The notes under the pieces: model-generated
Databases searched by the model: none
Seen by the model: only the letters and a program-made list of their open reading frames with translations
What the model was told of the DNA's origin: nothing
Part shown: positions 1 through 64,000 of the stretch, piece after piece
Layout of the letters: the number at the start of each line of letters is the position of its first letter
How positions within the stretch are numbered: the first letter of the stretch is position 1
Position numbers and translations under genes: made by a program
NCBI GenBank assembly: GCA_963663765.2
Contig: CAXXUA010000011.1
Span: forward strand, 32,001-96,000
DNA length: 64,000 nucleotides
Reading direction: 5' to 3'
From: Candidatus Poribacteria bacterium
GTDB lineage: Bacteria > Poribacteria > WGA-4E > WGA-3G

Positions 1-13
1 TCGCTTGTACGCA

Positions 14-1159
14 TTAAGATGAAAGAAGTTTGCCAATTGTATCAATCACGGTATGAATGTCATTTTCAGTTAACCCGGGATGAAGAGGCAGACTCACGAC
101 ACGTTCAAAAACGCTTTCTGCATTTGGAAAATCTCCGATCCTATAACCATATTGCTTCTGATAATAATCAAAGAGGTGGAGTGGGATATAGTGGACACTA
201 CATTCAATGTTTTCTTCGCGCATAGAATCAACGAAAGCATCACGGTCACCGTTTTGAAGTTGAATCATATAAAGATGCCAAGAGTGCTCTGCAGGATTAT
301 TTGGGACAGTGGGTGTCTTAATTTGAGGTATTTTTTTCAACTCTGTTTGATATATGTGTGCGAAGTTTTGCCGGCGTTCTTGCTGTTTGTTCAATTTCAT
401 GAGTTGACATAATCCCATGGCTGCTTGAATGTCAGTCATGTTGTATTTATAGCCTTCTGTTGTAATGTCATATCTCCACATAGTGCGTTTAGATTGGCGT
501 GCCCATGCGTCTTTGTCAATTCCGTGTAGTCGCATTGTTTGTAGAGGTTTTGCGAATGTGTCGTTATTGGTCGTAATCATTCCTCCTTCGCCGGTGGTTA
601 GGTTTTTGTTTGCATAGAAACTAAAAGCGGACAGGTCTCCGAGAGTGCCTATGAAATGACCTTTATATTGCGTTGGAATGGCATGAGCGGCATCATCAAT
701 TAGTATCAGTTTGTTTGTATCACATATTTCACGTAATGTATCCATATCACAAGGAAATCCAGCGATGTGGACAGGCATGATGGCTTTTGTTTTTGGGGTA
801 ATCATTTGTTCTATTTTATTGACGTCAATGTTAAGTGTCTCAGGACAGATGTCAACAAAAACAGGTCTTGCTCCTACGTATCGGATGGCTTCTGCGGTTG
901 CTGTGAAGGTGTAGGGTGTTGTGATTACCTCATCACCGACACCGATTCCCGTAACAACAAGACTAAGATGTAGAGCTGCGGTGCATGAACTGACAGCGAT
1001 TGCATGTTTGACTCCCAGATATTCTGCAAAAGCGCGTTCAAACTCACGTACTCTCCCACCAGTACTGATCCATTTAGATTCAAGGACTTGACTAACTGCA
1101 TCTATTTCGGTTTCGTCAATCCACGGACGACTAAAGGGTATAAAAGGTTTTTGTTCCAC
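14..1159 (-). CDS. DegT/DnrJ/EryC1/StrS family PLP-dependent aminotransferase
   Basis: Motifs AVSSCTAALHL, IDDAAHA, FSFYANKNLTTGEGG (PLP lysine), GYKYNMTDIQAA. Confidence 0.93.
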   Translation of the reverse strand: MEQKPFIPFSRPWIDETEIDAVSQVLESKWISTGGRVREFERAFAEYLGVKHAIAVSSCTAALHLSLVVTGIGVGDEVITTPYTFTATAEAIRYVGARPVFVDICPETLNIDVNKIEQMITPKTKAIMPVHIAGFPCDMDTLREICDTNKLILIDDAAHAIPTQYKGHFIGTLGDLSAFSFYANKNLTTGEGGMITTNNDTFAKPLQTMRLHGIDKDAWARQSKRTMWRYDITTEGYKYNMTDIQAAMGLCQLMKLNKQQERRQNFAHIYQTELKKIPQIKTPTVPNNPAEHSWHLYMIQLQNGDRDAFVDSMREENIECSVHYIPLHLFDYYQKQYGYRIGDFPNAESVFERVVSLPLHPGLTENDIHTVIDTIGKLLSS

Positions 1160-1179
1160 AAATGCATCCTTTTGAATTA

Positions 1180-1641
1180 CTATTCTAAATTTTCTAGTGT
1201 ATTTGGACCGAGAATATGTATCATTGCTTGTAGTCCCAAGATGTAACTATAAGCGCCAAAACCGCTGACGACCCCTGCTGCAACTCCTGATATATGTGAA
1301 TGATGACGGAATTCTTCACGTGCATATATATTGGAAAGATGTATCTCAACTACCGGGACTCCAACTGTGGATAGGGCATCACGTATTGCAATGCTGGTAT
1401 GCGTATAGGCTGCCGGATTTATCATAATACCGTCTGCCCACTCTATGTGGTCACCGATGATAGACACTAACTCACCTTCATGGTTTGATTGTTTGATTTT
1501 AAGTACAACATTTACAGATGATGATGCGACAAACTGGTCAAGAGCGGCGTTTATATCGTTCAATGTCTGGTGTCCGTAAATCTCTGGTTGGCGTTTCCCC
1601 AGTAGATTTAGGTTCGGTCCGTGTAGGACAAGGATATTCAT
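1180..1641 (-). CDS. aroQ: Type II 3-dehydroquinate dehydratase
   Basis: HGPNLNLLGKRQPEIYG, QSNHEG, NPAAYTHTSIAIRDA, EIHLSNIYAREEFRH. Confidence 0.97.
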   Translation of the reverse strand: MNILVLHGPNLNLLGKRQPEIYGHQTLNDINAALDQFVASSSVNVVLKIKQSNHEGELVSIIGDHIEWADGIMINPAAYTHTSIAIRDALSTVGVPVVEIHLSNIYAREEFRHHSHISGVAAGVVSGFGAYSYILGLQAMIHILGPNTLENLE

Positions 1642-1798
1642 ACAACTATTTCCTTATAAGTGTGTCATCATCAGCAATGCGTTTTTGTTTTTTCATAAGA
1701 AATCCGCGTTTGCATTTTATTAGAAATACGTTTTTAAATCAATAGGAAATGATGGGATTGTGGGATGGGTGTGTAAAGTTTTTGCACAGAGGTACTAA

Positions 1799-1952
1799 TA
1801 CCAATTCAAATAAATCTTGTCTCATTAAGGAATTCTACTGTTTACTGGCAGGGGGTTATTCTCTTCGGTAGGAGCGACCTCCCGGTCGCGACCGGGAGGT
1901 CGCTCCTACCAGATTTCCGCTGCTAATGAGACATTATCACATGAAAATGGTA
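1799..1952 (+). mobile_element. 154-bp MITE (copy 1) with central 44-bp perfect palindrome
   Basis: Ends TACCA...TGGTA, flanked by TAA on both sides; copies at 31341-31494 and 53889-54042; empty site at 53111-53140. Confidence 0.85.
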
Positions 1953-2250
1953 TAACTTTTGTTCTCTTTAGTCCCGTAGGGACGCAATGTTTATAGAAAG
2001 ACGTTATCACATCCCCTCTATTTAGTTCCGTAGGAACGACATAGAAGGATAAACATATCGTTCCTACCAAATCAACGCCAAATGCGCGTATGGCATTTGT
2101 CGGGACTGAAAAGACCTGGGGATTTGTATTTCTATAAACATATCGTCCCTACGGGACTGAAGAATATGGTTAATATTAACAATATTTCTTTATATTGACA
2201 CCTAATGAAGTTTGACAATCACAATCAGTAGTTGAATTCGTAGGGGTTGG
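1953..2250. repeat. Dispersed repeat of TTAGTCCCGTAGGGACG hairpin units (REP-like cluster)
   Basis: Near-identical to 53124-53390; same units at 12177-12250 and 58005-58165. Confidence 0.75.
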
Positions 2251-2634
2251 GGTGTGGAATCACGGAGGACGCGGAAGACGCGGAGAAGACAATTTGTCTG
2301 AACCAGGATTTACATGATTTTCTGATTTTCAGGATTAACTTCATCAAGATTATTGAATCGTGCATTTCGCGTCATACATGATACAGAAATCGGGGTTGAA
2401 AACCCCTCCCACAAGAGGGTGGGTGCGGACTCGCGGAGGTATGCGGAGAAGACATTTTGTCTGAACCAGGATGGACAAATCAAGAAATCAACGGTATGAA
2501 TGCTATTTAGCATTCCCCGGGTATGAATGCCTTATGGCATTCCCCGGGATTTTCTGATTTTCAGGATTAACTTCATCAAGGTTTTTGATGTGTACATTTC
2601 GCGTCATTCATGATACAGAAATCAGGGTTGAAAA

Positions 2635-2785
2635 ACCCTCCCACAAGAGAGACCCTCTCACAAGAGAGACCCTCCCACAAGAGAGACCCTCCCACAAGAG
2701 AGACCCTCCCACAAGAGAGACCCTCCCACAAGAGAGACCCTCCCACAAGAGAGACCCTCCCACAAGAGAGACCCTCCTACAAGAG
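2635..2785. repeat. Tandem repeat of 17-bp unit ACCCTCCCACAAGAGAG, about 9 copies
   Basis: Units at 17-bp intervals from 2635; amplified tail of the REP AAATCGGGGTTGAAAACCCCTCCCACAAGAG also seen near 2387, 49561, 53788. Confidence 0.92.
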
Positions 2786-2820
2786 GGTCTCATACGGGAA
2801 GGTGAGCGTGGATAGAGTGA

Positions 2821-3888
2821 TTATCTTTTTCGTGTTTGCCCTTCAAAGGGGGTACGTAGATCATACCGTCCTTCTTCAAGGACAGGGAGCGTTCCGTCAT
2901 TGACCATTAATTCCAAGGGTAATTCCTTGGTTTCAAGCGGCATATTTACGACATCCTTTATGCGTAGGGATTCGTAGATTGCCATCATGATTTCAATGGT
3001 ATACCGTGCTTGTTCGCCTCTACCCCTGTGTGTTGGTATTTTGCCTTCAATCCATTCGATTAGTTCTTGAAACTGGTTCTTTGGTTCTGGGGGAGGTTTT
3101 ATCGTTTGCCATCCTTTAGCGTCATTGTTTTGAAGTAGGACTGTTCCATTTTCACCGTTTCGGATTTGTCCTTCTGTTCCTGCTATAGTTGGGTGGGGAA
3201 CGGATGGGTCAGGTAAATCCCCTTCATAGATAGCCCGCGCGCCCCCTTCGAAGCAGACGAATCCCATACAGAGGTCTTCACAGATGGTGCGGCGTTCCCA
3301 CCGATCTGTTGTTCGTGATGTTTGTCCGATTACCCAAAGAGTTTCAGGGTCGGAGAGGATGAAACGCCATCCATCAATTGCGTGCGTGCCGGTGTTGAGT
3401 AGTCCCGCATGCGGTTTTGCACGATGGTGGAGTGTTGTCGGTTTTCCGATTGCCCCTGCAGCGACAAGCCTACGGATTTCTATGTTTACTGGACTATATC
3501 TGCGTTGATGTCCAATAACAAGTTTGACATTGTTCTGTTCGCAAGCATTGAGCATATCGTCAGCTTGTCCGAGAGAAGCTGCCATGGGTTTTTCACCGAG
3601 GATACCCTTAAGACCGGCATTTGCGGCAGCGACTGTGGCTTCTGCACGTGGTCCTTGCCATGTTGTGATACTGACGATGTCCAAATCTTCTTTTGCTAAC
3701 ATATCATGAACATCTGTATAAACTGCGGGAATATTGAATTCATCAGCTAATCGTTTTGCGGATTCTTCATAGATGTCCATTGCTGCGACGACATCAACAT
3801 TTGGTTGTTTTTGCCAGTTTCTTGAATGTGACCTTCCCGTACCACCGCAGCCAATGATTCCGACACGATATGATTTATCGGTTGCCAT
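2821..3888 (-). CDS. Gfo/Idh/MocA family oxidoreductase
   Basis: Rossmann VGIIGCGGTG, EKPMA motif, GHQRRY. Confidence 0.9.
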   Translation of the reverse strand: MATDKSYRVGIIGCGGTGRSHSRNWQKQPNVDVVAAMDIYEESAKRLADEFNIPAVYTDVHDMLAKEDLDIVSITTWQGPRAEATVAAANAGLKGILGEKPMAASLGQADDMLNACEQNNVKLVIGHQRRYSPVNIEIRRLVAAGAIGKPTTLHHRAKPHAGLLNTGTHAIDGWRFILSDPETLWVIGQTSRTTDRWERRTICEDLCMGFVCFEGGARAIYEGDLPDPSVPHPTIAGTEGQIRNGENGTVLLQNNDAKGWQTIKPPPEPKNQFQELIEWIEGKIPTHRGRGEQARYTIEIMMAIYESLRIKDVVNMPLETKELPLELMVNDGTLPVLEEGRYDLRTPFEGQTRKR

Positions 3889-3933
3889 AATCTTGAATTC
3901 CTTTGCTTTTGGTTGGATATTTCAGAATTATTA

Positions 3934-4698
3934 TTACGATAACCCCATTGCTTGTAAGTTTTTGAGACTGATACCCAGACTTTCAAATGGATCTCGTTCA
4001 TAACATGAATCTTGTTCAATTATGTACCATTCCACTTCTGCGTATTCACAAGCTTCTATTATAGCTGTCCAATTTAGGTTGCCTTCACCGACTTCTGCGT
4101 ATCTTTGTGAGTTGCCTTTGACTGCCATATCTTTTAGATGTACGATATGTGCGCGTCCTTTTAGTTTGCGGATCCAGTCTGCGGGATCACCGCCACCATG
4201 TTGAATCCAATAGGTATCAATTTCACTGTTGAAATACTTTGGATCGCTTTCCTCATATAAAATCTGTAGTCCGGTGCGATCCCCAAAGCGTTCCAGTTCA
4301 AAACTGTGGTTGTGATAGGAGAAGGTTAATCCGCCTTCAGCGAGGCGTTCACCGACTTCAGAAGCTTCATTTGCAAACTTTGCGTATCCTTCTTCAGTGC
4401 GATATTCACCGGGAAGACCACCGATTGCTGCATGTTTACATCCCCACAATTGATGTTCATCTATGACTGCCTGTGGTTCGTCTTTCATGCGTGCATAACT
4501 GGAGTGTGTAGCACAGATCGTGATACATTCATTGTCAATAATGTTTTTGAGTGCTTTCGGTTCAATCGGACCGAGGGCAGAACATTGAACGGCATCATAG
4601 CCGAGTTGTTTAACCTTTTTCATTGTTTCAGCGATTTCCGATTCAGTTTTTGTAAATTGTCTAAGTGTATAGAGTTGAGCGGCGAGTTGTGTTGCCAT
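3934..4698 (-). CDS. Sugar phosphate isomerase/epimerase (xylose isomerase-like TIM barrel)
   Basis: QLYTLR, YHNHSFE, EIDTYW, HLKD, EVGEGNLNW, IEQD. Confidence 0.9.
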   Translation of the reverse strand: MATQLAAQLYTLRQFTKTESEIAETMKKVKQLGYDAVQCSALGPIEPKALKNIIDNECITICATHSSYARMKDEPQAVIDEHQLWGCKHAAIGGLPGEYRTEEGYAKFANEASEVGERLAEGGLTFSYHNHSFELERFGDRTGLQILYEESDPKYFNSEIDTYWIQHGGGDPADWIRKLKGRAHIVHLKDMAVKGNSQRYAEVGEGNLNWTAIIEACEYAEVEWYIIEQDSCYERDPFESLGISLKNLQAMGLS

Positions 4699-4884
4699 TA
4701 TTTCTCCTTAGATAAAAGATGATTGTATTGTGATAGTATACAAATAAAGACAGTTGATGTCAATACGATATTTTTCGTAAAATCTGAAATTATCTTTTCC
4801 TGCTGTAGCGTCCATTTTCAGTATGCGCAAATACGAGTTAAACTAAAAGCTTGTGTTACTATGTAGCAACTCGGTTTACTTTAA

Positions 4885-5228
4885 CAATACCTTCGCCAAT
4901 TATAGACATTCTTCCAGATTGTGCGGTCAGTTGTAGCACATTCTGCCAGATTGTGCGGTCAGTTGTAGCACATTCTTCCAGATTGTGCGTGTAGTTGTAG
5001 CACATTCTTCCAGATTGTGCGTGTAGTTGTAGCACATTCTTCCAGATTGTGCAAATAAATTATTCTGTCAGATTCTATCGTCAAATTAGACGCTATGATA
5101 ATTAAAAATACTTCAACGAAAACCTGAAGTTATTTTTATTTATGTAATCCTAACAATATCACAGAGCAATGGTAGATCAACACTATATACTCATTCAACT
5201 GAAGCACTCAAAAATGGCGAAGGTATTG
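4885..5228. mobile_element. 344-bp MITE with 14-bp terminal inverted repeats and 6-bp target duplication
   Basis: CAATACCTTCGCCA ... TGGCGAAGGTATTG; CTTTAA at 4879-4884 and 5229-5234; no ORF. Confidence 0.8.
4906..5052. repeat. Tandem repeat of a 32-bp unit, about 4.6 copies, inside the MITE
   Basis: GTAGCACATTCTTCCAGATTGTGC plus an 8-nt linker; related to the hairpin GTAGCACAATCTGTTAGATTGTGCTAC at about 17087. Confidence 0.88.
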
Positions 5229-5609
5229 CTTTAAGAAACCTATGTATGAATGTGTGTTTAATTGGCAATTGAATACTTCTTACATACTGCGGGATATTGA
5301 GTTTACCCCATTTTACCCGTTTTATGAGAAAATCGCGTCTGGGAAATCAACGGTATGAATGCCTTATGATGATTAATTTATTAATTCGGAAATAAATTTT
5401 TCTCACACAGCATGCGGAGAATGACTAAATGGCATTCCCCGGGTTGCTCCTAAGGGGGTTTTCATTTTGAATTATTCAATCATTAGGAAAACTGAATAAC
5501 CCTAGTCATACTACAAAACCTGTTGACAAATTCTAACATTATTTGTAGAATAAATTATTCACAAATAGGGTTTTACAGAATGTTTTATGTAGAGAGAAAG
5601 GAGGAGGAT

Positions 5610-6512
5610 ATGGCAAACTCAGACTATAGAATAGGGTTTGTGGGTGTAGGTAGGATGGGTGCAAACATTGCTCGACACCTAAATGACGAAGGTTTTACAG
5701 TTGTCGCTGTTTACGATGTCGCGAGTGATAGAGCAAAGGAATTGGCAACAGAACTTGAGGCGACAGCAGCAGATAAATTAGTACTGGTTACTGAACTTGC
5801 AGATTACATTATCACTGTTGTAACGGATGACGATGCAATGCGTAAGATTTATTCGGAAAGTGCGGATGACAGTTTATTAAAAGGTGCATCTGGTAAAGTG
5901 TTTATCAACTGTGCAACAATTAGTCCACAAGTACATGTTGATATTGAAGACCTTGCTGTTAAACATGGTGCGGAAAGTCTTGAAGGCTGTATGGCAAGCA
6001 GCATCACGCAAGCGCTGGAAGGGACACTTTACCTTATGTGTGGTGGCAAAAAAGCGACTTTTGACAAAGTTCACGATATATTAGACTCAATGAGTGTTTC
6101 TTTAAGCTATATTGGCGAAGCAGGTAAGGCAGCCAAAGTAAAAGCGTTGGTAAATATGGTGATGAATATTAACACTGCTGGATTAGCCGAAGGTTTAGGA
6201 TTGGGAGCTGCATTGGGATTGGATCTGGAGATGTTGCAAGAAGTTTTTGCTCAAACCGGTGCGAATTCTCGCGTATTAGAGACGGATGGTGAAGATATGC
6301 AAATACGAGATCACGAATGCTATTTTTCGGCAGCACACGCATCAAAGGATTCTGGTATCGCGCTTGACCTTGCAAATGATCAGGGAATTAGTCTACCACT
6401 TGCACAAGCTACAAAAGACCAATATGACCGTATGATTGAACTTGGTTTAGGGGATTTAGATAAGTCCGGTGTTGCAGAACTGACTTTCCCAGGACGTGGC
6501 AAGAACAAATAA
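5610..6512 (+). CDS. NAD(P)-dependent oxidoreductase, 3-hydroxyisobutyrate dehydrogenase family
   Basis: IGFVGVGRMG, NCATISP, GTLYLMCGG, KALVN; ATG 5610 follows strong SD GGAGGAGG (ORF track starts at 5523). Confidence 0.9.
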   Translation: MANSDYRIGFVGVGRMGANIARHLNDEGFTVVAVYDVASDRAKELATELEATAADKLVLVTELADYIITVVTDDDAMRKIYSESADDSLLKGASGKVFINCATISPQVHVDIEDLAVKHGAESLEGCMASSITQALEGTLYLMCGGKKATFDKVHDILDSMSVSLSYIGEAGKAAKVKALVNMVMNINTAGLAEGLGLGAALGLDLEMLQEVFAQTGANSRVLETDGEDMQIRDHECYFSAAHASKDSGIALDLANDQGISLPLAQATKDQYDRMIELGLGDLDKSGVAELTFPGRGKNK

Positions 6513-6575
6513 CTCCTTTTTGCAATGGGAACTGATGTGATTCTTACTTTGAAGAGTCGCGAAAGAACACGATGA

Positions 6576-7319
6576 ATGTCAAAAAAAACAGTAAATAAAT
6601 CCATCAAAGGAGTGATACTTGCGGGGGGATTAGGTACTCGTTTGTACCCTCTCACAAAGGTTACAAGCAAACATCTTCTGCCTGTAGGCAATGAACCGAT
6701 GATTTTCCACACAATCAAGCAGCTTGTGGATGCGGGAATCAGGGATATTCTTATTGTAACTAACCCAGAATATGTCTCGGATTTTGTGAAGGCACTTGGT
6801 AGTGGAAATGACTTTGACTGTGATTTTACATATCGGGTGCAAGAAGAAGCGAAAGGTATTGCACATGCGCTTGCCTTAGCAGAAGGATTCGCAGCCGGTG
6901 GTCGCACCGTTGTCTTATTGGCAGACAATATTTTTCAGGAGTCCATCAAACATGTTGTTTCCGATTTTCACAAACAACAGTCTGGTGCGCGCGTCCTTTT
7001 AAAACAGGTTGATGACCCTGAACGATTCGGAGTAGCAGCATTAGATGAAAACCGAATTGTATCTATTGAAGAGAAACCGCAGCAACCTAAGAGTAATTAT
7101 GCGGTCGTAGGTGTTTACCTATATGATTGTACCGTTTTTGAGATAATTAAGACTATCCACCCATCACCTCGCGGAGAGTATGAAATAACTGCTGTCAACA
7201 ATGTGTATCTTGATCGTGGTAAGCTTGAATACAGCATTTTACAAGGGGATTGGGTTGATGCTGGCACTTTTGACTCACTCACTAAAGCACACCAAATGAT
7301 TCTAAATCGGAAGGAGTAG
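6576..7319 (+). CDS. rfbA: Glucose-1-phosphate thymidylyltransferase (short form) / sugar-phosphate nucleotidyltransferase
   Basis: KGVILAGGLGTRLYPLT..SKHLLPV, EEKP, PSPRGEYEIT, WVDAGT. Confidence 0.8.
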   Translation: MSKKTVNKSIKGVILAGGLGTRLYPLTKVTSKHLLPVGNEPMIFHTIKQLVDAGIRDILIVTNPEYVSDFVKALGSGNDFDCDFTYRVQEEAKGIAHALALAEGFAAGGRTVVLLADNIFQESIKHVVSDFHKQQSGARVLLKQVDDPERFGVAALDENRIVSIEEKPQQPKSNYAVVGVYLYDCTVFEIIKTIHPSPRGEYEITAVNNVYLDRGKLEYSILQGDWVDAGTFDSLTKAHQMILNRKE

Positions 7320-7321
7320 CA

Positions 7322-8536
7322 TTGAACGCTACAGAGCAACCTTATGTGTCCATAGTTGTACCAGTCTACAACGAGGAGGAGAATGTCCGCCCGCTCTATG
7401 AGAAAATACGGGATGTTTGTGATAGTATTGGAAAGACCTACGAAGTGCTGTTTGTTGATGATGGGAGTCAAGATAAGACTTTTGAAGTCCTTACAGAAAT
7501 GCGAGAGACATCCACCAATTTGTCTGTAATACGTTTTCAAGAGAACGCTGGACAGACAGCTGCGATGGCAGCAGGATTTAAGTTTTCGCGTGGTGAACGG
7601 ATTATTAGTATGGATGGTGATTTACAGAATGACCCTGCTGATATCCCTCATTTACTTGACAAACTTGAGGAAGATTACGATTTGGTATGTGGTTGGCGGA
7701 AAGAACGTCAAGATAAGTTTTGGTCGCGTCGTGTGCCTTCAGTCGTAGCAAATTGGATAATTGGTAAGGTGACAGGCGTTACAATCCATGATAACGGTTG
7801 TTCATTAAAAGCCTATCGTTCAGAAGTAATCAAGCAGGTTCCGCTTTATGGTGAGATGCATCGGTTTATTCCTGCGATGACGACTGTGGTCGGTGCACGT
7901 ATTGCAGAAATTGTTGTCCAACATCACCCACGTATTTTTGGTACAAGTAAATATGGTCTTGGTAGAATTTGGCGAGTCATCCTTGATATCCTTGCATTTA
8001 AACTGATACTGACAATTTTTGCAAGCAGATCGAATTCGGATAGTATCACTTCTACAGATCAGACATATCGCAACAGAATGAATCCAAAGTTAAATGTTTA
8101 CCGCATTACTGCTTTTTCAAGTCTTCTTTTTATTCTCATAGGTTCACTTTTGATCAATGTTTCAAGCATTGCTGCATTGAGTTGTATTGGTTTAGGTATA
8201 TCGTTCATTTTCATTGGTTTGATGACTGGTTTCACACTTACTATAGCGCAGCGGGATACTGTGGAATTAAGTGCGCTTGCGCGATTTTTTGTTTTTCGTT
8301 GTGCAAAAAGACCTGTACGTTGTTTTGGTCCCTTTGGTGCCTTACTATTAATTATTGGATTTATTCTGATATTCGGTTTTTTGGATATTGGTATTATCCT
8401 CATGTGTTTAGGGACTCTGATATTCTATTTTGGTCTATTTGGGGAAACGATTGTGTATGCTAATGCGAAGCGGGTAATAGATTATAAAGTAGAGATTTTT
8501 TTGGATGCGAAAAGAGATGTCAAACGTGTTGAATAA
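7322..8536 (+). CDS. GT2 glycosyltransferase (DPM-synthase/ArnC-like) with C-terminal membrane segments
   Basis: SIVVPVYNEEE, VDDGSQD, MDGDLQNDP, YGEMHRFIP; TTG start after AAGGAG. Confidence 0.9.
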   Translation: MNATEQPYVSIVVPVYNEEENVRPLYEKIRDVCDSIGKTYEVLFVDDGSQDKTFEVLTEMRETSTNLSVIRFQENAGQTAAMAAGFKFSRGERIISMDGDLQNDPADIPHLLDKLEEDYDLVCGWRKERQDKFWSRRVPSVVANWIIGKVTGVTIHDNGCSLKAYRSEVIKQVPLYGEMHRFIPAMTTVVGARIAEIVVQHHPRIFGTSKYGLGRIWRVILDILAFKLILTIFASRSNSDSITSTDQTYRNRMNPKLNVYRITAFSSLLFILIGSLLINVSSIAALSCIGLGISFIFIGLMTGFTLTIAQRDTVELSALARFFVFRCAKRPVRCFGPFGALLLIIGFILIFGFLDIGIILMCLGTLIFYFGLFGETIVYANAKRVIDYKVEIFLDAKRDVKRVE

Positions 8537-9665
8537 CAATATTGAAAACTGGCGAACCGAGTTTCCAGTTACAGAATCTTTCATTTATATGAACCACGCA
8601 GGAGTTGCCCCGTTGTCTAATAGAGTTAGGGATGCGATGGTTGCATTTGTAAATGATGCTACTGTCAACGGCGCAGTTCATGTGGACACTTGGGTGGAGA
8701 TGGCTGAGTTGTGTCGTTCTAATGCGGCGCAACTTATCAACGCAGATGCAACAGAGGTTGCGTTTATGAAAAACACTACACAGGGGATTCTCATCGCTGC
8801 GAATGGAATAGATTGGAACGAAGGTGATAATGTAGTAACAACCTCGGTGGAGTTTCCAGCAAATGTATATCCATGGTGGAGTTTGAAGGCACGGTATGGT
8901 GTTGAAACTCGGATGGTACCTGAACGAGAAGGTCTTATCCTAATTGAGGATCTTGCTGCTGCTATAGACGAAAAAACACGAGTTGTTACAATTAGTCATG
9001 TAGAATTTGCATCCGGTTTCAGAAATAACATCAAGGAAATAGGTAAGATATGTCGTGAGCGAGATATCTGGTTTGTCGTAGATGCTATTCAGAGTCTCGG
9101 TGCTATTGAAGTGGATGTAAAATCAAGTTATGTTGACATACTTGCAGCAGATGGGCATAAGTGGTTGTTGGCGCCAGAAGGTGCAGCGATTTTCTATTGT
9201 GATAAAGAGAAACTGGAGCGATTGATTAATACCAATATCGGTTGGGCAAGTGTTGTGAATCCGCGTGATTTTCTGAACTACGATCTTACACAAAAACCTG
9301 ATGCAACACGTTTTGAAGAAGGTTCATACAACAGTGTCGGGTTGTATGGACTAAATGCAGCGATTAGTTTATTGATTGAAGTTGGTATATCACAAATTGA
9401 GACACAAATCCTTCATCTTACATCACAATTAATTGATGGGTTGTTGTCAAAAGGTTATCAGGTGAATACACCACTTGAACATTCTGAACGCGCAGGGATT
9501 GTGGTATTTGAAAGTAATCAGTACACACCGGTAGAACTATTTGAGATGTTGCACAAACATAATATTATTACTGCAGAACGTGGAAGTGGCGTTAGAGTAT
9601 CGCCGCATTTTTATAACGCTGAATCAGAAATAGCTCAACTCTTGGATGTCTTACCTGCCACATAA
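8517..9665 (+). CDS. Class V PLP aminotransferase / cysteine desulfurase-like
   Basis: YMNHAGVAP, EFPANVYPW, VDAIQSLG, GHKWLL, RFEEGS, RVSPHFYN; start 8517 or 8505. Confidence 0.88.
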   Translation: MSNVLNNNIENWRTEFPVTESFIYMNHAGVAPLSNRVRDAMVAFVNDATVNGAVHVDTWVEMAELCRSNAAQLINADATEVAFMKNTTQGILIAANGIDWNEGDNVVTTSVEFPANVYPWWSLKARYGVETRMVPEREGLILIEDLAAAIDEKTRVVTISHVEFASGFRNNIKEIGKICRERDIWFVVDAIQSLGAIEVDVKSSYVDILAADGHKWLLAPEGAAIFYCDKEKLERLINTNIGWASVVNPRDFLNYDLTQKPDATRFEEGSYNSVGLYGLNAAISLLIEVGISQIETQILHLTSQLIDGLLSKGYQVNTPLEHSERAGIVVFESNQYTPVELFEMLHKHNIITAERGSGVRVSPHFYNAESEIAQLLDVLPAT

Positions 9666-9700
9666 AAGATGTCAATACATAGTTTAACGACTTGCGCTAG

Positions 9701-10678
9701 TGTTGAGTCAACATACTATTGTAGGTTGAGATTAGGAGATTGGTCCTATAGAAGTCTTGTGTATTGTTTGTATTGTAGGAGGGAACTCCGATTCCCGACT
9801 TCTTTTTAGACCCATCAATAAACACGTGACTAAGCACTGTTGTTGAGTCAACATACTCTTGTAGGTCGAGATTCGGAGATCGCTCCTACAGAAGTCTTGT
9901 GTATTGTTTGTATTGTAGGAGGGAACTCCGATTCCCGACTTCTTTTTAGACCCATCAATAAACACGTGACTAAGCACTGTTGTTGAGTCAACATACTCTT
10001 GTAGGTCGAGATTCGGAGATCGCTCCTACAGAAGTCTTGTGTATTGTTTGTATTGTAGGAGGGAACTCCGATTCCCGATTACTTTTTAGACCCATCAATA
10101 AACACGTGACTAAGCACTGTTGTTGAGTCAACATACTCTTGTAGGTCGAGATTCGGAGATCGCTCCTACAGAAGTCTTGTGTATTGTTTGTATTGTAGGA
10201 GGGAACTCCGATTCCCGACTTCTTTTTAGACCCATCAATAAACACGTGACTAAGCACTGTTGTTGAGTCAACATACTCTTGTAGGTCGAGATTCGGAGAT
10301 CGCTCCTACAGAAGTCTTGTGTATTGTTTGTATTGTAGGAGGGAACTCCGATTCCCGACTACATTTTAGACCCATCAATAAACACGTGACTAAGCACTGT
10401 TGTTGAGTCAACATACTCTTGTAGGTCGAGATTCGGAGATCGCTCCTACAGAAGTCTTGTGTATTGTTTGTATTGTAGGAGGGAACTCCGATTCCCGACT
10501 ACATTTTAGACCCATCAATAAACACGTGACTAAGCACTGTTGTTGAGTCAACATACTCTTGTAGGTCGAGATTCGGAGATCGCTCCTACAGAAGTCTTGT
10601 GTATTGTTTGTATTGTAGGAGGGAACTCCGATTCCCGACTTCTTTTTAGACCCATCAATAAACACGTGACTAAGCACT
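9701..10678. repeat. Tandem array of a 140-bp unit x7, each with two oppositely oriented GTAG-type REP hairpins (BIME-like)
   Basis: Units start at 9701, 9841, 9981, 10121, 10261, 10401, 10541; near identical; the same two REPs form an inverted pair at 10866-10931. Confidence 0.95.
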
Positions 10679-10865
10679 AGTTAACTTGTTGTATTCACAA
10701 GTTTTGGGCTTTGTATTATAAACATATCGTCCCTAATGTAGATTAATAAATAAATTAGGTAATTTGATCTAACCCACAGCTGTAGCCGTGCTTTGTAAAC
10801 CCGCCTACAGGGTTTGGTGAAAATTAGAATTATAGTGAAATATACAATTAAGTTTACACTTTTTC

Positions 10866-10931
10866 TGTAGGAGCGATCTCCGAATCGCGACTGAACGTCT
10901 TGATAGTCGGGAATCGGAGTTCCCTCCTACA
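10866..10931. repeat. Inverted REP doublet (REPIN-like)
   Basis: TGTAGGAGCGATCTCCGAATCGCGACT ... AGTCGGGAATCGGAGTTCCCTCCTACA. Confidence 0.75.
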
Positions 10932-11079
10932 CCTGAAAGTGTAATAATAATTCTAAAATCTACTATAAGTAAAATCGGGCATTGTCCGCTCAAAGAGATG
11001 TCACGTGATAATGATTCTTGGTTATCGTTAGAAAATGAACGTCTCTATGGAAATTAAACGACATAGACAATTAACTTAG

Positions 11080-11237
11080 CAGGACTTACGCAAAAACGGT
11101 AGGCGGTGAATGCCTAAATGGCATTCATACCGTTGATTTGGTGCTTTGTAAGCGCGCTGGTAACCCATAAAAATGTTGATAATTACATCATTTTCATCTT
11201 ATTTCTTGATTAAATCAAGAAAACTGCGTAAGTCCTG
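11080..11237. mobile_element. 158-bp MITE with 13-bp terminal inverted repeats and 5-bp target duplication
   Basis: CAGGACTTACGCA ... TGCGTAAGTCCTG flanked by CTTAG on both sides. Confidence 0.78.
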
Positions 11238-11276
11238 CTTAGACTATAAGGTGTAATCATAAAGTGAGAGAAAACT

Positions 11277-12083
11277 ATGCCAAATCCGACAACAAATGCT
11301 GACAATTTACCTCCGATTCCCCTCACAGAGGAACAACGGTTTCTTTTTGATACCCGTGGTTGGCTTCTGTTTCCAGGTATATTGAGAGAATCGGAAATCA
11401 AAGAGATGCGTGATTTCTGTTATCAACTAAAACATGATTCACAATCAATTCCTGAACATCATCGTTCATCAGTTGGTGGTCCATTAGAATCGCTTACTGA
11501 CCATCCAGTTGTACTCGGATATATGAACGAGTTCTTGACTTCTGGATATGCTAACGACAACTGTTACGGTTTTCGATTAGAAGGTACATTCCTTACTATT
11601 CGCGGGAACGGACATGACAATTTTCGGCCGCATGGTGGGAGAGGAATGTTAAATTTTCCTGGTAACTCGCACACATATCATCTACATCACGACAGAGCGC
11701 ACAGTGGTTTGACACGTGTTGTGTGGGAACTCAATCCTGTGAAAAAAGGTGGTGGTGGCACGATGTTCCTGACAGGCAGCCACAAAGGTGCTTTTCCTGC
11801 ACCAAAGTCAACTGCAGACCGAAATTCACATTTGTGGGAGGACTATAGTTGTCCCGCTGGTTCTATGCTGGTTTTCACTGAGGCAATTACCCATACGGGT
11901 GCAAGATGGACAGATGAAGAAAATGACCGTGTGTCTATCTTTAACTGCTATAACACAGTTGGCAACAAATGGCACAGATGGGAACCGCACCCAAAACATG
12001 TTGAAGAGATGCCGTTTAAACGAAAGACACTTTTCCGTCCTGTTTATTGTCAGGACAATGTGCCGAATTTAGATGCAGTTTAG
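11277..12083 (+). CDS. Phytanoyl-CoA dioxygenase (PhyH) family Fe(II)/2OG oxygenase
   Basis: LTEEQRFLFDTRGW, GGGTMFLTGSHK, PAGSMLVFTEAITHTG. Confidence 0.82.
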   Translation: MPNPTTNADNLPPIPLTEEQRFLFDTRGWLLFPGILRESEIKEMRDFCYQLKHDSQSIPEHHRSSVGGPLESLTDHPVVLGYMNEFLTSGYANDNCYGFRLEGTFLTIRGNGHDNFRPHGGRGMLNFPGNSHTYHLHHDRAHSGLTRVVWELNPVKKGGGGTMFLTGSHKGAFPAPKSTADRNSHLWEDYSCPAGSMLVFTEAITHTGARWTDEENDRVSIFNCYNTVGNKWHRWEPHPKHVEEMPFKRKTLFRPVYCQDNVPNLDAV

Positions 12084-12357
12084 TATATAACGAGTTGTGC
12101 TAAATAACTATATGTTAATCATTGTTTCACATAAGCATGACGTTTTGCAGGTGTCCTTCATAGTTTGAAACGATCTTCAGTCCCGTAGGTACGATATGTT
12201 TATAGAAAAACGTCATAGTACATCCTCTTTAGTACCGTAGGGACGATATGTGTGCATGATAAACCTAATATATGTAAAAACTTTGAAAACAATGGGTTAA
12301 CGGCACAAGTCGTTATACAGTACTATCATGATTTTTTTGTAATGAGGATTTGATTCT

Positions 12358-13491
12358 ATGAAAATTACAAATGTCAATTCGTTTGTTTCATCATCAGGAC
12401 ATTTTTTTGTAAAAGTAGAAACAGATGCTGGTATATACGGAGTCGGTGAAGGCGGGTTGAGGCGGCGTGGCACCGCCTTAGCAGAAGTTGTGCAATCTTT
12501 TGAACCTACCCTCATCGGGGCTGATCCATTTCAGACTGAGCATCTGTGGCAAGTCATGTTTCGAGGAGGTTTTTTCCCTGGCGGTGTTGTTCAATCTGCT
12601 GCTCTTAGTGCAGTTGATATTGCCCTATGGGACATCAAAGGAAAAGCGCTGAACATTCCTGTCTACGAACTTTTAGGTGGACGTACGCGGGACAAGGTTG
12701 TTTGTTATCCACACAATGGCGGTGGTTCTACTGAAGCCCTCGTTGAAAGTTGCCGTAAAACGTATGAAGCTGGATGGAGATTTGCACGATGGGGTTTGGC
12801 AGATGGTGCAGGTACTGGTACATTTGAACCGAAACGTGCTATTAAGTACGGTATTCAGCAGGTTGAAGCAGTGCGAAACGCATTAGGTGATGAGATAAAC
12901 ATTCTTGTTGATGTACATACACGTCTTGACCCCGCAGACAGTCTTGAGTTTTGCAAAAAAGTTGAACCCTACAATCCGTTTTTTATTGAAGATCCGCTCC
13001 GTAGCGAAAATCCTGCAAGTCTCAGAAGGTTACGTCAACAGACATCTGTACCAATTGCTGTTGGTGAACAATTTGATAGTAAATGGAGTTTCCGTGAAGT
13101 GATTGAAGAAGACTTATTGGATTATTGCCGCGTTGACCTATGTATTGCCGGTGGATTGACTGAAGCACGCAAGATTGCGGGTTGGTGCGAAACACATTAC
13201 ATCTATCTTGCACCTCATAACCCACTTGGTCCGGTATCCACCGCAGCGTGTTTGCATCTCTGTTTAGCATCATCGCTTGTTGGTGTACAAGAACTGCCGC
13301 GCGCACCGATGTCTTCACTTACAGATGTTTTTCCAGTTCAAGTACCATTTGAATCAGGTTATCTCTTACCCCCAAAATCTCCTGGTCTCGGTATTGAATT
13401 CAACGAGGAAGCACTTTTTAACGTAACAAAACCTGAGTTTTCACCGCCTGTTGGTTATGAACGTGATGATGGTTCTTATACGAATTGGTAA
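12358..13491 (+). CDS. Mandelate racemase/muconate lactonizing enzyme family (galactonate dehydratase-like)
   Basis: VKVETDAGIYGVGE, SAVDIALWDIKGK, VDVH, FIEDP, IAVGE, APHNP, PGLGIE. Confidence 0.9.
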   Translation: MKITNVNSFVSSSGHFFVKVETDAGIYGVGEGGLRRRGTALAEVVQSFEPTLIGADPFQTEHLWQVMFRGGFFPGGVVQSAALSAVDIALWDIKGKALNIPVYELLGGRTRDKVVCYPHNGGGSTEALVESCRKTYEAGWRFARWGLADGAGTGTFEPKRAIKYGIQQVEAVRNALGDEINILVDVHTRLDPADSLEFCKKVEPYNPFFIEDPLRSENPASLRRLRQQTSVPIAVGEQFDSKWSFREVIEEDLLDYCRVDLCIAGGLTEARKIAGWCETHYIYLAPHNPLGPVSTAACLHLCLASSLVGVQELPRAPMSSLTDVFPVQVPFESGYLLPPKSPGLGIEFNEEALFNVTKPEFSPPVGYERDDGSYTNW

Positions 13492-13847
13492 AGAATTTAA
13501 AATGTGCTGAAATTTCTCACGATGTTTTTTCAATTACTTCTCTACTCAAATCAGGGTTATTCAGTTTTAGATATGTTAGCTGAAACCTGAGAAAATCGTG
13601 ACCAGCAAATCAAGAAATCAACGGTATGAATGCCTTTTGGAATTCCCCGGTAGAGGCATTCTATTGTCTCAATACATCTATGTAGGAGGGTATGTAACCC
13701 CGATTTGTTATGCGATTACTCTGAAATCGAGGAATCATACCCCTCCCACAATAGTCCATTTCGGACAATTGAATACCTCTGTATTCCACGGGGACCCGCC
13801 CCTACGATTTAGGTTAATTTGGTATAAGTCCTGTTAGTATATTTTTT

Positions 13848-13875
13848 TAAACCTTTTAACCAAAAACCCTTCTCT
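13848..13875 (+). promoter_or_regulatory. Putative ECF promoter, class B (TAAACC-N17-TCTCT)
   Basis: Same motif and spacing upstream of all three clade-B sigma genes. Confidence 0.6.
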
Positions 13876-13905
13876 ATATAATAAAACTGGCTCAGGAATT
13901 TGATT

Positions 13906-16608
13906 ATGCACAACGATTTTCTTGTTTTCAGTGACCTAACAGATGCAGAATTAATTCGGCTTGTTCAAAATAAGAATGAGAAAGCTTTTGCAGAACTCAT
14001 GTCCCGTTGGACACCATGGATTAGGGGTGTCATTGTAACGAATTCACGACAACGTCGAGACGTTGAAGAGATTCACACTGACATCTGGGTGGCAGTGTGG
14101 CAAAACATCAGAGAACTCAGAAAAATAGATAGTTTCAGTGCTTGGTTGCATCGTATTGCCTACAACGCTTGCAAGCGATACTACACATTAGCACGGCAAT
14201 CCCGGACTGAAATACCACATCAAGAGTCTGTGATAATTGAAAACATTGACCAATATGCTGCAGCGCGGTATAGAGAAGCACAATTGATTACTGATGTAAA
14301 AGAAGTTATACATTACCTTCCAGAGAAGGTGCGTTCTGTAGCGGAATTATTTTATTTAGAATCGTGGAGTATCAAAGAAATCTCTGAGGAGTTTAATCTT
14401 GCTATTGGTACAGTTAAAACAAAATTAAGAGAGATTCGAAAACTCCTGCGTGCGGAATTTGATGCAGAACCGATAAGAGGAGCAGTAATGCATACAAAAT
14501 ATGTTGAATCACATAGTCCGATTCAGATTGAGACTGATAAGGTAGAACCAAGTCGAATACCTGCAGTGTTTAATGTTGTTTCAAGCGATTCAACAGGTAA
14601 TACCTGGGCACTACCAGAGGGCGCAATTGTGAGGTTTGGTAAAGGAAACATGGGGGATGTTAAGCTATTACCAAATAGCAATTATTTTGCTGTGGGAACA
14701 ACGATTGGAATATGGTGGTATGATGTTTCTTCTATGTTGCCTATTTCGTTGTGGAAACCCTATATAGGTAATATTAGTTCCTTTGATTTCTCTCATGATG
14801 GTAAGTGGATTATCATTGACACGTTAGACGATATTATTATGGTATTGGATGTGCAGAGTGGTGAGAGAGTCATGCAAATTAAGGATCAAGACGGTTTTGG
14901 GGGTATTGCATGCTCAACAAATGGAAAATGGGTTGCAACAGCTGGTGGGGATGGTGTTATAAAGGTTTTGGATGTTCATGAAGGAAAATGTATCGCGCAA
15001 ATGGATCGCGGAAAGCACGAATGGAAATCAAATGATGTTAGGCAACTTGAGTTTTCACCAGATGGAGAATTACTTGCTGCTACAGTAGACAACCCAGAAT
15101 GTTTTTCAGATGATGAACAACTCCTGAATCCTGATGCAGAAGGAACACAGACTTATGTGTGGAAACCTGAAACTGGAGAACCGATCATCAAATTCGCTGG
15201 TAGAGACTATATGTTTTCTTCAGATAGTCATTTGTTAGCGGCAGCATCAATGGATGAGAGCAGGTTAGATGAAAAACGCGTTGACCGGAGTGTTTCGGTG
15301 TGGGATGTAACAACCCGTGAACGCATAGCACACTTTACTGGTCATGACGATTGGATAGATGCTGTTACCATTTCACCTTGTAACCAATTTGTTGCATCCA
15401 GTTCAAGGGATGGCACATTACGGGTCTGGAATCTTGAAAATGAATCACAGATAATGGAATATCCAAACTTTGAATATCCATTCTACACAAGAGATGGTAA
15501 GTTATTTTCATTCATCTATGTTTACTCTTCCAAAATGATTGAGGTCTGGGATGTAGAAAAAAGAGAACAAATGCTGGAGATAGAAGTTGGAATTGGTGGT
15601 TATGATTTCGCTAAATCCTTAGCCATTACAAAGGTTATTGATTTATTAAATGAGCATGAAAAATCACCATCAACCATATCATCTGGTAGTAAGCTTCCAC
15701 AATATAAAATACAAAGTGAACCTGATTTTCCGAATCCCAGTCCATTGATAAATTGGGTTGATGACCAGACACTTACATGTAGCAGAATGGGTTATAGCAT
15801 TCAACTATGGGATGTTAAACAAAAGTGTCAAAGTAATAGATTATTAGCTGATAAATGGATATATCATTACACGATTCTAAATTCTGGAAATATACTTGCC
15901 TTAGAAATAGATGGTAATGCAACGGTGTGGGATAGTAACAAAACCCAAAAATCTGTCATAAGGTTTTCATTGCCATCTGATTGGACCAGTGAAAAGATAT
16001 TTGACCCAAACGGGAATTATCTTGCAGCTGGAAGAAAAGATGGTAATATATATGTGTGGAATCTCAAACAATCTTCCCAGTCTATTTTATCGACAGGACA
16101 TTCAGACGAAATCAACTCATTAGCATTTTCTGCTGATGGATGTAGATTAGTGAGTAGTGCATGTGATAAATCGGTGAGGGTATTTGATCTGCTGTTAGGT
16201 GAGGAGATTGCAATTTTACCTATGAACACTCCATGTTCACCTTTAGCATTAGCGTATTCTCCGTGTGGTAAATTGATTGCTGGAGAATTGGATCAGGAAA
16301 TCCGTTTGTGGTGTGCTAAGGAATTCACAACGAAACTCACAATAACCCAAGGTAAAGTTTACCGACGTACATTTCCACTCGTATTTTCACCTTGTGGAAA
16401 GTATCTCGCAGGAGCAACTTGGTGGCAGGCGGGTAGGGAGAATCTGACAATTCGGATATGGGAAGTTTCTACAGGTGAACAAATTCATTCATTGCAGGGA
16501 CATAATTCATTTGTGCGATCGCTTGCCTTTTCACCGAATGGCTCAATGTTAGCGAGTGGTTGTTCCAATGGCACAATCTTGGTGTGGGATCTGAATCCTT
16601 ATCTATAG
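13906..16608 (+). CDS. ECF sigma factor (clade B)-WD40 repeat fusion, soluble
   Basis: Sigma2 (FSAWLHRIAYNAC) and sigma4 (SIKEISEEFNLAIGTVKTKL), then WD40 repeats (GHDDWIDAV, FSPCG, WD); no TM segment. Confidence 0.88.
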   Translation: MHNDFLVFSDLTDAELIRLVQNKNEKAFAELMSRWTPWIRGVIVTNSRQRRDVEEIHTDIWVAVWQNIRELRKIDSFSAWLHRIAYNACKRYYTLARQSRTEIPHQESVIIENIDQYAAARYREAQLITDVKEVIHYLPEKVRSVAELFYLESWSIKEISEEFNLAIGTVKTKLREIRKLLRAEFDAEPIRGAVMHTKYVESHSPIQIETDKVEPSRIPAVFNVVSSDSTGNTWALPEGAIVRFGKGNMGDVKLLPNSNYFAVGTTIGIWWYDVSSMLPISLWKPYIGNISSFDFSHDGKWIIIDTLDDIIMVLDVQSGERVMQIKDQDGFGGIACSTNGKWVATAGGDGVIKVLDVHEGKCIAQMDRGKHEWKSNDVRQLEFSPDGELLAATVDNPECFSDDEQLLNPDAEGTQTYVWKPETGEPIIKFAGRDYMFSSDSHLLAAASMDESRLDEKRVDRSVSVWDVTTRERIAHFTGHDDWIDAVTISPCNQFVASSSRDGTLRVWNLENESQIMEYPNFEYPFYTRDGKLFSFIYVYSSKMIEVWDVEKREQMLEIEVGIGGYDFAKSLAITKVIDLLNEHEKSPSTISSGSKLPQYKIQSEPDFPNPSPLINWVDDQTLTCSRMGYSIQLWDVKQKCQSNRLLADKWIYHYTILNSGNILALEIDGNATVWDSNKTQKSVIRFSLPSDWTSEKIFDPNGNYLAAGRKDGNIYVWNLKQSSQSILSTGHSDEINSLAFSADGCRLVSSACDKSVRVFDLLLGEEIAILPMNTPCSPLALAYSPCGKLIAGELDQEIRLWCAKEFTTKLTITQGKVYRRTFPLVFSPCGKYLAGATWWQAGRENLTIRIWEVSTGEQIHSLQGHNSFVRSLAFSPNGSMLASGCSNGTILVWDLNPYL

Positions 16609-17068
16609 GATATATGGAGTTTTTTGATAAAAATTAGACAATCACTCAATCGGGGTTGGAAATCCCTCCAACAATAGGTTCGTCTGTAGTATTGATGCCT
16701 ATGAGTTTAGGAAATACCTGCTATAAACTCATCAACTCAGAAGAATAGGTCAACATATTCCGGTATTCGCTATAAACGTGTTCTTATGCCAAATTAATCT
16801 GATTTGTATTGATTTTAATGTGTAGAACACGGGCGGGGACCAAATCAAGTAATCAACGGTATGAATACCTTATGGTATTCCCGGGGTATGAATCATGGAA
16901 CATGCCACACGTGCATACTTCTTCAGGCATTCCTCGCCTAACGTTGAGTGCATAAGACCTGTATAATATGTATTGTTAAGAAATAATAATTAAACCTGAT
17001 CCTACCTTGTTCAATTCCTAATCTATGTGTTTACCGTGTTTCAGAAATCGCGTATATCTATTAGAATA

Positions 17069-17242
17069 ACCTAAGTTGCTACCAATGTAGCACAATCTGT
17101 TAGATTGTGCTACAATAACTTGTGAAAAGGACATCAGAGAACACAAACTGACAGTTTGTGCTACAATAACTTGTGAAAAGGACATTATCCTAAGAATAAA
17201 CGGAATCTGCAGGTCTATAATCCTATTGGTAGCAACTTGCGT
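17069..17242. mobile_element. 174-bp MITE-like element with REP hairpins
   Basis: Inverted ends AAGTTGCTACCAAT / ATTGGTAGCAACTT; direct repeat TAGAATA on both flanks. Confidence 0.6.
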
Positions 17243-17300
17243 TAGAATAGTTGGATTACTTTACATACATATTCAAATTATGTCCTCAATGCAACCTTCA

Positions 17301-17328
17301 ATAATAGTAAACGCGTCATGTTTAATTG
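17301..17328 (+). promoter_or_regulatory. Putative ECF promoter, class A (GCAACC-N17-CGTCA)
   Basis: AAC (-35) and CGT (-10) ECF signature; five copies with a 17-nt spacer. Confidence 0.7.
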
Positions 17329-17352
17329 GAACAACTATTCATGAGTATTTTG

Positions 17353-19961
17353 ATGGAAAACAATGATATTGAACTCATCCAGAATATATTATCAGGTGAT
17401 GAATCTGCTTTCAGTAAGTTGGTAAAAAAATACTTCAAAAGAGCGTTCATGCATTTGTATGGCGGAAAATTGGGGATTATCACATCGCAGAGGAAATCAC
17501 GCAAGATACCTTCCTGCAGGCATACAAAAAATTGCACACCCTAAAGGACCATAATTTATTTGCTGGATGGTTGTATGTCATTGCGAATCGTCGTTGTATT
17601 GCATGGTTGCGTAAGAAAAGACTGGTGTTGCAATCGTTGGATTCAACAAGTGAAGAAATACTGGAAAAAACCGCTTATGCCTACTATGTATCAGAACAAC
17701 GTGAATTTGCATCCGCTGAACGTCGTCGTGAAATTGTTGATAGTCTTCTGGAAAAGTTGCCAGATACTCAACGCACAACGATGATCCTCCACTATCTCGG
17801 AGAAATGTCTTGTCAAGCAATCAGCAAATTATTGGGTGTTTCTTTGAACACGGTAAAAAGCAGGCTTAACCGAGCACGAAATCTATTAAGACTGGAAGAA
17901 CCCATACTTCAAGAGGCACCTAACCAACTACAGGGAGACATTCTTATGGAAAACCAAACGGCATCAAATCCTGTACCATTAAGATCATTTGAAGGTGATG
18001 TTACAACTTGGGAACTCCCTGAAGGTGCGCTTGCGCGATTGGGTCGTGGCAGTGAACCGAAAATGGCGTTCTCACCTGATGGGAACTATCTTGCTATTGG
18101 TACCGGCATAGGGCTCTGGCTATATGATGTTGCTACACTTTCACCTGTAGCATTTTGGGAGGTAGAACAAGGTGTAGTCGCATCTGTAGCCTTTTCTCCT
18201 AACGGCAAATGGATAGCAGTTAACAAATCAGGTGGAAACATTAAGATTTTGGATGTCCAAAATGGTACGTGTGTGACACAGATGAAATCAGAGACCTTCT
18301 TAGAAGGAATGGTCTTTTCCCACGATAACCGTTATCTCGCTGTGGCTTATTGGAGTACTTCTGGTGTTGAAGTTTGGCATGCGGAAACCGGTAAACCGTT
18401 TGCAAAATTGACTGCAGACATTGAAAGAGGTGGTATTTACCGTCCTATTTGTTTCTCACCTGATACTCGACTGATAGCCTCTACGTGCAGCTCAGGAACA
18501 ACTGAAGATGCGGAATCTATAGTATTGTGGAACTTAGCAAGCGGTGAACAAATTGCATATCTCTCAGCGCACACCTATTTGGTAACGTCTCTCTGCTTTT
18601 CACCGTGCGGGAAGTTCCTCGCCTCCGGTGGTGAAGATGGTACTGTGTACGTTTGGGACGTTAGGACATGGCAACAGGTGCAATGTTATACTGAATATGG
18701 TGCAGTATATCGTATTATTCCTTCTTGGACACCCGATGGCATTCTCCGCGCAGCAATTGTCCATTATGATGTGACTGGACCAACAACTATCTCAGTCCGT
18801 GACCTTGAAAATGATGAGCAGCTTTACACGGATCAAGTTTGGGGCAATACCATAGATTTTTCCTACATTGGTGATTGGGGTAACACGGTAGAATTTTCAA
18901 ACGGTTCACAACTTGCGTATGAAGGCAGACATGAATTTATCAACATTAGTACTCTTGAAAATCCTGTCAAACGTCAATTCACGCATTCGCCTATTTCATT
19001 TCCAACCTCAATGGTATTCTCAAATGACGGTAAGACGTTAGCCGTTCAGCATCATCAAGAGGGTGTTGTTTTATGGGATATTGAAAGTAAACGTTCACGT
19101 TCTGCAATTAAAGAGACATCTTCAGGTAAAAACCAGTTTGTATATAAGACTAATGATGGTAAACTCTATGCTGCAAGTATCAAAGTTGACACAGTTACGC
19201 TTTGGCAAGCTGATGGTGATGGGACCCCTTTTATTGAAGCATCTGGACGCTTATACTGGGGCGCGTTTCCTGCATTATCACCAACAGGTACACTATTCGC
19301 CTATGCTGATGAAGATGGTAACATACATGTTTGGGATGTGAATAGTGGAAAAAAACTATATGAATTAACACATCCCCTTGAACCGAGTGATAACAACGTT
19401 GACGATGACGAAGATGATGGTGACTTTGTTTATGAGTTGGAATTCAGTCATGATGGAAAATTACTCGTAAGTGTTTCAAATGCAAGAAATGTCAGAGTGT
19501 GGGACATGGAACTTGGACAAGAAATAGAATTGTTACCAGATGGTAGAGTTACGGGATTTCGGTTTTGTGAGTGTGGACAGCACCTTGTTTGCTTTAGCGA
19601 TGAAGTTATTCCATATTGGGATGTCTTTAACCGAGAATTCTGTGAGGATGATACATGCCTATATGAATCGAAACAGATTGAAATTGAATCGAGGTTGTCA
19701 CTACCCAAAGAGTATGAATATATTGAAAAACCGGTATTTACTACATGTGGACAGTACATTGCATTTATAACATCGTGGAACAAGGTTTCAAAGAGTTTTC
19801 CAATCTGTCTGTTTGAAGTGGAGAGTGGTAATCATCTTATCACCTTTAGGGGACACAGCACAGAGTTGAATGCACTTGTTCTTTCTCCAGACAACAAGCT
19901 TTTGGCCAGTGCGAGTCATGATGGTACTGTCCTGCTTTGGGATTTCGCTCCTTATCTGTGA
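17353..19961 (+). pseudogene. Frameshifted ECF sigma (clade A)-WD40 fusion; WD40 part intact
   Basis: MENNDIELIQNILSGDESAFSKLVKKY in one frame; QKSVHAFVWRKIGDYHIAEEITQDTF continues in the frame of ORF 17532-19961; extra TT at 17434-17435 relative to paralogues. Confidence 0.8.
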
Positions 19962-19991
19962 TCGTCAAAAATCATAAAGATATGACTTTTT

Positions 19992-20019
19992 TAAACCTTT
20001 TACCCCAAAACCCTCCTCT
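19992..20019 (+). promoter_or_regulatory. Putative ECF promoter, class B (TAAACC-N17-CCTCT)
   Basis: Matches 13848 and 44859. Confidence 0.6.
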
Positions 20020-20049
20020 ATACAATAAAACTGGCTCAGGAATTTGTTT

Positions 20050-22749
20050 ATGTACAACGATTTTCTTGTTTTCAGTGACCTAACAGATGAAGAATTAATT
20101 CGGCTTGTTCAAAACAGGAATGAGAAAGCTTTTGTCGAGCTGATGTCCCGTTGGACACCACGAATTAGGGGTGTCATTGTAGCGAATTCACGACAACGTC
20201 GAGACGCTGAAGAGATTCACACTGACATCTGGGTAGCTGTATGGCAAAACATCAGAGAACTCAGAAATGTAGATAGTTTCGGTGCCTGGTTGCATCGTAT
20301 TGCCTACAACGCTTGCAAGCGATACTACACTGTGGCAAGACAATCACGCAGTGAAGTTCCATATCAACATTCTGTGATTGTTGAAAACATTGACCTATAT
20401 GCTGCAGCGCGATATAGAGAAGCACAATTGATTGCTGATGTAAAAGAAGCTGTTCATAACTTACCAGAAAAGGTGCGTTCTGTAGCGGAATTGTTTTATT
20501 TAGATTCGTGGAGTATTAAAGAAATATCGGAGGAATTTGATTTTGCTATTGGTACAGTTAAAACGAAATTAAGAGAGATACGAAAACTCCTGCGTGAGGA
20601 ATTTAATGCAGAACCGATAAGAGGAGACGTTATGTCTTCAAAAAATGTTGAATCACACAGTCCAATTCAGCTTGAGACAAATAAAACCAAACCAAGCCAA
20701 ATGCCCGCACAGCTGAATGTTGTTGCGAACGATCCTACAGGGAATACCTGGGCACTACCAGAGGGCGCAATTGTGAGGTTTGGTAAAGGGAACGACGAAG
20801 ATCTTAAGCTTTCACCTGATGGAAAGTTTATTGCTGTCGGGACTCGGTTAGGGCTATGGTGGTATGATGTTTCCTCAATATCACCTATTTCGTTATGGGA
20901 ACTGGGTAAAGGCTCCGCCAGTTCCATTGATTTTTCACCAGATGGCAAATGGATCGTCATATATACAGGGAACAAAACCCTCAAGGTAATGGATATAAAA
21001 AGCGGAGAGTGCGTCATGCAGATTGATTATCATGATGCCTATAACGATCTTGTATGTTCATCAAATGGAAAATGGGTGGCGACAGCATCTATGAAAGGCA
21101 TTGTAAAGGTGTTGGATATCCAAACTGGTGAGTGCATCGCACAGATGGATCGTGGAGAACACATACGGCAATCAAACGATATTACCAACCTTCAATTTTC
21201 CCCGGATGGTAAATTGCTTGCCGCGCATGCTGGGAACCCCAAACTTTATTCAAACAACGACGAACTCTTGAATCCTGATACAGAGGGACCTCAAATTTAT
21301 ATTTGGTGCCCTCAAACGGGTAAGATGATACTCAAGTTTGCAGGACAAGAATTTACCTTCTCTTCAGACAGTCGCTTGTTAGCGGTTACATGTCCTGACG
21401 AAACCTTGAACGAAGACGAAAGCGTTGACCGTTGGGTTTCAGTATGGGATGTAACATCAAGGGAACTCCTCACACAATTTACAGGACATGACGATTGGAT
21501 AGATGCAGTCGCTTTTTCACCTTGTGGACAACTCGTTGCATCAAGTGATGGGGTCCTACGGTTATGGGATATTGCAACAAGTTCAGAAGTAAAGTTTTTT
21601 CCGGACTTTCCGGACTTTAACAATTATTTTTTCGCAGAGGATGGAGAACTGTTTGCAGTAATAATTCCTAATTCACCTAATTTGTCTATTGAAATATGGA
21701 ATGTAGAGCATCGTGAAAAGATATTTGAGATATCTGATATTGATGGTTTGGCATATTCTTTTGCCCGGGTCTATATAGAACACGTGGTTAAAACAGCATC
21801 CTACAAACAGACAGATGCCCAAATACCGGCGTTCTCAAGAATGCAAGAACCTCAGTTCCCCCCGTGGATCGTGCTGCAGATAAATTGGTTAGATGACCAG
21901 ATACTTGTGAGCAATGATGTCAAAGGAATAGTGTTGTGGGATGTCGACAAGAAATGTTACCGAGATACAGTGTCCATAGATGGCTGGCTGGATGCTATCA
22001 CCGTTCTACCCTCTGGTAAAATGCTGGTTTCTTATTTTCCTGATGAGGATAGCATGTGTGTTGCCAGCATACCTGATCAACTAATTGCTGAGTTCACTTT
22101 TCCTGATGAACTATTGGAATTGAATCGTTATCGCGCATTTGCACCGACTGGTGAGTATGTTGCGACAGGAAGTAGTGAAGGCACAGTCTATGTGTGGAAT
22201 CTCAACCAACCTGAGCACCCCATACGTCTCAAGGGACATACAGATTACGTTTACAGAGTTGCGTTTTCGTGGGATGGGAAACGACTCGTGAGTGGGGCAA
22301 GTGACGAGACTGCCCGTGTGTGGGATGTGGGATTAGGCAAAGAAATTACCAGATTGCCTATGGACGAGTCTTGCACAGTGTGGGGATTTGTGTTCTCACC
22401 CTGTGGTAGCCTTATCGCGGGATCCTTGGATAATGAGATTCGTTTGTGGTGCGCTAAGCAGTTCACAAAGGTCCTTTCAATACCGCAACCGGAGAAGAAC
22501 AGGCAGACTTATCCACTTGCATTTTCACCGTGCGGTCAGTACCTTGCAGCAGCGACTTCGTGGCCGGAGGGTTCGGAAAATATTGCAGCAATTCGGATAT
22601 GGGATGTCGCTACAGGTGAACAAATTCATGCTTTCCAGGGACATAACTCACTCGTGCAATCGCTTGCGTTTTCACCGAATGGTACAATGTTAGCGATTGG
22701 TTGTAACAATGGTACAATCCTGGTGTGGGACTTGAGACCGTATCTATAG
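20050..22749 (+). CDS. ECF sigma factor (clade B)-WD40 repeat fusion, soluble
   Basis: Sigma part nearly identical to the 13906 gene; FSPCG-type WD40 repeats; ends WDLRPYL. Confidence 0.88.
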   Translation: MYNDFLVFSDLTDEELIRLVQNRNEKAFVELMSRWTPRIRGVIVANSRQRRDAEEIHTDIWVAVWQNIRELRNVDSFGAWLHRIAYNACKRYYTVARQSRSEVPYQHSVIVENIDLYAAARYREAQLIADVKEAVHNLPEKVRSVAELFYLDSWSIKEISEEFDFAIGTVKTKLREIRKLLREEFNAEPIRGDVMSSKNVESHSPIQLETNKTKPSQMPAQLNVVANDPTGNTWALPEGAIVRFGKGNDEDLKLSPDGKFIAVGTRLGLWWYDVSSISPISLWELGKGSASSIDFSPDGKWIVIYTGNKTLKVMDIKSGECVMQIDYHDAYNDLVCSSNGKWVATASMKGIVKVLDIQTGECIAQMDRGEHIRQSNDITNLQFSPDGKLLAAHAGNPKLYSNNDELLNPDTEGPQIYIWCPQTGKMILKFAGQEFTFSSDSRLLAVTCPDETLNEDESVDRWVSVWDVTSRELLTQFTGHDDWIDAVAFSPCGQLVASSDGVLRLWDIATSSEVKFFPDFPDFNNYFFAEDGELFAVIIPNSPNLSIEIWNVEHREKIFEISDIDGLAYSFARVYIEHVVKTASYKQTDAQIPAFSRMQEPQFPPWIVLQINWLDDQILVSNDVKGIVLWDVDKKCYRDTVSIDGWLDAITVLPSGKMLVSYFPDEDSMCVASIPDQLIAEFTFPDELLELNRYRAFAPTGEYVATGSSEGTVYVWNLNQPEHPIRLKGHTDYVYRVAFSWDGKRLVSGASDETARVWDVGLGKEITRLPMDESCTVWGFVFSPCGSLIAGSLDNEIRLWCAKQFTKVLSIPQPEKNRQTYPLAFSPCGQYLAAATSWPEGSENIAAIRIWDVATGEQIHAFQGHNSLVQSLAFSPNGTMLAIGCNNGTILVWDLRPYL

Positions 22750-22768
22750 ACAACAAGGAGTAAACATA

Positions 22769-24829
22769 ATGCAAAATCGTAGACCTGCAGAGCTTAATGT
22801 TGTTCCGAACGACCCGACTGGGAATACCTGGGCATTACCAAAAGACGCAATTGTGCGATTTGGAACAGGGGATCAGAAGTCTGCTAAACTTTCCCCCGAT
22901 GGCAGGTATCTTGCCGTTGGCACTGGGATAGGTCTATGGTGGTATGATACCACGTCTATGTTGCCGATCTCGCTCTGGGAAACGGAAAGAAATATTAGTT
23001 CAATTGATTTCTCTCATGATGGCAGACAGATTATGATTTGCAATTGGGATCGTATCATTAAGGTCATGGATGTTCAAACTGCTGAATGTATTTATGAAAT
23101 GGAAGTGCAAGGTTCAAATTTCACCTTATCATCAAACAGCAAGTGGATTGCATCATCTGATGGGCAAGGAATTGTTAGAGTACATGATATACAGAAAGGT
23201 GAATTTTTAGCACAGATGGATCGTGGAGAACATAAATGGAAGTCAAACGATGTTTCTCAGCTTGATTTTTCACCAGATGGCAACCTCCTTGCTGGCACTG
23301 CACAAAATCAAAAATTCTGGTCGCCTGACGATGACCGTGTGCTTATCCCCGACAGAGAAGGCGAACAAATATACCTATGGAATCCAGAAACAGGGGAGTT
23401 AATACTCAAATTTGCGGGCAACGATTTTGTCTTTTCGGAAGATAGTCGTTTGTTGGCAGGCGCATCTCCGGATGATTCCCATTCCTCCAGTGATGTAGAA
23501 CGTATTGACCACTGTGTCTCGGTGTGGGATATTAAAAACAGGGAACGTATTGCCCACTTCACAGAACATGACGATTGGGTACAGGCTATCACTTTTTCAC
23601 CGTGTGGCAAGTTCATCGCTTCATGTGATGAAACGCTGCGAGTATGGGAACTGGCAACCGGCACGCAAATGATGGCGTATGAGAAGTGCTATGATTCCTT
23701 CTACTCCCCGGATGGTGTGTTATTTGGGTTTGTATTTGTTACCGATGATACGATAGAGGTTTGGAACATAGATTCTCAGCAAAAAGTGCTGGAACTACCT
23801 CAAAGTATTAATTTTCAGTTCGCAAAAGGTTGGGTTTTCGTCTACATGCAAGAACATCAATTTCAAATCGCTGAAATAATTGCTAACAAACAAATAAATA
23901 GCATACAGTGGACACATCCAATAGAACATAAAATTCATTTTGCCACACCGGACCCATTGGTAGTTTGGGTAGATGATCAGACTCTTGCGAGTGGGAGCCT
24001 TAGGCAAGGTATCGTGTTATGGGATATTGTGGAAAAACGGGTTCGTGAAAGGTTGTTAGATGGAGAATATATCCATATCTTCACAGTTCTACCTGATGGT
24101 AAAATGTTAGCTGCTTTAGTAAGTTCTCTTTACGAACCGACTAAGGTGTGGGATGTAGCAAATCCTGAAAAACCCATCACTGAGTTCCATACAAATTTGT
24201 GGTGGGAAAGGCACCAAGCGTTCACTGCCGCAGGCGATCTTATGGCTGCAGGGAGTAACGACGGACCAGTTTATATCTGGAACTTACAGCAACCTGAACA
24301 TCCAGTACTTCTTACGGGACATACAGATTCCATTGAGGTAGTGGTGTTTTCCCCAAATGGAGGGATGCTTGCGAGTGGGGCATTTGACAATACTACACGT
24401 TTGTGGGATGTTGCGTTGGGCAAAGAAATTGGCACATTGCCTGTAGACGTGCCTCTTACAACAAGGTCAATAAAATTCTCTCCTTGTGGTAACATAATAG
24501 CTGGAGGATTGGGCAGCGAAATCCGTTTGTGGTGTGCTGAGAAAATTACAACAATATGCACAATTCCACAGCCAGACAACAACCAACGGACTTATGCACT
24601 CGCTTTTTCACCGTGTGGAAAATATCTCGCATCGGGAACATGGTGGGAGAAGGGCATGCAAAAAATGGCTATCCGTTTATGGGACGTTGCTACCGGTGAA
24701 AATATCCATACTTTCTGGGGGCATAACTCAGATGTGCAATCGCTTGCGTTTTCACCAAATGGGGCAATGCTTGCAAGTAGTAGTTTTGATGGTACAATCT
24801 TAATCTGGGATTTGAAACCGTATCTGTAG
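22769..24829 (+). CDS. WD40 repeat protein (no sigma domain)
   Basis: SD AAGGAG; begins like the post-sigma part of the 20050 gene (LNVV.NDPTGNTWALP); WD40 repeats. Confidence 0.9.
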   Translation: MQNRRPAELNVVPNDPTGNTWALPKDAIVRFGTGDQKSAKLSPDGRYLAVGTGIGLWWYDTTSMLPISLWETERNISSIDFSHDGRQIMICNWDRIIKVMDVQTAECIYEMEVQGSNFTLSSNSKWIASSDGQGIVRVHDIQKGEFLAQMDRGEHKWKSNDVSQLDFSPDGNLLAGTAQNQKFWSPDDDRVLIPDREGEQIYLWNPETGELILKFAGNDFVFSEDSRLLAGASPDDSHSSSDVERIDHCVSVWDIKNRERIAHFTEHDDWVQAITFSPCGKFIASCDETLRVWELATGTQMMAYEKCYDSFYSPDGVLFGFVFVTDDTIEVWNIDSQQKVLELPQSINFQFAKGWVFVYMQEHQFQIAEIIANKQINSIQWTHPIEHKIHFATPDPLVVWVDDQTLASGSLRQGIVLWDIVEKRVRERLLDGEYIHIFTVLPDGKMLAALVSSLYEPTKVWDVANPEKPITEFHTNLWWERHQAFTAAGDLMAAGSNDGPVYIWNLQQPEHPVLLTGHTDSIEVVVFSPNGGMLASGAFDNTTRLWDVALGKEIGTLPVDVPLTTRSIKFSPCGNIIAGGLGSEIRLWCAEKITTICTIPQPDNNQRTYALAFSPCGKYLASGTWWEKGMQKMAIRLWDVATGENIHTFWGHNSDVQSLAFSPNGAMLASSSFDGTILIWDLKPYL

Positions 24830-24847
24830 GATACATAGAGATTTTTG

Positions 24848-26836
24848 ATGAACAACAAAATATCATCAATTTCCGCAGCAGTAAGTGTTAAAGGAGGCGA
24901 TGTGACGACCTGGGCACTTCCCGAAGGTGCAATTGCCAGATTCGGACGCAGCGATGTAAATGATATTGCATTTTCGCCAAATCGAGAGTATCTTGCAGTT
25001 GCCACAGACATAGGGATTTGGTTGTATACATTACCTACACTATCCCCTGTAGCGTTATGGGATACGGAAAACGGGCATACCGAAGTAGTCACATTTTCAC
25101 CTGATAGCAGTACAATTGCTGTTTACAGTAACAATGAAGAAACTTTAAAGATTTGGGATATTCAAACAGGGGTTTGCATTGCACAAATGGAAGATTCATA
25201 TCAACCGGGTAGTTGCCGCCCGATCTTTTCACAAGATGGCAAGTACCTTTTTGGTCGGTCTCTCAAGTGGTGTGTGCAAACCGGTGAATTATATGACGAA
25301 ATTGAATTATGGCACCCACACTCTACAAATGTCGCTGACTCTTTCACCTATTCTTTAGATGGAAGTCTGGTGATAGCAGAGAGATTTGATTTCAATAATG
25401 ATCACACAGAGATTGTTGTATGGGATGTGGAGTCTGGTGAACAAATTACCTGCCTCAGTGAAAAATGTGAAAGACACGATTTAGTATGGTTGAATCCCTG
25501 CTTTTCGCCGTGTGGATGCTACCTTGCCATCGGTGATTCTCATGGAAAAATCAGGGTTTGGGAACTAAAAAGTGGAACTTTAGAAAAAACATATACTGAC
25601 TTCGGAGACGCGAAGATGTATCCATGCTATACACCAATTGGGAATCTGCTTGCTGCCGGAATATTTGAGCAAAAGGTCGAACTATGGAATATGGAAAGAC
25701 ATGATAAATTTGACGAATTTGAAATTAACGGTGAATATGTTTCACGACATCGTGTCCGTTTTTCAGGCGATGGCACACGACTTGCGGTGTCAATACCAAA
25801 CGAATTCTCCCTCTGGACAGATGAAAAGAATGGATGTCATACACTAACTATACTTAATGGACATACAGACACTGCAGATTGCGTTGCCTTCTCATCCGAT
25901 GGAAAAACATTAGCAGCTGCATATTGGGATGCGAATGTCATTTTATGGGATGTGAAAAGGAAGCGTGCACAAAGCCGGGGTGGAGAAAAACTGCGGGGAA
26001 CAGGACATGCTGTTTATCTATCTGCTAGTGGTGAATTTATTTCTACGGGTGGAGATGATCAAGATACACTATGGATTTCAGAGATTGGAAATCCTAAACC
26101 AGTAGCAGAATTTACTGCCCCTTGGATAGGGACAAATTATTCTAAGGCATACTCGCTTGCCGCTCAAAGGTTAGCAAGTTCCGATGGTGAATATAATATC
26201 CACGTTTGGGAGTGTATACAGTCTTCCCGAAGTGAAACAGAGGGACAGGGTTGGAGGAAACATACTACGTTCATCGGACACACAGCACCTGTTAGGTCGT
26301 TGGCATTTGGTCCGGATGGAAAACAACTCGCGAGTATATCATGTTCAATAGAAGATCAAAGTACCCGTAACGCCCGATTGTGGGATATTAATGATTGCAA
26401 GCAAATTGCAGATTTATCACTACCCTCTTTTTTGAATCAAATGGAGTGTTTTCGTGAATGGGCTATGGGAATAGCGTTTTCACCGTGTGGCGATTTAATT
26501 GCCGCCGGACAGTGGGGCGAGATTGTGTTATGGAATGCGACAACTGGTCAAATACACATGACGTTACAACAACCGGAAGACAGTCAAAGACCCATTACGT
26601 TGTGCTTTTCACCGTGTGGAAAATATATAGCCTCTGGTGCATGGTGGCAACCGGAGTTAAAACTGGTATCTATTCGATTGTGGGAAATTGCGAGTGGTGA
26701 AAATATCGCTACTTTTTGGGGACATACGACCGATATTCAGGATCTTCACTTTACATCTGATGGTGCTGTTCTCGCTAGTGCTGGACATGATGGTGTAATC
26801 TATCTTTGGGATCTGAAACCATTTATCGGTTCTTAA
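24848..26836 (+). CDS. WD40 repeat protein (no sigma domain)
   Basis: TWALPEGAIARFG leader, GHTDTADCVAFSSDG, FSPCG, FWGHTTD. Confidence 0.9.
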   Translation: MNNKISSISAAVSVKGGDVTTWALPEGAIARFGRSDVNDIAFSPNREYLAVATDIGIWLYTLPTLSPVALWDTENGHTEVVTFSPDSSTIAVYSNNEETLKIWDIQTGVCIAQMEDSYQPGSCRPIFSQDGKYLFGRSLKWCVQTGELYDEIELWHPHSTNVADSFTYSLDGSLVIAERFDFNNDHTEIVVWDVESGEQITCLSEKCERHDLVWLNPCFSPCGCYLAIGDSHGKIRVWELKSGTLEKTYTDFGDAKMYPCYTPIGNLLAAGIFEQKVELWNMERHDKFDEFEINGEYVSRHRVRFSGDGTRLAVSIPNEFSLWTDEKNGCHTLTILNGHTDTADCVAFSSDGKTLAAAYWDANVILWDVKRKRAQSRGGEKLRGTGHAVYLSASGEFISTGGDDQDTLWISEIGNPKPVAEFTAPWIGTNYSKAYSLAAQRLASSDGEYNIHVWECIQSSRSETEGQGWRKHTTFIGHTAPVRSLAFGPDGKQLASISCSIEDQSTRNARLWDINDCKQIADLSLPSFLNQMECFREWAMGIAFSPCGDLIAAGQWGEIVLWNATTGQIHMTLQQPEDSQRPITLCFSPCGKYIASGAWWQPELKLVSIRLWEIASGENIATFWGHTTDIQDLHFTSDGAVLASAGHDGVIYLWDLKPFIGS

Positions 26837-26872
26837 GGCATATATGTTGATTTAACTCAGTTCAAAAAAATA

Positions 26873-28159
26873 ATGGAGTGTTTACTGATGTCAAACATTT
26901 CAGATGAAAGATTGATAGTCGCGGCAGTAAAAGATCATGATACCGATGCATTGGAAGAACTGAAAGATCGTGTAATAAACGGTGAATATGGGATACGGGC
27001 TGCAATTAGAATACCCTGTTCTGAAGTTGAGAAAAAAAGGATTGAACAGCATATTGTAGAGAATATTGTCAAGAATTTGCATAAGCATGGATTTATAGGG
27101 TCAATTCAGTCCTATGGATTCCGAATTGCGACTCATTTTTCTATCCAATATCGGGATCACAAAGAATATAAACTGTCTGACATAGAAAGTTCGGAAGAGA
27201 AAGCGTTACAACCTGAACCATCATCATTAAACGATCTGCACAAGAATGTTAAGCTTCCACCACTGGAGGAAATTGACCTTGAGATAAGGACACTTGTGAG
27301 TTTACTAAATCAATTTCCCCACATAAGGACAAATGGAAGTTCTTGTAGTGGTCATCCAACTCGAGAAGATCCTGATCCTTATGGAGGATATATTGGGATT
27401 GCCTCATTCGGTAACGGAAACATACTCACAACCATGCGTTTTATTGTTGATCTGTTAATGCTGTTAGATAATTCCAATATGCCAGAGAAAAATGCATACT
27501 TACCAACTCCACTCCGAATAGCGCGTGATACACAGAATGATAATGCGACTTCTAACGAAGCAAAACGTGAGCGATTTAAACAGGTTCATGCAGAAAACTT
27601 GGACAGTTCAGGTATACCAATTATTTTAGTATATGTCTCTTATCGTTTTTATGTTTGTCATCCGGAAGTGAAGCAGTCTTTAGAAATTTGGAAACTGCTG
27701 CTTGCATGTGTTAAAGAGATGATCCCAGAAGATGAGGAACTTACAACCGAAGTTGACACACCAGAGGAAGCAATGCATCTGTTGACAAAATCATTGCATA
27801 AGCTGCCTTTTATATTTAGTGCTACAAACAGAACAAGTCTTGAAGGTTTTCCCGGTATTGCCTTGAATGCAGTAGTAGATTTTAATTTATACCTGTGGTT
27901 TAACACATTAGTTAATGGACTACATGAACGTCTTGAAGAAGCGGGATATACAAGTTTTCAAGATTCTGCAGGTAATATATCTTATGCTGAGAAGTTTCGA
28001 TTTACTTTACGTCCATTTCTAAATCAGGAATTGATCCCGCTTCCGCATCTGTTAACTCCGAAGTGGGAACCACGAACTCCTGCAGACCATCTAAAGATTT
28101 GGCAACTGCTTGAGTTAGCGGTTTCGGAACAGCTTGAAAACGATAATTTGATTACTTAA
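26873..28159 (+). CDS. Hypothetical protein: degenerate sigma2-like N-terminus plus TYW3-like motif
   Basis: SDERLIVAAVKDHDTDALEEL...SIQSYGFRIATHFS; IDLEIRTLVSLLNQFPHIRTNGSSCSGH. ORF is clear; domain calls are by eye. Confidence 0.6.
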   Translation: MECLLMSNISDERLIVAAVKDHDTDALEELKDRVINGEYGIRAAIRIPCSEVEKKRIEQHIVENIVKNLHKHGFIGSIQSYGFRIATHFSIQYRDHKEYKLSDIESSEEKALQPEPSSLNDLHKNVKLPPLEEIDLEIRTLVSLLNQFPHIRTNGSSCSGHPTREDPDPYGGYIGIASFGNGNILTTMRFIVDLLMLLDNSNMPEKNAYLPTPLRIARDTQNDNATSNEAKRERFKQVHAENLDSSGIPIILVYVSYRFYVCHPEVKQSLEIWKLLLACVKEMIPEDEELTTEVDTPEEAMHLLTKSLHKLPFIFSATNRTSLEGFPGIALNAVVDFNLYLWFNTLVNGLHERLEEAGYTSFQDSAGNISYAEKFRFTLRPFLNQELIPLPHLLTPKWEPRTPADHLKIWQLLELAVSEQLENDNLIT

Positions 28160-28455
28160 TTGATCAATTATGGTAAATTATGGAATTAATTACACACTTG
28201 CACAGGTAGGAGCGACCTCCCGGTCGCGACCGTATGGAGACAATGCATCAAAGCATTCCCGATCGGTAAGTCAAGAAATCAACGGTATGAATACCTTAAT
28301 GGCATTCCCCGAATCGCTCCTACCGAATACAATAGAGAAAATCATTGGACATCTAACAAAGCAGTTAAGCAGGGTTATTCTGTTTTCAATTTATTAAGTA
28401 AATTCTATCACAGTCGTTAATCCTTGAGTTAGTTTTTTTGGTGGAGTAACCTCAT

Positions 28456-28680
28456 TCTTTGTCTGTGTCAGGATTTTCAAATCAAGAAATCAACTGTATG
28501 AATGCTATAAAGCATTCCCCCAAATCAACTGTATGAATGCCTTATGGCATTCCCCGGGATTAGCAGATTATCAAGATTTTCTCATCCAATCCTATTCCAA
28601 AAGAGAGCATAAAGGCATATCAAAAACCCTTGATGAGGTAAATCCTGAAAATCTGGTAATCCTGAAAATCCTGGTTCTGA
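28456..28680. repeat. Dispersed ~220-bp repeat with CAGGATT(T) subunits
   Basis: Reverse complement of about 44591-44790; both copies carry the hairpin micro-element at the same site. Confidence 0.75.
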
Positions 28681-29135
28681 TAACAGAGGACGCAACAACC
28701 CAGAATAGGGTATATTGCTTCAAAATGGCATATCCAGGATAAAATTAGGATTACCCGATTAATAAATAATAAATTAATCTTCATAACCCAACCCCATGGG
28801 CGTCAATTTAAGTAAGAAGTTCTCTTATCTTGTGTAAGTGAAACCTTGGATGTTCTAATTCCTTCAGATGGCACCTTTATTGTAGTGGCGGGGTTTTTCC
28901 CCGCCCGATTGGAAGTTCGTTTACACGGACGAGGTGACCTCGCCCCTACAATGTGTACGAGGATTAGCTGCCTTAAATTGTCGATTATGGAGTAAGGTTA
29001 CCCAATCCCTACAAAAGTGTTATGTGCGATCCTATCGCGGCGTGTAAACATATTTTCGGATTCTACTATAAAACTGAATAACCCTGAAGTAATACGAACA
29101 ACCCATGACGGATTCAGGACTCTTGGAGATATTTA

Positions 29136-31274
29136 ATGGCAAATAAAAAATCAGTAATTCCTTCACCCGTAGATGTTAATAAAAGTGATGTCACAACTTG
29201 GTCACTTCCTGATGGAGCGTTTGCGCGTTTAGGGCGCGGCTGGGTGGTTGATATATCATTTTCTCCAGACAAACGTTATCTTGCAGTCGGAACCTGGATG
29301 GGACTTTGGTTGTATGACTTGGAAACGCTATCTCCAGTTACTCTCTGGGAAACGGAACGGGGTATGGTGGGACGCGTCGCCTTTTCACCTAACGGTAAAT
29401 GGATTGCTACCAGCAATTCAGACCATATTCTAAAAATATTGGACATCCTGACCGGTGAATGTATAGCAGAAACAGAAACGGATGATTATATCTCTGGACT
29501 GATGTTTTCACCTGATAGTCAATATCTTGCAGCCGCGTATGCAAGTTCTTCTACCGTGGAAATCTGGCAAACTGAAACATATGAATCTGTGAGACAGTAT
29601 TATCCATATATTGATTTTGCCAGTTTCTACAGACCTATCAGTATCTCACCTGATTCGCAATTGATAGCATCTACATTTAGCAGTGAAACATATCACAAGG
29701 CAGATGAAATAGTAATTTGGGAAGTTGGCAATGAGGAACAAATTGCAGTCCTCAACGACCATACATCTTGGGTATCGACGCTTTGCTTTTCTCCGTGTGG
29801 GAAGTTCCTCGCTTCCGGTGGTGAAGATGGTACTGTGTACGTTTGGGACGTTAGGACATGGCAACAGGTGCAATGTTTTACTGAATATGGTGCAGTATAT
29901 CGTATATTTCCTTCTTGGACACCCGATGGCATTCTACGTGCAGCAATTGTCCATTATGACGAGACTGGTCCAGCTATTATCTCGATCCGTGACCTTGTAA
30001 GTGATGAGCAACTTTACAAGGATCAATTTTGGGGCAATACCATAGATTTTTCCTGCATTGGTGATTGGGGTAACACGGTAGAATTTTCAAACGGTTCCCA
30101 AATTGCTTACGTATGCAGACACGAATTTATCAACGTATGGACAGTTGCTAATCCTAACAAACGTCAATTCACGCATTCACCTATCTCATTTCCGACCTCA
30201 ATGGTATTTTCAAATGATGGAAAGACGTTAGCCGTTCAGCATCATCATGAGGGTGTTGTTTTATGGGATATTGCGAGTAAACGTTCACGTTCAGCAGTGA
30301 ATGCGGGAACAGCAGGCAAAAATCAGTTTGTATATAATACCGATAGTGGAAAACTCTATGTTGCAAGTATTAAAGATGATAATGTTAGACTTTGGGAAGC
30401 TGATGCGAATGGTGTTCCGCTTACTGAAGGGACTGGACGAAAATACTGGAGTGCTTTTCCTGCATTATCACCAACAGGCACACTATTCACTTATGCTAAT
30501 GAAGATGGAATCCTGAAGGTGTGGGATGTACAAAGAGGGAAACAGAAAAATCAATTGACCCATCCTCTTAAGACTGATATTGACATCTATGAAGAACTTG
30601 GAGCAGATGATTTTGATGATGATTTTGATGATGAGGATGATGATTTTGATGAAGAGGATCGTGATAAGATTAAAACGTTGAAATTCAGTAATGATGGAAG
30701 AATACTTGCAAGTGAGTCAAAGTTTGGTGGCATCAAACTATGGGACATGCAGAGTAGAAAAGAGATTGGGAGTTTTTCTTCTGATATTGTTCCAGCAATC
30801 ATGGGTTTTTCTCCGTGTGGACAGTATTTAGCTTGTAATGGCGATGAAATTCTCCTGTGGGACACCATAAATTTTAAACTCCGATTTACAGGTTTAAATT
30901 ATGGACCTTACGAATATATTGAATTTTCTCCATGTGGACGGTATTTAGCATGCAGCGGTGATGAAACATTTTTGTATGACTTGAAACAGAGTGAAATTCA
31001 TGTTCGGTTATCACTTCCACAAGCGTGTGAACGTATGTATGCTGCAGCATTTTCCGCGTGTGGTAACTACTTTGCTGCTGGTGCTTGGTGGAAACAAGGT
31101 ATGGAGAAGATGCCTATCTGTTTGTGGGAAGTAGAGGGTGGTAAGCACATTGTTACCTTTTGGGGACACGCGACAGATGTGCAAGCACTTGCATTTTCCC
31201 CTGATAACAAACTATTAGCGAGTGCAAGTTATGACGGTTCAATCTTGCTTTGGGATTTGACTCCATATCTGTAA
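29136..31274 (+). CDS. WD40 repeat protein with acidic loop (no sigma domain)
   Basis: TWSLPDGAFARLG leader, FSPCG repeats, Asp-rich tract, ends WDLTPYL. Confidence 0.9.
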   Translation: MANKKSVIPSPVDVNKSDVTTWSLPDGAFARLGRGWVVDISFSPDKRYLAVGTWMGLWLYDLETLSPVTLWETERGMVGRVAFSPNGKWIATSNSDHILKILDILTGECIAETETDDYISGLMFSPDSQYLAAAYASSSTVEIWQTETYESVRQYYPYIDFASFYRPISISPDSQLIASTFSSETYHKADEIVIWEVGNEEQIAVLNDHTSWVSTLCFSPCGKFLASGGEDGTVYVWDVRTWQQVQCFTEYGAVYRIFPSWTPDGILRAAIVHYDETGPAIISIRDLVSDEQLYKDQFWGNTIDFSCIGDWGNTVEFSNGSQIAYVCRHEFINVWTVANPNKRQFTHSPISFPTSMVFSNDGKTLAVQHHHEGVVLWDIASKRSRSAVNAGTAGKNQFVYNTDSGKLYVASIKDDNVRLWEADANGVPLTEGTGRKYWSAFPALSPTGTLFTYANEDGILKVWDVQRGKQKNQLTHPLKTDIDIYEELGADDFDDDFDDEDDDFDEEDRDKIKTLKFSNDGRILASESKFGGIKLWDMQSRKEIGSFSSDIVPAIMGFSPCGQYLACNGDEILLWDTINFKLRFTGLNYGPYEYIEFSPCGRYLACSGDETFLYDLKQSEIHVRLSLPQACERMYAAAFSACGNYFAAGAWWKQGMEKMPICLWEVEGGKHIVTFWGHATDVQALAFSPDNKLLASASYDGSILLWDLTPYL

Positions 31275-31299
31275 TTTTTTTTCCAATTATGACATTTTG

Positions 31300-31327
31300 G
31301 CAACCTATCCACCGAAAAAACGCGTCA
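31300..31327 (+). promoter_or_regulatory. Putative ECF promoter, class A (GCAACC-N17-CGTCA)
   Basis: Motif intact; separated from its gene by a MITE insertion. Confidence 0.68.
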
Positions 31328-31340
31328 CCAATAATTGTAA

Positions 31341-31494
31341 TTCCAATTCAAATAAATCTTGTCTCATTAAGGAATTCTACTGTTTACTGGCAGGGGGTTA
31401 CTCTCTTCGGTAGGAGCGACCTTCCGGTCGCGACCGGAAGGTCGCTCCTACCAGATTTCCGCTGCTAATGAGACATTATCACATGAAAATGGTA
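31341..31494 (+). mobile_element. 154-bp MITE (copy 2)
   Basis: TAA on both flanks; palindrome 31409-31452 with a compensatory base-pair change. Confidence 0.85.
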
Positions 31495-31521
31495 TAAGCA
31501 TAAATTGATTACGGGAGTTCT

Positions 31522-33588
31522 ATGATAGAAAGAGATGATTTTAAACTAATCCACAGGACATTGTCAGGTGACGAGGCTGCTTTCGTCGAAGGAGACGATG
31601 TGACAACATGGTCACTTCCTGATGGCGCGATTGCGCGGCTAGAACGTGGCGGTGTACACGATTTGGCATTTTCTCCCGATGGTTACCATCTTGCTGTCAC
31701 AACAAAAATTGGGATATGGTGGTATGAAATCACAACTATGTCACCAATTGCCTTGTGGGACACACAACGTGGAATGATTGATGATATCGTTTTCTCACCT
31801 AATGGAAAATGGATAGCCACCAGCAATTCGGATATGGTCCTCAAGGTGTGGGATGTACAGCAAGGTAAATGTACCACACGGATTGAAGCAGTGGATTATT
31901 GGGATTCTTTCACCTTTTCTTCCGATAACCTTTGGCTTGCTACCATTAACAGGTCAACTCCAAATATAGAAATCAGGTCACATGAAACCGGTGAAATCGT
32001 TACAGAACTTGTTAGTCAGTTCGAAGATGGTAGTAGATTAGGGTCAATCGCATTTTCACCCGACAACCAAATAATTGCTTCCATTAAGTGTTCAGACTCA
32101 GGAAACAATATGCAGTCTATAATAGTATGGGATGTCCAAAGCAGCGAACAAATTACTTGTCTCTCGAATCATAACAACTCTATCTATAGTATCTGTTTTT
32201 CACCGTGTGGAAAGTTTCTTACATCTGGTGGCGAAGGAAGCGGAACAGTCTGTGTTTGGAATATTAAGAACTGGCAACAGGTAGAGGTATATACATGTTA
32301 CGGTAATTCTCACATGATCCCTTCCTATACACCGGAAGGGATTCTCCATGCCGCAGCTGTATCTGACAAGGATTATACCGTGACTGTATGGGAATTGGAA
32401 AACAAAGAAAAACTGTACACCGCTAATTCAGAAGGAACAATGACTTTTGAAAATGGTTCCCAGTTAGCTTATCAATATGGACATGAATACTTAGAAGTTT
32501 GGACTATGAATAACCCACAACCACGTCGAACCGTTCATACACATGTTTCATTTGTAAATACATCTGAATCAATGACATTTTCCCCAGATGGAAAAACAAT
32601 CGCGGTGGAGTATGCGTGTGGCGACGCGTTGTTTTGGAATGTTGAAAGCAAACGTTCGCGACCTGTAATCAACTTAAAATCTCGAAATAAAAAACAACAC
32701 CTTTATGTATCTCCTCACGATGAATACCATATCACTACTATTGACAGTAACGTTGTCACACTCTGGAATGTTGGTAATAGTGTGGTAACAGTTGGAACGG
32801 TTACTGGTCATGCAGACGAATGGTCTCGTCCAGCTGTTGCACCACTCGCTAACCTGCTTGCATGTGCAGATAAAGATGCCACAATAAGTGTGTGGGACAT
32901 ACAATGTGGAAAACAACTATGTAAGTTCAAACTGCATCATGGTAAACATAATCCTGATGATATTCCAGACGATCTTTCTTTCTCTTTGGAGTTCAGTCCA
33001 GATGCGAGATTCCTCACGATTGCCGAACATTACTATTATTATAGTATGCTGTGGGATGTAGAAAACAATACTGAAATAATTGCTTTTCCAAGTGATATAA
33101 TTTCGGATATATTCGGTTATTCACCTTGTGGCCAGTATCTTGCGTGCAGTATCAGCAAAAAAGGAACATTACTGTGGGATATAGAAAAACAAAAGATCTG
33201 TTTAGAATTGCAGAATATTTTTCCACTTCCAACGACATTTTCTCCATGTGGAAGGTATTTGGCATGCAGCGGTGATGAAATGTTTTTTTATGACTTGAGA
33301 CAGCATGAAATTCATGTTCGGTTATCTCTACCACAAGAGTGTGAACGTATGTATGCAACAGCATTTTCCGCGTGTGGTAACTACTTTGCTGCTGGTGCTT
33401 GGTGGAAACAAGGTATGGAGAAGATGCCTATCTGTTTGTGGGAAGTAGAGACTGGTAAGCGCATTGTTACCTTTTGGGGACACGCTACAGATGTGCAGGC
33501 ACTTGCATTTTCCCCTGATAACAAACTATTAGCGAGTGCAAGTTATGACGGTTCAATCTTGCTTTGGGATTTGACTCCATACTTATAG
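31522..33588 (+). CDS. WD40 repeat protein with a 21-aa ECF sigma N-terminal remnant
   Basis: MIERDDFKLIHRTLSGDEAAF matches MEKDDVKLIHRTLSGDDTAF of the next gene, then joins directly to EGDDVTTWSLPDG. Confidence 0.88.
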   Translation: MIERDDFKLIHRTLSGDEAAFVEGDDVTTWSLPDGAIARLERGGVHDLAFSPDGYHLAVTTKIGIWWYEITTMSPIALWDTQRGMIDDIVFSPNGKWIATSNSDMVLKVWDVQQGKCTTRIEAVDYWDSFTFSSDNLWLATINRSTPNIEIRSHETGEIVTELVSQFEDGSRLGSIAFSPDNQIIASIKCSDSGNNMQSIIVWDVQSSEQITCLSNHNNSIYSICFSPCGKFLTSGGEGSGTVCVWNIKNWQQVEVYTCYGNSHMIPSYTPEGILHAAAVSDKDYTVTVWELENKEKLYTANSEGTMTFENGSQLAYQYGHEYLEVWTMNNPQPRRTVHTHVSFVNTSESMTFSPDGKTIAVEYACGDALFWNVESKRSRPVINLKSRNKKQHLYVSPHDEYHITTIDSNVVTLWNVGNSVVTVGTVTGHADEWSRPAVAPLANLLACADKDATISVWDIQCGKQLCKFKLHHGKHNPDDIPDDLSFSLEFSPDARFLTIAEHYYYYSMLWDVENNTEIIAFPSDIISDIFGYSPCGQYLACSISKKGTLLWDIEKQKICLELQNIFPLPTTFSPCGRYLACSGDEMFFYDLRQHEIHVRLSLPQECERMYATAFSACGNYFAAGAWWKQGMEKMPICLWEVETGKRIVTFWGHATDVQALAFSPDNKLLASASYDGSILLWDLTPYL

Positions 33589-33695
33589 ACTCGGTTTTTG
33601 GAAGTTCATAATTAGAGTTTGAAAGTAATTCCTATTGGAAGAAGATGGAAAGTTTTTGAGTAATAATCATTTTTGTTCTGAATTATGACATTTTA

Positions 33696-33723
33696 GCAAC
33701 CCATCCACTGAAAAATTGTGTCA
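33696..33723 (+). promoter_or_regulatory. Putative ECF promoter, class A (GCAACC-N17-TGTCA)
   Basis: Conserved motif and spacing. Confidence 0.62.
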
Positions 33724-33761
33724 CTATAATTGTATCCCTAAAATGAACATTGAGGTGTCGG

Positions 33762-36599
33762 ATGGAAAAAGATGACGTTAAACTAATCCACAGGACATTA
33801 TCAGGTGACGATACTGCTTTCAGTGAGTTAGTCCAAAAATACCAAAAAAGTGTTCACGCCCTTGCCTGGCGTAAAATAGGTGATTTCCATATAGCAGAAG
33901 AAATCACACAAGACACTTTTCTGCAGGCGTATAAAAAACTTGCAGCATTGAAAAATCCTAATCAGTTTGCTGGATGGTTATATGTAATCGCAGATAGACG
34001 TTGTAAAGCATGGTTTCGAAAAAAGCGAATTCATACACAATCGCTTGAAGCTACCAGTAAAGAAACATTAGAAAAAAGTGCTTATGCAGACTATGACCGT
34101 GAACAGCGCGAAGACGCAGCCGTTGAACACCGCCGACAAATTGTGCAAAAGCTCATGGAAAAACTACCAGAAAGCGAACGCACGGTAATGGTATTGCATT
34201 ACCTCGGAGAAATGAGTTGTGTAGCGATTAGCAAGTTTTTAGGTGTATCTCCCAACACAGTAAAAAGTCGACTTAAACGTGGACGAGAACGTCTGAAAAG
34301 TGAAGAATCCCTAATTCGCGAAACGCTTGGAAGTGTGCCATTATCTCCAAATCTAACTGAAAACATCATGAGGCGCATTGACACAGTGAAACAACCATCT
34401 CCATCAGGAAGTAAGCCATTGGCACCATTTGCAGCATTAGGCGCATCTGCTATTTTGGTTATTTTACTGATGGGCGCGAGCAAACAACTCATCACAAATT
34501 TTCAGCAGCCATATAGTGTTGATGCAAAATCAGAAACTACAATTGAAATTGTTGACGCGCCGATTGTTCTGAATCTTCACTCAAAACCCAAATTGCAAAA
34601 CCGGGTTGGTGGTTCTAATCGCAGCATAAACAGTAACAACGGTCTAACAAAAGGAACAAACAAAGTGGAAAACAACTCAGCACAAGATGTTATGCAATGG
34701 AACTTACCAGAAAGTGCTAAAGCGCGACTCGGAAAAGGTAGGATATACGAAATCCAGTATTCACCCGATGGCAAGTTGCTTGCTGTTGCGAGCGGTATTG
34801 GTGTCTGGCTCTACGACACAACAACACGTCAAGAGGTGAATCTGCTCACAGAGCAAACGAGTGTAGTCGACTGCCTTGCGTTTAGTCCGGATGGACGCAC
34901 ATTTGCGAGTGGAAGTAAGGATGGTACCATTATCCTGTGGGATAGCAACACGGGGACGCAAAAAACGCTTAACGCGCACATAGGTTTAGTATCAGACTTG
35001 AACATTGCATATAGTCCGGATGGAAAAACAATTGCAAGTGGAATTGACGATACTATCCGATTATGGAGTGTTATCACAGGAGAACTAATATCTACGGTTA
35101 CCAGTCCTGCAATTCAGTTCAATAACTTCTTATCTTTTACACTAAATGGTGAAACAATTGTATGTGGGAATTGGGACGGAGATATCAGTCTTTGGAATTC
35201 GCTCACCGGTGAACATAAGATAACAATTCATAGACACACAGACACAGATTCCACATGGAGGTTTGCGCTCAGTCCTGATGGGAAAACACTCGCTATGGGC
35301 AGTCCGGACGAGGCACAAAATGGTACCATCTATCTTTATGATTTAAACACAGGTGAACTCAAATCTACTCTTACTGGACATTTTGATGAGAAACATAATG
35401 GCACCATCTATCTTTACGACTTAAACACAGGTAAACTCAAACCTACGCTTGCTGGACATTTTGTGGATGGACTTTTTGAGGATGTTGAATATATGGTATT
35501 CAGTCCGGATGGAAAAACATTCGCAGGTTCATCATATTATGGGATAATCGGTCTATGGGATGTGCACACTGGTGAACACAAGCTGACACTCACAGGACAT
35601 ACGTACAGTATTCGCGATATAGTGTTCAGTCCAGATGGGAAAACATTCGTGAGTGGAAGCGATGACAGTACCATTCGCTTTTGGGATGCGCGCACGGGTA
35701 ACCTCCAAAATATAATCACTGGGCATTTTGAAAATGTTGATAAAGTGGTGTTCAATTCTAATGGTCGTTTTTATATAAGTGCAAATCTGCTTGCTATTCG
35801 CGTGTGGGATGCAGACACAGGAGAACACATCAAAAAGTTAGAATTTCCGAATGGCGGAGATATTATAGGTATCACTCCAGCTGGAAAAATAGTTGCTAGA
35901 CAATATTCAAGCGATGGTAAGGACACGACCATCCTTCTATGGAATGTTCACGCTAACGAACACAAAATGCTATTCGCTGGACATAGGTGGGGTCCTATCG
36001 GCATGGAGCTTAGTATGGCACTCAGTCCTGATGGTAAAACTCTCGCTACTGAAAATAAAGACAATACCGTACGGCTATGGGATTTACACACTGGCGAACA
36101 CAAAAAAACACTGACTGGGCATACGGATTGGGTTAAGACCATAGTGTTCAGTTCTGATAATGAAACCCTCGCAAGTGGCAGTGACGACAATACGATACGA
36201 TTGTGGGATGCTATAACTGGTAAGACTAAGATGATACTTACTGGGTATACAGAGCCGGTTGAAACCGTATCGTTCAGTCCTGATGGAAAAACCCTCGCAA
36301 GTGAAGACGGCCACGGGATAATCCAACTATGGGATATAGACACTGGGAAAACCAAATTTACACTTGTTGGGCATACAGATAGGGTGTACAGTTTAGCGTT
36401 CAGTCCTGATGGAAAGACCATCGCAAGTGGGAGCATGGACAATGACATCCGCCTCTGGGATACACACACCGGTGAGCATAAGAAATCACTTACGGGTCAT
36501 ACAGATCACGTTAACAGTGTCGCCTTCAGTCCTGATGGTAAAACGTTGGTTAGTGGCAGTGACGATGGTTCTGTGCTTCTCTGGGAGGTAGATCCCTAA
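33762..36599 (+). CDS. ECF sigma factor (clade A)-transmembrane-WD40 fusion
   Basis: Sigma2 (AEEITQDTF, FAGWLYVIA), sigma4 (LGVSPNTVKSRL), TM FAALGASAILVILLMGA, FSPDG-type WD40 repeats; SD GAGGT. Confidence 0.9.
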   Translation: MEKDDVKLIHRTLSGDDTAFSELVQKYQKSVHALAWRKIGDFHIAEEITQDTFLQAYKKLAALKNPNQFAGWLYVIADRRCKAWFRKKRIHTQSLEATSKETLEKSAYADYDREQREDAAVEHRRQIVQKLMEKLPESERTVMVLHYLGEMSCVAISKFLGVSPNTVKSRLKRGRERLKSEESLIRETLGSVPLSPNLTENIMRRIDTVKQPSPSGSKPLAPFAALGASAILVILLMGASKQLITNFQQPYSVDAKSETTIEIVDAPIVLNLHSKPKLQNRVGGSNRSINSNNGLTKGTNKVENNSAQDVMQWNLPESAKARLGKGRIYEIQYSPDGKLLAVASGIGVWLYDTTTRQEVNLLTEQTSVVDCLAFSPDGRTFASGSKDGTIILWDSNTGTQKTLNAHIGLVSDLNIAYSPDGKTIASGIDDTIRLWSVITGELISTVTSPAIQFNNFLSFTLNGETIVCGNWDGDISLWNSLTGEHKITIHRHTDTDSTWRFALSPDGKTLAMGSPDEAQNGTIYLYDLNTGELKSTLTGHFDEKHNGTIYLYDLNTGKLKPTLAGHFVDGLFEDVEYMVFSPDGKTFAGSSYYGIIGLWDVHTGEHKLTLTGHTYSIRDIVFSPDGKTFVSGSDDSTIRFWDARTGNLQNIITGHFENVDKVVFNSNGRFYISANLLAIRVWDADTGEHIKKLEFPNGGDIIGITPAGKIVARQYSSDGKDTTILLWNVHANEHKMLFAGHRWGPIGMELSMALSPDGKTLATENKDNTVRLWDLHTGEHKKTLTGHTDWVKTIVFSSDNETLASGSDDNTIRLWDAITGKTKMILTGYTEPVETVSFSPDGKTLASEDGHGIIQLWDIDTGKTKFTLVGHTDRVYSLAFSPDGKTIASGSMDNDIRLWDTHTGEHKKSLTGHTDHVNSVAFSPDGKTLVSGSDDGSVLLWEVDP

Positions 36600-36672
36600 T
36601 GTCTTCAATCATAATATCTGCGTTGGTAATAGCACAATTCATTGTTCGTGTTATGTACTCTGTGACAATTCT

Positions 36673-36700
36673 GCAACCTATTTGCCGAAGAAACGCGTCA
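36673..36700 (+). promoter_or_regulatory. Putative ECF promoter, class A (GCAACC-N17-CGTCA)
   Basis: Conserved motif and spacing. Confidence 0.7.
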
Positions 36701-36745
36701 CCGATAATTATAATTGTAAGACAAAATTGATGATGGAGGTGTCGG

Positions 36746-39463
36746 ATGGAAAAAGATGACGTTAAATTAATCCACAGGACATTATCAGGTGACGATACTG
36801 CTTTCAGTGAGTTAGTCCAAAAATACCAAAAAAGTGTTCACGCCCTTGCCTGGCGTAAAATCGGTGATTTCCATATCGCTGAAGAAATCACACAAGACAC
36901 TTTTCTGCAGGCGTATAAAAAACTTGCAGCATTGAAAAATCCTAATCAGTTTGCTGGATGGTTGTATGTAATCGCAGATAGACGTTGCAAAGCATGGTTT
37001 CGAAAAAAGCGATTTCATACACAATCGCTTGAAGCTACCAGTGAAGAAACATTAGAGAAAAGTGCTTATGCAGACTATGTGTGTGAACAGCGCGAAGACG
37101 CAGCCGTTGAACACCGCCGACAAATTGTGCTAAAACTCATGGAAAAACTACCAGAGAGCGAACGCACGGTTATGGTATTGCATTACCTCGGAGAAATGAG
37201 TTGTGTAGCGATTAGCAAGTTTTTAGGTGTATCTCCCAATACAGTAAAAAGTCGACTTAAACGTGGACGAGAACGTTTACAGAATGAAGAATCCCTAATT
37301 CGCAAAACGCTTGGTAGTGTGCCATTATCTCCAAATCTAACTGAAAACATCATGCGGCGTATTGCCACAATCAAACAACCATCTCCATCAGGAAGTAAGC
37401 CATTGGCACCATTTGCAGCATTAGGAGCATCTGCTATTTTGGTTATTTTGCTTATGGGCGCGAGCAAGCAACTCATCACAAATTTTCAGCAGCCATATAG
37501 TCTTGATGCTAAATCAGAAACAACAATTGAAATTGTTGACGCGCCGATTGTTCTGAATCTTCACTCAAAACCAAAATTGCAAAACCGGGTTGATGGTGCT
37601 AATCGCAGCAAAAACAGTAACAACGGTCTAACAAAAGGAACAAACAAAGTGGAAAACAACTCAGCACAAGATGTTATGCAATGGAACCTACCTGAAGATG
37701 CTAAAGCGCGTCTCAGTAAAGGGTATATAGCCGATATAAAATATTCTCCTGATGGTAAGTTTCTGGCTGTTGCAAGTGGCATCGGTATTTGGCTTTACGA
37801 TGTGACAGTACATCAAGAGGCAAGTCTAATCACAGGAAATACGAGTTTTCAAAACGACTGCCTTGCCTTCAGTACGGATGGACGTACCTTAGCGAGTGGA
37901 AATGTTGATGGCACTATTACTCTGTATGATATAATCGCAGGGACGCAAAAAACGCTCATTGGGCATAATGGAGAATATATCACATGTATAGCACTCAGTC
38001 CGGATGGCAAAATACTTGCGAGTAGTAATCGGGAAGGCACTATCCGATTATGGAATGCTATCACTGGAGAGGCGAAGTTTACTCTCATGAATGATGTGGG
38101 TCATAATTTTTCATTCACACCAGATAGCAATGCCATTGTGGTTGTAAGTAGTGAAGACAAGATCAATCTGTGGAATTTGAACACAGGTGAGCACAAGAAA
38201 ACTTTTGCTTTGCACCCTGATTGTGCTGCTATAGGTGTAGCGTTCAGCTCAGATGGAACAACAGTCGCTGTTGGTAGTGTAAATGGCACTGTCTACCTTT
38301 ATGATATAAACACAGGCGAACTGAAGATGATCCTCTCTGAGCATAAGGATCACGTTATCCACTTAGCATTTAGCCCTGATGGAAAAGGACTTGCTACTAC
38401 GTCTTATGAAGATGAAACAATCTGTCTATGGGATGTACACACTGGTACACACAGGAGAATACTCACCGAACACCCGCGATGTGCAGGGAGCGGGGGTTTA
38501 ACGTTCAGTCCGGATGGAAAAACAATTGCGAGTGGAGGTGGCGATGGCACCATACGGTTCTGGGATGTCCACACCGGCAACACGAAAGAGATATTCACTG
38601 GTCATTCGCAGGAGGTCCGCAGTGTGGCATTCAATCCGAATGGGAACTATATCGCAAGTGGGTGCGCTAGTGGAATTATTCGTCTGTGGGATGCGGATAC
38701 ATGGCAACCCATAAGAACACTTAACGAGCCTAAAAATGGGCAGATAGAATCGGCTTATAGTATAGTGTTCAGTCCAGATGGAAAAACTCTATTTTGTGGG
38801 ACTGACGATGACATCCACCTCTGGGATGCACACACTGGCGAACACAAATTGATGTTTACTGGACATACCGGTTTTGTTAAGCATATAACACTCAGTTTGG
38901 ACGGAAATATACTTGCAAGTGAAGATGGCGATACTATCCACCTCTGGGATGCACACACTGGCGAACATAATAGAACACTCATTGGACATAATAAGTCGAT
39001 CAGTAGTATCGCGTTCAGTCCGGATGGAAAAATCCTCGCAAGCGGAAGTCTGGATGAAACTATTCGTCTCTGGGATGTTGCAACTGGGAAAAATAAAATG
39101 TTACTTACTGAGCATAATGACTGGGTGGAAGGTTTAGCGTTCAGTCCGGATGGAAAAATCCTCGCAAGTGGAGGTAATGATGCGATAATCCACCTATGGG
39201 ATACAAACACATGGAAAATCAAATATACACTTAACGGACATCCATTTTTGATGTGCTTAAGGTTCAGTCCTAATGGTAAAACTTTAGCAAGTGGCTGTGG
39301 TGACGGCACTATTCAATTATGGGATGCCCAGACCTGCGAACATAAGAAAACACTCACGGGTCATATCACTCATGTCAATAGTATCGCATTTAGTCCGGAT
39401 GGAAAAACGCTTGTTAGCGGTAGTAGTAATGGTTCTGTGCTTCTTTGGGAAATAAATCCCTAA
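36746..39463 (+). CDS. ECF sigma factor (clade A)-transmembrane-WD40 fusion
   Basis: First ~315 aa nearly identical to the 33762 gene; divergent WD40 repeats; SD GGAGGT. Confidence 0.9.
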   Translation: MEKDDVKLIHRTLSGDDTAFSELVQKYQKSVHALAWRKIGDFHIAEEITQDTFLQAYKKLAALKNPNQFAGWLYVIADRRCKAWFRKKRFHTQSLEATSEETLEKSAYADYVCEQREDAAVEHRRQIVLKLMEKLPESERTVMVLHYLGEMSCVAISKFLGVSPNTVKSRLKRGRERLQNEESLIRKTLGSVPLSPNLTENIMRRIATIKQPSPSGSKPLAPFAALGASAILVILLMGASKQLITNFQQPYSLDAKSETTIEIVDAPIVLNLHSKPKLQNRVDGANRSKNSNNGLTKGTNKVENNSAQDVMQWNLPEDAKARLSKGYIADIKYSPDGKFLAVASGIGIWLYDVTVHQEASLITGNTSFQNDCLAFSTDGRTLASGNVDGTITLYDIIAGTQKTLIGHNGEYITCIALSPDGKILASSNREGTIRLWNAITGEAKFTLMNDVGHNFSFTPDSNAIVVVSSEDKINLWNLNTGEHKKTFALHPDCAAIGVAFSSDGTTVAVGSVNGTVYLYDINTGELKMILSEHKDHVIHLAFSPDGKGLATTSYEDETICLWDVHTGTHRRILTEHPRCAGSGGLTFSPDGKTIASGGGDGTIRFWDVHTGNTKEIFTGHSQEVRSVAFNPNGNYIASGCASGIIRLWDADTWQPIRTLNEPKNGQIESAYSIVFSPDGKTLFCGTDDDIHLWDAHTGEHKLMFTGHTGFVKHITLSLDGNILASEDGDTIHLWDAHTGEHNRTLIGHNKSISSIAFSPDGKILASGSLDETIRLWDVATGKNKMLLTEHNDWVEGLAFSPDGKILASGGNDAIIHLWDTNTWKIKYTLNGHPFLMCLRFSPNGKTLASGCGDGTIQLWDAQTCEHKKTLTGHITHVNSIAFSPDGKTLVSGSSNGSVLLWEINP

Positions 39464-39732
39464 ATTTCACTTGCCTAATGTTTAACGTGAGTTTGATAAA
39501 TCAGAATTTAGGACTCGATATAATACGCTAAATTAAGAAATCTACGGTATGAATCATGGAGCATACCACACGTGCATGCTTCTTTAGGCATTCCCCCTGT
39601 GGTATTCTCCATTGGTTAGGAAACCGCACTTAAGTCAATGTCATAGTAGTTTTGATTTCACTACAATCTTCATTCATAGGGAATGCAATAGTCCTATCAA
39701 GAATTACAGTAATTCTGAATTATGTCATTTAT

Positions 39733-39760
39733 GCAACCTTTCCACTGCATAATCGCGTCA
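39733..39760 (+). promoter_or_regulatory. Putative ECF promoter, class A (GCAACC-N17-CGTCA)
   Basis: Conserved motif and spacing. Confidence 0.7.
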
Positions 39761-39800
39761 CCTATTATTGTATGCATAAAATGAACATGGGTGGAATTTA

Positions 39801-42536
39801 ATGGAAAAAGACGACGTTCAATTGATTCAACAGATTTTGGTAGGTGATGAATCTGCTTTTGGTGATTTAGTCCAAAAACATCAAAAAAGTGTGCATGCAG
39901 TTGCATGGCGTGAAATTGGGGATTTTCATTTCGCTGAAGAAATTACGCAAGATGTCTTTCTTCAGGTCTACAAAAAATTACCTACGTTAAAAGACCAGAA
40001 CCTTTTTTCTGGTTGGCTCTATGTCATCACGAAAAGGCAGTGTATTGCATGGAAACGAAAGAACAAACAATCAATACGATCAGTGGATACCATGAATCAA
40101 GAAAGATTGGATGATACAGCCTATTCGCAGTATGTTTCAGAACAGCGAGAGGACGCAGCATCTGAATACCGTTATCAAATAGTGCAAAATTTACTGGAAA
40201 AACTTCCTGAGATTGAACGGACAGTCATGGTACTTCACTACCTTGGAGAAATGACGTGTGAGGCAATCGGTAAGTTCTTAGGTGTGTCACCGAACACAGT
40301 TAAAAGTCGTTTGAGTCGTGCGCGAAAACGTTTGAGGGAGGAGGATGCTATTTTACGCGAAACGCTTGGGAGTGTTTCACTATCTCCGAATCTGACACAG
40401 AATATCTTGGAAAAAATCAGAAACATTGAACAGACACCCCCTTCTGATAGTAAACCGCTGTTGCCTTTAGGGGCATTAGGATCTTCTATAGTCTTAATTG
40501 TTTTTCTTTTAGGAATGAGTAATCAATTCTTGACTCAATATCAGTTACCTTATAGTCTTGATGCACAATCAGAAACAACCATAGAAATTGTTGAAGCACC
40601 GATTATAACTGAAATTAAATCTACATCTGATGAACAAAAAAGAGTTGGTAGCAACACTTCACCTGGGAACAGTAGTAACAATGGTTTCCAAAAAGGAAAT
40701 AAAGAAATGCAGAACAATCTTCACCAAGATTCAACAAAATGGAAATTACCCGATGGAGCAAAAGCACGGTTAGGAAAGGGACACATATTTGATATGGCAT
40801 ATTCCCCTGATGGCAAACTGCTTGCTGCTGGAGGTACGATCGGAATTTGGTTATACGATGCAAACACAGGAAAAGAACTTAACCTGTTTGTGGAAAACAT
40901 GGAAAGTTCCGGAACTATCGCTTTCAGTCCGGACAGTCAACTTCTTGCTTCTAATGGTAGTGATAACGCTATCTTATTATGGAATCCCTTTACTGGAGAG
41001 CATAAGGCAACTCTAAAGGGGCATCAAGATAGTGTTAATTCCGTTGTGTTTAGTCCTGATGGTAAAACAATCGCGAGTGGAAGTGATGATGAGACAATTC
41101 GGTTTTGGAATGTTGCATCTGGGGAACTCCTACGAACCTTTGCTGGGCATGGGGGTGGTGTTTCTGAAGTCATCTATTCCCCAGATGGAAAAGTCCTTAT
41201 CAGTTATGGAAGTGATAAGATGATACACTTATGGAATGCTCAATCAGGAGAATTCATGCATACCCTTAACGGACATAAAGGCAGTATTTCTGAAATTTTA
41301 TTCTCTTATGACGGTAAGTATTTTGCAAGTGGTGGTGGGGATGGGAGAATACGGTTGTGGGAACTACATACAAGTCACGAGAAACCAACTTTAGAAATAG
41401 AAGCCACTTCAGCACTCCACGGTTTTCGTACAATAACATTCAGTCCAACTGATAGTATACTTGTCTGTTCAAATTACGGAGATGATGAAATTCAGTTTTG
41501 GGATGTAGAGACAGGTAAATTGCTCAAAACCATTGATAGTCCAGAGGATACAACCTATCATCTTGCATTGTCGCCAGATGGAAAGACACTTGTGAATGCA
41601 GGGGGTGACGGAACAATCCTGTTCTGGGATGTTGCTACTTCTAAATCTAAACTTACCCTAACTGGATATGCTGAGATGTTTAGGGATATGGCTTATTCAC
41701 CTGATGGTAGTACCCTTGTTACTGTAAGTAGCGGTCCGAGTCTTCGGTTATGGGACACCAACAGTGGCAAGCTAAAAAAGACTTACTATCCGGGTACGGT
41801 AAACATCACTTGTATTACTTTTGCACCGGATGGTGTGACACTTGCGTGTGGTCCTGGTCCATACGAATACGACACAGTATTTCTACTTAACACTGAAACG
41901 GGTGAATTTGGACGTATCTTCCAAGGTGACTATGAAGGTTTTGAATCAGTAGCATTTAGTTCTGATGGGAAGACGCTTGCAAGTGGCGATGACAATGGTA
42001 ACATCTATTTGTGGGATGTTGAAACGGGTGAAAAAGTAAGAATAATTGAATGGGAACAAGATATTGTCAGAACGGTGGAATTTTCACCAGATGGTGAAAC
42101 CCTTGTCAGTACCAATGATTCAAAAGTCTGTTTTTGGGATATAAACACTGGCAAGTCGGTAAAAACAATTACTGCGACTTCAATTGTTATCTCACCAGGA
42201 TGGGATAAGTTTGTATGTGTTAATTGGGTAAAGGGTGGTACTACGCAGTTTTGGAATATGGGGGATGACGAACCAGTTAAGACCATCACACCGGAAGAAA
42301 GAACCTATTTTCAGGAGTATTCACCAGATGGAAAAACAATTGTGGGTACCGGTCCCAGAGAAACTATATCATTTTGGGATGCTAATACTCATGAGGTATT
42401 GCATACGATTTCTGATGAACATAAAAAAAGTTCAAGGTACGAGCGTACTTATTTTGTTAGGTATTCACCGGATGGACGCACCATTGCAACCGCAGGATGG
42501 GACAGCACTGTGCTGTTATGGGATGCTCCACGTTAA
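39801..42536 (+). CDS. ECF sigma factor (clade A)-transmembrane-WD40 fusion
   Basis: Sigma2/sigma4 motifs, TM LGALGSSIVLIVFLLGM, WD40 repeats. Confidence 0.9.
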   Translation: MEKDDVQLIQQILVGDESAFGDLVQKHQKSVHAVAWREIGDFHFAEEITQDVFLQVYKKLPTLKDQNLFSGWLYVITKRQCIAWKRKNKQSIRSVDTMNQERLDDTAYSQYVSEQREDAASEYRYQIVQNLLEKLPEIERTVMVLHYLGEMTCEAIGKFLGVSPNTVKSRLSRARKRLREEDAILRETLGSVSLSPNLTQNILEKIRNIEQTPPSDSKPLLPLGALGSSIVLIVFLLGMSNQFLTQYQLPYSLDAQSETTIEIVEAPIITEIKSTSDEQKRVGSNTSPGNSSNNGFQKGNKEMQNNLHQDSTKWKLPDGAKARLGKGHIFDMAYSPDGKLLAAGGTIGIWLYDANTGKELNLFVENMESSGTIAFSPDSQLLASNGSDNAILLWNPFTGEHKATLKGHQDSVNSVVFSPDGKTIASGSDDETIRFWNVASGELLRTFAGHGGGVSEVIYSPDGKVLISYGSDKMIHLWNAQSGEFMHTLNGHKGSISEILFSYDGKYFASGGGDGRIRLWELHTSHEKPTLEIEATSALHGFRTITFSPTDSILVCSNYGDDEIQFWDVETGKLLKTIDSPEDTTYHLALSPDGKTLVNAGGDGTILFWDVATSKSKLTLTGYAEMFRDMAYSPDGSTLVTVSSGPSLRLWDTNSGKLKKTYYPGTVNITCITFAPDGVTLACGPGPYEYDTVFLLNTETGEFGRIFQGDYEGFESVAFSSDGKTLASGDDNGNIYLWDVETGEKVRIIEWEQDIVRTVEFSPDGETLVSTNDSKVCFWDINTGKSVKTITATSIVISPGWDKFVCVNWVKGGTTQFWNMGDDEPVKTITPEERTYFQEYSPDGKTIVGTGPRETISFWDANTHEVLHTISDEHKKSSRYERTYFVRYSPDGRTIATAGWDSTVLLWDAPR

Positions 42537-42589
42537 TTTTATATATATAAACTCTAAGGCAACACAAATCCTAAGGAACCCACAATCAG

Positions 42590-44554
42590 ATGAAAATAAC
42601 AAATCTCTTGTTAAATGAATTACCACTGCTTTCTATTGTACTCTTTTTCACTTTTTACTCCATAGCAGCATTTGCTCAAATTCATAATCAATTAGGATTA
42701 CCAGAGGGAGCAAAAGCGCGTCTGGGAAAGGGCGGAATAAAGCATATAAAGTATTCTCCTGATGGCAAGTATTTTGCAGTCGCAACGTCCATAGGTATCT
42801 GGCTGTATGATGTTAATACATTACAAGCAGTTGACCTACTTACAGGTCATGATGCGCCTGTTACATCAATTGCATTTAGTATAGATGGACAAACGTTAGC
42901 GTCAAGTTGTGCGGACAATATTATCATCATCTGGAACACAGAAACACGTAAAATCAAAGCGAAAAATGTTGAATTTGATAAAGGCAAAAAAGACATAAAT
43001 TTATTAACTTTTTGTCCTTCGGGTGATATAGTAGCATGTATTAGTAGATCATGGTTCATTGAATTATTGAATGCACATACTGGAAAACTTATTAAGACAA
43101 TTAAAGATTCAAGAAATACAGATATAAACGCAATGGCATTTTCAACTGAAGACAATATGCTTATTACTGTTGGGTTTTGCGAAAGAAACACATCGTGTAT
43201 TGAATATTGGGATACAGGTGCAGGTGAACTGATTAGAGATATATTGATAGAAACAAATATTACTGATGCCGCGTTTTCTCCAGACAACAAAATACTTGCT
43301 GTCACTGGGAATAATTCGCACCCTCTCCAATTTTGGGATGTGAAGACAGGAAAGCATCTCAAAAATGCCGAGAAAAGTGATGTGGATTATGAGTATATTG
43401 CATTTTCTCACGATGGAAGTAGACTCGTAACAGGTGGTTCTTGGGAGTATGTAAGTCTTTGGGATGTAGACACGGTTGAAGAATTATACAACGTGGCGCA
43501 TGGTGAACCGATTAATTCTGTGGCATACTCACCAGATGGCGGGACAATAGCATGTGGTATTGACGATGGCACAATCCAGATATGGGATACTTCTACGGGA
43601 AAACTCCAAAACACTATCAAAGGACACTTAGATTTATCAATTTTCTCAATGGCTTTTTCACCTGATGGCAATAAGCTTGCGTGTGGTGCAGATTCCAAAG
43701 TCCTATTTTGGAATCCACACACCTACGAACATCTAAAAACCACAAAGGAGCCACGTTGTAAAGTCGTTGATATAGAATATTCTCCTGATGGTAATATTTT
43801 TGCTACAGTAGGTACTTCAATGAAAGCACGTTTGTGGGATAGACAAACGGGAAGGTTCCTTGGAAGTTTTATCGGAAATCATGAGAAGTATTTTTATAGT
43901 GCTTATAGAGATAAAGAAAAATTCACTTCTGTATCTTTCTCACCTGATGGTAACACACTTGCGACTGGTGATACAGACAATGAGGTTTGTTTATGGGCAA
44001 TACGCACAGGAGAACAATATCTAATTGGGGAACAACTTGCAACCTTTACAGAGCATACAGAGACTGTGACCTCCGTTGCGTTTTCACCAGATAGAAAAAC
44101 ATTGGCAAGTGGCAGCCTTGACAAGACAATTCGTTTGTGGGATGTGAAGGCGCGTAAACACCTCAAAGCAATCTCTGGACATGAAAAAGGGGTGAACGTA
44201 TTAGCCTTTTCACCAGATGGTAAAATACTTGCAAGTGGCAGTGAAGATGGTACTATACGATTATTGAAAATAGATGATTATGAAATCTTGTATGCACCAA
44301 TAGAAAATGTTGGGAATGTCAATGCTATAGCATTCTCTTCTGATGGAAAGATTCTAACAAGCATAAATAGTGATAGCAAATATATCAACTTTTGGAATGT
44401 GCAGACAGGTAAACTGATGCATACCTTTTCTGGACACACAAAAATCATCAATGCTATAGTATATTCACCAGATGGAGAAACACTTGCGAGTGTTAGTTCT
44501 GATGGTACTGTTCTTTTGTGGGATCTCAGAAAATTGATAAGTGATAACAGGTGA
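42590..44554 (+). CDS. WD40 repeat protein with predicted signal peptide
   Basis: Hydrophobic N-terminus ending AAFA-Q; LPEGAKARLGKG leader; FSPDG repeats. Confidence 0.88.
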   Translation: MKITNLLLNELPLLSIVLFFTFYSIAAFAQIHNQLGLPEGAKARLGKGGIKHIKYSPDGKYFAVATSIGIWLYDVNTLQAVDLLTGHDAPVTSIAFSIDGQTLASSCADNIIIIWNTETRKIKAKNVEFDKGKKDINLLTFCPSGDIVACISRSWFIELLNAHTGKLIKTIKDSRNTDINAMAFSTEDNMLITVGFCERNTSCIEYWDTGAGELIRDILIETNITDAAFSPDNKILAVTGNNSHPLQFWDVKTGKHLKNAEKSDVDYEYIAFSHDGSRLVTGGSWEYVSLWDVDTVEELYNVAHGEPINSVAYSPDGGTIACGIDDGTIQIWDTSTGKLQNTIKGHLDLSIFSMAFSPDGNKLACGADSKVLFWNPHTYEHLKTTKEPRCKVVDIEYSPDGNIFATVGTSMKARLWDRQTGRFLGSFIGNHEKYFYSAYRDKEKFTSVSFSPDGNTLATGDTDNEVCLWAIRTGEQYLIGEQLATFTEHTETVTSVAFSPDRKTLASGSLDKTIRLWDVKARKHLKAISGHEKGVNVLAFSPDGKILASGSEDGTIRLLKIDDYEILYAPIENVGNVNAIAFSSDGKILTSINSDSKYINFWNVQTGKLMHTFSGHTKIINAIVYSPDGETLASVSSDGTVLLWDLRKLISDNR

Positions 44555-44858
44555 ATTTGGACTGTAAGGGTGTGTCCAGTATGTGTTACTTGTCTGAACC
44601 AAGATTTTCAGGATTTACAGATTTTCAGGATTTACCCCATCAAGGGTTTTTGATATGCTTTATGCTCTCTTTTGGAATAGGATTGGATAAGAAAAATCTT
44701 GATAATCTGCTAATCCCGGGGAATGCCAAAAGGCATTCATACCGTTGATTTCTTGATTTCTTGATTTGAAAATCCTGGTTCAAACAAAGAAAAAACATGA
44801 CACATCAATACAAAATACATCTATTAGACAACATCAGACAGGTAATTTTTCATTTTTT

Positions 44859-44886
44859 TAAACCCTCACCTTATATCCCTTTCTCT
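44859..44886 (+). promoter_or_regulatory. Putative ECF promoter, class B (TAAACC-N17-TCTCT)
   Basis: Same boxes as 13848/19992 with a diverged spacer. Confidence 0.6.
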
Positions 44887-44922
44887 TTATATTAAAACCT
44901 AATTGATTTTTTGTAGATTTCT

Positions 44923-47481
44923 ATGGATATGGAAAATCTAAACGATCTTACAGATATAGAACTTATTCAGCGCGTCCAAAACCGTGATGAAGCCGCATTT
45001 GCGGAACTCATGTCCCGTTGGACGCCACGGATTTGGCGTATCGTTGTCTCAAAATCAAGGCAACATCGGGATGCGGAAGAAATTCATACTGATGTCTGGA
45101 TGGCTGTGTGGGAAAATATAGGGGGTCTCCGTAATATAGATAGTTTTGGTGCATGGCTGCGACGCATTGCATATAACGCTTGTAAGAGATATTATTCTTC
45201 TCATCGCCGCTCACGAGACGAAATCCCACAGAGCGATGCAGATTTAGTGGAACATATTGACCAAGATGCACCTGCACGTTATCAGGAAGCACAATTACGC
45301 GCAGATGCCAGAGAAGCGGTGAATCATCTTCCGCATCGGGTACGTCCTATAGCGATATTGTACTATCTTGAATCATGGAGTGTCAAAGACATTGCACACA
45401 AACTTAACTTAGCTATAGGCACAGTCAAGACAAGATTAAGAGAAGTCCGTTCACTTCTGCGGAAGGAGTTTGCTGTTGAACCTCAACAAGGAGATATTAT
45501 GTCGTTAGAATCCGTTGGATCACAAAATCTTGCGAATTATATTGAAAACTATCTACCGAAAGGCGCAATAACACGGTTCGGAAAAGGTTGTGTATTTGGT
45601 TTAGCATATTCGCCAGATGGCACCAGACTTGCTTTAGCAAGCACAATAGGTGTCTGGATGATCGATGTAGCAACCGGTGAGGAAATCAATCTGTTAACTG
45701 GACATACTGGTCATTTAACTGGACATACTTATTATGTCGAATACGTTGTTTTCAGTCCTGATGGTAAAACACTTGCAAGTCTAAGTAAAGGATACCAAGG
45801 CGATGATGTTATTCGTTTATGGGATGCTGCAACTGGTGATTTTATAGCGGTACTAACAGAGGATACATATCTTGTTGTATTTAGTCCTGATGGTAAAACG
45901 CTGGCAAGCGGCGGTGGTGGAGTAATTCATTTATGGGATGGTGCCACATTCGAACTAAAAACAACTCTCATAGGACACACACCACCAGTCAAAACGTTAA
46001 CGTTCAATCCAGATGGCAGCACACTCGCAAGCGGTGGTATTGATGAGGTAATCCGTTTATGGGATGTTACCACTGGTGAACTACAGTTAACATTTGCAGG
46101 ACACGCAAATTCTGTCGATTTTCTGAAGTATTCTCCAGATGGAAAGGTGCTTGTCAGTCAAGGTGGGGATAACAATGTTTGTTTATGGAATGCACGGACT
46201 GGTGAATTTTTGCGCATACTTACTACAGAAGACCCTTCTTGGCACGGTCTGAATATTGACTTTTCAAAAGATGGGAAAACTCTTGTGAGTGTGAATTCCG
46301 ATGAAAATGTCCGATTGTGGAACCCACATACCGGTGAGCAACTAAAAACAATAAAACAAGATAGAGAGCTTGAGGTAGTGCAGTATTCTCCAGATGGTAG
46401 AATATTTGCATGTAGTGAGTGTTATGGAGAAGCAACAGTCCAACTATTTGATGCTGCCACGGGAGAGCCATTACATTTTCTTAAAATGCCTGAACATGCA
46501 GAATGGGTTACTGATTTTCAATTTTCTCCAGATAGGCAGACACTTGCCGTTAAAACAGCGGAAGAAATATATTTCTGGGATGTGAATACTGGTGAACTTG
46601 AAAAGACAATCACCGGATATTCTGATGTAGTAAGTAGTGTAACATATTCTCCTGGTGGGAGAACATTAGCGAGCTTAGACAATTTCGTCCGTATTTGGGA
46701 CTTAGACACGCAGAAACTCGTAAAAACACTTTCCCCTAAAACACTTTCTGTAAAAGGATCAATAAGGGCAATCGCGTATTCTCCTAATGGGGAGATACTC
46801 GCTTGTGGAACTATGGATAAAACGATAGTACTATGGGATGTCCACAAGTGGAAAAAAAGAGGTGTACTCAAAGGACATACAGATGGCGTATCCTCGATAA
46901 CCTTTAGTCCAGATGGACAAACACTCGCTAGTGGCTGCTGGAACGGGACGATCCGATTGTGGAATGCTCACACAGGAGAAAACTTAAAAACCTTTGATAG
47001 GCATGCATCAAGTGTTCGCACAGTTTTATTTTCACCTAATGGACAGATCTTAGCCAGTATTGAAGAAGATGAAACAATTCGTTTTAGGAATGTTGCAACG
47101 GGGAAGCTTGTGAATGCTATAAAAATGGAAACAGATGTTGATGTCTGTTCTATAGATTTTTCTCCTGATGGGACAACCTTTGTTACCGCAGACGACAGAA
47201 CGAAAATCAATTTTTGGGATGTGGTAACTGCGGATCCAAAACCTATGACACACTTAGAAGCAAAAGGTTATTATGCTGTCCTTTCACCAGATGGGAATAC
47301 ACTTGCATGTGCTGATGTTGGGGATGAAATATTATTGTGGGATGTTGTCACAGGAAAACTTCTGAAAACTTTAAAAGGGCATATAAGTGGTATTAATTCT
47401 ATAGTCTTTTCTTCAGATGGTAAATCACTCGCGAGTTGCTGTAGGGACAGCACAGTAATTTTATGGGATTTAACGACGTAG
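44923..47481 (+). CDS. ECF sigma factor (clade B)-WD40 repeat fusion, soluble
   Basis: LTDIELIQRVQNRDEAAFAELMSRWTP, FGAWLRRIAYNAC, AIGTVKTRL; FSPDG-type repeats; no TM. Confidence 0.9.
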   Translation: MDMENLNDLTDIELIQRVQNRDEAAFAELMSRWTPRIWRIVVSKSRQHRDAEEIHTDVWMAVWENIGGLRNIDSFGAWLRRIAYNACKRYYSSHRRSRDEIPQSDADLVEHIDQDAPARYQEAQLRADAREAVNHLPHRVRPIAILYYLESWSVKDIAHKLNLAIGTVKTRLREVRSLLRKEFAVEPQQGDIMSLESVGSQNLANYIENYLPKGAITRFGKGCVFGLAYSPDGTRLALASTIGVWMIDVATGEEINLLTGHTGHLTGHTYYVEYVVFSPDGKTLASLSKGYQGDDVIRLWDAATGDFIAVLTEDTYLVVFSPDGKTLASGGGGVIHLWDGATFELKTTLIGHTPPVKTLTFNPDGSTLASGGIDEVIRLWDVTTGELQLTFAGHANSVDFLKYSPDGKVLVSQGGDNNVCLWNARTGEFLRILTTEDPSWHGLNIDFSKDGKTLVSVNSDENVRLWNPHTGEQLKTIKQDRELEVVQYSPDGRIFACSECYGEATVQLFDAATGEPLHFLKMPEHAEWVTDFQFSPDRQTLAVKTAEEIYFWDVNTGELEKTITGYSDVVSSVTYSPGGRTLASLDNFVRIWDLDTQKLVKTLSPKTLSVKGSIRAIAYSPNGEILACGTMDKTIVLWDVHKWKKRGVLKGHTDGVSSITFSPDGQTLASGCWNGTIRLWNAHTGENLKTFDRHASSVRTVLFSPNGQILASIEEDETIRFRNVATGKLVNAIKMETDVDVCSIDFSPDGTTFVTADDRTKINFWDVVTADPKPMTHLEAKGYYAVLSPDGNTLACADVGDEILLWDVVTGKLLKTLKGHISGINSIVFSSDGKSLASCCRDSTVILWDLTT

Positions 47482-47514
47482 GAATCATACATCAAGAATA
47501 GAGATAAGGAAGAC

Positions 47515-49428
47515 ATGAACATGCAAAAACCGCAACTTTCCACACAGTGGAGGCTTCCCCCAGGTGCCAAGAAACGTATCGGAAAAGGAGGGATAAATGA
47601 GATTAAGTACTTTCCGGATGGCACACGACTCGCTGTTGCCGGCACAATAGGGGTCTGGATTTATGATGTGCAAACCTGCAAACCCCTTGAACTGATTACT
47701 GGACATACTGGTCCAGTCAATTCATTAGTATTCAGTCCAGATGGTGGAACGTTTGCAACCGCGAGTGATGATAAGACTACACGTTTGTGGGATACCATTA
47801 CAGGTGAGAACAAAGCAAGTTTCGTAGGACATAAGGACGTTGTAAACTCCGTCGCCTTCAGTCCAGATGGCGAATTGCTTGCCACTGCAAGTGACGACAA
47901 AACGATTGGTATCTGGAATTTGCACACGGGAGAACAGATAGCAAAGCTTGAGGGGCATACGGAGAAAGTTTTTTCAGCAGTGTTTTCGCCAGATGGTACT
48001 GTGCTTGCCAGTAGTGAGGCTTGGGGTGGAAAAGGCGGAATTTGGGTTTGGGATGCAAACACCTACGAATTCCTAAAATTGTTTGAGGGAGAGACAGATT
48101 GGATAGAATATATCGTATACAGTCCTGATGGTAACATACTCATTAGTCGAGAAACTTGTGTAGAAGTTAATTTTTGGGATGCTAACACAGGTAAAAAACT
48201 GAAATCGTGTGAAGCAGAAAGTTGGATGAGTGATTTTTCCCCCATTACATTTACTTCTGATGGAAACTCATTCGCTACTGGAATACATGGCGGTGATGTC
48301 TGTCTTTGGGATATTGACACTGGAAGATTGTTGAAAAAGTTTGAACTTGAGGAAGATTTAGATTCTTTGCCCTCTTCTGTAGCATTTTCACCCGATGGTG
48401 AAACAATTGCTTGTGCAAGTGAGGATGGAACGATTCGGTTTTGGGACGTATACACCGCTAAAATTTCAAGAGTGATTATGGAACATACACCTCATCACTC
48501 TTCTACGCAAAAAACAGAGGGGACACATCCACCATCTCAACGAACCTTTTCTGTTGCGTATTCTCCAAATGGCAGGACTCTCGCAAGTTGCTATGGGAAC
48601 GAAATTCATTTTAGGAATCCAGATACAGGAGAAATCCAAACAACTATCACAGGACCGCGTGAAAACGTCCGTTCAGTCATGTATTCATCAGATGGAAAAA
48701 TACTTGCAAGTGCTGAGGATACAACAAAAGCTCGATTATGGGATACTCAAAACGGAAGATTCCTTGGTTCCTTCGTTGGGCATAAGGAAAGTATATCTGC
48801 AGTGGCGTTTTCTCCAGACGGTCGCATGTTTGCCACTGGTAGTCATGACAACACAATCTGTTTATGGGAAGTCCGTAAAGGTGAACTGTATCTTATTGGC
48901 GATTTGTTATTGACACTGGCAGGACACACTGATAAAGTTACCGATGTGACCTTCTCGCCAGATGGAGATACTTTTGCTTCAAGCAGTGATGATAGCACAG
49001 TCCGATTATGGGATGTCAAAACTGGAAATCCGAGGAAAACACTTATTGGACACACTGCAAGAGTCCACGCAGTGGAATACTCACCAAATGGTAGTGTCCT
49101 TGCCAGCGGAGGATGTGATGGAACGGTCCACCTCTGGAACAGTCAGACCGGTGAACTCAGACAGACTCTCAACACACATAAACAATGCGTATATTCAGTG
49201 GCATTTTCTCTAAATGGTAAGATTATTTCTTGTGGAACGAATGGTATAATGTACTTATGGAACATGCAAACAGGAGAATTGCTACATACCTATAGTGGAC
49301 ATACGGATGTGATTGATAGTATCGCATATTCACCGGATGGTAAGACACTCGCGAGTGCAAGTAGAGACGGCACTGTGCTGTTGTGGGGTTTAGTCGCTTT
49401 GGACAAAGAAGGCGAGACACTGGTATGA
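47515..49428 (+). CDS. WD40 repeat protein (no sigma domain, no signal peptide)
   Basis: WRLPPGAKKRIGKG leader; many GH..V.S..FSPDG...WD repeats. Confidence 0.9.
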   Translation: MNMQKPQLSTQWRLPPGAKKRIGKGGINEIKYFPDGTRLAVAGTIGVWIYDVQTCKPLELITGHTGPVNSLVFSPDGGTFATASDDKTTRLWDTITGENKASFVGHKDVVNSVAFSPDGELLATASDDKTIGIWNLHTGEQIAKLEGHTEKVFSAVFSPDGTVLASSEAWGGKGGIWVWDANTYEFLKLFEGETDWIEYIVYSPDGNILISRETCVEVNFWDANTGKKLKSCEAESWMSDFSPITFTSDGNSFATGIHGGDVCLWDIDTGRLLKKFELEEDLDSLPSSVAFSPDGETIACASEDGTIRFWDVYTAKISRVIMEHTPHHSSTQKTEGTHPPSQRTFSVAYSPNGRTLASCYGNEIHFRNPDTGEIQTTITGPRENVRSVMYSSDGKILASAEDTTKARLWDTQNGRFLGSFVGHKESISAVAFSPDGRMFATGSHDNTICLWEVRKGELYLIGDLLLTLAGHTDKVTDVTFSPDGDTFASSSDDSTVRLWDVKTGNPRKTLIGHTARVHAVEYSPNGSVLASGGCDGTVHLWNSQTGELRQTLNTHKQCVYSVAFSLNGKIISCGTNGIMYLWNMQTGELLHTYSGHTDVIDSIAYSPDGKTLASASRDGTVLLWGLVALDKEGETLV

Positions 49429-49812
49429 ATACCTTATGAAGATTTATTTATTAAACGACTGATTAAATATATCTCTCCATAAACGTCAATTTAAGAAGAT
49501 ATTGTTGGCATTTTCTGTTATGGGAGGGTTTTCAACCCCGATTTTTCTCATTTCCTCTCAAATCGGGGTTGAAAACCCCTCCTACAAGAGAAACGACAAC
49601 AATATCTTCTTAAGGACTTATACAGTTTTCATGATCCATTTATGAGATATTCTTTACACACCCACGATTTTCCACCTATTTTGATGATATTTGTTCTAAA
49701 TCGAGGTTAGAAACTTCTCCTACCATTTATGAGATAGTTTGTACATACCAAATTATTTGCTTGCATTTTTTGTATTTTATGTTTATAGTTAAGCGGGAGG
49801 TTAATATAGGGT

Positions 49813-50757
49813 ATGAAAGCTGAACTTAAGTTTCGCGATAATGGTAGATTTAGAATTGTTCAATTCACTGATATACATTGGCAAAATGGTGAATCTGTTG
49901 ACCAGAAATCTGCTGATCTAATGAAGAATGTGGCAAAAGCTGAAGCGCCCGATTTGATTGTGTTGACTGGAGATATTTTATCTGGTGGTGGATGTGATGA
50001 TGCTGCAGAATCTATGCGGCAGATTGTTCACATAATGGAGCAATGCGGGTTCACTTGGACAGCAGTGTTCGGTAATCATGATGACGAAGGAACTGCAAGT
50101 CGTCATGATTTAATGTCAGTCATGCAGGAGAGTGATTTGTCAGTTGTTGAACCAGGTCCGGCGGATATTCCCGGTGTTGGCAACTTTGTTTTGACTGTCC
50201 AACATAATAATGACAACTCACCTGCCGCGCTGCTCTATTTTCTTGATTCTGGTAGTTATGCGACGACAGATATTAGTGGTTATGGCTGGATCAAGAGGGA
50301 ACAAATAGAGTGGTATCTCGGTGAATCTTTGAATCAGAATGCGGGGAGAGAGAATCCATTGCCAGCGCTTGCTTTTTTTCATATCCCGATTCCTGAATAT
50401 GATGAAGTATGGGATTTTCACACTTGTTATGGTTTTAAGTATGAGGACGTATGTGCGCCTCGAATCAATACAGGTTTTTTTGCTGCGCTACACGAAGCCG
50501 GGGATGTGATAGGGACCTTCGTTGGGCATGAACATATCAACGATTTCTGGGGAGAGTTACACGGAATACGACTTTGTTATGGTAGAGCTACAGGTTACAA
50601 TACTTATGGTAGAGACGGATTTCCGCGAGGAGCACGGGTAATTGAATTAACTGAAGATGAAAGAAGATTTGAAACTTGGCTTCATCTGGACAATGGAACT
50701 ATTGTGCGTGAACAACCTGAGCATGCACCACTGCAGCGCACTTTTACTGAAAATTGA
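49813..50757 (+). CDS. Calcineurin-like metallophosphoesterase (Dcr2-like)
   Basis: QFTDIH, LTGD, FGNHD, AFFHIP, VGHEHIND. Confidence 0.9.
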   Translation: MKAELKFRDNGRFRIVQFTDIHWQNGESVDQKSADLMKNVAKAEAPDLIVLTGDILSGGGCDDAAESMRQIVHIMEQCGFTWTAVFGNHDDEGTASRHDLMSVMQESDLSVVEPGPADIPGVGNFVLTVQHNNDNSPAALLYFLDSGSYATTDISGYGWIKREQIEWYLGESLNQNAGRENPLPALAFFHIPIPEYDEVWDFHTCYGFKYEDVCAPRINTGFFAALHEAGDVIGTFVGHEHINDFWGELHGIRLCYGRATGYNTYGRDGFPRGARVIELTEDERRFETWLHLDNGTIVREQPEHAPLQRTFTEN

Positions 50758-50803
50758 TGATACTGTTTTAAAGTTGTTGGATAGTATCCTTTAGGAGGAA
50801 AAT

Positions 50804-51148
50804 GTGAGAGCACAACCACAGATCTCTATTAGGCACGAAGATGACATAGCGATATTTGACATTACCGGGTATTTGACGAACGAATCTGAAGATGCGATCA
50901 GCGATGCTTATGCAGACAACGGCGTTCAGGAAACTAAGAAACTACTATTAAATTTTGATCGGCAAAGTTTTATTACAAGCAGTGGATTTGGAACTATAAT
51001 TAAACTGCTGTGGAAGACACGTGATAAAGGTCAAGAGCTGCGGATCGCACATCCTGCCATGCAGGTGCGAACGATATTTAATACGATAGGTTTGACACAG
51101 AGCATCGGTGTGTTTGCGTCTGAAGCAGAAGCATTAGAAGACTTTTGA
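50804..51148 (+). CDS. STAS domain protein / anti-sigma factor antagonist
   Basis: LLLNF..FITSSGFG, F.SEAEAL; GTG start after AGGAGG. Confidence 0.85.
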   Translation: MRAQPQISIRHEDDIAIFDITGYLTNESEDAISDAYADNGVQETKKLLLNFDRQSFITSSGFGTIIKLLWKTRDKGQELRIAHPAMQVRTIFNTIGLTQSIGVFASEAEALEDF

Positions 51149-51151
51149 GCA

Positions 51152-53044
51152 TTACGGAAATAGGGTGTACATATTCTGGTTGAAAAGTACTCCTAATAGA
51201 CTCCATAAGCTGCCAGCGAGAAATTGTCCGAAGATAAGACCTAAGAATAGGGGTAATGCTTTACGGTATGCCCGTACGCCGCCTCCGGTGAATAGTATTC
51301 TCTTGAACAGCCATCCTAAGAAGATGGAGAACCACATCCATCCGATTGCCCATCCATTACCGACAGCATATCCAACGGGGTAGAATGGCCACCAAAGGAA
51401 CTGTCTCTTTAGGACTGTCAGCACACCAGTAAAAAGGAATCCAAATCCCATGTGTTGAATTGCAGTTAGGTTAGGTGCTGCTGGGGAAGTGATCCAGTTT
51501 TGTAATCTTCTAAACTCTCCGACTCCCCAATAGGCAAATCGGTATTCATAATAGAGAGCGACATGTCCAACGACAGAGATAATCGCGCCGACTATGGATG
51601 CGACTATCAATGCGATAACTAAACGGTTTTCACTCAGTTTGAAGTGTCGACCAATTTTGAATGCTTCCAACTGGTGCGGCATTGGATGACAACGATAGCC
51701 GTAAGCAAGCCATGATAACAGTGTAGTGTTTGTCAAGTTTTGTGCACCTAAGGGTCGACTTCCCATGAATAGCAGCATTATTCGGTCAGGATGCACTCTA
51801 TGTAGTTCATGTGTTGGCGGACCGAGTTCAGCACGCATACGTGTCATACCTATACACAAAACCAAATAGATGCCGAAATAGCCAAGAGCAACCCATGGAG
51901 ATAGGCCTGCGAAATACCAGAAAATTACAACAAAAGCTAATCCAAAGATCAAACCGAAGACAGCAAGTTGATACAATCCATCCTTTGATCTAAATGAGAA
52001 AACGCTGCCTAAGACTCTTAATATCTCTCTTCGGCTTGTCCAGAGTGCAAGCAATCCTATTCCTATCCATGCGCCTGCTCGTTGTTCAGTTTGAAATGCA
52101 ATTGCCGTTGTCCAACCTGTGGCATTGAAAATGACACGTTGAACACCCCAAAATAGATAGAACACCCAAAATGATAGTGCTAAATCCAAAGGCATGAGAT
52201 ACCCAAGTCCAACCGCAAACGGGTAGACATAGACGGGTAATCTACCCATCGCATTCCAAGGTCTTTCAGCAAAAAAGAGTTGATACTTTATTTTCAATGA
52301 TGGGATTACTGGAAATAGGAAATTCAATCCAGCAAGGATTTCCAGTCCGAATGCAATACCGAAACCGAGCCATATCAGTTTATTTCGAAAAAGACTGGAA
52401 GTGTTACCAAGTAATTCAACAGGGAGTGTTGTTAGTGGGTAGCTAAGTTTTTCATGGTCAATCCATTGCTTACGGATGATGATGTTGATGCACATCATTA
52501 TGAAGAGCAGGACAATAACTAAGCTGCTCCAAGCGACTATCGGCCATAGCCATGCGTCTATGTAGCGAGCTTGCCAAAATGTATCTTCTCCTTCAAAATA
52601 ACCTTGTAGTATGCTTTTATCTGTAATCGTTAGCCACGTTGGTAGGTAGCGGAAGAAAATTTCACTCCATTCATTTTCTGGTGTTGCAAACCATCCTGCA
52701 TTTGCAATCATCGGGACTAATTGACGAACGATGTCGTGTCCTGCAAGTGCTGTCGCGACAGAAACCATGATGTAGGTCATTGCAAGTTCACGTGATGTTG
52801 GTGCAGCACGTTTGAAGTATTTTCTCAGTAAGGGTGCAATTGCTGCAAGAAGAAAGAACGTGAAGAGGACTGTTGGAAAGATAGAGAAATCAGTAAGTTC
52901 CCAAACCACGCGGTTTTCTGCGGAGATAATCCAATAACATGTTAGTATTATGAGGATAGAACCGAAGAGGAGAGTACCAACAATAAAGCGAAATGGTGTG
53001 GTTTTTTCAGTGTCCTTATATAAATTTGACTCACTGTGTAACAT
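51152..53044 (-). CDS. Polytopic membrane protein, DUF6785/DUF6784-like putative transporter
   Basis: Many hydrophobic helices; RKQWIDHEKLSYPL, RMRAELG, WWPFYPVGY, PLFLGLIFG. Confidence 0.72.
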   Translation of the reverse strand: MLHSESNLYKDTEKTTPFRFIVGTLLFGSILIILTCYWIISAENRVVWELTDFSIFPTVLFTFFLLAAIAPLLRKYFKRAAPTSRELAMTYIMVSVATALAGHDIVRQLVPMIANAGWFATPENEWSEIFFRYLPTWLTITDKSILQGYFEGEDTFWQARYIDAWLWPIVAWSSLVIVLLFIMMCINIIIRKQWIDHEKLSYPLTTLPVELLGNTSSLFRNKLIWLGFGIAFGLEILAGLNFLFPVIPSLKIKYQLFFAERPWNAMGRLPVYVYPFAVGLGYLMPLDLALSFWVFYLFWGVQRVIFNATGWTTAIAFQTEQRAGAWIGIGLLALWTSRREILRVLGSVFSFRSKDGLYQLAVFGLIFGLAFVVIFWYFAGLSPWVALGYFGIYLVLCIGMTRMRAELGPPTHELHRVHPDRIMLLFMGSRPLGAQNLTNTTLLSWLAYGYRCHPMPHQLEAFKIGRHFKLSENRLVIALIVASIVGAIISVVGHVALYYEYRFAYWGVGEFRRLQNWITSPAAPNLTAIQHMGFGFLFTGVLTVLKRQFLWWPFYPVGYAVGNGWAIGWMWFSIFLGWLFKRILFTGGGVRAYRKALPLFLGLIFGQFLAGSLWSLLGVLFNQNMYTLFP

Positions 53045-53532
53045 GTCCGTATTTTACCAAACCTTTTGAAATTAGACAAGAAATAAGTTCTTTGCGGTGT
53101 GTTAAGTTATTGCACAGAGGTACTAACTTTTGTTCTCTTTAGTCCCGTAGGGACGCAATGTTTATAGAAAGACATTATCACAACCCCTCTCTTTAGTTCC
53201 GTAGGAACGACATAGAAGGATAACCATATCGTCTCTACGGAACTAAAAAGACATGGGGATATGTATTTCTATAACCATATCGTCCCTACGGGACTGAAGA
53301 ATATGGTTAGTATTAACAATATTTCTTTATATTGACACCTAATGAAGTTTGACAATCAAAATCGGTAGTTGAATTCGTATGGGTTGGGTTCCTCAACCCG
53401 TTTGGTTTTTGAGTTTGCGTAGATCATGTGTGGAAACCACGCCCCTATGAATACACAACTTTAACGTCAAAACTCATTAGGACTCTGTGTCCGCAATCTC
53501 TCATTTAATCAGTTGCGGCGGGGCACAGAGAC

Positions 53533-53656
53533 CCGGGGAATGCCTAAATGGTATTCATACCCGGGGAATGCCAAAAGGCATTCATACCCGGGGAATGCCA
53601 AAAGGCATTCATACCGTTGATTTCTTGATTTCTTGTTTTCTTGATTTCTTGATTTC
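53533..53656 (-). mobile_element. Expanded hairpin micro-element (three hairpins, several AAATCAAG units) inserted in a REP
   Basis: (CCGGGGAATGCC-loop-GGCATTCATAC)x3 followed by TTGATTTC repeats; interrupts GGCGGGGCACAGAGACC/CGCCCTA. Confidence 0.65.
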
Positions 53657-53888
53657 GCCCTAAAATGGAGAGTGGGAGTTCTACAAAAACTTTACACACC
53701 CGTTCTTTGGGTCAGAGGTAATCAATTGTCCGAAATGGACTATTGTGGGAAGGTGTGTAACCTCAATTTCAGAGAACCAGCATAACAAATCGGGGTTGAA
53801 AACACCTCCCACAAGAGAAACACCAACACTTTTTTCTTAAATTGACACATAAGGTGCGGTTTCCTAACATGCCATCGTGTCCAAGTAA

Positions 53889-54042
53889 TACCATTTTCAT
53901 GTGATAATGTCTCATTAGCAGCGGAAATCTGGTAGGAGCGACCTCCCGGTCGCGACCGGGAGGTCGCTCCTACCGAAGAGAGTAACCCCCTATCAGTAAA
54001 CAGTAGAATTCCTTAATGAGACAAGATTTATTTGAATTGGTA
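53889..54042 (-). mobile_element. 154-bp MITE (copy 3, inverted)
   Basis: Reverse complement of 1799-1952; TAA on both flanks. Confidence 0.85.
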
Positions 54043-54110
54043 TAATTATGGATTTTCCTATAATCTTCATCAAAGCGCGTCTACCGTTCGGTGCTTAAGT
54101 CCTATAGTAA

Positions 54111-55613
54111 TTATGGAAGGTAGGGTGGATCAACCGCGGCATTGGTTGGTATTCCATCATAGTACACTTCACCGCCGTTTAGTAACAACACACGGTTTGC
54201 GTATTTATTGGAAAGTTCAATATTGTGTGTCGCGAAAATTAGTGTTTTGTTTTCTTGTAGGATCTGATGACAGAGTTGGTCCATCATACGGTGTAGGTGT
54301 TGTTCATCTTGACCTGTAGTGGGTTCATCAAGTAGGAATACATCAGGATGTAAGGAAAATGTTGATGCGACTGCAACACGTTGGCGTTGCCCGCGTGAAA
54401 GTGAATAAGGGGAATCTTCTGTTAGTTCTTCTAAATTGAATTGATTGACGGTTTTATCAACACGGTCTATTAGCGCTTGGGATTTCAACTTAAGGTTCTT
54501 TGGACCAAATGCAATTTCTTCCCTGACGGTTTTTGCTTGTAGCAACAGATCAGGGTTTTGAAAGACTATACCAATCTTACCCGCTAACTGATGGAGTTTT
54601 AGACGTTTCATAGGTTTTCCCTCTATCATGACTACTCCAGTAGTAGGTTTCAGTAGACCTGCTATGAGATGAAGCAACGTTGTTTTCCCTGATCCATTTG
54701 CTCCCATTATTGAAATTATCTCTCCTCGTGATATATCACAAGATACGTCATTTACTGCTAAATCATCACTGTTTGGGTATTGATATTTGAGATCTCTGAT
54801 GGTAAGGATTGGATCAGACCTTGGAGGCGTATCTGTAGGTTTGGTTGTAGTGTTTATTTTAGAATTCACTTTTTCAGGAATTTGCACACCTAAACGACGA
54901 AAAACAGAGTCTTCTTGTAATGCATCTGATATTGGTAAGTCTAAGCAAATGTTGCCCTTGTCCATCAGCCAAACTCTGTTGCATAGGTGTGCAACCTGTT
55001 TGACTTGATGTGTTGCAATAACTATCGTCATACCTGTTTCCGTGTTAAGCTGCTTGACAATGCTTAGTATGTCGCTTGTTGCTCGTGGATCAAGATGACT
55101 GGTAGGTTCGTCCAATAGCAATACTTGTGTTTTCATAGCACAGAGGGCAGCAAGTGCGACGCGTTGTTTTTCTCCACCAGAAAGTTCCGATATGCGTCTA
55201 TTCTCAAATCCGGTTAATCCCACCTGTTCTAATGCCGAAGTAATTCGTTGTCTAATTTCATCTGGTGGAAACCCAAGGTTTTCAAGTCCAAATGCAATCT
55301 CGTCTTCAGCATGTGTACAGAAGAGTTGGTCATCTGGATTTTGGAATAGTAGGGATACCTGTTGACAAGTTGTACTGAGTGATTGTGTGGCAACGAGTTT
55401 TCCATTGACGTGGACAGCACCGGTTAGTTTACCTGAAGCAGCGTGTGGTATTAAACCGTTTATAGTGCGGAGTAATGTTGTTTTTCCACAACCAGTAGGT
55501 CCTGTTAGTAGCAAAAGATCACTGGATGAGATTTCAGCATTGATGCCGTAAAGCGTGGGAATATCACGACTTGGGTAGGTGTAAGAAAGGTTCTCAATCT
55601 GAATTGGCACCAT
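54111..55613 (-). CDS. Energy-coupling factor transporter ATPase with two fused ABC domains
   Basis: Two Walker A (GPTGCGKT, GANGSGKT), FQNPD, EIAFG, LSGGEKQR/LSRGQRQR, LLDEPT. Confidence 0.92.
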   Translation of the reverse strand: MVPIQIENLSYTYPSRDIPTLYGINAEISSSDLLLLTGPTGCGKTTLLRTINGLIPHAASGKLTGAVHVNGKLVATQSLSTTCQQVSLLFQNPDDQLFCTHAEDEIAFGLENLGFPPDEIRQRITSALEQVGLTGFENRRISELSGGEKQRVALAALCAMKTQVLLLDEPTSHLDPRATSDILSIVKQLNTETGMTIVIATHQVKQVAHLCNRVWLMDKGNICLDLPISDALQEDSVFRRLGVQIPEKVNSKINTTTKPTDTPPRSDPILTIRDLKYQYPNSDDLAVNDVSCDISRGEIISIMGANGSGKTTLLHLIAGLLKPTTGVVMIEGKPMKRLKLHQLAGKIGIVFQNPDLLLQAKTVREEIAFGPKNLKLKSQALIDRVDKTVNQFNLEELTEDSPYSLSRGQRQRVAVASTFSLHPDVFLLDEPTTGQDEQHLHRMMDQLCHQILQENKTLIFATHNIELSNKYANRVLLLNGGEVYYDGIPTNAAVDPPYLP

Positions 55614-55631
55614 AATAACACATGATGACCA

Positions 55632-57620
55632 TCAGTTTTGATGCAGTTCCTCAAATTGCTCTGGTATTGAACCGAAAAGCTGCTCTATGTGTCGTTTAAC
55701 TGACTCTTGAAATGCATCGCAAGTATCCTGAACATATTGTTTGAAATCGTCGTGTAATTGTGCTTGTTGTTTACTTACCCGTGCAAAAAGACTGTGAAGA
55801 TACACTTGTAATTCACTCAGACGTTCGCTCTGTGTTTTTGCGAAAGCACCTACTGTCTCTTTGAATGCTTTCAACTCTGCATCTAAGTATGTTTTAAACA
55901 TGGACTTTTGAAAATTCTCAAGTGCGCTATGTGCAGCATAACGAAAATCTTTGTGGATGGATTCGTATTTCTTCTTAACTCGTTTACTCAGTTTCTGTGC
56001 GTAATTCTGAATTTCGTGCATACGATTCTCTTTTGTATGAGCAAATTGTGAGATCTTTTCTTGGAATGTGTCCATTTCTCTGTTCAAAAAGGTTCTGAAA
56101 TCTTCAACTGCAACAGTATGTCTTGTGATTTTTTCCAGATGATATCCCATTACTGCTAAACGAATAGCATCAGGAAACATCCTGTGATCATGTTTCAAGA
56201 CTCTTATCAGAAATTTTACATATTCAAGCCCCTGTTGAGAAAAGAGTATTCGTTTAATTGAACGCATGAATGCCTGAACTTCAGCCTTGTGAATTTTTCT
56301 GACATTATGTGAGGTATAAGGTCTATGTTTAAGCATTTTTAGACATCGTGTAAAATAGTTCTTCAAAGTTGGATCATATAGTGTAGATATTACGCGACGG
56401 TATTCTTCAATAAGTTTCTCTCGTGGCATTTCTGGTACGAAATTTAGTGACATATCGGTATTGTTCCCACTGGATTCAACGAGCAATCTATCTTCTATTT
56501 TCAGTCTATGCCAGAGGTCTGTTTCCTTTAGTGCAGTAAGTAATCCAGCCATAGCCATAGGAATTCCAGCTTCCTGAATGAAATTAATATGGGAATCAAA
56601 CTCTTTGTCACCATCAAGACCGATGATAAACCCTCCTGTAACCTCCATCCCCTTATGCTGTATTTTCCTGATAGCGTGTAGAAGGTAACTTCCTGCATCC
56701 TCTTCTTTACTTGTGTTCTGTCCTTTTGATGTGGTAATCAGTGCTTCTTCATTGGGTGTTTCAATACCGAGAAACACCATGTTAAAACCAGCAATACTCA
56801 TTGCATCAAGCATATCAGGAATTTCAACAAGGTTCACACTTGCTTCTGTATAAAGCGAGAACGGAAAATTCCGTTCCTCTTGCCATTTCTTCACAGCGGG
56901 TAGGAGTCGCATTGCATCACGTTTGTTTCCAATAAAGTTGTCGTCAACAACGAACATTGAACCTGTCCAACCAAGTTTATATAGCATTTCAAATTCATTT
57001 AGCATCTGCTCATTTGTTTTTGTGCGTGGTACGCGCCCGAACAGTTTGGTTATATCGCAAAATTCACAGTTGAAAGGACATCCGCGAGAGAACTGTAGTG
57101 CCATTGACCCATAAGTATTTATATCTATTAGGTCATAGCGAGGAGGAGGGGTCTTTGTTATATCAGGTTTTCCCTTTTCTCGATATACTTCTGTAGCAAC
57201 ACCACTCTCAAAATCTGTTAGGAAGTCTTCAAAGATATCTTCTACTTCACCGAATAGGAAATGATCAACTTCCCCATCACACTCTTCTTTAATATTGTCG
57301 TAGTAAGATGTAGGGTGGGGTCCACCAGTAATGATCGGTATGTCTGCACGATTGCATTTTTCAACAACGTCATATAGAGATGCCTTCTGTACTATCATCG
57401 TAGACGTTAACGCCATGTCTGCCCACTCAAGATGTTCGTCAGTCAGTGGTTCAACGTTCATATCAACGACTTTAAGGTTGTAGTTTTTGGGAAACATACC
57501 TGCAATTGTTAATAATCCGAGAGGAGGCATTGATGATTTTTTACCGAGGAAATCTAAGGCGTATTTAAAACCCCAATATGATGGTGGGAACTTTGGATAA
57601 ACAAATAGGGCATTAGGCAT
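55632..57620 (-). CDS. B12-binding radical SAM protein (DUF4070-like) with helical C-terminal extension
   Basis: PPLGLLTIA, GGPHPT, RGCPFNCEFC, VDDNFIGNK, GFIIGLDGD. Confidence 0.9.
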   Translation of the reverse strand: MPNALFVYPKFPPSYWGFKYALDFLGKKSSMPPLGLLTIAGMFPKNYNLKVVDMNVEPLTDEHLEWADMALTSTMIVQKASLYDVVEKCNRADIPIITGGPHPTSYYDNIKEECDGEVDHFLFGEVEDIFEDFLTDFESGVATEVYREKGKPDITKTPPPRYDLIDINTYGSMALQFSRGCPFNCEFCDITKLFGRVPRTKTNEQMLNEFEMLYKLGWTGSMFVVDDNFIGNKRDAMRLLPAVKKWQEERNFPFSLYTEASVNLVEIPDMLDAMSIAGFNMVFLGIETPNEEALITTSKGQNTSKEEDAGSYLLHAIRKIQHKGMEVTGGFIIGLDGDKEFDSHINFIQEAGIPMAMAGLLTALKETDLWHRLKIEDRLLVESSGNNTDMSLNFVPEMPREKLIEEYRRVISTLYDPTLKNYFTRCLKMLKHRPYTSHNVRKIHKAEVQAFMRSIKRILFSQQGLEYVKFLIRVLKHDHRMFPDAIRLAVMGYHLEKITRHTVAVEDFRTFLNREMDTFQEKISQFAHTKENRMHEIQNYAQKLSKRVKKKYESIHKDFRYAAHSALENFQKSMFKTYLDAELKAFKETVGAFAKTQSERLSELQVYLHSLFARVSKQQAQLHDDFKQYVQDTCDAFQESVKRHIEQLFGSIPEQFEELHQN

Positions 57621-57712
57621 GATTTATAATTGCACTCCTAAGGGATAACCTGTTACCCCAAATTGCCAAAATTATGTGATAAGGATGTAGATTAATATTA
57701 TGTATAATACTC

Positions 57713-57892
57713 TGACATACTCCCCAAGCTAAAGCATGGGGGTTCTTAGTTCTTATATTTGGAAACAACTCAAACTGTGCTAATAATTATACAACATTTC
57801 AACAATAAAATCAAGTTTTTTCTTGACACAAGCACTTAGCACGAATACATCCCACTACCTAAAGGTAGGGGTTTTGTCGTGATTCTTGATAA
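57713..57892. mobile_element. Non-autonomous IS200/IS605-like remnant (two end hairpins, no transposase)
   Basis: TGACATACTCCCCAAGCTAAAGCATGGGGGTTC and CATCCCACTACCTAAAGGTAGGGGTTTT resemble CTAAAG-loop IS605 end hairpins. Confidence 0.55.
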
Positions 57893-57990
57893 ATTACTTT
57901 ATATGTCAAATTTATTATGGGATCGGACTGGGTTATTTAGTTTTAGGTGTTTTTGATGAATTTTTGCTATGACGTTAATTTTATGTGTTG

Positions 57991-58181
57991 CCATCTTGTC
58001 CGTGTCTTTAGTCCCGTAGGGACGATATGTTTATAGAAAACGAATACCCTCCCCCAGTTCTTTAGTCCCGTAGGGACGATATGTTTATTCTTCTATGTCG
58101 TTCCTACGGAACTCTATTGGGGTTGAAAACATTTTCTATAAACATATCGTTCCTACGGAACTAAAAACATGGACAAGATGG
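57991..58181. repeat. REP-like hairpin cluster bounded by an inverted repeat
   Basis: CCATCTTGTCC ... GGACAAGATGG enclosing two direct and two inverted TAGTCCCGTAGGGACGATATGTTTAT-type units. Confidence 0.7.
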
Positions 58182-58208
58182 TATTACATAATATTAACGG
58201 TATAAGGA

Positions 58209-58919
58209 TTATCGTGGAAAGAATTTTTTGTGTATGTTTAAGAGACGTTGTAGTTCTTGTATAGGTTTTTCTGCATCGTCGACCCGGAGATCAATGTATC
58301 GGTCATTAAATCCACTATATCCCCCGTTTTTACGGACAACAAGCAGTGCTGCGGATTGCTGTCCGCGTTTGTCACCACCCTTATTTTGTCCAGCAGCGAG
58401 GGCAGCCATCAATTTGTCAGCCAATTCACCTTTTGTTTCTTCATAAGCTTTTCCCATCGCTTCGACGACATCTTCGCCTGTTAAGATATTACCTTGAGCA
58501 GTGTAGTGTTGTCCGGAAAATGCCCCAGCCCAATCATTACATTTTTTACCTGTATGATTAGTGACTGTTCCGTTTGCGTCAACGATTCCAACCTGTCGAG
58601 ATTCTCTGCCATCATCATCCCTTAGAAGGTGGTCTAATGTTTGTTGTGCTGTCAGTCCAATTTTTAGTAACTCTATTCCTCTCGGACCGTATGTTGTATT
58701 TGCCCAGGCTTGTGTAGCGATTGCGCCGACACCTGCCTCTGCAAAAGGAACGACAGCCCCGACTGCAAAGAACTTGGATTGCACAGCGACACCGAAATCG
58801 TTATTGTTTGGATCGTATCCTACGATGGAAAATGTGGAAATAGGAACCAATAGATTGGTCTGTAAATGTTTTGGTTTCATCAGGTTATTGTAAAAATCTG
58901 CTATGTTAATCGTCTTCAA
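58209..58919 (-). CDS. DUF1028 family Ntn-hydrolase-like protein
   Basis: TFSIVG, GVAVQSKFFAVG, GAIATQA, RQVGIVD, QGNIL, GGDKRGQQSAAL, DLRVDD. Confidence 0.88.
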   Translation of the reverse strand: MKTINIADFYNNLMKPKHLQTNLLVPISTFSIVGYDPNNNDFGVAVQSKFFAVGAVVPFAEAGVGAIATQAWANTTYGPRGIELLKIGLTAQQTLDHLLRDDDGRESRQVGIVDANGTVTNHTGKKCNDWAGAFSGQHYTAQGNILTGEDVVEAMGKAYEETKGELADKLMAALAAGQNKGGDKRGQQSAALLVVRKNGGYSGFNDRYIDLRVDDAEKPIQELQRLLNIHKKFFPR

Positions 58920-60204
58920 AACGGATTTTCATTGCTTCCGCATGTCCTTCTAAACCTTCCACCTCAGCGAGTTTGACGACATGAGGTGTAACTTTTTCTA
59001 AAGCCGACTTGGTATAAGAAATTAGACTTGTCTTTTTCAGGAAATCGTCAACACTTAGTGGTGAAGCATAACGAGCTGCGGTTCCTGTTGGTAGGATGTG
59101 GTTAGGCCCAGCGATATAGTCGCCAACTGCCTCTGGTGAATACGGACCTATAAAAATAGCTCCTGCGTTGCGAATTTCTCCAATCCATTCAAGTGGGTTT
59201 TCAATATGGAGTTCTACGTGTTCTGGTGCGATTTTGTTTGTAAACTCGACTGCTTCTTCTAAATCTTCAACTACAAATGCACCGCCGTAGTTTTCAAATG
59301 CTTTCACAAGTTCGTATTGCCTTGGGAGTGTCTGTGCTTGAAGTTCAATTGCCGCTTTGACCTGTTCAGCAAAACCGAGAGAAGTCGTAACAAGAATAGC
59401 AGAGCATTCTGGACTGTGTTCTGCTTGTGAAATTAAATCGGATCCGACAAAATCGGGGTCAGCAGTGCTGTCAGCAATTACAAGGATTTCACTTGGACCT
59501 GCTAATTTGTCAATGTCAACGTGTCCGTATACCTCTTTTTTAGCGAGTTGTACATACAAGTTTCCTGGACCGACTATTTTATCAACTGCAGGGATCGTCT
59601 CTGTCCCGTAAGCCAATGCTGCGACGGCTTGTGCACCACCACATTTATATATTTCATTGATTCCACATTCGGCAGCTGCAACCAACATGTGAGGATTTAT
59701 TCGTCTATTCCGCATAGGTGCCATACAAACAGCGATCTCTTCCACTCCAGCGACAGTCGCAGGAATTACACTCATGAGTAGAGAAGAAACTAAGAGTTGG
59801 CTTATGGACGGCACACAAGCACCAACACGTTTTAACGGACGAATTAGATGTCCTAACAGAACGCCATCCTCCTCAGTAGAGAACCACGAAGTACGCAGCT
59901 GTTTTTGATGAAATCTTTCTATGTTCTCCTTAGCATGAACAATAGCATCAACATACTCTGAGTCTACATCTGAGTAAGCCTGTTTGAATTCGTTTGGGCG
60001 CACCTGCAATCCTTTCGTAGAAAATCGCGGTGCATCCAGTTTTCGTGTATATCGAGCGACTGCCTTATTACCTTCATCTTGTACTTCAACGAGAGTACGA
60101 CGTACAGTTCTTAGGATATTTTCATCCATAAGTTTTCCGCGATGATTTAAATCGGCAATAAAGGAATCACATTCTGGAGTGTTTGTTTCAAATATACGTA
60201 ACAT
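58906..60204 (-). CDS. hisD: Histidinol dehydrogenase
   Basis: GGAQAVAALAYGTE, KIVGPGN, AGPSE, SQAEH, APEH, GDYIAGPNHILPT. Confidence 0.93.
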   Translation of the reverse strand: MLRIFETNTPECDSFIADLNHRGKLMDENILRTVRRTLVEVQDEGNKAVARYTRKLDAPRFSTKGLQVRPNEFKQAYSDVDSEYVDAIVHAKENIERFHQKQLRTSWFSTEEDGVLLGHLIRPLKRVGACVPSISQLLVSSLLMSVIPATVAGVEEIAVCMAPMRNRRINPHMLVAAAECGINEIYKCGGAQAVAALAYGTETIPAVDKIVGPGNLYVQLAKKEVYGHVDIDKLAGPSEILVIADSTADPDFVGSDLISQAEHSPECSAILVTTSLGFAEQVKAAIELQAQTLPRQYELVKAFENYGGAFVVEDLEEAVEFTNKIAPEHVELHIENPLEWIGEIRNAGAIFIGPYSPEAVGDYIAGPNHILPTGTAARYASPLSVDDFLKKTSLISYTKSALEKVTPHVVKLAEVEGLEGHAEAMKIRFEDD

Positions 60205-60239
60205 GTTCTGTTTCTATGGACTTTTTATAGTCACCCTTT

Positions 60240-60456
60240 CTACAGTGCATTTCATAAATGCAGTTTTTTCCAAATTCACCGGATCGTGTGTTTGGAAAAT
60301 CGGGGTTACAAACCCCTCCTACCATTTATGAGATAACTTGTAATATCTACAGTGCATTTCATAAATGCAGTTTTTTCCAAATTCACCGGATCGTGTGTTT
60401 GGAAAATCGGGGTTACAAACCCCTCCTACCATTTATGAGATAGTTTGTAATATCTA
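60240..60456. repeat. Direct tandem duplication of a 107-bp unit containing a REP
   Basis: Units at 60240 and 60347; contain AAATCGGGGTTACAAACCCCTCCTAC. Confidence 0.9.
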
Positions 60457-60505
60457 ACAAGATTATTGAATACGATCAATACGATAAAAAATTGGTTTAA
60501 TCGTT

Positions 60506-61768
60506 TTAATTAACCCTAACTATATCAGCACCGAGTGCATTGAGTTTTTTCTCAATTCCTTCGTACCCTCTATCAATATGATAGATTCGTGATACCGTAG
60601 TTTCTCCAGCAGCTGCTATTCCAGCGATAACAAGTACAGCACCAGCGCGCAGATCAGAAGCCATGACGGGTGCACCACTCAGTGAAGAAACGCCTGATAT
60701 AATTGCTTGTCGTCCTTCAAGTCTAATATCAGCTCCCATTCGGTTGAGTTCTGCCGCGTGTATGAAACGATCAGTATGGACGTTCTCTGTGATTGTACTT
60801 GTTCCTGAAGCAAGACTAAGCAAACCCATAAACTGTGCTTGCATATCCGTAGGAAATCCGGGGAAAGGAGCGGTATTGACATTAGTTGGTTTTAGTCCGT
60901 TAGGTGTAGTAACACGAACACCTTTATCATCCCAATCTAATTGCACACCTGCTGCTATTAATTTTTCTGTTACTGCAGTAACTTGTTTGGGTGTGATGCC
61001 ATCAACGTAGACATCACCGTTTGTGATTGCGCTTGCAACCATAAATGTCCCTGCTTCAATATCATCGGAAATAACGTTGTGTTCCGTGCCTCTTAGTTGT
61101 CTCACACCATCAATCTTCAAAGTAGGCGTCCCAATTCCTTCGATATTTGCTCCCATAGCATTGAGGAAATTTGCAAGGTCACAGATATGCGGTTCACAAG
61201 CAGCACCGTTTATTACCGTTTCTCCCTCGGCTAAAGTTGCTGCCATCATAACATTTGCGGTCGCACCAACGCTTGGTCCGTGGTGTCCAAGCAGGTCTAT
61301 TTCAGTACCTACCAAACGATCCGCTTGTGCGTAAATATACCCTCTTTTTACTTCAACTTGTGCTCCTAATTTTTCTAAACCGCGGATGTGTAAGTCAACC
61401 GGACGTGGTCCGATAGCACATCCACCGGGAAAAGATACCTTTGCGCGGCCGAGTTTTGCCACAAGGGGACCCAAGACATATATGGATGCACGCATCTGCC
61501 GAACCAAATCATAAGGTGCTTCAAACTCCATTCGGTTGATCGGTTCAATATAAAGAGAGCCATTCTTCCGCGTGATAGATGCCCCAAGTCCTTCAAGCAC
61601 TGCACTGAGTGTCTTTACGTCTGTTAGATTTGGAACGTTGTGGAGTACACTGATGTTATCCCCCAGAATCGCTGCAGCGACTGCGATCGGTAAAACAGCA
61701 TTCTTCGATCCGCTTATCTTAACCTTACCATTAAGTTTTGTTCCGCCATTGACGATGAATTTTTGCAT
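60506..61768 (-). CDS. murA: UDP-N-acetylglucosamine 1-carboxyvinyltransferase
   Basis: SGSKNAVLP, MRASIYVLGPL, PGGCAIGPRPVDLH, PGFPTDMQAQ, SDLRAGA, IDRGYE. Confidence 0.97.
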   Translation of the reverse strand: MQKFIVNGGTKLNGKVKISGSKNAVLPIAVAAAILGDNISVLHNVPNLTDVKTLSAVLEGLGASITRKNGSLYIEPINRMEFEAPYDLVRQMRASIYVLGPLVAKLGRAKVSFPGGCAIGPRPVDLHIRGLEKLGAQVEVKRGYIYAQADRLVGTEIDLLGHHGPSVGATANVMMAATLAEGETVINGAACEPHICDLANFLNAMGANIEGIGTPTLKIDGVRQLRGTEHNVISDDIEAGTFMVASAITNGDVYVDGITPKQVTAVTEKLIAAGVQLDWDDKGVRVTTPNGLKPTNVNTAPFPGFPTDMQAQFMGLLSLASGTSTITENVHTDRFIHAAELNRMGADIRLEGRQAIISGVSSLSGAPVMASDLRAGAVLVIAGIAAAGETTVSRIYHIDRGYEGIEKKLNALGADIVRVN

Positions 61769-62033
61769 TTTGTTTTCCTCATAATTCTCTGATCAATTTA
61801 TACAAGATTGATATGTTTATATTTTTATAGTATCTGTTTTCTTGCATAAACGATGCCAATATTATATCTGTTACAAATATAGTTGTCCAGTGAAAAATAC
61901 AATTAGAAGATTGTGTTAAATTAGACACATGAATTCTCTATGTCATAATTTGTAGTTGAAAATTCACTTGCAATGACTGCATCAATTTGTTAAACTTCAA
62001 TGTATGAATCAACTTCTATATATAAGATGAGGT

Positions 62034-63092
62034 ATGAAGATGGCAGAAAAAACATATCGTGTTGGAGTAATCGGTTGTGGTGGCATGGGACGAGCGCATG
62101 CGCGAAGTTGGAACAATAGCGGTCGCGCAAAGGTGGTCTCAGCATCAGATATTAGTGAAGAATCTGCATCAAGATTTGCTGATGAGTTATCTTTACCAAC
62201 ATACTATACCGATTTTGATAAAATGTGTGAAAAAGAGGATCTTGATATTGTCAGCATCACGACGTGGCAAAGTGTTCGTGCAGAACCGACAATTGCTGCG
62301 GCGGAAAATGGAGCTATTGGGGTAATCACCGAAAAACCGATGGCTGCCTCTGTTGGCGATGCACAGGATATGATGGATGTCTGTGATAAGAACGGAACGA
62401 AATTGGTTGTAGGACACCAAAGACGTTTCAGTGGACAAAACTGTGAAGCAAGACGACTAATTCAAGAAGGTGCAATCGGTCAACCGCAAACGATGTTACG
62501 CCGAGATGGACACGGTTTGTTAAATCGCGGCACACATGAGATTGACGAAATGCGTTTTATCCTCGGTGATCCCGACCCGCAATGGCTTATTGGTCAAGTA
62601 TCACGGAAAACTGATCGTTGGGAAAGACGTGTTAGAACTGAAGACAAGTGTATGGCGGAAATCTGCTTTGAAGGTGGTATCCGCGGTATCTATGAGAGTG
62701 ATTTACCCGGACCAGGCTTGCGCGGAGATGCTGTTTATGGTGATGATGGGATGCTGCGACGTGGTCCTGATGGTACAATTGAACTCTTGAATAGTAAATC
62801 CTCTGGTTGGCAGTCAATCAAACCGCGTCAAGGTGAACCGAATCAGTTCTCTGAGATGTTGCAATGGATTGAAGGTGATATTGACGAACACCGCAATGCT
62901 GGTAGGCACGGACTTTGTACTATTGAAATCCTAATGGCATTTTATGAATCAGTGCGTCTCCAGGATGTTGTTACTTTTCCGTTAAAAACGCGTCCGAACC
63001 CGCTTGATTTGTTGGTTGAAGGTGGAAAACTCCCTGTATTTGTTGAAGGACGATATGACATTCGTGCTCCATTCCCCGAACAGAAGAAATAA
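62034..63092 (+). CDS. Gfo/Idh/MocA family oxidoreductase (paralogue of 2821-3888)
   Basis: VGVIGCGGMG, DIVSITTWQ, EKPMA, GHQRRF, RKTDRWERR. Confidence 0.9.
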   Translation: MKMAEKTYRVGVIGCGGMGRAHARSWNNSGRAKVVSASDISEESASRFADELSLPTYYTDFDKMCEKEDLDIVSITTWQSVRAEPTIAAAENGAIGVITEKPMAASVGDAQDMMDVCDKNGTKLVVGHQRRFSGQNCEARRLIQEGAIGQPQTMLRRDGHGLLNRGTHEIDEMRFILGDPDPQWLIGQVSRKTDRWERRVRTEDKCMAEICFEGGIRGIYESDLPGPGLRGDAVYGDDGMLRRGPDGTIELLNSKSSGWQSIKPRQGEPNQFSEMLQWIEGDIDEHRNAGRHGLCTIEILMAFYESVRLQDVVTFPLKTRPNPLDLLVEGGKLPVFVEGRYDIRAPFPEQKK

Positions 63093-63155
63093 CGTATCAT
63101 TTCATTATCCTATCCAAACACTTATTTAGGGCGGTAATATCCGCCCTAAAACATA

Positions 63156-63998
63156 TTAACATTCAACATCTTTCCCATCACTTCCGTATACATCCATTCT
63201 TTCTTGTGTCGTGATGTCTGCTGCGCTTGCAGGTTTATAATGCAATTGTAGCGCCCGGCGACGTTGCGATGAATGATTGACAGGACTGCCGTGATGTAGC
63301 AATCCGTGCCAAAATAGACAACCTCCTGGTGGGAGCGTAACCATCGTATCGCGTGCAACGGGCACGTGTGTATCACATATTTGCCAATCTCTACGTTTGA
63401 AGTGAATCATCGGACCCTCGTTGTGAGACCCAGGAATGATATGCATACATCCATTCTCAGGTGTTGCTTCGTCCAATGCAATCCACACACCAACGATTGT
63501 CGTTTCCTTTTTGACATTGAAGTATGCACAGTCTTGGTGCCAAGGTTTCTCAGTGCCGTGGTGTGGAGGTTTGACCAACGCCATGTTTTGATATAAATGT
63601 GGTTTATCACTCATGATTTTTTCAAGGACTCCCAACATGCCAGAATGCGTAGCCATATATTTCAAACGTGGATCATATTCTATATAACCGTGTATTTTTC
63701 TTATCGCATCACGTCGCTCATCTGGATTCATTTCATCTTTGTATTTAACAAGTTTCGGTTCGAATTGAATACCTCGAAAATCTGGATTCTTCCCATCCAT
63801 CAGATATACCATGCCATCAATTGCATCCTGAATTTCCTTATTTGAGAACGCATCTTGTATAACAAGGTACCCGTTCTGATGAAAGTATTGGATTTCAGCA
63901 TTGGTTACTGCAGAGAAACCACCAGAGATGCTATCTGCGACCGTATCATATTGGTAAAGATATTCAGGGTACAGAATTGGTGTTTGTGATGGTGCCAT
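63156..63998 (-). CDS. Phytanoyl-CoA dioxygenase (PhyH) family protein
   Basis: KPWHQD, WIALDEAT.ENGCM..IPGSH, HHGS..N.S..RRRA; start is at the window edge and may extend. Confidence 0.9.
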   Translation of the reverse strand: MAPSQTPILYPEYLYQYDTVADSISGGFSAVTNAEIQYFHQNGYLVIQDAFSNKEIQDAIDGMVYLMDGKNPDFRGIQFEPKLVKYKDEMNPDERRDAIRKIHGYIEYDPRLKYMATHSGMLGVLEKIMSDKPHLYQNMALVKPPHHGTEKPWHQDCAYFNVKKETTIVGVWIALDEATPENGCMHIIPGSHNEGPMIHFKRRDWQICDTHVPVARDTMVTLPPGGCLFWHGLLHHGSPVNHSSQRRRALQLHYKPASAADITTQERMDVYGSDGKDVEC

Positions 63999-64000
63999 TT

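Follow-up and report, generated by a model that had tools for sequence, protein, structure and literature searches.

A tandem array of WD40 double-propeller genes joined to two kinds of ECF sigma module in Candidatus Poribacteria

How should a row of co-oriented genes, in which beta-propellers are repeatedly joined to sigma factors, be understood in a sponge-symbiont genome of the Candidatus Poribacteria? The window, which is the whole stretch of 64,000 nucleotides that was analysed, carries such an array on the plus strand at positions 13900-49428. A first-pass annotation had read it as a diversifying receptor repertoire with two transcriptional outputs. Thirteen co-oriented ORFs match the Pfam WD40 family (E 1e-36 to 1e-113), the number counted in that annotation, and a fourteenth ORF is co-oriented but has no Pfam match to WD40. 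The genes are as follows.

13900..16608, + strand: sigma B with Cys-rich (C-type) WD40 double propeller, 902 aa, no TM, predicted cytoplasmic
17353..19961, + strand: sigma A (no TM) with C-type WD40, broken by a 2-bp insertion near 17433-17434
20044..22749, + strand: sigma B with C-type WD40, 901 aa, no TM
22769..24829, + strand: C-type WD40, no sigma; propeller groups with those of 13900 and 20044
24845..26836, + strand: C-type WD40, no sigma
26873..28159, + strand: accessory ORF, 428 aa, no Pfam, NCBIfam or PADLOC family
29136..31274, + strand: C-type WD40, no sigma; mosaic with 17532 and 31522
31522..33588, + strand: C-type WD40; first ~20 codons are a remnant of a sigma-A N-terminus, sigma deleted
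33750..36599, + strand: sigma A, TM (aa 222-248) and D-type WD40
36746..39463, + strand: sigma A, TM (aa 218-244) and D-type WD40, 905 aa
39801..42536, + strand: sigma A, TM (aa 218-241) and D-type WD40, 911 aa
42590..44554, + strand: D-type WD40, no sigma; N-terminal hydrophobic segment aa 10-31, predicted exported or anchored
44923..47481, + strand: sigma B with D-type WD40, 852 aa, no TM
47515..49428, + strand: D-type WD40, no sigma, no signal segment; 33 nt after the 44923 gene

All 13 WD40 genes carry a leader, LP.xA..R[LFIVM], with G[KRTS]G-like residues and a conserved first blade after it. The genes had been described as starting with this leader; the motif itself stands in 13 of 13, but in the sigma-WD40 fusions it opens the WD40 module (aa 162-319) instead of standing at the protein N-terminus. 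The genes at 20044, 22769, 24845 and 26873 form a tight run headed by 20044, with gaps of 19, 15 and 36 nt, and 42590 starts 53 nt after the 39801 gene. The intergenic gaps contain REP-like hairpins and promoter-like motifs, and positions 13000-50000 gave no match to an Rfam RNA family. Homologues of the accessory ORF 26873 in relatives mostly adjoin WD40 genes; a sigma2-like N-terminus considered for this ORF is unsupported (hhalign probability 1.7%, E 0.029). Orthologues of 47515 are 76% identical in the related genome G014 and 71% identical in G005.

Judged from domain matches and the predicted fold, the array proteins are WD40 repeat beta-propellers (PF00400) with multiple WD repeats. The AF2 model of 44923 contains two confident propellers (pLDDT 80-96 over residues 215-849), and its nearest solved structure found by Foldseek is 2ymu_A, a “highly repetitive propeller structure” (E 4e-48, 35% identity). 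The likeness lies in the tandem WD40 double propeller; unlike 2ymu_A, the array fusions carry a sigma domain and have low internal DNA repeat identity by TRF. With low pLDDT values of 28-63 in the sigma4 region and the linker, and a pTM of 0.67, the model offers no indication that sigma and propeller are held in a fixed contact. Two propeller subfamilies, the Cys-rich C-type and the D-type, are separated with an SH-aLRT support of 99 in a tree of 121 rows, in agreement with the division made earlier.

The two propeller types appear to differ in location. A simple Kyte-Doolittle hydropathy scan, rather than a dedicated TM predictor, locates a single hydrophobic helix within aa 218-248 of 33750, 36746 and 39801, as had been noted for these sigma A, TM and D-type genes, and an N-terminal one in 42590; by the same scan, the clade B fusions and the 17353 gene have none. 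Across the genome, a hydrophobic segment before the leader is found in none of 19 C-type propellers under three thresholds, in 60-86 of 97 free D-type propellers, and in 9 of 10 D-type propellers fused to sigma, the single exception among the ten being 44923. The Cys-rich propellers are thus predicted to be cytoplasmic and the D-type propellers mostly exported.

The N-terminal modules belong to the ECF sigma factors (group 4 of sigma70), by their domain content of sigma2 and sigma4 only. Six intact genes (13900, 20044, 44923, 33750, 36746 and 39801) match Pfam Sigma70_r2 and r4_2 and score 54-100 bits with TIGR02937 (cut-off 42.9), and the solved SigW and sigma-E align over almost the whole ECF core of the fusions. 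An Atlas look-up of the sigma-A module returned generic ECF clusters only. Seven sigma-bearing genes and one remnant had been counted in the first-pass annotation; six are intact and the remnant of 20 codons is real, but the seventh gene is broken. Its true ATG is at 17353, and its coding sequence runs in two frames (17326-17544 and 17532-19961), with r4_2 still matched. Comparison with the intact orthologues of two relatives, G005 (870 aa) and G014 (890 aa), both of the sigma A, no TM, C-type architecture, places a 2-bp insertion at about 17433-17434. A homopolymer sequencing error was rejected as the cause because the insertion adjoins an A run of unchanged length; a sequencing error may nevertheless be present at this point. 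In 31522, about 20 clade-A residues are fused straight to the WD40 leader. With one fusion of the window broken and one reduced to a remnant, part of the array is decaying.

The two sigma clades proposed earlier, A and B, separate with a support of 100/100 in a tree of 26 rows from which the broken 17353 gene was omitted. No anti-sigma gene had been recognised earlier, and none of the 14 ORFs of the array matches an anti-sigma family in Pfam. Within aa 1-325 of the fusions, Pfam matches at E up to 0.01 comprise only sigma regions and generic HTH matches, and in the sigma A fusions sigma4 is separated from the helix by only ~35 residues.

Upstream of the genes of each clade lies a promoter-like motif, at the following positions.

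13846..13878, + strand: sigma-B-type promoter-like motif TTTAAACC-N19-TCTATA, 22 nt upstream of ORF 13900
17290..17317, + strand: sigma-A-type promoter-like motif TGCAACC-N17-CGTC
19990..20022, + strand: sigma-B-type promoter-like motif
31300..31327, + strand: sigma-A-type promoter-like motif GCAACC-N16-CGCGTCA, upstream of the remnant gene 31522
33696..33723, + strand: sigma-A-type motif variant GCAACC-N16-TGTGTCA
36672..36699, + strand: sigma-A-type promoter-like motif
39732..39759, + strand: sigma-A-type promoter-like motif
44857..44889, + strand: sigma-B-type promoter-like motif

Counted in the very upstream regions from which the motifs were derived, the strict B motif has 3 matches in the window where 0.03 would be expected, and the strict A motif has 4 where 0.13 would be expected. 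All six strict B motifs of the genome lie 20-34 nt before the six sigma-B genes, and of 24 strict A motifs 9 precede sigma-A genes and 15 lie elsewhere. In other species the motif blocks are conserved and the spacers variable: the regular expression finds the B motif at 10 of 17 sigma-B genes, with a variant -10 recognised by eye at 4 more, and the A motif at 4 of 5 sigma-A genes. The A-type motif is retained before sigma-less WD40 genes as well, namely the remnant 31522, where a palindromic REP-like insert lies between the motif and the start codon, and the exported, array-heading gene C15:196788. Paralogous descent could account for part of the motif similarity. Each sigma clade has a candidate ECF-like promoter motif of its own upstream of its genes, which is new here and fits the two transcriptional outputs suggested by the first-pass annotation.

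The modules have been exchanged. All four combinations of sigma clade and propeller type occur in the window, as first described, with the A and Cys-rich combination broken here and intact in G005 and G014. AU tests reject monophyly of the WD40 parts of the B-fused genes (delta lnL 193 / 203, p 4e-34 / 2e-34) and of the A-fused genes (p 6e-7 and 4e-20), the constraints being run with the N-terminal and the C-terminal 280 aa of WD40 in fast searches on 25 rows. The sigma and WD40 histories are incongruent at either end of the propeller, as the earlier reading had anticipated, and the modularity is real. Within the array, paralogue pairs differ between modules: 33750 and 36746 have a dS of 0.135 in the N-module vs 1.03 in the WD40 part, with N-modules 92-99% identical in nucleotides, and 13900 and 20044 have 0.32 vs 1.22. 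The 29136 gene is a mosaic, 86-97% identical to 17532 in mid-gene and 90-99% identical to 31522 at the 3' end. The identity steps between module regions of neighbouring genes are sharp, and gene conversion of N-modules within the genome accounts best for the sharp mosaics.

Near-identical stretches of up to ~1 kb (92-99%) between neighbouring genes, in a draft genome of 15 contigs, are also what collapsed or chimeric repeats would leave behind. We nevertheless give hardly any credence to the array or its mosaics being an assembly artefact: comparable arrays of the same architecture lie inside multi-megabase contigs of G003, G005 and G006, the first two of which are listed as single-contig genomes, the ORFs of 1.9-2.8 kb are intact with one exception, and unique flanking genes are contiguous with the array in the window.

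The array is not the special locus that it first seemed, being part of a genome-wide family: 207 ORFs of the genome match WD40 and lie in many arrays, and 126 of them have the leader. The genome holds ~27 long fusions of sigma clades A and B. Same-genus genomes contain similar arrays that differ in gene content, and 14 of 15 such genomes have the sigma-B N-module. In the relatives, the flanking genes 12358 and 49813 have orthologues separated by >250 kb, and by >1 Mb in 4 of 5, so the locus is not comparable by its flanks. Each of the four architectures turns up again elsewhere in the genus, and the shuffling is therefore old.

These observations bear on the fast-diversifying, immune-like repertoire of the earlier reading, whose variable propellers would recognise proteins of host or phage and drive two transcriptional programmes. 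The propeller centre is indeed variable (mean pairwise identity 7-35%, compared with 37-60% over the first and last ~80 columns), and the differing gene content of congeneric arrays and the incongruent trees are in line with such a repertoire. However, propeller orthologues of different species are 57-87% identical, with gene-wide dN/dS values of 0.19-0.35 in the comparisons with computable dS, and the four architectures are old and common to the genus. The high-identity internal repeats of shuffling WD40 receptors are lacking as well, TRF having found no large internal repeats in the array and a single 78-nt duplication. Of the 13 propellers, seven belong to the C-type, predicted to be cytoplasmic, and PADLOC identified no defence system in the array, only a generic WD40-repeat overlap with one candidate model. 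A fast-diversifying repertoire of this kind is improbable as the explanation of the array, and the diversifying part of the earlier reading is not supported.

A second possibility is that the WD40 proteins are themselves the product, with a structural or host-interacting, “eukaryote-like” role, and that the sigma module only renders expression self-amplifying or constitutive while the propeller senses nothing. Most members of the family are sigma-less (126 leader-bearing ORFs vs ~14 sigma-WD40 fusions), sigma-less WD40 genes follow three fusions of the window at 19-53 nt, A-type motifs precede some sigma-less WD40 genes, and the AF2 model does not dock sigma onto the propeller with confidence, all of which would suit this proposal. 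On the other hand, the sigma A-TM module is joined elsewhere in the genome to BNR/Sortilin propellers, a C-type lectin domain and an M16 domain, the pattern expected of a sensor chassis with exchangeable inputs. The fusions also stay intact across species, and their genus-wide dN/dS of 0.10-0.35 points to purifying selection in both the sigma and the WD40 parts. We regard this second possibility as unlikely.

An obligatory sigma-less WD40 partner downstream of the fusions was considered and rejected. Although three fusions of the window have such a neighbour, the sigma A-TM-WD40 genes C3_498898, C5_1564731 and C15_184185 have no same-strand ORF within 600 nt downstream, and the next ORFs after C5_1728222 and C15_190233 are non-WD40. 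The partner is thus not obligatory.

The array fusions can be compared with several known systems. Sigma factors of ECF57 (ECF01-Gob/ECF57) are confined to Planctomycetes in the classification (100%; Casas-Pastor et al. 2021, PMC7826278). In the passages cited, they are described as having a fully conserved Cys pair, one Cys in sigma2 and one in sigma4, and a long C-terminal extension with about two TM helices and, in some members, WD40-like propellers; the same passages report many paralogues per genome, no separate anti-sigma, no conserved target promoter motif and no experimentally characterised member (PMC7826278, PMC8999054). By this description, the array fusions resemble ECF57 in the combination of an ECF core with a long WD40 extension, in the lack of an anti-sigma gene and in the many paralogues. 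The sigma2 Cys is invariant in clade A (20 of 20) and is present in clade B (6 of 6), a possible likeness, judged from the description and not from columns aligned to ECF57 sequences. The sigma4 Cys is found in 13 of 20 clade A members, including all four copies of the window, and in none of 6 of clade B, which may set them apart from the described pair. The host phylum also differs, being Poribacteria; the best 120 clusters listed consist of sigma A and TM fusions of ~905-950 aa with 70-85% identity, and the named ones are from Candidatus Poribacteria. Clade A has one predicted helix instead of about two, clade B and 17353 have none, clade B forms a separate TM-less group, and each clade here has a conserved motif. 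The array sigmas are set apart from ECF57 by its description rather than by group HMM scores.

ECF41- and ECF42-type sigma factors carry a fused regulatory C-terminal extension of modest size, SnoaL-like or TPR, and have no anti-sigma gene. Sigma B and the sigma A without TM are similar in having a soluble extension on the ECF core and no anti-sigma gene, whereas their extension is a double propeller of ~650 aa, whose control over the core would be by analogy. In the sigma/anti-sigma hybrids of the IutY type (ECF243) and in ECF52/53, a sigma, one helix and an extracytoplasmic domain form a single chain, and the IutY-type hybrids are described as activated by regulated proteolysis (PMC8999054). 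As far as that description goes, the sigma A fusions share the succession of sigma, one helix and outer domain in one chain, but have no detectable anti-sigma domain between sigma4 and the helix, and their outer domain is WD40. Multidomain proteins of ECF sigma and WD40 are expanded in Gemmataceae (PMC11032199, PMC8567305), and WD40 accessory domains are reported on sigma70 factors of cyanobacteria (PMC11119718). The array shares with these the union of sigma and WD40 by lineage-specific expansion; tandem arrays, two clades with cognate promoters and a cytoplasmic/exported split go unmentioned in the passages cited. To our knowledge, no ECF sigma with a WD40 extension has been characterised experimentally. 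A literature search, subscription papers being outside its scope, found no description of ECF sigma-WD40 fusions in Poribacteria. The Poribacteria array is a variant, particular to its lineage, of a putative one-protein signalling device of a kind already known.

Our proposal is that the array is a tandem birth-and-death array, one portion of a very large family of WD40 proteins with double propellers in Poribacteria; the family has in common its first strand, LPxGAxARLGKG, and its last blade, both conserved. Of the 13 array genes, seven probably encode or once encoded single-chain ECF sigmas, in which the propeller would replace the anti-sigma as the regulatory or sensory part, and the sigma A and sigma B modules are unrelated to each other. 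The array would change through duplication, loss of sigma modules, old swaps between clades and propeller types, and ongoing gene conversion. This anatomical and evolutionary part is highly probable.

The signalling mechanism is, in our judgement, an even bet. Sigma A, usually connected through a single membrane helix to an exported propeller of the D-type, would be kept inactive at the membrane. Partner binding by the propeller would release or activate it, probably through proteolysis on the model of other sigma/anti-sigma hybrids. In sigma B and the TM-less sigma A, the cytoplasmic propeller may act in cis on the core in the manner of ECF41/ECF42. Since the genes of each clade are preceded by a candidate ECF-type promoter of their own, the fusions probably autoregulate and co-transcribe the sigma-less propellers that follow them. 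From sequence, we infer sigma activity, propeller control, autoregulation and the existence of a ligand. We lean towards the whole explanation, with its anatomy, evolution and signalling mechanism taken together. A bolder version, which we hold to be doubtful, is a plug-and-play signalling kit, in which a membrane-tethered and a cytoplasmic sigma/promoter pair, orthogonal to each other, would have had their input propellers swapped between the compartments and would count sigma-less propellers among their outputs. A partner, possibly a sponge-host protein, would on binding induce more of the matching propeller, exported or cytoplasmic.

The features new here are the clade-specific promoter motifs, the cytoplasmic/exported split of the propellers, the incongruent histories and the homogenisation of N-modules. 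The array offers a compact test set, in which two sigma clades with candidate cognate promoters, seemingly orthogonal, occur in TM-tethered and soluble versions, with sigma-less and sigma-deleted natural controls adjacent. The promoter pairs may serve as parts for synthetic biology if their orthogonality is true. The abundance of WD40 proteins in sponge symbionts has long been noted, and the array ties it to the control of transcription. If the propellers do bind host proteins, they would provide a route by which the symbiont senses its host.

Fourteen co-oriented ORFs, named here by their start positions, span 13900-49428 of the window (G000 C11:32001-96000; GC ~0.41), and 13 of them match Pfam WD40 (PF00400, E 1e-36 to 1e-113) together with many propeller families. 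The leader LP.xA..R[LFIVM] opens all 13 WD40 modules and is followed by a conserved first blade, which confirms the 13 co-oriented WD40 genes with a common leader recognised in the first-pass annotation. Scans of the N-termini identified Sigma70_r2 and Sigma70_r4_2 in 13900, 20044, 44923, 33750, 36746 and 39801; these six also exceed the cut-off of TIGR02937, the general ECF model. The seventh sigma gene, with its ATG at 17353, is divided between two frames by a 2-bp insertion at ~17433-17434 relative to the intact orthologues of two relatives, and 31522 begins with ~20 residues of the clade-A sigma N-terminus, fused straight onto the WD40 leader; the original count of seven sigma N-termini and one remnant stands, with six of the seven intact. 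In 33750, 36746 and 39801 a single hydrophobic helix comes after the sigma domain, and 42590 has one at its N-terminus. GC-rich palindromic REP-like hairpins are situated in the large gaps (16609-17325, 28160-29135 and about 31380-31450), and one such hairpin is inserted upstream of 31522, between its start and a sigma-A-type promoter. A 78-nt direct duplication (35315-35463; 1.9 copies, 88% matches) in the propeller of 33750 repeats part of a blade.

The sigma domains split into two clades, A and B, at a support of 100/100 and on long branches, in a tree of 26 rows from which the broken 17353 was omitted. The propeller tree, built from the N-terminal 280 aa of 121 propellers with the leader (5 of 126 were too short and were omitted), contains a Cys-rich clade of 18 propellers of the 'FSPCG' type, termed C-type (SH-aLRT 99), seven of them from the window; the remaining 103 rows are termed D-type. 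One to three SPCG motifs are present in each C-type propeller and none in D-type propellers, and the Cys content is 1.5-2.9% and 0.3-1.7%, respectively. No hydrophobic segment was detected ahead of the leader in any of 19 C-type proteins at each of three thresholds, and such a segment is present in 60-86 of 97 free D-type proteins and in 9 of 10 sigma-fused ones, the exception being 44923. Because of these counts, C-type propellers are predicted to be cytoplasmic and D-type propellers mostly exported or anchored. As first proposed, the two clades and two propeller types occur in all four combinations, the A+C copy of the window being broken.

Sigma-propeller architectures in the window (TM, membrane helix)
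Clade B + C-type: 13900, 20044
Clade A without TM + C-type: 17353 (broken)
Clade A + TM + D-type: 33750, 36746, 39801
Clade B + D-type: 44923

The modularity of the fusions proposed in the first-pass annotation is upheld by AU tests (25 rows, LG+G4, fast searches) in which the propellers of each group were forced into one clade; monophyly is rejected at both ends of the propeller, and the sigma and WD40 histories are incongruent.

AU tests of propeller monophyly
3 B-fused genes: first 280 aa, delta lnL 193, p 4e-34; last 280 aa, delta lnL 203, p 2e-34
7 A-fused genes: first 280 aa, p 6e-7; last 280 aa, p 4e-20
All fused genes: first 280 aa, p 4e-45; last 280 aa, p 4e-38

The pair 33750/36746 is 96% identical in the sigma parts and 56% in the propellers, and the corresponding values for 13900/20044 are 86% and 52%. 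Sliding DNA identity between 33750 and 36746 is 92-99% from ~-60 to +920 nt and then drops sharply to 60-70%. A 540-nt island with sharp edges (86-97% identity) is shared by 29136 and 17326, a frame of the broken gene, and the final 270 nt of 29136 and 31522 are 90-99% identical, beginning at a sharp step. At synonymous sites the propellers are 4- to 8-fold more diverged than the N-modules (dS 1.03 vs 0.135 for 33750/36746; 1.22 vs 0.32 for 13900/20044), which suggests that recombination or gene conversion has acted, and not only selection; propeller dN/dS is ~0.3 in the same comparisons.

Clade-specific blocks are found in the upstream regions of all clade members, the B motif being TTTAAACC-N18-20-TCWWTA and the A motif TGCAMCC-N15-18-CGTC. 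In the window the B motif is present 3 times (0.03 expected) and the A motif 4 times (0.13 expected). The motifs were counted in the same sequences from which they were derived, and it is therefore their exclusivity and cross-species conservation that are informative. Genome-wide, all six copies of the B motif are located 20-34 nt before the six clade-B genes, and 9 of the 24 copies of the A motif precede clade-A genes, with 15 elsewhere. Of 4255 ORFs, 42 have a looser A motif at ≤350 nt upstream; among these 42 are 12 clade-A genes, the remnant gene 31522 and the sigma-less exported WD40 gene C15_196788, which heads another array. Among 17 clade-B genes of relatives, 10 match the B regex, four more have a variant -10 (by eye) and three closely trail another gene; of five clade-A genes, four match the A regex. 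The spacers differ among species. ECF promoters consist of an AAC-containing -35 and a short -10, and by sequence the A and B motifs show the expected -35/-10 form. The proposal of two transcriptional outputs survives in the form of two clade-specific, promoter-like motifs. Strict A motifs at C15:196473 and C15:224483 / C3:37947 precede genes without sigma, which are candidate regulon members; the first is ~290 nt upstream of C15_196788, which bears a signal, and the other two are an identical pair, one copy of which precedes the gene for a 326-aa protein whose N-terminus bears a hydrophobic segment. Another repeated promoter-like element, GCACCCTTTTCGATCTAAnACTGTGTCT, is found upstream of ~9 G000 ORFs, including near-identical 190-211-aa proteins that are TIR-like by eye (C6:168790-169362, C15:512457-513029, C15:520057-520692 and others).

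The window array is one piece of a genome-wide system. Among 6798 ORFs of ≥100 aa in the 6.35-Mb G000 genome, 207 match two WD40 queries taken from the window, and the leader is present in 126 of these, within the first 60 residues in 99. At least eight further WD40 tandem arrays exist (e.g., C2 17-31 kb, C4 559-575 kb, C5 723-742 kb, C15 196-211 kb), and half of the ~14 sigma-WD40 fusions sit in the window. The genome has 21 clade-A and six clade-B members. The sigma A+TM module acts like a chassis to which different outer domains can be attached; outside the window it is again fused to WD40, to BNR/Sortilin-Vps10 propellers in seven genes, to CarboxypepD_reg together with a C-type lectin domain, and to an inactive Peptidase_M16 domain (loci L001-L011). 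For the sigma, TM and linker part of 36746, the best 120 clusters listed are all close homologues (70-85% identity, mostly 905-950 aa), and those that bear a name carry 'sigma-70 family RNA polymerase sigma factor [Candidatus Poribacteria bacterium]'. Three clade-B genes have an FtsZ/tubulin GTPase domain as fusion partner (E 1.5e-48 to 2e-37), with FtsZ_C in two and the clade-B promoter motif before all three; no account of such a fusion was found in the literature searched.

Clade-B sigma–FtsZ/tubulin fusions (L012-L014)
C5:603526-604746, minus strand
C6:276016-277800, plus strand
C13:379590-381374, plus strand

The sigma-WD40 fusion is an already known kind of protein, since such proteins are reported for ECF57, Gemmataceae and cyanobacteria. 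ECF57 of Planctomycetes is described with ~two TM helices, WD40-like repeats in some members and a conserved Cys pair, without a conserved promoter and without experimental study so far (PMC7826278, PMC8999054); ECF-WD40 proteins are reported to be expanded in Gemmataceae (PMC11032199, PMC8567305), and cyanobacterial sigma70 factors to carry WD40 as an accessory domain (PMC11119718). In contrast to ECF57 as so described, the window fusions are poribacterial and have one TM helix or none, and ECF57 membership fails on phylum and TM number. The sigma2 Cys is present in 20 of 20 clade-A and 6 of 6 clade-B sequences and the sigma4 Cys in 13 of 20 and 0 of 6, respectively, a pattern that counts neither for nor against the ECF57 Cys pair. 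No description of sigma-WD40 fusions in Poribacteria was found in the open-access literature searched.

The first and last ~80 columns of the propeller alignment are the most conserved (37-60%; centre 7-35%). The AF2 model of 44923, based on a 12-sequence alignment (mean pLDDT 79.8, pTM 0.67), contains ~60 strands in residues 215-849 (pLDDT 80-96) that form two propellers; pLDDT is ~70-80 in sigma2 and 28-63 in sigma4 and the linker. In this model the leader residues constitute the first strand, which would presumably close the last blade. Among solved structures 2ymu_A matches best, and eukaryotic double propellers come next.

ORF 26873-28159 (428 aa) terminates the 20044 gene run; Pfam and NCBIfam searches gave no family match, and no paralogue was found in G000. 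Three of the 15 same-genus genomes and none of 10 others contain full-length homologues (46-60% identity), and five of the six copies adjoin co-oriented WD40 genes, four of them closing a C-type run on its downstream side. A sigma2-like N-terminus received no support from hhalign.

Of 15 same-genus genomes, 14 contain the clade-B N-module, i.e., the N-terminal sigma-bearing part; in other families of the order the matches are only weak (30-34% identity) and confined to 5 of 10 genomes. In eight relatives (G002, G004, G006, G008, G010, G012, G013 and G014) clade-B N-modules head ~1412-1454-aa frames absent from G000. In five relatives the orthologues of the two array-flanking genes are widely separated. 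The arrays of four relatives comprise the same building blocks in other numbers, and the content of the locus is variable, as the reading in the first-pass annotation would predict.

Arrays in relatives
G014: 15 genes, intact A+C of 890 aa
G005: 8 genes, intact A+C of 870 aa
G006: 11 genes
G003: 4 genes

Identity between orthologous propellers is 57-87%, and their dN/dS is 0.19-0.35, compared with 0.10-0.25 for the N-modules of orthologues; some ortholog pairs have a propeller that is more recent than the N-module. The rapid diversification initially suggested is not supported by these propeller values or by the age of the architectures. Since the four architectures occur in several relatives, the shuffling behind them is older than the genus, and the N-modules are homogenised within genomes.

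What the first reader, a model, noticed from the sequence alone, without database searches (positions are those of the whole stretch)
14478..45501. In-frame SD+ATG at the sigma/WD40 junction of every soluble fusion
Seen: AGGAG-5nt-ATG (14478-14490), GGGAG-8nt-ATG (17933-17948), AGGAG-5nt-ATG (20622-20634) and AAGGAG-5nt-ATG (45488-45501). All are in frame and lie just after sigma4, where stand-alone WD40 genes begin. The last shares CAACAAGGAG with the real start region of gene 22769. I saw no such junction in the TM-containing fusions. Inference: each gene may make both a sigma-WD40 fusion and a free WD40 isoform (decoy, partner or in-trans anti-sigma), or these are fossils of repeated fusions between adjacent genes.
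Basis: partly seen in the sequence, partly recalled or inferred. Interest (0 to 1): 0.8.

Follow-up and report, generated by a model that had tools for sequence, protein, structure and literature searches.

The report
Internal start sites in sigma-factor fusion genes
In a sponge-associated bacterium, genes that fuse a stress sigma factor to a sensor-like WD40 domain carry a conserved ribosome-binding site and start codon at the joint, so each gene probably makes two proteins, which has not been shown directly.

Summary
The four SD+ATG sites are real, in frame, and lie 12-18 residues after sigma region 4. Chance does not explain them. In this genome only 0.63% of interior in-frame ATGs have an SD of 5 nt or more.

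- 19 of the genome's 28 ECF-sigma fusion genes have it. These include TM-containing ones outside the window and sigma-FtsZ fusions.
- 9 of the genome's 13 interior AAGGAGG+ATG sites are sigma junctions.
- Among 145 non-identical Poribacteria fusions, 81 have SD>=5+ATG at the junction. Control windows in the same genes give 26 of 2457. Synonymous-codon resampling predicts 13.8.

The SD is kept through different amino acids and codon registers. SD and ATG are present or absent together.

Best reading (0.65): a functional internal translation start, inherited from the coupled anti-sigma start of a sigma/anti-sigma operon. It would give a sigma-less C-terminal protein beside the full fusion. No protein or RNA data exist.

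This is a new variant of two known kinds: ECF sigmas with C-terminal extensions, and in-frame internal starts. Interest 0.65.

The parts
13906..16608 (+). ECF sigma (r2+r4) fused to a soluble WD40 extension. Its own 5' ATG has no SD.
   Evidence: ORF. Pfam. 5' context.
14478..14490 (+). Internal AGGAG + 5 nt + in-frame ATG (residue 195 counted from ATG 13906).
   Evidence: Orthologues keep the SD+ATG.
17341..19961 (+). Sigma-WD40 fusion of the TM-type sigma lineage but without a TM segment. It is split in the window by 2 extra letters at 17434 that public contigs lack.
17933..17948 (+). Internal GGGAG + 8 nt + in-frame ATG. This is the weakest of the four sites.
   Evidence: Relatives L089 (AAGGAG, spacer 8), L088 (AAGGA, spacer 9) and L101 (none) are.
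20050..22749 (+). Sigma-WD40 fusion, a close paralogue of 13906.
20622..20634 (+). Internal AGGAG + 5 nt + in-frame ATG.
44923..47481 (+). Sigma-WD40 fusion (sigC type). Its own 5' ATG has no SD.
45488..45501 (+). Internal AAGGAG + 5 nt + in-frame ATG.
   Evidence: The junction nucleotides (…CAACAAGGAGATATT-ATG) are the same in L027 and L029; L174 differs at one upstream letter and L030 has AAGGAGG.
33762..36599 (+). TM-containing sigma-WD40 fusion. The junction column is Leu (CTA) and there is no SD.
36746..39463 (+). TM-containing sigma-WD40 fusion. The junction column is Leu (CTA) and there is no SD.
39801..42536 (+). TM-containing sigma-WD40 fusion. GGAGG is kept but the junction codon is ATT.
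22769..24829 (+). Stand-alone WD40 paralogue directly downstream of a fusion. AAGGAG lies 8 nt before its ATG.
24845..26836 (+). Stand-alone WD40 paralogue.
29136..31274 (+). Stand-alone WD40 paralogue. GGAG lies 7 nt before its ATG.
31522..33588 (+). WD40 gene whose first 22 residues match the sigma N-terminus. The sigma has been deleted in frame.
42590..44554 (+). Stand-alone WD40 paralogue with a hydrophobic N-terminus.
47515..49428 (+). Stand-alone WD40 paralogue directly downstream of fusion 44923.

Best explanation
Each site is a working internal ribosome-binding site and start codon at the boundary between the ECF sigma domain and its C-terminal extension. One ORF would then give two proteins: the full sigma-extension fusion from the 5' start, and a sigma-less C-terminal protein from the junction Met. 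In the window that second protein is a free WD40 propeller protein. Elsewhere it is a TM+WD40 anti-sigma-like protein or an FtsZ-like protein.

Shown: the motif, its position, its excess over chance, and purifying selection on the SD at synonymous positions coupled to the ATG.

Inferred, origin: the site derives from the translationally coupled start of the downstream (anti-sigma) gene in a sigma/anti-sigma operon whose stop was lost.

Inferred, use: the site is used by ribosomes today. In the soluble fusions the short form may be the more abundant product, because their 5' starts lack any SD. The free form would supply extra copies of the sensor or anti-sigma-like module, as a partner or competitor of the sigma-tethered form.
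For: (1) Position and chance. All four window sites are in frame and 12-18 residues after Sigma70_r4. Genome-wide, 0.63% of interior in-frame ATGs have an SD of 5 nt or more.

(2) Genome-wide concentration. 19 of the 28 sigma fusions in this genome have SD>=5+ATG at the junction. 9 of the 13 interior AAGGAGG+ATG sites and 5 of the 26 six-nt sites are sigma junctions. Within the 28 fusions, 9 of 11 AAGGAGG occurrences are followed by an in-frame ATG at 4-10 nt, against 3 of 104 in the other ORFs of 250 aa or more.

(3) Relatives. Of 145 non-identical fusions with an extension of 100 aa or more (own genome plus loci), 81 have SD>=5+ATG in the 40-codon junction window, 70 have 6 nt or more, and 49 have AAGGAGG. 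Control windows in the same ORFs give 26 of 2457. At 70% single-linkage identity, 17 of 23 sigma clusters contain the feature; 11 have it in all members, 6 are mixed and 6 have none.

(4) Selection at synonymous sites. Resampling synonymous codons with this genome's usage predicts 13.8 junctions with SD>=5 and 8.0 with SD>=6. Observed: 81 and 70. In the TM type with Met, the Lys at -4 is AAG in 35 and AAA in 2 (genome AAG 29%). The next Glu is GAG, while the Glu at -2, outside the SD core, is GAA in 45 and GAG in 1 (genome GAA 75%). Flanking Leu, Gln, Thr, Ile and Arg codons vary freely.

(5) Same SD, different peptides and registers. Examples are IRG[AEGD]VM, TKGVSM, IKGA[TI]M, IEGGIM, QQGDIM, ERGGIM, IRRETM, TEEDTM, KRRISQM, KKEE[PTS]M and KEELTM. 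In the soluble type, 25 of 30 distinct junctions have SD>=5. The Gly is GGA in 27 of 30 (genome 31%), and in 25 of 30 the next residue is one whose codon starts with G; the other five have T or K there, or no aligned Gly.

(6) SD and ATG go together. In the TM type the counts are M with SD 51, M without SD 7, no M with SD 9, and no M without SD 47. Kin are not independent.

(7) The same arrangement serves real starts in this genome. In canonical sigma/anti-sigma operons the anti-sigma SD lies in the sigma's last codons and the ATG overlaps or abuts the stop.

(8) 5' starts. The 5' starts of the soluble fusions have no SD: 4 of 4 in the window and 19 of 19 evaluable sigA/sigC-type relatives.

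(9) Local mRNA structure. It is weaker at the junction ATG: mean MFE -6.96 against -10.09 kcal/mol, z +0.9, n=79.

(10) The C-terminal module survives without sigma. Examples are the stand-alone paralogues that start at the equivalent position, and G009 locus L180, where sigma2 is gone but the 697-aa frame after the junction Met is intact.

(11) Assembly check. Contigs of independent public runs cover the 14478, 17933 and 20622 junctions, and none of the differences printed falls on them; 211 further differences were not printed.
Against: There is no direct evidence of a second protein, of ribosome initiation, or of an internal transcript.

64 of the 145 fusions lack the feature. These include 3 of the 7 in the window and 6 whole clusters, so it is dispensable for the architecture.

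The sequences are paralogues and orthologues of one expanded family in one phylum. All counts therefore overstate the number of independent events.

The weaker mRNA structure is partly compositional: junction-window ATGs without SD also show z +0.5.

The 17933 site is weak, and one relative of that subtype has no SD (L101).

A few junctions keep the Met without the SD (7) or the SD without the Met (9).

Codon usage from G000 was applied to all relatives in the resampling.
Confidence: 0.65

Rival explanations
1. Non-functional fossil. The SD+ATG is only the leftover start of a downstream gene that was fused to the sigma gene by loss of the stop or by a frameshift. It is no longer used.
For: The arrangement is identical to canonical sigma/anti-sigma operons of the same genome. 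An ATGA, which puts a +1-frame TGA over the ATG, occurs in 53 of the 81 junctions, as in overlapped stop/start pairs. 64 of the 145 fusions have lost or never had the site.
Against: Paralogues at 55-65% protein identity still carry AAG GAG at codons whose genome-wide usage is 29% and 25%. Neighbouring synonymous sites are randomised. Observed 81 against 13.8 expected under synonymous resampling. The SD is kept through amino-acid replacements restricted to G-initial codons.
Confidence: 0.12
2. A translational pause or other mRNA-level signal. An SD-like sequence would slow elongating ribosomes at the domain boundary, to let the sigma domain fold or the TM segment be targeted. The ATG would be incidental.
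For: The motif sits exactly at a domain boundary. It is strongest (AAGGAGG) in the membrane-inserted type.
Against: A pause needs no start codon. Yet SD and in-frame ATG at spacer 4-10 are present or absent together: 51/7/9/47, and 9 of 11 against 3 of 104. The soluble type has it too. From my own knowledge, not from a call: SD-induced pausing has been disputed in later ribosome-profiling work.
Confidence: 0.1
3. SD-stimulated +1 frameshifting. Ribosomes would terminate at the TGA that overlaps the junction ATG and release a free sigma factor from the fusion gene.
For: A +1-frame stop lies within 4 codons in 73% of the SD+ATG junctions, against 25% of control positions, and in 96% of the sigB type.
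Against: The stop follows simply from the conserved Met-Ile (ATG ATx). It is absent in 0 of 9 sigC-type and present in only half of the sigA-type junctions. I saw no slippery codon and no slow in-frame codon. It does not explain why an ATG is needed.
Confidence: 0.03
4. Chance, or an assembly artefact that wrongly joins two genes.
For: The window does contain one assembly discrepancy, 2 letters at 17434.
Against: The background rates are far too low. The same uninterrupted frames occur in many other assemblies, including single-contig genomes. Contigs of other runs cover the junctions, and none of the differences printed falls on them. The one discrepancy found breaks a frame rather than creating a fusion.
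Confidence: 0.01

Closest known systems
ECF sigma factors with WD40-like C-terminal extensions (group ECF57; I recall its older name as ECF01-Gob).
   Same: An ECF core (sigma2+sigma4) is followed by a long C-terminal extension rich in WD40 repeats, with many paralogues per genome. A review reports WD40-like repeats and two conserved Cys for ECF57 (passages read in PMC8999054). It also has 5.3 copies per planctomycetal genome (passage read in PMC7826278).
   Different: The phylum differs: the relatives here are named Candidatus Poribacteria. Copy number is much higher, up to 43 or more matches per genome. No internal start is mentioned in the passages I read. Membership could not be tested because no ECF-group models are available here. 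The supplementary group descriptions of PMC7826278 were not opened.
IutY of Pseudomonas putida (ECF243), a sigma/anti-sigma hybrid protein released by Prc/RseP proteolysis.
   Same: Sigma and a membrane-spanning anti-sigma-like part lie in one ORF, like the TM-type fusions here (passages in PMC8999054 and PMC5411451).
   Different: IutY has a FecR-type periplasmic domain, not WD40. In PMC5411451 the words 'translation' and 'start codon' occur 0 times, so no internal start is described there. The window's four fusions have no TM segment.
In-frame internal starts that give a C-terminal-domain protein from the same gene. Examples are phage endolysins such as CTP1L, Cas11b made from within cas8b, and the E. 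coli cases mapped by retapamulin profiling.
   Same: An SD and start codon lie in frame at a domain boundary, and the short product equals the C-terminal module of the long one. I saw only the search listing and the starts of the abstracts of PMC4777826, PMC9430671, PMC11899642 and bioRxiv 10.1101/520783.
   Different: Those cases are shown experimentally and involve other protein families. Here the evidence is comparative only. The feature is spread over a family of tens of paralogues per genome with several kinds of C-terminal module.
Canonical ECF sigma/anti-sigma operons with translational coupling.
   Same: The SD lies inside the last sigma codons and the ATG lies at the stop. The same genome has such operons.
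   Different: In the fusions there is no stop, so ribosomes coming from the sigma start read through into the downstream module.

Membership tests
ECF (group 4) sigma-70 factors | Sigma70 region 2 and region 4 are present, and no regions 1 or 3. | tested here: met
   PF04542 and PF08281/PF04545 reach their cut-offs in the N-terminal ~190 aa of 13906, 20050, 44923, 33762 and L044. No r3 or r1 hit was found. In 17532 only r4 is seen in the window frame, and r2 returns when the 2 letters at 17434 are left out.
ECF57-like (WD40-extended ECF) | A C-terminal extension made of WD40-like repeats. | tested here: met
   PF00400 and many beta-propeller families match in all seven fusions of the window.
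ECF57-like (WD40-extended ECF) | Two conserved cysteines, one in sigma2 and one in sigma4 (from the review passage). | tested here: inconclusive
   The sigA/sigC type has one invariant Cys, C89, in alignment A2. The window TM types and 17341 have a Cys in both regions (RRCKAW and EMSC/EMTC), but L044 lacks the sigma4 Cys.
ECF57-like (WD40-extended ECF) | Assignment by the ECF-group HMM of the classification. | not testable with these tools
   No ECF-group models are in the libraries offered.
Genes with a functional in-frame internal translation start | An SD at proper spacing plus a start codon, in frame, at a domain boundary. | tested here: met
Genes with a functional in-frame internal translation start | Conservation of the SD and start beyond what the protein sequence requires. 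| tested here: met
Genes with a functional in-frame internal translation start | The shorter protein, or initiating ribosomes, detected. | not testable with these tools
   No run on record as RNA holds the stretch, and there are no proteome data.
IutY-type sigma/anti-sigma hybrids (ECF243) | A TM helix followed by a FecR-type periplasmic anti-sigma domain. | tested here: not met
   No FecR family appears among the Pfam rows listed (best 25 per protein). The four window fusions in question have no hydrophobic segment after sigma4.

The most novel reading that the evidence does not exclude
Poribacterial ECF-sigma fusion genes are 'two genes in one frame'. A selected internal RBS would make the sigma-less module the main product. 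That module is a WD40 sensor, a TM+WD40 anti-sigma-like protein, or even an FtsZ-like protein. The sigma-tethered form would be a minor subunit that reports the state of a mixed assembly to RNA polymerase. This would be a previously undescribed way of setting sigma to anti-sigma/sensor stoichiometry from a single ORF, used tens of times per genome.
Probability: 0.3. Interest if true: 0.85.

Novelty: new variant of a known kind. Interest (0 to 1): 0.65.

Why it matters
ECF sigmas with fused extensions are treated as 'one-component' regulators in which the covalent link fixes a 1:1 ratio of sigma to regulator.

A conserved internal start would break that assumption. It would add a free regulator or sensor proteoform whose amount can be set independently.

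It would also give a testable handle on a very large, uncharacterised signalling family in uncultivated sponge symbionts, with 20-50 copies per genome.

There is a warning for annotators. A start-finder that favours the strong internal SD could drop the sigma domain, and one that takes the longest ORF hides the second product.

The comparative signal, an SD kept at synonymous sites and coupled to an ATG, is a general recipe for finding such hidden proteoforms.

Tried and rejected
- Complex prediction. I submitted the sigma domain (alignment A2) against the C-terminal isoform (alignment A3). The result was no verdict (score 0.00, controls not run). It says nothing for or against binding.
- The look-up of sequencing runs. 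No RNA holder was listed, so expression could not be examined.
- The search of earlier findings.
- Sigma remnants upstream of the stand-alone WD40 genes (tblastn). None was found except the 22-residue N-terminal remnant in 31522. I could not show that the stand-alone genes descend from fusions by sigma decay.
- Unfused sigmas of the same subfamily with the partner gene directly downstream. L145 is a 191-aa sigma followed by an unrelated gene. L178 is a frameshifted sigma-FtsZ. No split ancestor-like pair was found among what I examined.
- Pfam on the segment after the junction Met (L044:659-1000 and window:14488-14700). No family matched, so an anti-sigma domain could not be named.
- Rfam over the window. 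No match.
- The +1 frameshift idea was considered and set aside.
- The 5'-start SD tally could not evaluate 51 of the 145 genes, because the stored frames begin too close to the start.
- Literature. Searches found no report of an internal start in a sigma fusion and nothing on Poribacteria sigma factors. The library lacks most subscription journals.
- Relatives outside Poribacteria, such as planctomycetal ECF57, could not be reached at the DNA level with the scans left.
Full report
WHAT IS THERE

The window is G000:C11:32001-96000, from a 6.35-Mb genome of about 41% G+C. Its nearest named relatives are Candidatus Poribacteria MAGs (record titles).

Between 13.9 and 49.4 kb lies a same-strand array of 13 WD40 genes.
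- Seven begin with an ECF sigma domain: Pfam Sigma70_r2 plus r4_2, with no r1 or r3.
- Four of these have no hydrophobic segment after sigma4. Their frames start at 13906, 17341/17532, 20050 and 44923.
- Three have one (33762, 36746, 39801).
- Five are stand-alone WD40 genes (22769, 24845, 29136, 42590, 47515).
- One (31522) keeps only the first 22 residues of a sigma, joined directly to the WD40 part.
- One further gene inside the array (26873-28159) is not a WD40 gene and has no Pfam family.

THE OBSERVATION

All four motifs are at the stated coordinates, in frame, with spacers of 5, 8, 5 and 5 nt. The 16S 3' end is ...GGATCACCTCCTTTCTA, so AGGAGG is the cognate SD.

Sigma70_r4 ends 12-18 residues before each Met. 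The conserved WD40 N-terminal motif W.LP.GA..R.G.G follows 17-40 residues after it. Stand-alone paralogues start 12-23 residues before the same motif. CAACAAGGAG is indeed shared between 45484-45493 and the start region of 22769.

CHANCE

In 2986 ORFs of 250 aa or more, 31% of first ATGs have an SD core of 4 nt or more at spacer 4-10. Of 20691 interior in-frame ATGs, only 2.3% do. The figure is 0.63% for 5 nt or more, 0.19% (39 sites) for 6 nt or more, and 13 sites for AAGGAGG.

Four of four soluble fusions carrying such a site in the short linker is therefore not chance. This holds even if 13906 and 20050 are counted as one, since they are 86% identical in the sigma domain.

A blastp of the sigma domains against all ORFs of the genome finds 28 sigma genes with long extensions.
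- 19 have SD>=5+ATG at the junction.
- One has a 4-nt core.
- Eight have none.

Those with the site include most TM-containing fusions outside the window. There the motif is the full AAGGAGG, 5 or 8 nt before the ATG, encoded as Lys-Glu-Glu (R-L-x-K-E-E-[TPS]-M-I-R-E).

The site also occurs in fusions of the same sigma type to an FtsZ/tubulin GTPase domain and to a BNR/sortilin-like propeller.

Nine of the 13 interior AAGGAGG+ATG sites of the whole genome are sigma junctions. From the context printed, my reading is that three of the other four are probably true gene starts behind an upstream-open frame. Within the 28 fusions, 9 of 11 AAGGAGG words are followed by an in-frame ATG at 4-10 nt. 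In all other long ORFs the figure is 3 of 104.

So 'no such junction in the TM fusions' is true only of the three in the window. 33762 and 36746 have Leu (CTA) and no SD. 39801 keeps GGAGG but has ATT.

RELATIVES

The family is hugely expanded in the genus, with up to 43 or more matches per genome, and it occurs in three of four families of the order sampled.

I pooled the own-genome genes with loci. I kept genes with an extension of 100 aa or more and removed identical junctions. That left 145 fusions.
- 81 have SD>=5+ATG within the 40-codon junction window.
- 70 have 6 nt or more.
- 49 have AAGGAGG.
- 7 have a 4-nt core.
- 51 have an ATG without SD.
- 6 have no ATG.

Equal-sized control windows elsewhere in the same ORFs give 26 of 2457.

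By single linkage at 70% identity of the sigma domain there are 23 clusters. Eleven have the feature in all members, six are mixed and six have none.

The four Bacteroidota loci (L109, L122, L125, L153) and the one Ignavibacteriota locus (L108) that the scan returned are ordinary 185-208-aa sigmas; a further Bacteroidota locus, L152 (Saprospiraceae), has a 242-aa frame with no extension after sigma4.

SELECTION ON THE NUCLEOTIDES, NOT THE PEPTIDE

(a) I resampled the seven codons before each junction ATG among synonymous codons, using this genome's usage. This predicts 13.8 junctions with SD>=5 and 8.0 with SD>=6. Observed: 81 and 70. For the commonest context, RLQKEETM, the expected frequency is 0.07, and 17 of 18 carry AAGGAGG.

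(b) Genome-wide, Lys is AAG 29% of the time and Glu is GAG 25%. In the 58 TM-type junctions with Met, the Lys at -4 is AAG in 35 and AAA in 2, and the following Glu is GAG. The next Glu, whose third base lies outside the core, is GAA in 45 and GAG in 1. The Leu, Gln, Thr, Ile and Arg codons around them vary freely.

(c) The SD is held through different amino acids and different codon registers: AGA-GGA-G (R-G-[AEGDV]), AAA-GGA-G (K-G), GAA-GGA-GG (E-G-G), CAA-GGA-G (Q-G-D), A-AGG-AGA (I-R-R), GAG-GAG-G (E-E-D) and A-AGG-AGG (K-R-R). The last of these is in another family of the order.

(d) In the 30 distinct soluble-type junctions, 25 have SD>=5, 2 have a 4-nt core and 3 have none. Gly is GGA in 27 of 30 (genome 31%). 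In 25 of 30 the residue after it is one whose codon starts with G; in the other five it is T or K, or the Gly is not aligned.

(e) SD and ATG go together. In 114 TM-type junctions aligned on the sigma4 anchor, the counts are Met with SD 51, Met without SD 7, no Met with SD 9, and no Met without SD 47. The 9 include one GTG, and one case where the Met sits one codon later. Kinship inflates the nominal P-value.

SUPPORTING CONTEXT

- Canonical sigma/anti-sigma operons in the same genome have the anti-sigma SD inside the sigma's last codons. Their ATG overlaps or abuts the stop, for example ...atGGAGttattATGA. The fusions look like such operons without the stop.
- The 5' starts of the soluble fusions have no SD: 4 of 4 in the window and 19 of 19 evaluable relatives. 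The upstream sequence is conserved. The internal site is thus the stronger RBS by sequence. Since 69% of first ATGs in this genome lack an SD, this does not mean the long form is not made.
- Predicted local mRNA structure is weaker around the junction ATG: -6.96 against -10.09 kcal/mol, z +0.9, n=79. ATGs without SD in the same windows also show z +0.5, so this is weak support.
- In G009 (L180) the sigma2 part is gone, but the sigma4 tail, the junction Met and a 697-aa WD40 frame remain.

ASSEMBLY CHECK

Contigs of four public runs from three studies were laid on 13700-23000. One of the runs may be the source sample.
- They cover the junctions at 14478, 17933 and 20622; X1 and X2 match exactly there, and none of the differences printed for any run falls on a junction (211 more were not printed).
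- All four leave out 2 letters at 17434.
- With those letters left out, the frame runs from ATG 17341 to 19961 (872 aa). The sigma2 region then matches the family. The fourth fusion is therefore most likely intact and the frameshift an assembly error.

MECHANISM

Shown: a canonical SD at canonical spacing from an in-frame ATG at the sigma/extension boundary. It is enriched far above background. It is maintained at synonymous sites and coupled to the ATG.

Inferred: ribosomes initiate there, so each gene yields the fusion and a sigma-less C-terminal protein.
- For the TM type, the short product would start with about 30-45 cytoplasmic residues (MIREAL..F.IS.NLT.NIM...), then a TM helix and a periplasmic WD40 domain. 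That is the topology of an anti-sigma factor, though no anti-sigma Pfam family matched.
- For the window's soluble type it would be a cytoplasmic WD40 protein, like the stand-alone paralogues next door.

What the free form does (extra copies for a mixed assembly, a competitor, or an in-trans regulator) is open.

RIVALS

- A decaying fossil is contradicted by the synonymous-site data.
- A pure pause signal does not need the ATG.
- A +1 frameshift to the TGA that overlaps the ATG fits only the Met-Ile junctions. It fails in 9 of 9 sigC-type junctions.
- Chance and mis-assembly are excluded.

COMPARISON WITH WHAT IS KNOWN

- ECF sigmas with WD40-like C-terminal extensions are described as group ECF57, enriched in Planctomycetes (passages read in PMC8999054 and PMC7826278).
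- Sigma/anti-sigma hybrids such as IutY are activated by proteolysis (passages in PMC8999054 and PMC5411451). In the latter paper the words 'translation' and 'start codon' do not occur.
- In-frame internal starts that yield a C-terminal-domain protein are established for phage endolysins, Cas11b and several E. coli genes. For these I saw listings and abstract starts only.
- My searches found no report that joins the two, and nothing on Poribacteria sigma factors. The library is incomplete, and the supplementary group descriptions of the ECF classification were not read.

I therefore rate this a new variant of known kinds, not a new kind.

LIMITS

- All evidence is comparative and from one phylum.
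- The paralogues are not independent.
- G000 codon usage was used for all relatives.
- 64 of the 145 fusions lack the site.
- No expression data exist.

Noticed in passing
G000 C13:379590-381374, C6:276016-277800, C5:603526-604746 (loci L032, L045): An ECF sigma (r2+r4) is fused in frame to an FtsZ/tubulin GTPase domain (Pfam PF00091, PF12327), again with SD+ATG at the joint. Frames of about 412 and about 600 aa recur in other genomes of the genus. A sigma-FtsZ fusion is unusual in itself.
   Followed up: partly
window 17434: Contigs of all four public runs laid leave out 2 letters here. Without them the sigma-WD40 gene 17341-19961 is one 872-aa frame. This is probably an assembly error in the window.
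   Followed up: yes
window 31522-33588: A WD40 gene whose first 22 residues match the N-terminus of the TM-type sigma and then run straight into the WD40 N-terminal motif. This is an in-frame deletion of nearly the whole sigma and linker.
   Followed up: partly
window 16810-17244: An intergenic stretch whose summed contig depth is roughly 100 times that of its flanks in all four runs. It has a 44-nt direct repeat and two inverted repeats. It looks like a multicopy small repeat element.
   Followed up: partly
window 26873-28159: A 428-aa ORF inside the WD40 array with no Pfam family.
   Followed up: no
window 33750-36599: A tandem duplicated stretch of about 26 aa (GHFDEKHNGTIYLYDLNTG.LK.TL) inside the WD40 region. 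It suggests recent internal duplication.
   Followed up: no
G000 C15(-) 303059-303668, C5(-) 1214897-1215425, C5(-) 935349-935949 (script coordinates on the reverse strand): Ordinary sigma/anti-sigma operons of the same genome have the anti-sigma SD in the sigma's last codons, with the ATG overlapping or abutting the stop. This is the likely ancestral state of the fusion junction.
   Followed up: partly
L180 (G009:C1:2296000-2300200): A relative in which sigma2 is lost and an unrelated membrane-protein frame lies upstream. The sigma4 tail, the junction Met and a 697-aa WD40 frame remain open.
   Followed up: partly
upstream of window 13906 and 20050, and of loci L160-L176: A conserved 5' leader '...TCTATA(t/c)AATAAAACtggctcaggaatttgttt-ATG' without SD lies in front of the soluble fusions. 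It may be the cognate (auto-regulated) promoter and a short leader.
   Followed up: no

Follow-up and report, generated by a model that had tools for sequence, protein, structure and literature searches.

Genes of a WD40 array in a Candidatus Poribacteria genome are mosaics, and adjacent segments of the same gene give conflicting trees. We consider it probable (roughly 80%) that these mosaics arose by non-reciprocal ectopic gene conversion between paralogues of the array, in collinear patches of 0.35-1.0 kb. An earlier note on this DNA had attributed patchwork identity to gene conversion or unequal recombination. Recombination between paralogues is upheld as the cause by tree conflicts, AU tests and non-uniform dS, and gene conversion is its simplest form.

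Organization of the array

The source organism is a sponge symbiont. Its genome (G000) is available as a metagenome-type assembly of 6.35 Mb in 15 contigs, and the window is the whole stretch of 64,000 nucleotides that was analysed. The array consists of 13 paralogous genes, the number given in the earlier note; all have WD40 repeats and all lie head to tail on the + strand, in the region 13.9-49.4 kb (Table 1). A fourteenth ORF within the array (26873-28159) is without WD40. Array members are either fusions of an ECF sigma factor with a WD40 double propeller or the propeller alone. No hydrophobic segment was seen in g1, whose 5' module is g3-like. In g2, the 5' end is broken where an A7 run (17424-17430) shifts the frame by one base; the open frame starts at 17532, and the g2 orthologue G007a_7677 is an intact fusion of 873 aa. 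We found no high-identity tracts between g11-g14 and other genes of the window; the best inter-species homologues of these four genes are in genome G007.

Table 1. Genes of the array and segments discussed in the text (window coordinates).
Feature	Position	Strand	Description
g1	13900..16608	+	Type-A ECF sigma fused to WD40 double propeller; Sigma70_r2 and r4_2 at aa 34-183
g1 5' module tract common to g1 and g3	13902..14637	+	Partner ~20046-20781; 0/200 permutations; nucleotide identity 0.88
g2	17352..19961	+	Type-B ECF sigma fused to WD40
g2 copy of g2/g7 tract	18594..19102	+	Donor lineage; near its own orthologues here (0.78-0.91)
g3	20044..22749	+	Type-A ECF sigma fused to WD40; orthologues G006a_119, G017a_12480
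g4	22769-24829	+	Sigma-less WD40 double propeller; begins within linker
g5	24845-26836	+	Sigma-less WD40 double propeller
g7	29136..31274	+	Sigma-less WD40 double propeller; mosaic of own backbone and g2-lineage patch mid-gene
g7 converted patch	29784..30292	+	g2-lineage donor; begins at FSPCG blade motif (29787)
g7 3' end	30924..31268	+	Native, three blades, donor to g8; orthologue G013b_3222 matches at 0.80-0.87
g8	31522..33588	+	WD40 double propeller; first ~20 codons of type-B sigma gene left (internal deletion)
g8 converted 3' end	33238..33582	+	Recipient; begins at FSPCG motif (33238), ends 4-5 nt short of stop codon
g9-g10 two-gene block	33645..39470	+	Collinear with block in G013, 85.8% over 5874 nt
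g9 copy of homogenised 5' module	33725..34703	+	~37 nt leader, sigma, TM segment, linker; BLAST start 33725/36709
g9	33762..36599	+	Type-B ECF sigma, hydrophobic (TM-like) segment, linker, WD40 double propeller
g10 copy of homogenised 5' module	36709..37687	+	Paired with g9 33725..34703
g10	36746..39463	+	Type-B ECF sigma, TM segment, linker, WD40 double propeller
g11-g14	39801..49428	+	Sigma-TM-WD40, free WD40, type-A sigma-WD40, free WD40

Identity and synonymous divergence along paralogue pairs

Three pairs of tracts had been described as nearly identical. The tracts are real, ungapped and in register, but the description is too strong, given identities of 461/509 bases (90.6%) between 18594-19102 in g2 and 29784-30292 in g7, 326/345 (94.5%) between 30924-31268 in g7 and 33238-33582 in g8, and 913/954 (95.7%) between 33752-34705 in g9 and 36736-37689 in g10. 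The g2/g7 tract is internally uneven, its 40-codon windows ranging between 0.98 and 0.83. We found no further copy more than 80% identical elsewhere in the 6.35-Mb assembly.

The patchwork itself is well founded, as identity falls abruptly and does so at third codon positions as well. Third-position identity drops from ~0.9 to ~0.5 at ~34700 in g9/g10, rises from ~0.35 to 0.95 at ~30900 in g7/g8, and runs from ~0.3 through 0.88 to 0.6 along g2/g7; in g1/g3 (13900/20044), it falls from ~0.9 to 0.5 near 14650 and is back at 0.8 in the last 150 nt. We scanned third positions for change points, using 200 column permutations. In each of the four claimed pairs, the observed signal was matched by 0/200 permutations (best segments 33764-34724, 18578-19322, 30923-31262 and 13902-14637). 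For control pairs without a claimed tract (g4/g5, g5/g7, g3/g4, g2/g8 and g1/g4), 27-163 of the 200 permutations matched the signal.

Synonymous divergence, which the earlier note would have expected to be uniform had there been no exchange, is strongly non-uniform within the claimed pairs. Values of dS (NG86; those above ~1.5 are saturated and read as "large" only) are 0.132 in the 5' module and 1.075 in the WD40 part of g9/g10; 2.15, 0.27, 0.75 and 1.03 in segments A-D of g2/g7, where 0.27 is the tract; 0.128 in the 3' tract of g7/g8 versus 2.2-2.7 elsewhere; and 0.30 in the 5' module of g1/g3, 1.51 in its WD40 middle and 0.37 over the last 60 codons.

These values bear on an explanation that dispenses with recombination, in which purifying selection just acts more strongly on the 5' modules and tracts than on the rest. 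Sigma domains are indeed conserved, and dN/dS is ~0.15 in the 5' module versus ~0.25 in the WD40 part. However, purifying selection alone is refuted by the dS contrasts, which are 4- to 20-fold between adjacent segments, by the segment trees, which conflict with strong support, and by AU tests. Moreover, between orthologues the 5' module has diverged more than the WD40 part, not less. We give this explanation virtually no chance of being correct.

A homogenised module in g9 and g10

Nucleotide identity between g9 and g10 is 0.958 in the 5' module and 0.66 in the WD40 part (~45-55% in protein). The break at 34703/34704 is preceded by 64 identical bases and sits at the propeller-opening W-x-LPE...ARLGKG motif, so identity does drop where the WD40 region starts, as had been claimed. 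To their orthologues, the 5' modules are 0.825 (g9) and 0.824 (g10) identical. The WD40 parts match at 0.887 and 0.886 for g9 (G013a_15001 and G014a_3254) and at 0.901 and 0.904 for g10 (G013a_12110 and G014a_10251). Because the WD40 parts are closer to these orthologues than g9 is to g10, the duplications are old. Orthologue lengths are conserved (945/948 aa for g9, 905/905 aa for g10).

Trees of 22 sequences conflict accordingly. For the 5' module, g9 and g10 of G000 group together (100/100), as do a pair from G008 (100/99) and a trio from G007 (100/99). The WD40 tree instead sorts by paralogue type, with a g9 clade (97/93) and a g10 clade (100/99). AU tests reject grouping g9 with g10 for the WD40 part (dlnL 849, p 2.8e-9) and grouping g9 with its WD40 orthologues for the 5' module (dlnL 521, p 5e-42). 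The proposed constancy of the output domain is borne out in this form: sigma, TM segment and linker are homogenised within the genome for g9/g10, and also in the G007 and G008 paralogue sets.

It is important to consider that dS of g9 and g10 to their orthologues is 0.67-0.73 in the 5' module versus 0.25-0.32 in the WD40 part. Since the 5' module is more diverged than the WD40 part and is without a donor in the genome, at least one step is missing from this account, either a donor since lost or an import. G013 has kept both the copy number of g9 and g10 and their adjacency, while in G014 a third paralogue intervenes between the two orthologues. Within the block shared with G013, identity is 0.78-0.92 in the 5' modules and mostly 0.86-0.96 in the WD40 parts, with dips to 0.74-0.83; just beyond its borders, identity is 0.39-0.52 and similarity is gone. 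The block looks like a transferable unit whose 5' modules may have been replaced afterwards.

Donors and recipients among g2, g7 and g8

In two cases, the direction of conversion can be stated. The middle of g7 came from the g2 lineage, and g8 received its 3' end from the g7 lineage. In segment A, g7 groups with its orthologue G013b_3222 (100/99). In segment B, it groups with g2 (99/98), and forcing it with its orthologue is rejected (AU, p 2e-6). In segment D, g7 and g8 group (91/99) within a larger group that includes G013b_3222 (86/99, below the starred threshold). At 29799-29954, g7 is 0.95-0.98 identical to g2 of its own genome, whereas its identity to foreign copies does not exceed 0.88. 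Outside its 3' tract, the best matches of g8 are at most 0.74; this gene has a close relative at its 3' end only. The AU rejections for the g7 set have p-values of 6e-73, 2e-6, 2.5e-6, 0.0018 and 3.6e-5, and there was no rejection on forcing g7 with g8 in segment C (p 0.165) or g2 with its orthologue G007a_7677 in segment B (p 0.085); AU p-values are post hoc throughout, because the groupings were picked after the sliding-window results. The view that g7 is a mosaic is therefore correct with respect to its g2-derived middle, but its 3' end is its own and g8 is the recipient.

Chimeras might instead have been made by unequal crossing-over or partial segmental duplication, with copies gained and lost and without copy-number-neutral conversion. 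Species do differ in which genes the array contains and in how these are ordered, and the sigma-less genes resemble deletion products, e.g., g8 with its ~20 sigma codons and g4, which starts within the linker. Likewise, the g2 lineage has a sigma module in G007 and lacks one in G013 and G017. However, the patch in g7 is internal with native sequence on both sides, which a single crossover cannot give, and the order and lengths of g9 and g10 are as in G013. We consider this mechanism very unlikely.

The g1/g3 pair, control genes and blades

For g1 and g3 (13906 and 20050), a pattern like that of g9/g10 had been noted. The pair is mosaic with a drop in identity, but homogenisation within the genome is not clear, because orthologues of g3 are almost as close to it as g1 is in the 5' module (0.81-0.94). 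In this module, dS is 0.39 between g3 and G006a_119 and 0.30 between g1 and g3, which is barely closer. The 5' tract of g1 and g3 is an older exchange. As non-mosaic internal controls we used g4 and g5, each of which tracks one orthologue throughout (G017a_5932 and G007a_10474, respectively), with no mosaicism seen; their identity to paralogues never exceeds 0.80, a value found only at the first window of g4.

The suggestion that sensor blades are shuffled is not borne out: all tracts are collinear and in register, the g9 and g10 WD40 parts are stable lineages, and g4 and g5 are without mosaicism. Similarity between blades, whether of one gene or of different genes, reaches ~70% at most, except for a 79-nt duplication (86%) in g9, and no tandem 126-nt array is detectable.

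Evaluation of the assembly

In a metagenome-type assembly, paralogues or co-occurring strains or species might be misjoined and thereby create apparent mosaics. Short-read unitigs do end at positions 29843 and 34703, the points at which k-mers common to paralogues begin or end, and 13 of the 14 "other letters" in the tracts are the paralogue's letter. However, independent short-read contigs from three runs in two studies bridge five of the six breakpoints (19102, 29784, 30292, 30924 and 33238) with zero differences, rather than revealing the assembly chimeras that would have undermined the earlier claim. Zero-difference contigs bridge 34705 by only 32 nt, and among the listed contigs none bridging 18594 or 37689 was found. 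A strain from a third study, 1-3% diverged, bridges 19102 and 33238, and read depth is even across the unique parts in each run. Other assemblies, among them the main contig of G007 (5.9 Mb), show the same module-specific homogenisation, and identity in the tracts is 90-96% rather than 100%, which is what genuine copies that are diverging should show. An artefact is thus extremely improbable.

Divergence between species

An observation that was unexpected, and that the earlier note had not foreseen, is that the array is much closer between species than core genes are. We sampled arrays in 9 of 18 same-genus genomes, chosen for best hits. Between species, dS of array genes is 0.36-0.99 (11 of the 14 comparisons give less than 0.7), versus 2.3-2.6 for rpoB; two flank genes have pS of 0.69-0.79, and hisD and aroA have 75-79% nucleotide identity. 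This gap suggests that the array draws on a pool of cassettes moving between species, and points to exchange between species as part of the picture. Neither mobility genes nor tRNA were found in the array flanks, so a vehicle for such exchange is not visible.

The mosaics might even derive mainly from DNA imported from other Poribacteria species, with horizontally acquired WD40 cassettes, or blocks of several genes, being joined to resident 5' modules at conserved junction motifs. Besides the gap itself, this would fit the differing genomic contexts of the arrays in the 9 other sampled genomes, and the dS between G013 and G014 of 0.50-0.65 in 5' modules versus 0.06-0.10 in WD40 parts. It would also fit the sharp borders of the g9-g10 block against G013, where the WD40 parts reach 96% (100-nt windows) versus ~81% in the 5' modules and identity jumps exactly at 37681. 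However, import alone can neither yield g9 and g10 5' modules that are 95.8% mutually identical and unlike anything else sampled, nor place the g7 patch closest to g2 of the same genome. The genome must therefore still have copied its own sequence at least once, and the two processes are compatible. As the main source of the mosaics, import seems unlikely to us.

Proposed course of events

Under gene conversion between paralogues, presumably of RecA type, ~1 kb comprising leader, sigma, TM segment and linker would have been copied between g9 and g10, ending exactly at the propeller start. The central part of g7 would have received ~0.5 kb from the g2 lineage, and g8 would have received the final three blades from the g7 lineage. 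An older exchange between g1 and g3 would have involved their 5' modules and perhaps their 3' ends. Breakpoints lie on short motifs that every copy has, W-x-LPEGA-x-ARLGKG where the propeller starts and FSPCG where blades start. These motifs may act as homology anchors, or selection may spare joints at module borders only. As a result, g9 and g10 combine almost the same sigma module with sensors that differ greatly, and they would therefore be expected to address the same promoters.

Comparison with known systems

Passages of a study of ECF57 sigma factors describe WD40-like C-terminal extensions in proteins from Planctomycetes (PMC8999054). In the fusion genes of the array, too, a long WD40-rich extension follows the sigma2/sigma4 core, and type-B genes share one Cys close to where sigma2 ends and another within sigma4. 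Compared by description, they differ in their Poribacteria host, in the hydrophobic segment before the propeller in some copies and in forming an array with sigma-less copies. The eukaryote-like WD40 repeat proteins of Poribacteria (PMC3909097) come from the same phylum and belong to the same class of abundant proteins, and "sigma" has 0 occurrences in the searched passages of that paper. Our literature search on Poribacteria and gene conversion found no relevant paper.

The HNWD genes of Podospora anserina (het-d/het-e), to which the earlier note likened the array, are not a valid parallel: the likeness fails on the blades, the defining feature of HNWD, which here are neither homogenised nor shifted out of register. 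According to the HNWD literature (PMC1805685; see also PMC2873952), the systems share a constant N-terminal effector or signalling part, variable WD40 sensors, a multigene family and recombination. However, HNWD repeats stay similar to one another, both inside a gene and from gene to gene, vary in number and show positive selection on four surface residues (PMC1805685), whereas here similarity among blades does not exceed ~70%, sequence is exchanged in register and orthologues have kept their lengths. At the N-terminus, HNWD has a HET/NACHT module, and the fusions of the array have a sigma factor.

Ectopic gene conversion is well known. As in ectopic gene conversion and concerted evolution of bacterial paralogues generally (e.g., PMC6053082), paralogues within a genome are closer than orthologues over a bounded tract, borders are sharp at synonymous sites, trees of adjacent segments conflict and copy number is unchanged. 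The cases in the abstract of PMC6053082 are rare and long-lasting, while the tracts here are young (dS 0.13-0.3). What is notable here is the restriction to one module: leader, sigma, TM segment and linker are homogenised, while the sensor keeps its orthology.

Array layout and gene architecture

The array consists of ORFs g1 to g14, and 13 of these encode WD40 repeats, all on the forward strand. An ECF sigma factor is located at the N-terminus of 7 of the 13 WD40 genes. Both PF04542 (Sigma70_r2) and PF08281 (Sigma70_r4_2) score above their cut-offs in g1, g3, g9, g10, g11 and g13, while the Pfam search of the open frame of g2 recovers r4_2 only. The sigma region of g2 has an A7 run where A8 would give a fusion of about 870 aa like the ORF G007a_7677 of a same-genus genome; the frameshift may be genuine slippage or an error in sequencing the homopolymer. 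Two propeller-only genes retain traces of the sigma-TM-linker module. The start of g4 falls within the linker, and g8 begins with about 20 first codons of a type-B sigma gene, fused straight onto the propeller. The g8 N-terminus is an in-frame deletion that removed sigma factor and linker. Internal repeats of the array do not exceed ~70 % identity, with one exception, a tandem duplication in the g9 propeller (~78-79 nt, 1.9 copies, 86-88 %). Of 18 same-genus genomes, 17 have 27-73 matches each to the sigma-TM-linker module, and one has 11.

Features of the WD40 array and its surroundings (window coordinates)
Feature	Position	Strand	Description
WD40 genes (n=13)	13900-49428	+	g1-g5 and g7-g14
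g1, g3, g13		+	type A sigma-WD40; hydrophobic segment not apparent
g9, g10, g11		+	type B sigma-WD40; hydrophobic TM-like segment and ~90-aa linker ahead of propeller
g2		+	type B without hydrophobic segment; 5' end broken by one-base frameshift
g4, g5, g7, g8, g12, g14		+	propeller only
g6	26873-28159		unrelated 428-aa ORF within array; Pfam search gave nothing above threshold, only a weak match to TYW3 (E 0.0013)
g2/g7 tract pair	18594-19102; 29784-30292	+	propeller-internal
g7/g8 tract pair	30924-31268; 33238-33582	+	3' end of genes
g9/g10 tract pair	33752-34705; 36736-37689	+	5' module
g2 A7 run	17424-17430	+	site of frameshift
g2 stretch nearest to a g7 orthologue	19119-19367	+	
g8 sigma remnant	31522-31590	+	
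g9 tandem duplication	35315-35463	+	
GCAACC-N14-18-GYGTCA sites	17291-17318, 31300-31327, 33696-33723, 36673-36700, 39733-39760	+	candidate promoter-like motif
~160-nt intergenic repeat	31338-31497; 1796-1955, 28469-28683, 28802-29013, 44590-44795, 53883-54043		
Non-coding tandem repeat	9701-10678		140 bp x 7.0 copies

Patchwork identity and its boundaries

The patchwork identity among paralogues that was claimed in an earlier note is real. Ungapped identity in the tract pairs is 90.6 % (g2/g7), 94.5 % (g7/g8) and 95.7 % (g9/g10), and at the tract edges third-codon-position identity drops as sharply as overall identity (50-codon windows). A change-point scan of third positions only gave 0 of 200 permutations for g9/g10, g2/g7, g7/g8 and g1/g3, versus 27-163 of 200 in five control pairs. 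Uniform synonymous divergence, which the same note had named as speaking against its claim, is clearly absent, as dS (Nei-Gojobori) differs between segments in all four pairs. For g9/g10 it is 0.13 in the 5' module and 1.08 in the WD40 part; for g2/g7, 0.27 in the tract and 2.15, 0.75 and 1.03 in the flanks; for g7/g8, 0.13 in the last 114 codons and 2.2-2.7 in the rest; and for g1/g3, 0.30 in the 5' module, 1.51 in the WD40 middle and 0.37 at the 3' end. Gene-wide dN/dS in the WD40 part is about 0.24-0.27.

The joints coincide with module and blade borders. The g9/g10 tract sets in ~37 nt upstream of the ATG. Its other end, at 34703/34704, follows a run of 64 identical bases and falls in the initial codons of W-x-LPE...ARLGKG, the motif with which each propeller of the array begins; the g1/g3 boundary (~14637) coincides with the same motif. 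Both propeller-internal tracts start at FSPCG, a landmark of the blades (29787 and 18597; 30924 and 33238), and the g7/g8 tract ends 4-5 nt short of the stop codon. Every exchange is in register, and no blade has been relocated.

Abrupt changes of identity could also arise as assembly artefacts, and this possibility was checked with reads. The region is present in six runs of three studies; we compared contigs from four of these six runs. The best-matching run may be that of the source sample. Perfectly matching contigs, which come from three runs of two studies, span the breakpoints 19102, 29784, 30292, 30924 and 33238, and also 34705, the last with only 32 nt on one side. In the third study, contigs of a strain that is 1-3 % different span 19102 and 33238. 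Among the contigs listed, none spans 18594 or 37689. Inside the tracts, 13 of 14 variant letters are the paralogue's letter; this may reflect conversion polymorphism, but unitigs placed on the wrong paralogue explain it equally well, and we therefore draw no conclusion from it.

Homogenisation of a single module in g9 and g10

For comparison, we used the corresponding arrays of nine genomes of the same genus. In the WD40 part, the nucleotide identity of g9 to its orthologues is 0.887 in genome G013 and 0.886 in genome G014, and that of g10 is 0.901 in G013 and 0.904 in G014, versus 0.66 between g9 and g10. Because their WD40 parts are closer to separate orthologues than to each other, g9 and g10 are old paralogues. 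The 5' module has the opposite pattern, with an identity of 0.958 between g9 and g10 versus 0.82-0.83 (0.825, 0.824) to the orthologues.

Maximum-likelihood trees of 22 sequences agree with this picture. The 5'-module tree clusters by genome (the pair of the window's genome 100/100, the G008 pair 100/99, the G007 trio 100/99), and the WD40 tree clusters by paralogue type. Truncated ORFs such as G002a_11558, G005a_16572, G012a_9493, G007b_1089, G007b_3754, G006a_3716, G006a_6483, G008a_14528 and G013a_8176 are left out of this set. The AU test rejects a g9+g10 grouping in the WD40 part (p 2.8e-9) and a grouping of g9 with its WD40 orthologues in the 5' module (p 5e-42). In g9/g10 and their relatives, evolution is concerted in one module only. 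The g1/g3 paralogues are not clearly closer to each other than to orthologues.

The adjacency and lengths of g9 and g10 are preserved in G013, and in G014 too except for one paralogue in between; orthologue lengths are 945 vs 948 aa for g9 and 905 vs 905 aa for g10. A donor elsewhere in the genome was sought by a BLASTN search of all 15 contigs with the array as query. This search gave 44 genic matches outside the window, most at 65-73 % identity and none above 80.4 %.

Mosaic structure of g7 and g8

We analyzed g7 and g8 using sliding best hits and trees of four successive segments (A-D) of the g7 alignment; trees and AU tests were based on 11/22 aligned group-I sequences, with the g1/g3/g4 subgroup and its relatives omitted. 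The backbone of g7 is common with its orthologue G013b_3222 (segment A, 100/99). Its middle patch, which is internal to the gene, clusters with g2 of the same genome (99/98) and with g2 orthologues. At the 3' end, g7 and g8 group together (91/99) inside a weaker cluster with the g7 orthologue (86/99). Outside its tract, g8 has relatives at <=0.74 only. As negative controls, g4 and g5 each track one orthologue over the full length.

AU tests on these segments reject the alternatives in 5 of 7 cases, where the p-values are only descriptive, since the groupings were picked after the sliding windows had been viewed. The two alternatives that were not rejected are a forced g7+g8 grouping in segment C (p 0.165) and a forced grouping of g2 with G007a_7677 in segment B (p 0.085). 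Over all AU tests, 2 of 9 are non-significant, and adjacent segments of one gene differ significantly in their tree. The earlier inference of gene conversion is well supported, whereas its account of donors and recipients has to be revised: the placement of the g7 patch with the g2 lineage and the 3' cluster of g7 and g8 indicate the g2 lineage as donor to g7, and the g7 lineage as donor to g8. Separately, part of g2 is nearest to the g7 orthologue G013b_3222 (0.79-0.87), a similarity that suggests an older exchange in the opposite direction, from the g7 lineage to g2.

Signal of exchange between species

Synonymous sites of core and flank genes are saturated between the window's genome and the compared species. 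The rpoB genes are 75-77 % identical with a dS of 2.3-2.6, hisD and aroA are 75-79 % identical, and two flank genes have a pS of 0.69-0.79. As rpoB was not found in G013 (81 % complete), this genome was calibrated by the two flank genes and hisD. For array genes and their best homologues in the same species, dS is 0.36-0.99, and 11 of 14 comparisons give values below 0.7. Over 5874 nt, the g9-g10 block runs collinear with G013 at 85.8 % identity, with 39-52 % just outside; within the block, the WD40 parts are mostly at 0.86-0.96 (to 96 % per 100-nt window) and the 5' modules at ~81 %. When the window flanks were compared with the 18 retrieved loci by TBLASTX, no more than 9 fragments matched, with a protein identity of 30-57 %; the other genomes therefore do not share the context of the array.

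Array genes thus seem to be transferred between species that have saturated synonymous sites in their core genes. This inference is based on five core and flank genes and on nine genomes that were picked for their hits. On the simplest reading of these sequence comparisons, array genes would have crossed species long after the split, one at a time or a few together as a block, and their 5' modules would then have been replaced or homogenised in each genome.

In the close relatives G013 and G014, the g9/g10 orthologues have a dS of 0.06-0.10 in the WD40 part and 0.50-0.65 in the sigma-TM-linker module, so module replacement is fast in that clade too.

Flanking genes, repeats and a promoter-like motif

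The window flanks contain ordinary metabolic genes. A search for tRNA and tmRNA genes found none, and no integrase or transposase is present among 16 flanking ORFs. A candidate ECF-type promoter-like motif, GCAACC-N14-18-GYGTCA, lies upstream of all type-B sigma starts (g2, the g8 remnant, g9, g10 and g11). The window contains 5 matches where 0.06 would be expected, a count that is partly circular because the motif was derived from 3 of these 5 sites; genome-wide there are 11 matches.

An intergenic repeat of ~160 nt with a 44-nt palindrome is present in hundreds of copies (94-98 % identity) on all large contigs, and one copy separates the promoter-like motif from the start of g8. From its sequence, it looks like a REP or MITE-type element. 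The 140-bp tandem repeat (98 % identity), which has GTAG-type hairpins, is located between an aminotransferase gene and a PhyH-like gene.

Implications

Few 'eukaryote-like' families of sponge symbionts are as expanded as the WD40 proteins. The locus shows how such a family evolves, with signalling (sigma) and sensor (propeller) modules that have separate histories, and it offers a concrete and testable view of how modular signal transduction evolves in a symbiont that is not in culture. Neighbouring genes keep similar sigma modules, which predicts one regulon fed by different sensors. In practice, these genes will yield misleading orthology calls, gene trees and short-read assemblies unless the modules are handled separately.

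A broader hypothesis, which we consider rather unlikely, is that Poribacteria of a single genus have in common a pool of horizontally exchanged WD40 'sensor cassettes', which are joined behind ECF-sigma output modules that gene conversion keeps uniform in each genome. If true, such a system would be the bacterial equivalent of a receptor repertoire, with one standard output wiring per genome and many swappable sensors, and the sensors would turn over on a far shorter timescale than the core genome. Within sponges, it may help to keep pace with ligands of host, phage or neighbouring cells as these change.

Comparison with known systems

The earlier note had likened the array to the shuffled WD40 blades of fungal HNWD receptors. 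This analogy fails. According to PMC1805685, the HNWD family is defined by repeats that are homogenised and vary in number, and by surface residues under positive selection. In the array, there are no homogenised repeats: TRF found no array with a ~126-nt period in 13800-49500, and off-diagonal self matches are at 66-71 % except for the duplication in g9. Judged by length in two gene pairs (g9 and g10), repeat number does not vary between orthologues. Finally, HNWD proteins combine a HET or other death-effector domain with a NACHT NTPase, whereas the N-terminal modules here are Sigma70_r2 and Sigma70_r4_2.

The abundance of WD40 proteins in Poribacteria is already known (PMC3909097). ECF sigma factors with WD40 extensions form group ECF57, for which PMC8999054 proposes that two conserved cysteines connect sigma2 and sigma4. 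By domain content, the sigma-bearing array genes resemble ECF57 in having a sigma2/sigma4 core with C-terminal WD40-like repeats. In type-B genes, 'RRC' follows sigma2 and sigma4 contains 'MSC', and the second cysteine is absent in type A, as read from the array genes alone.

Ectopic gene conversion between bacterial paralogues is an established process, and the array resembles it in that the 5' modules of the g9/g10 paralogues are closer to each other than to orthologues, the synonymous borders are sharp and the segment trees conflict. A literature search found nothing on gene conversion in these sigma-WD40 genes; a search for concerted evolution of sigma factor paralogs by gene conversion had no match, and papers retrieved for Poribacteria and gene conversion were off topic, judged by title. 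What the array adds to these known systems is module-specific homogenisation and a signal of exchange between species.
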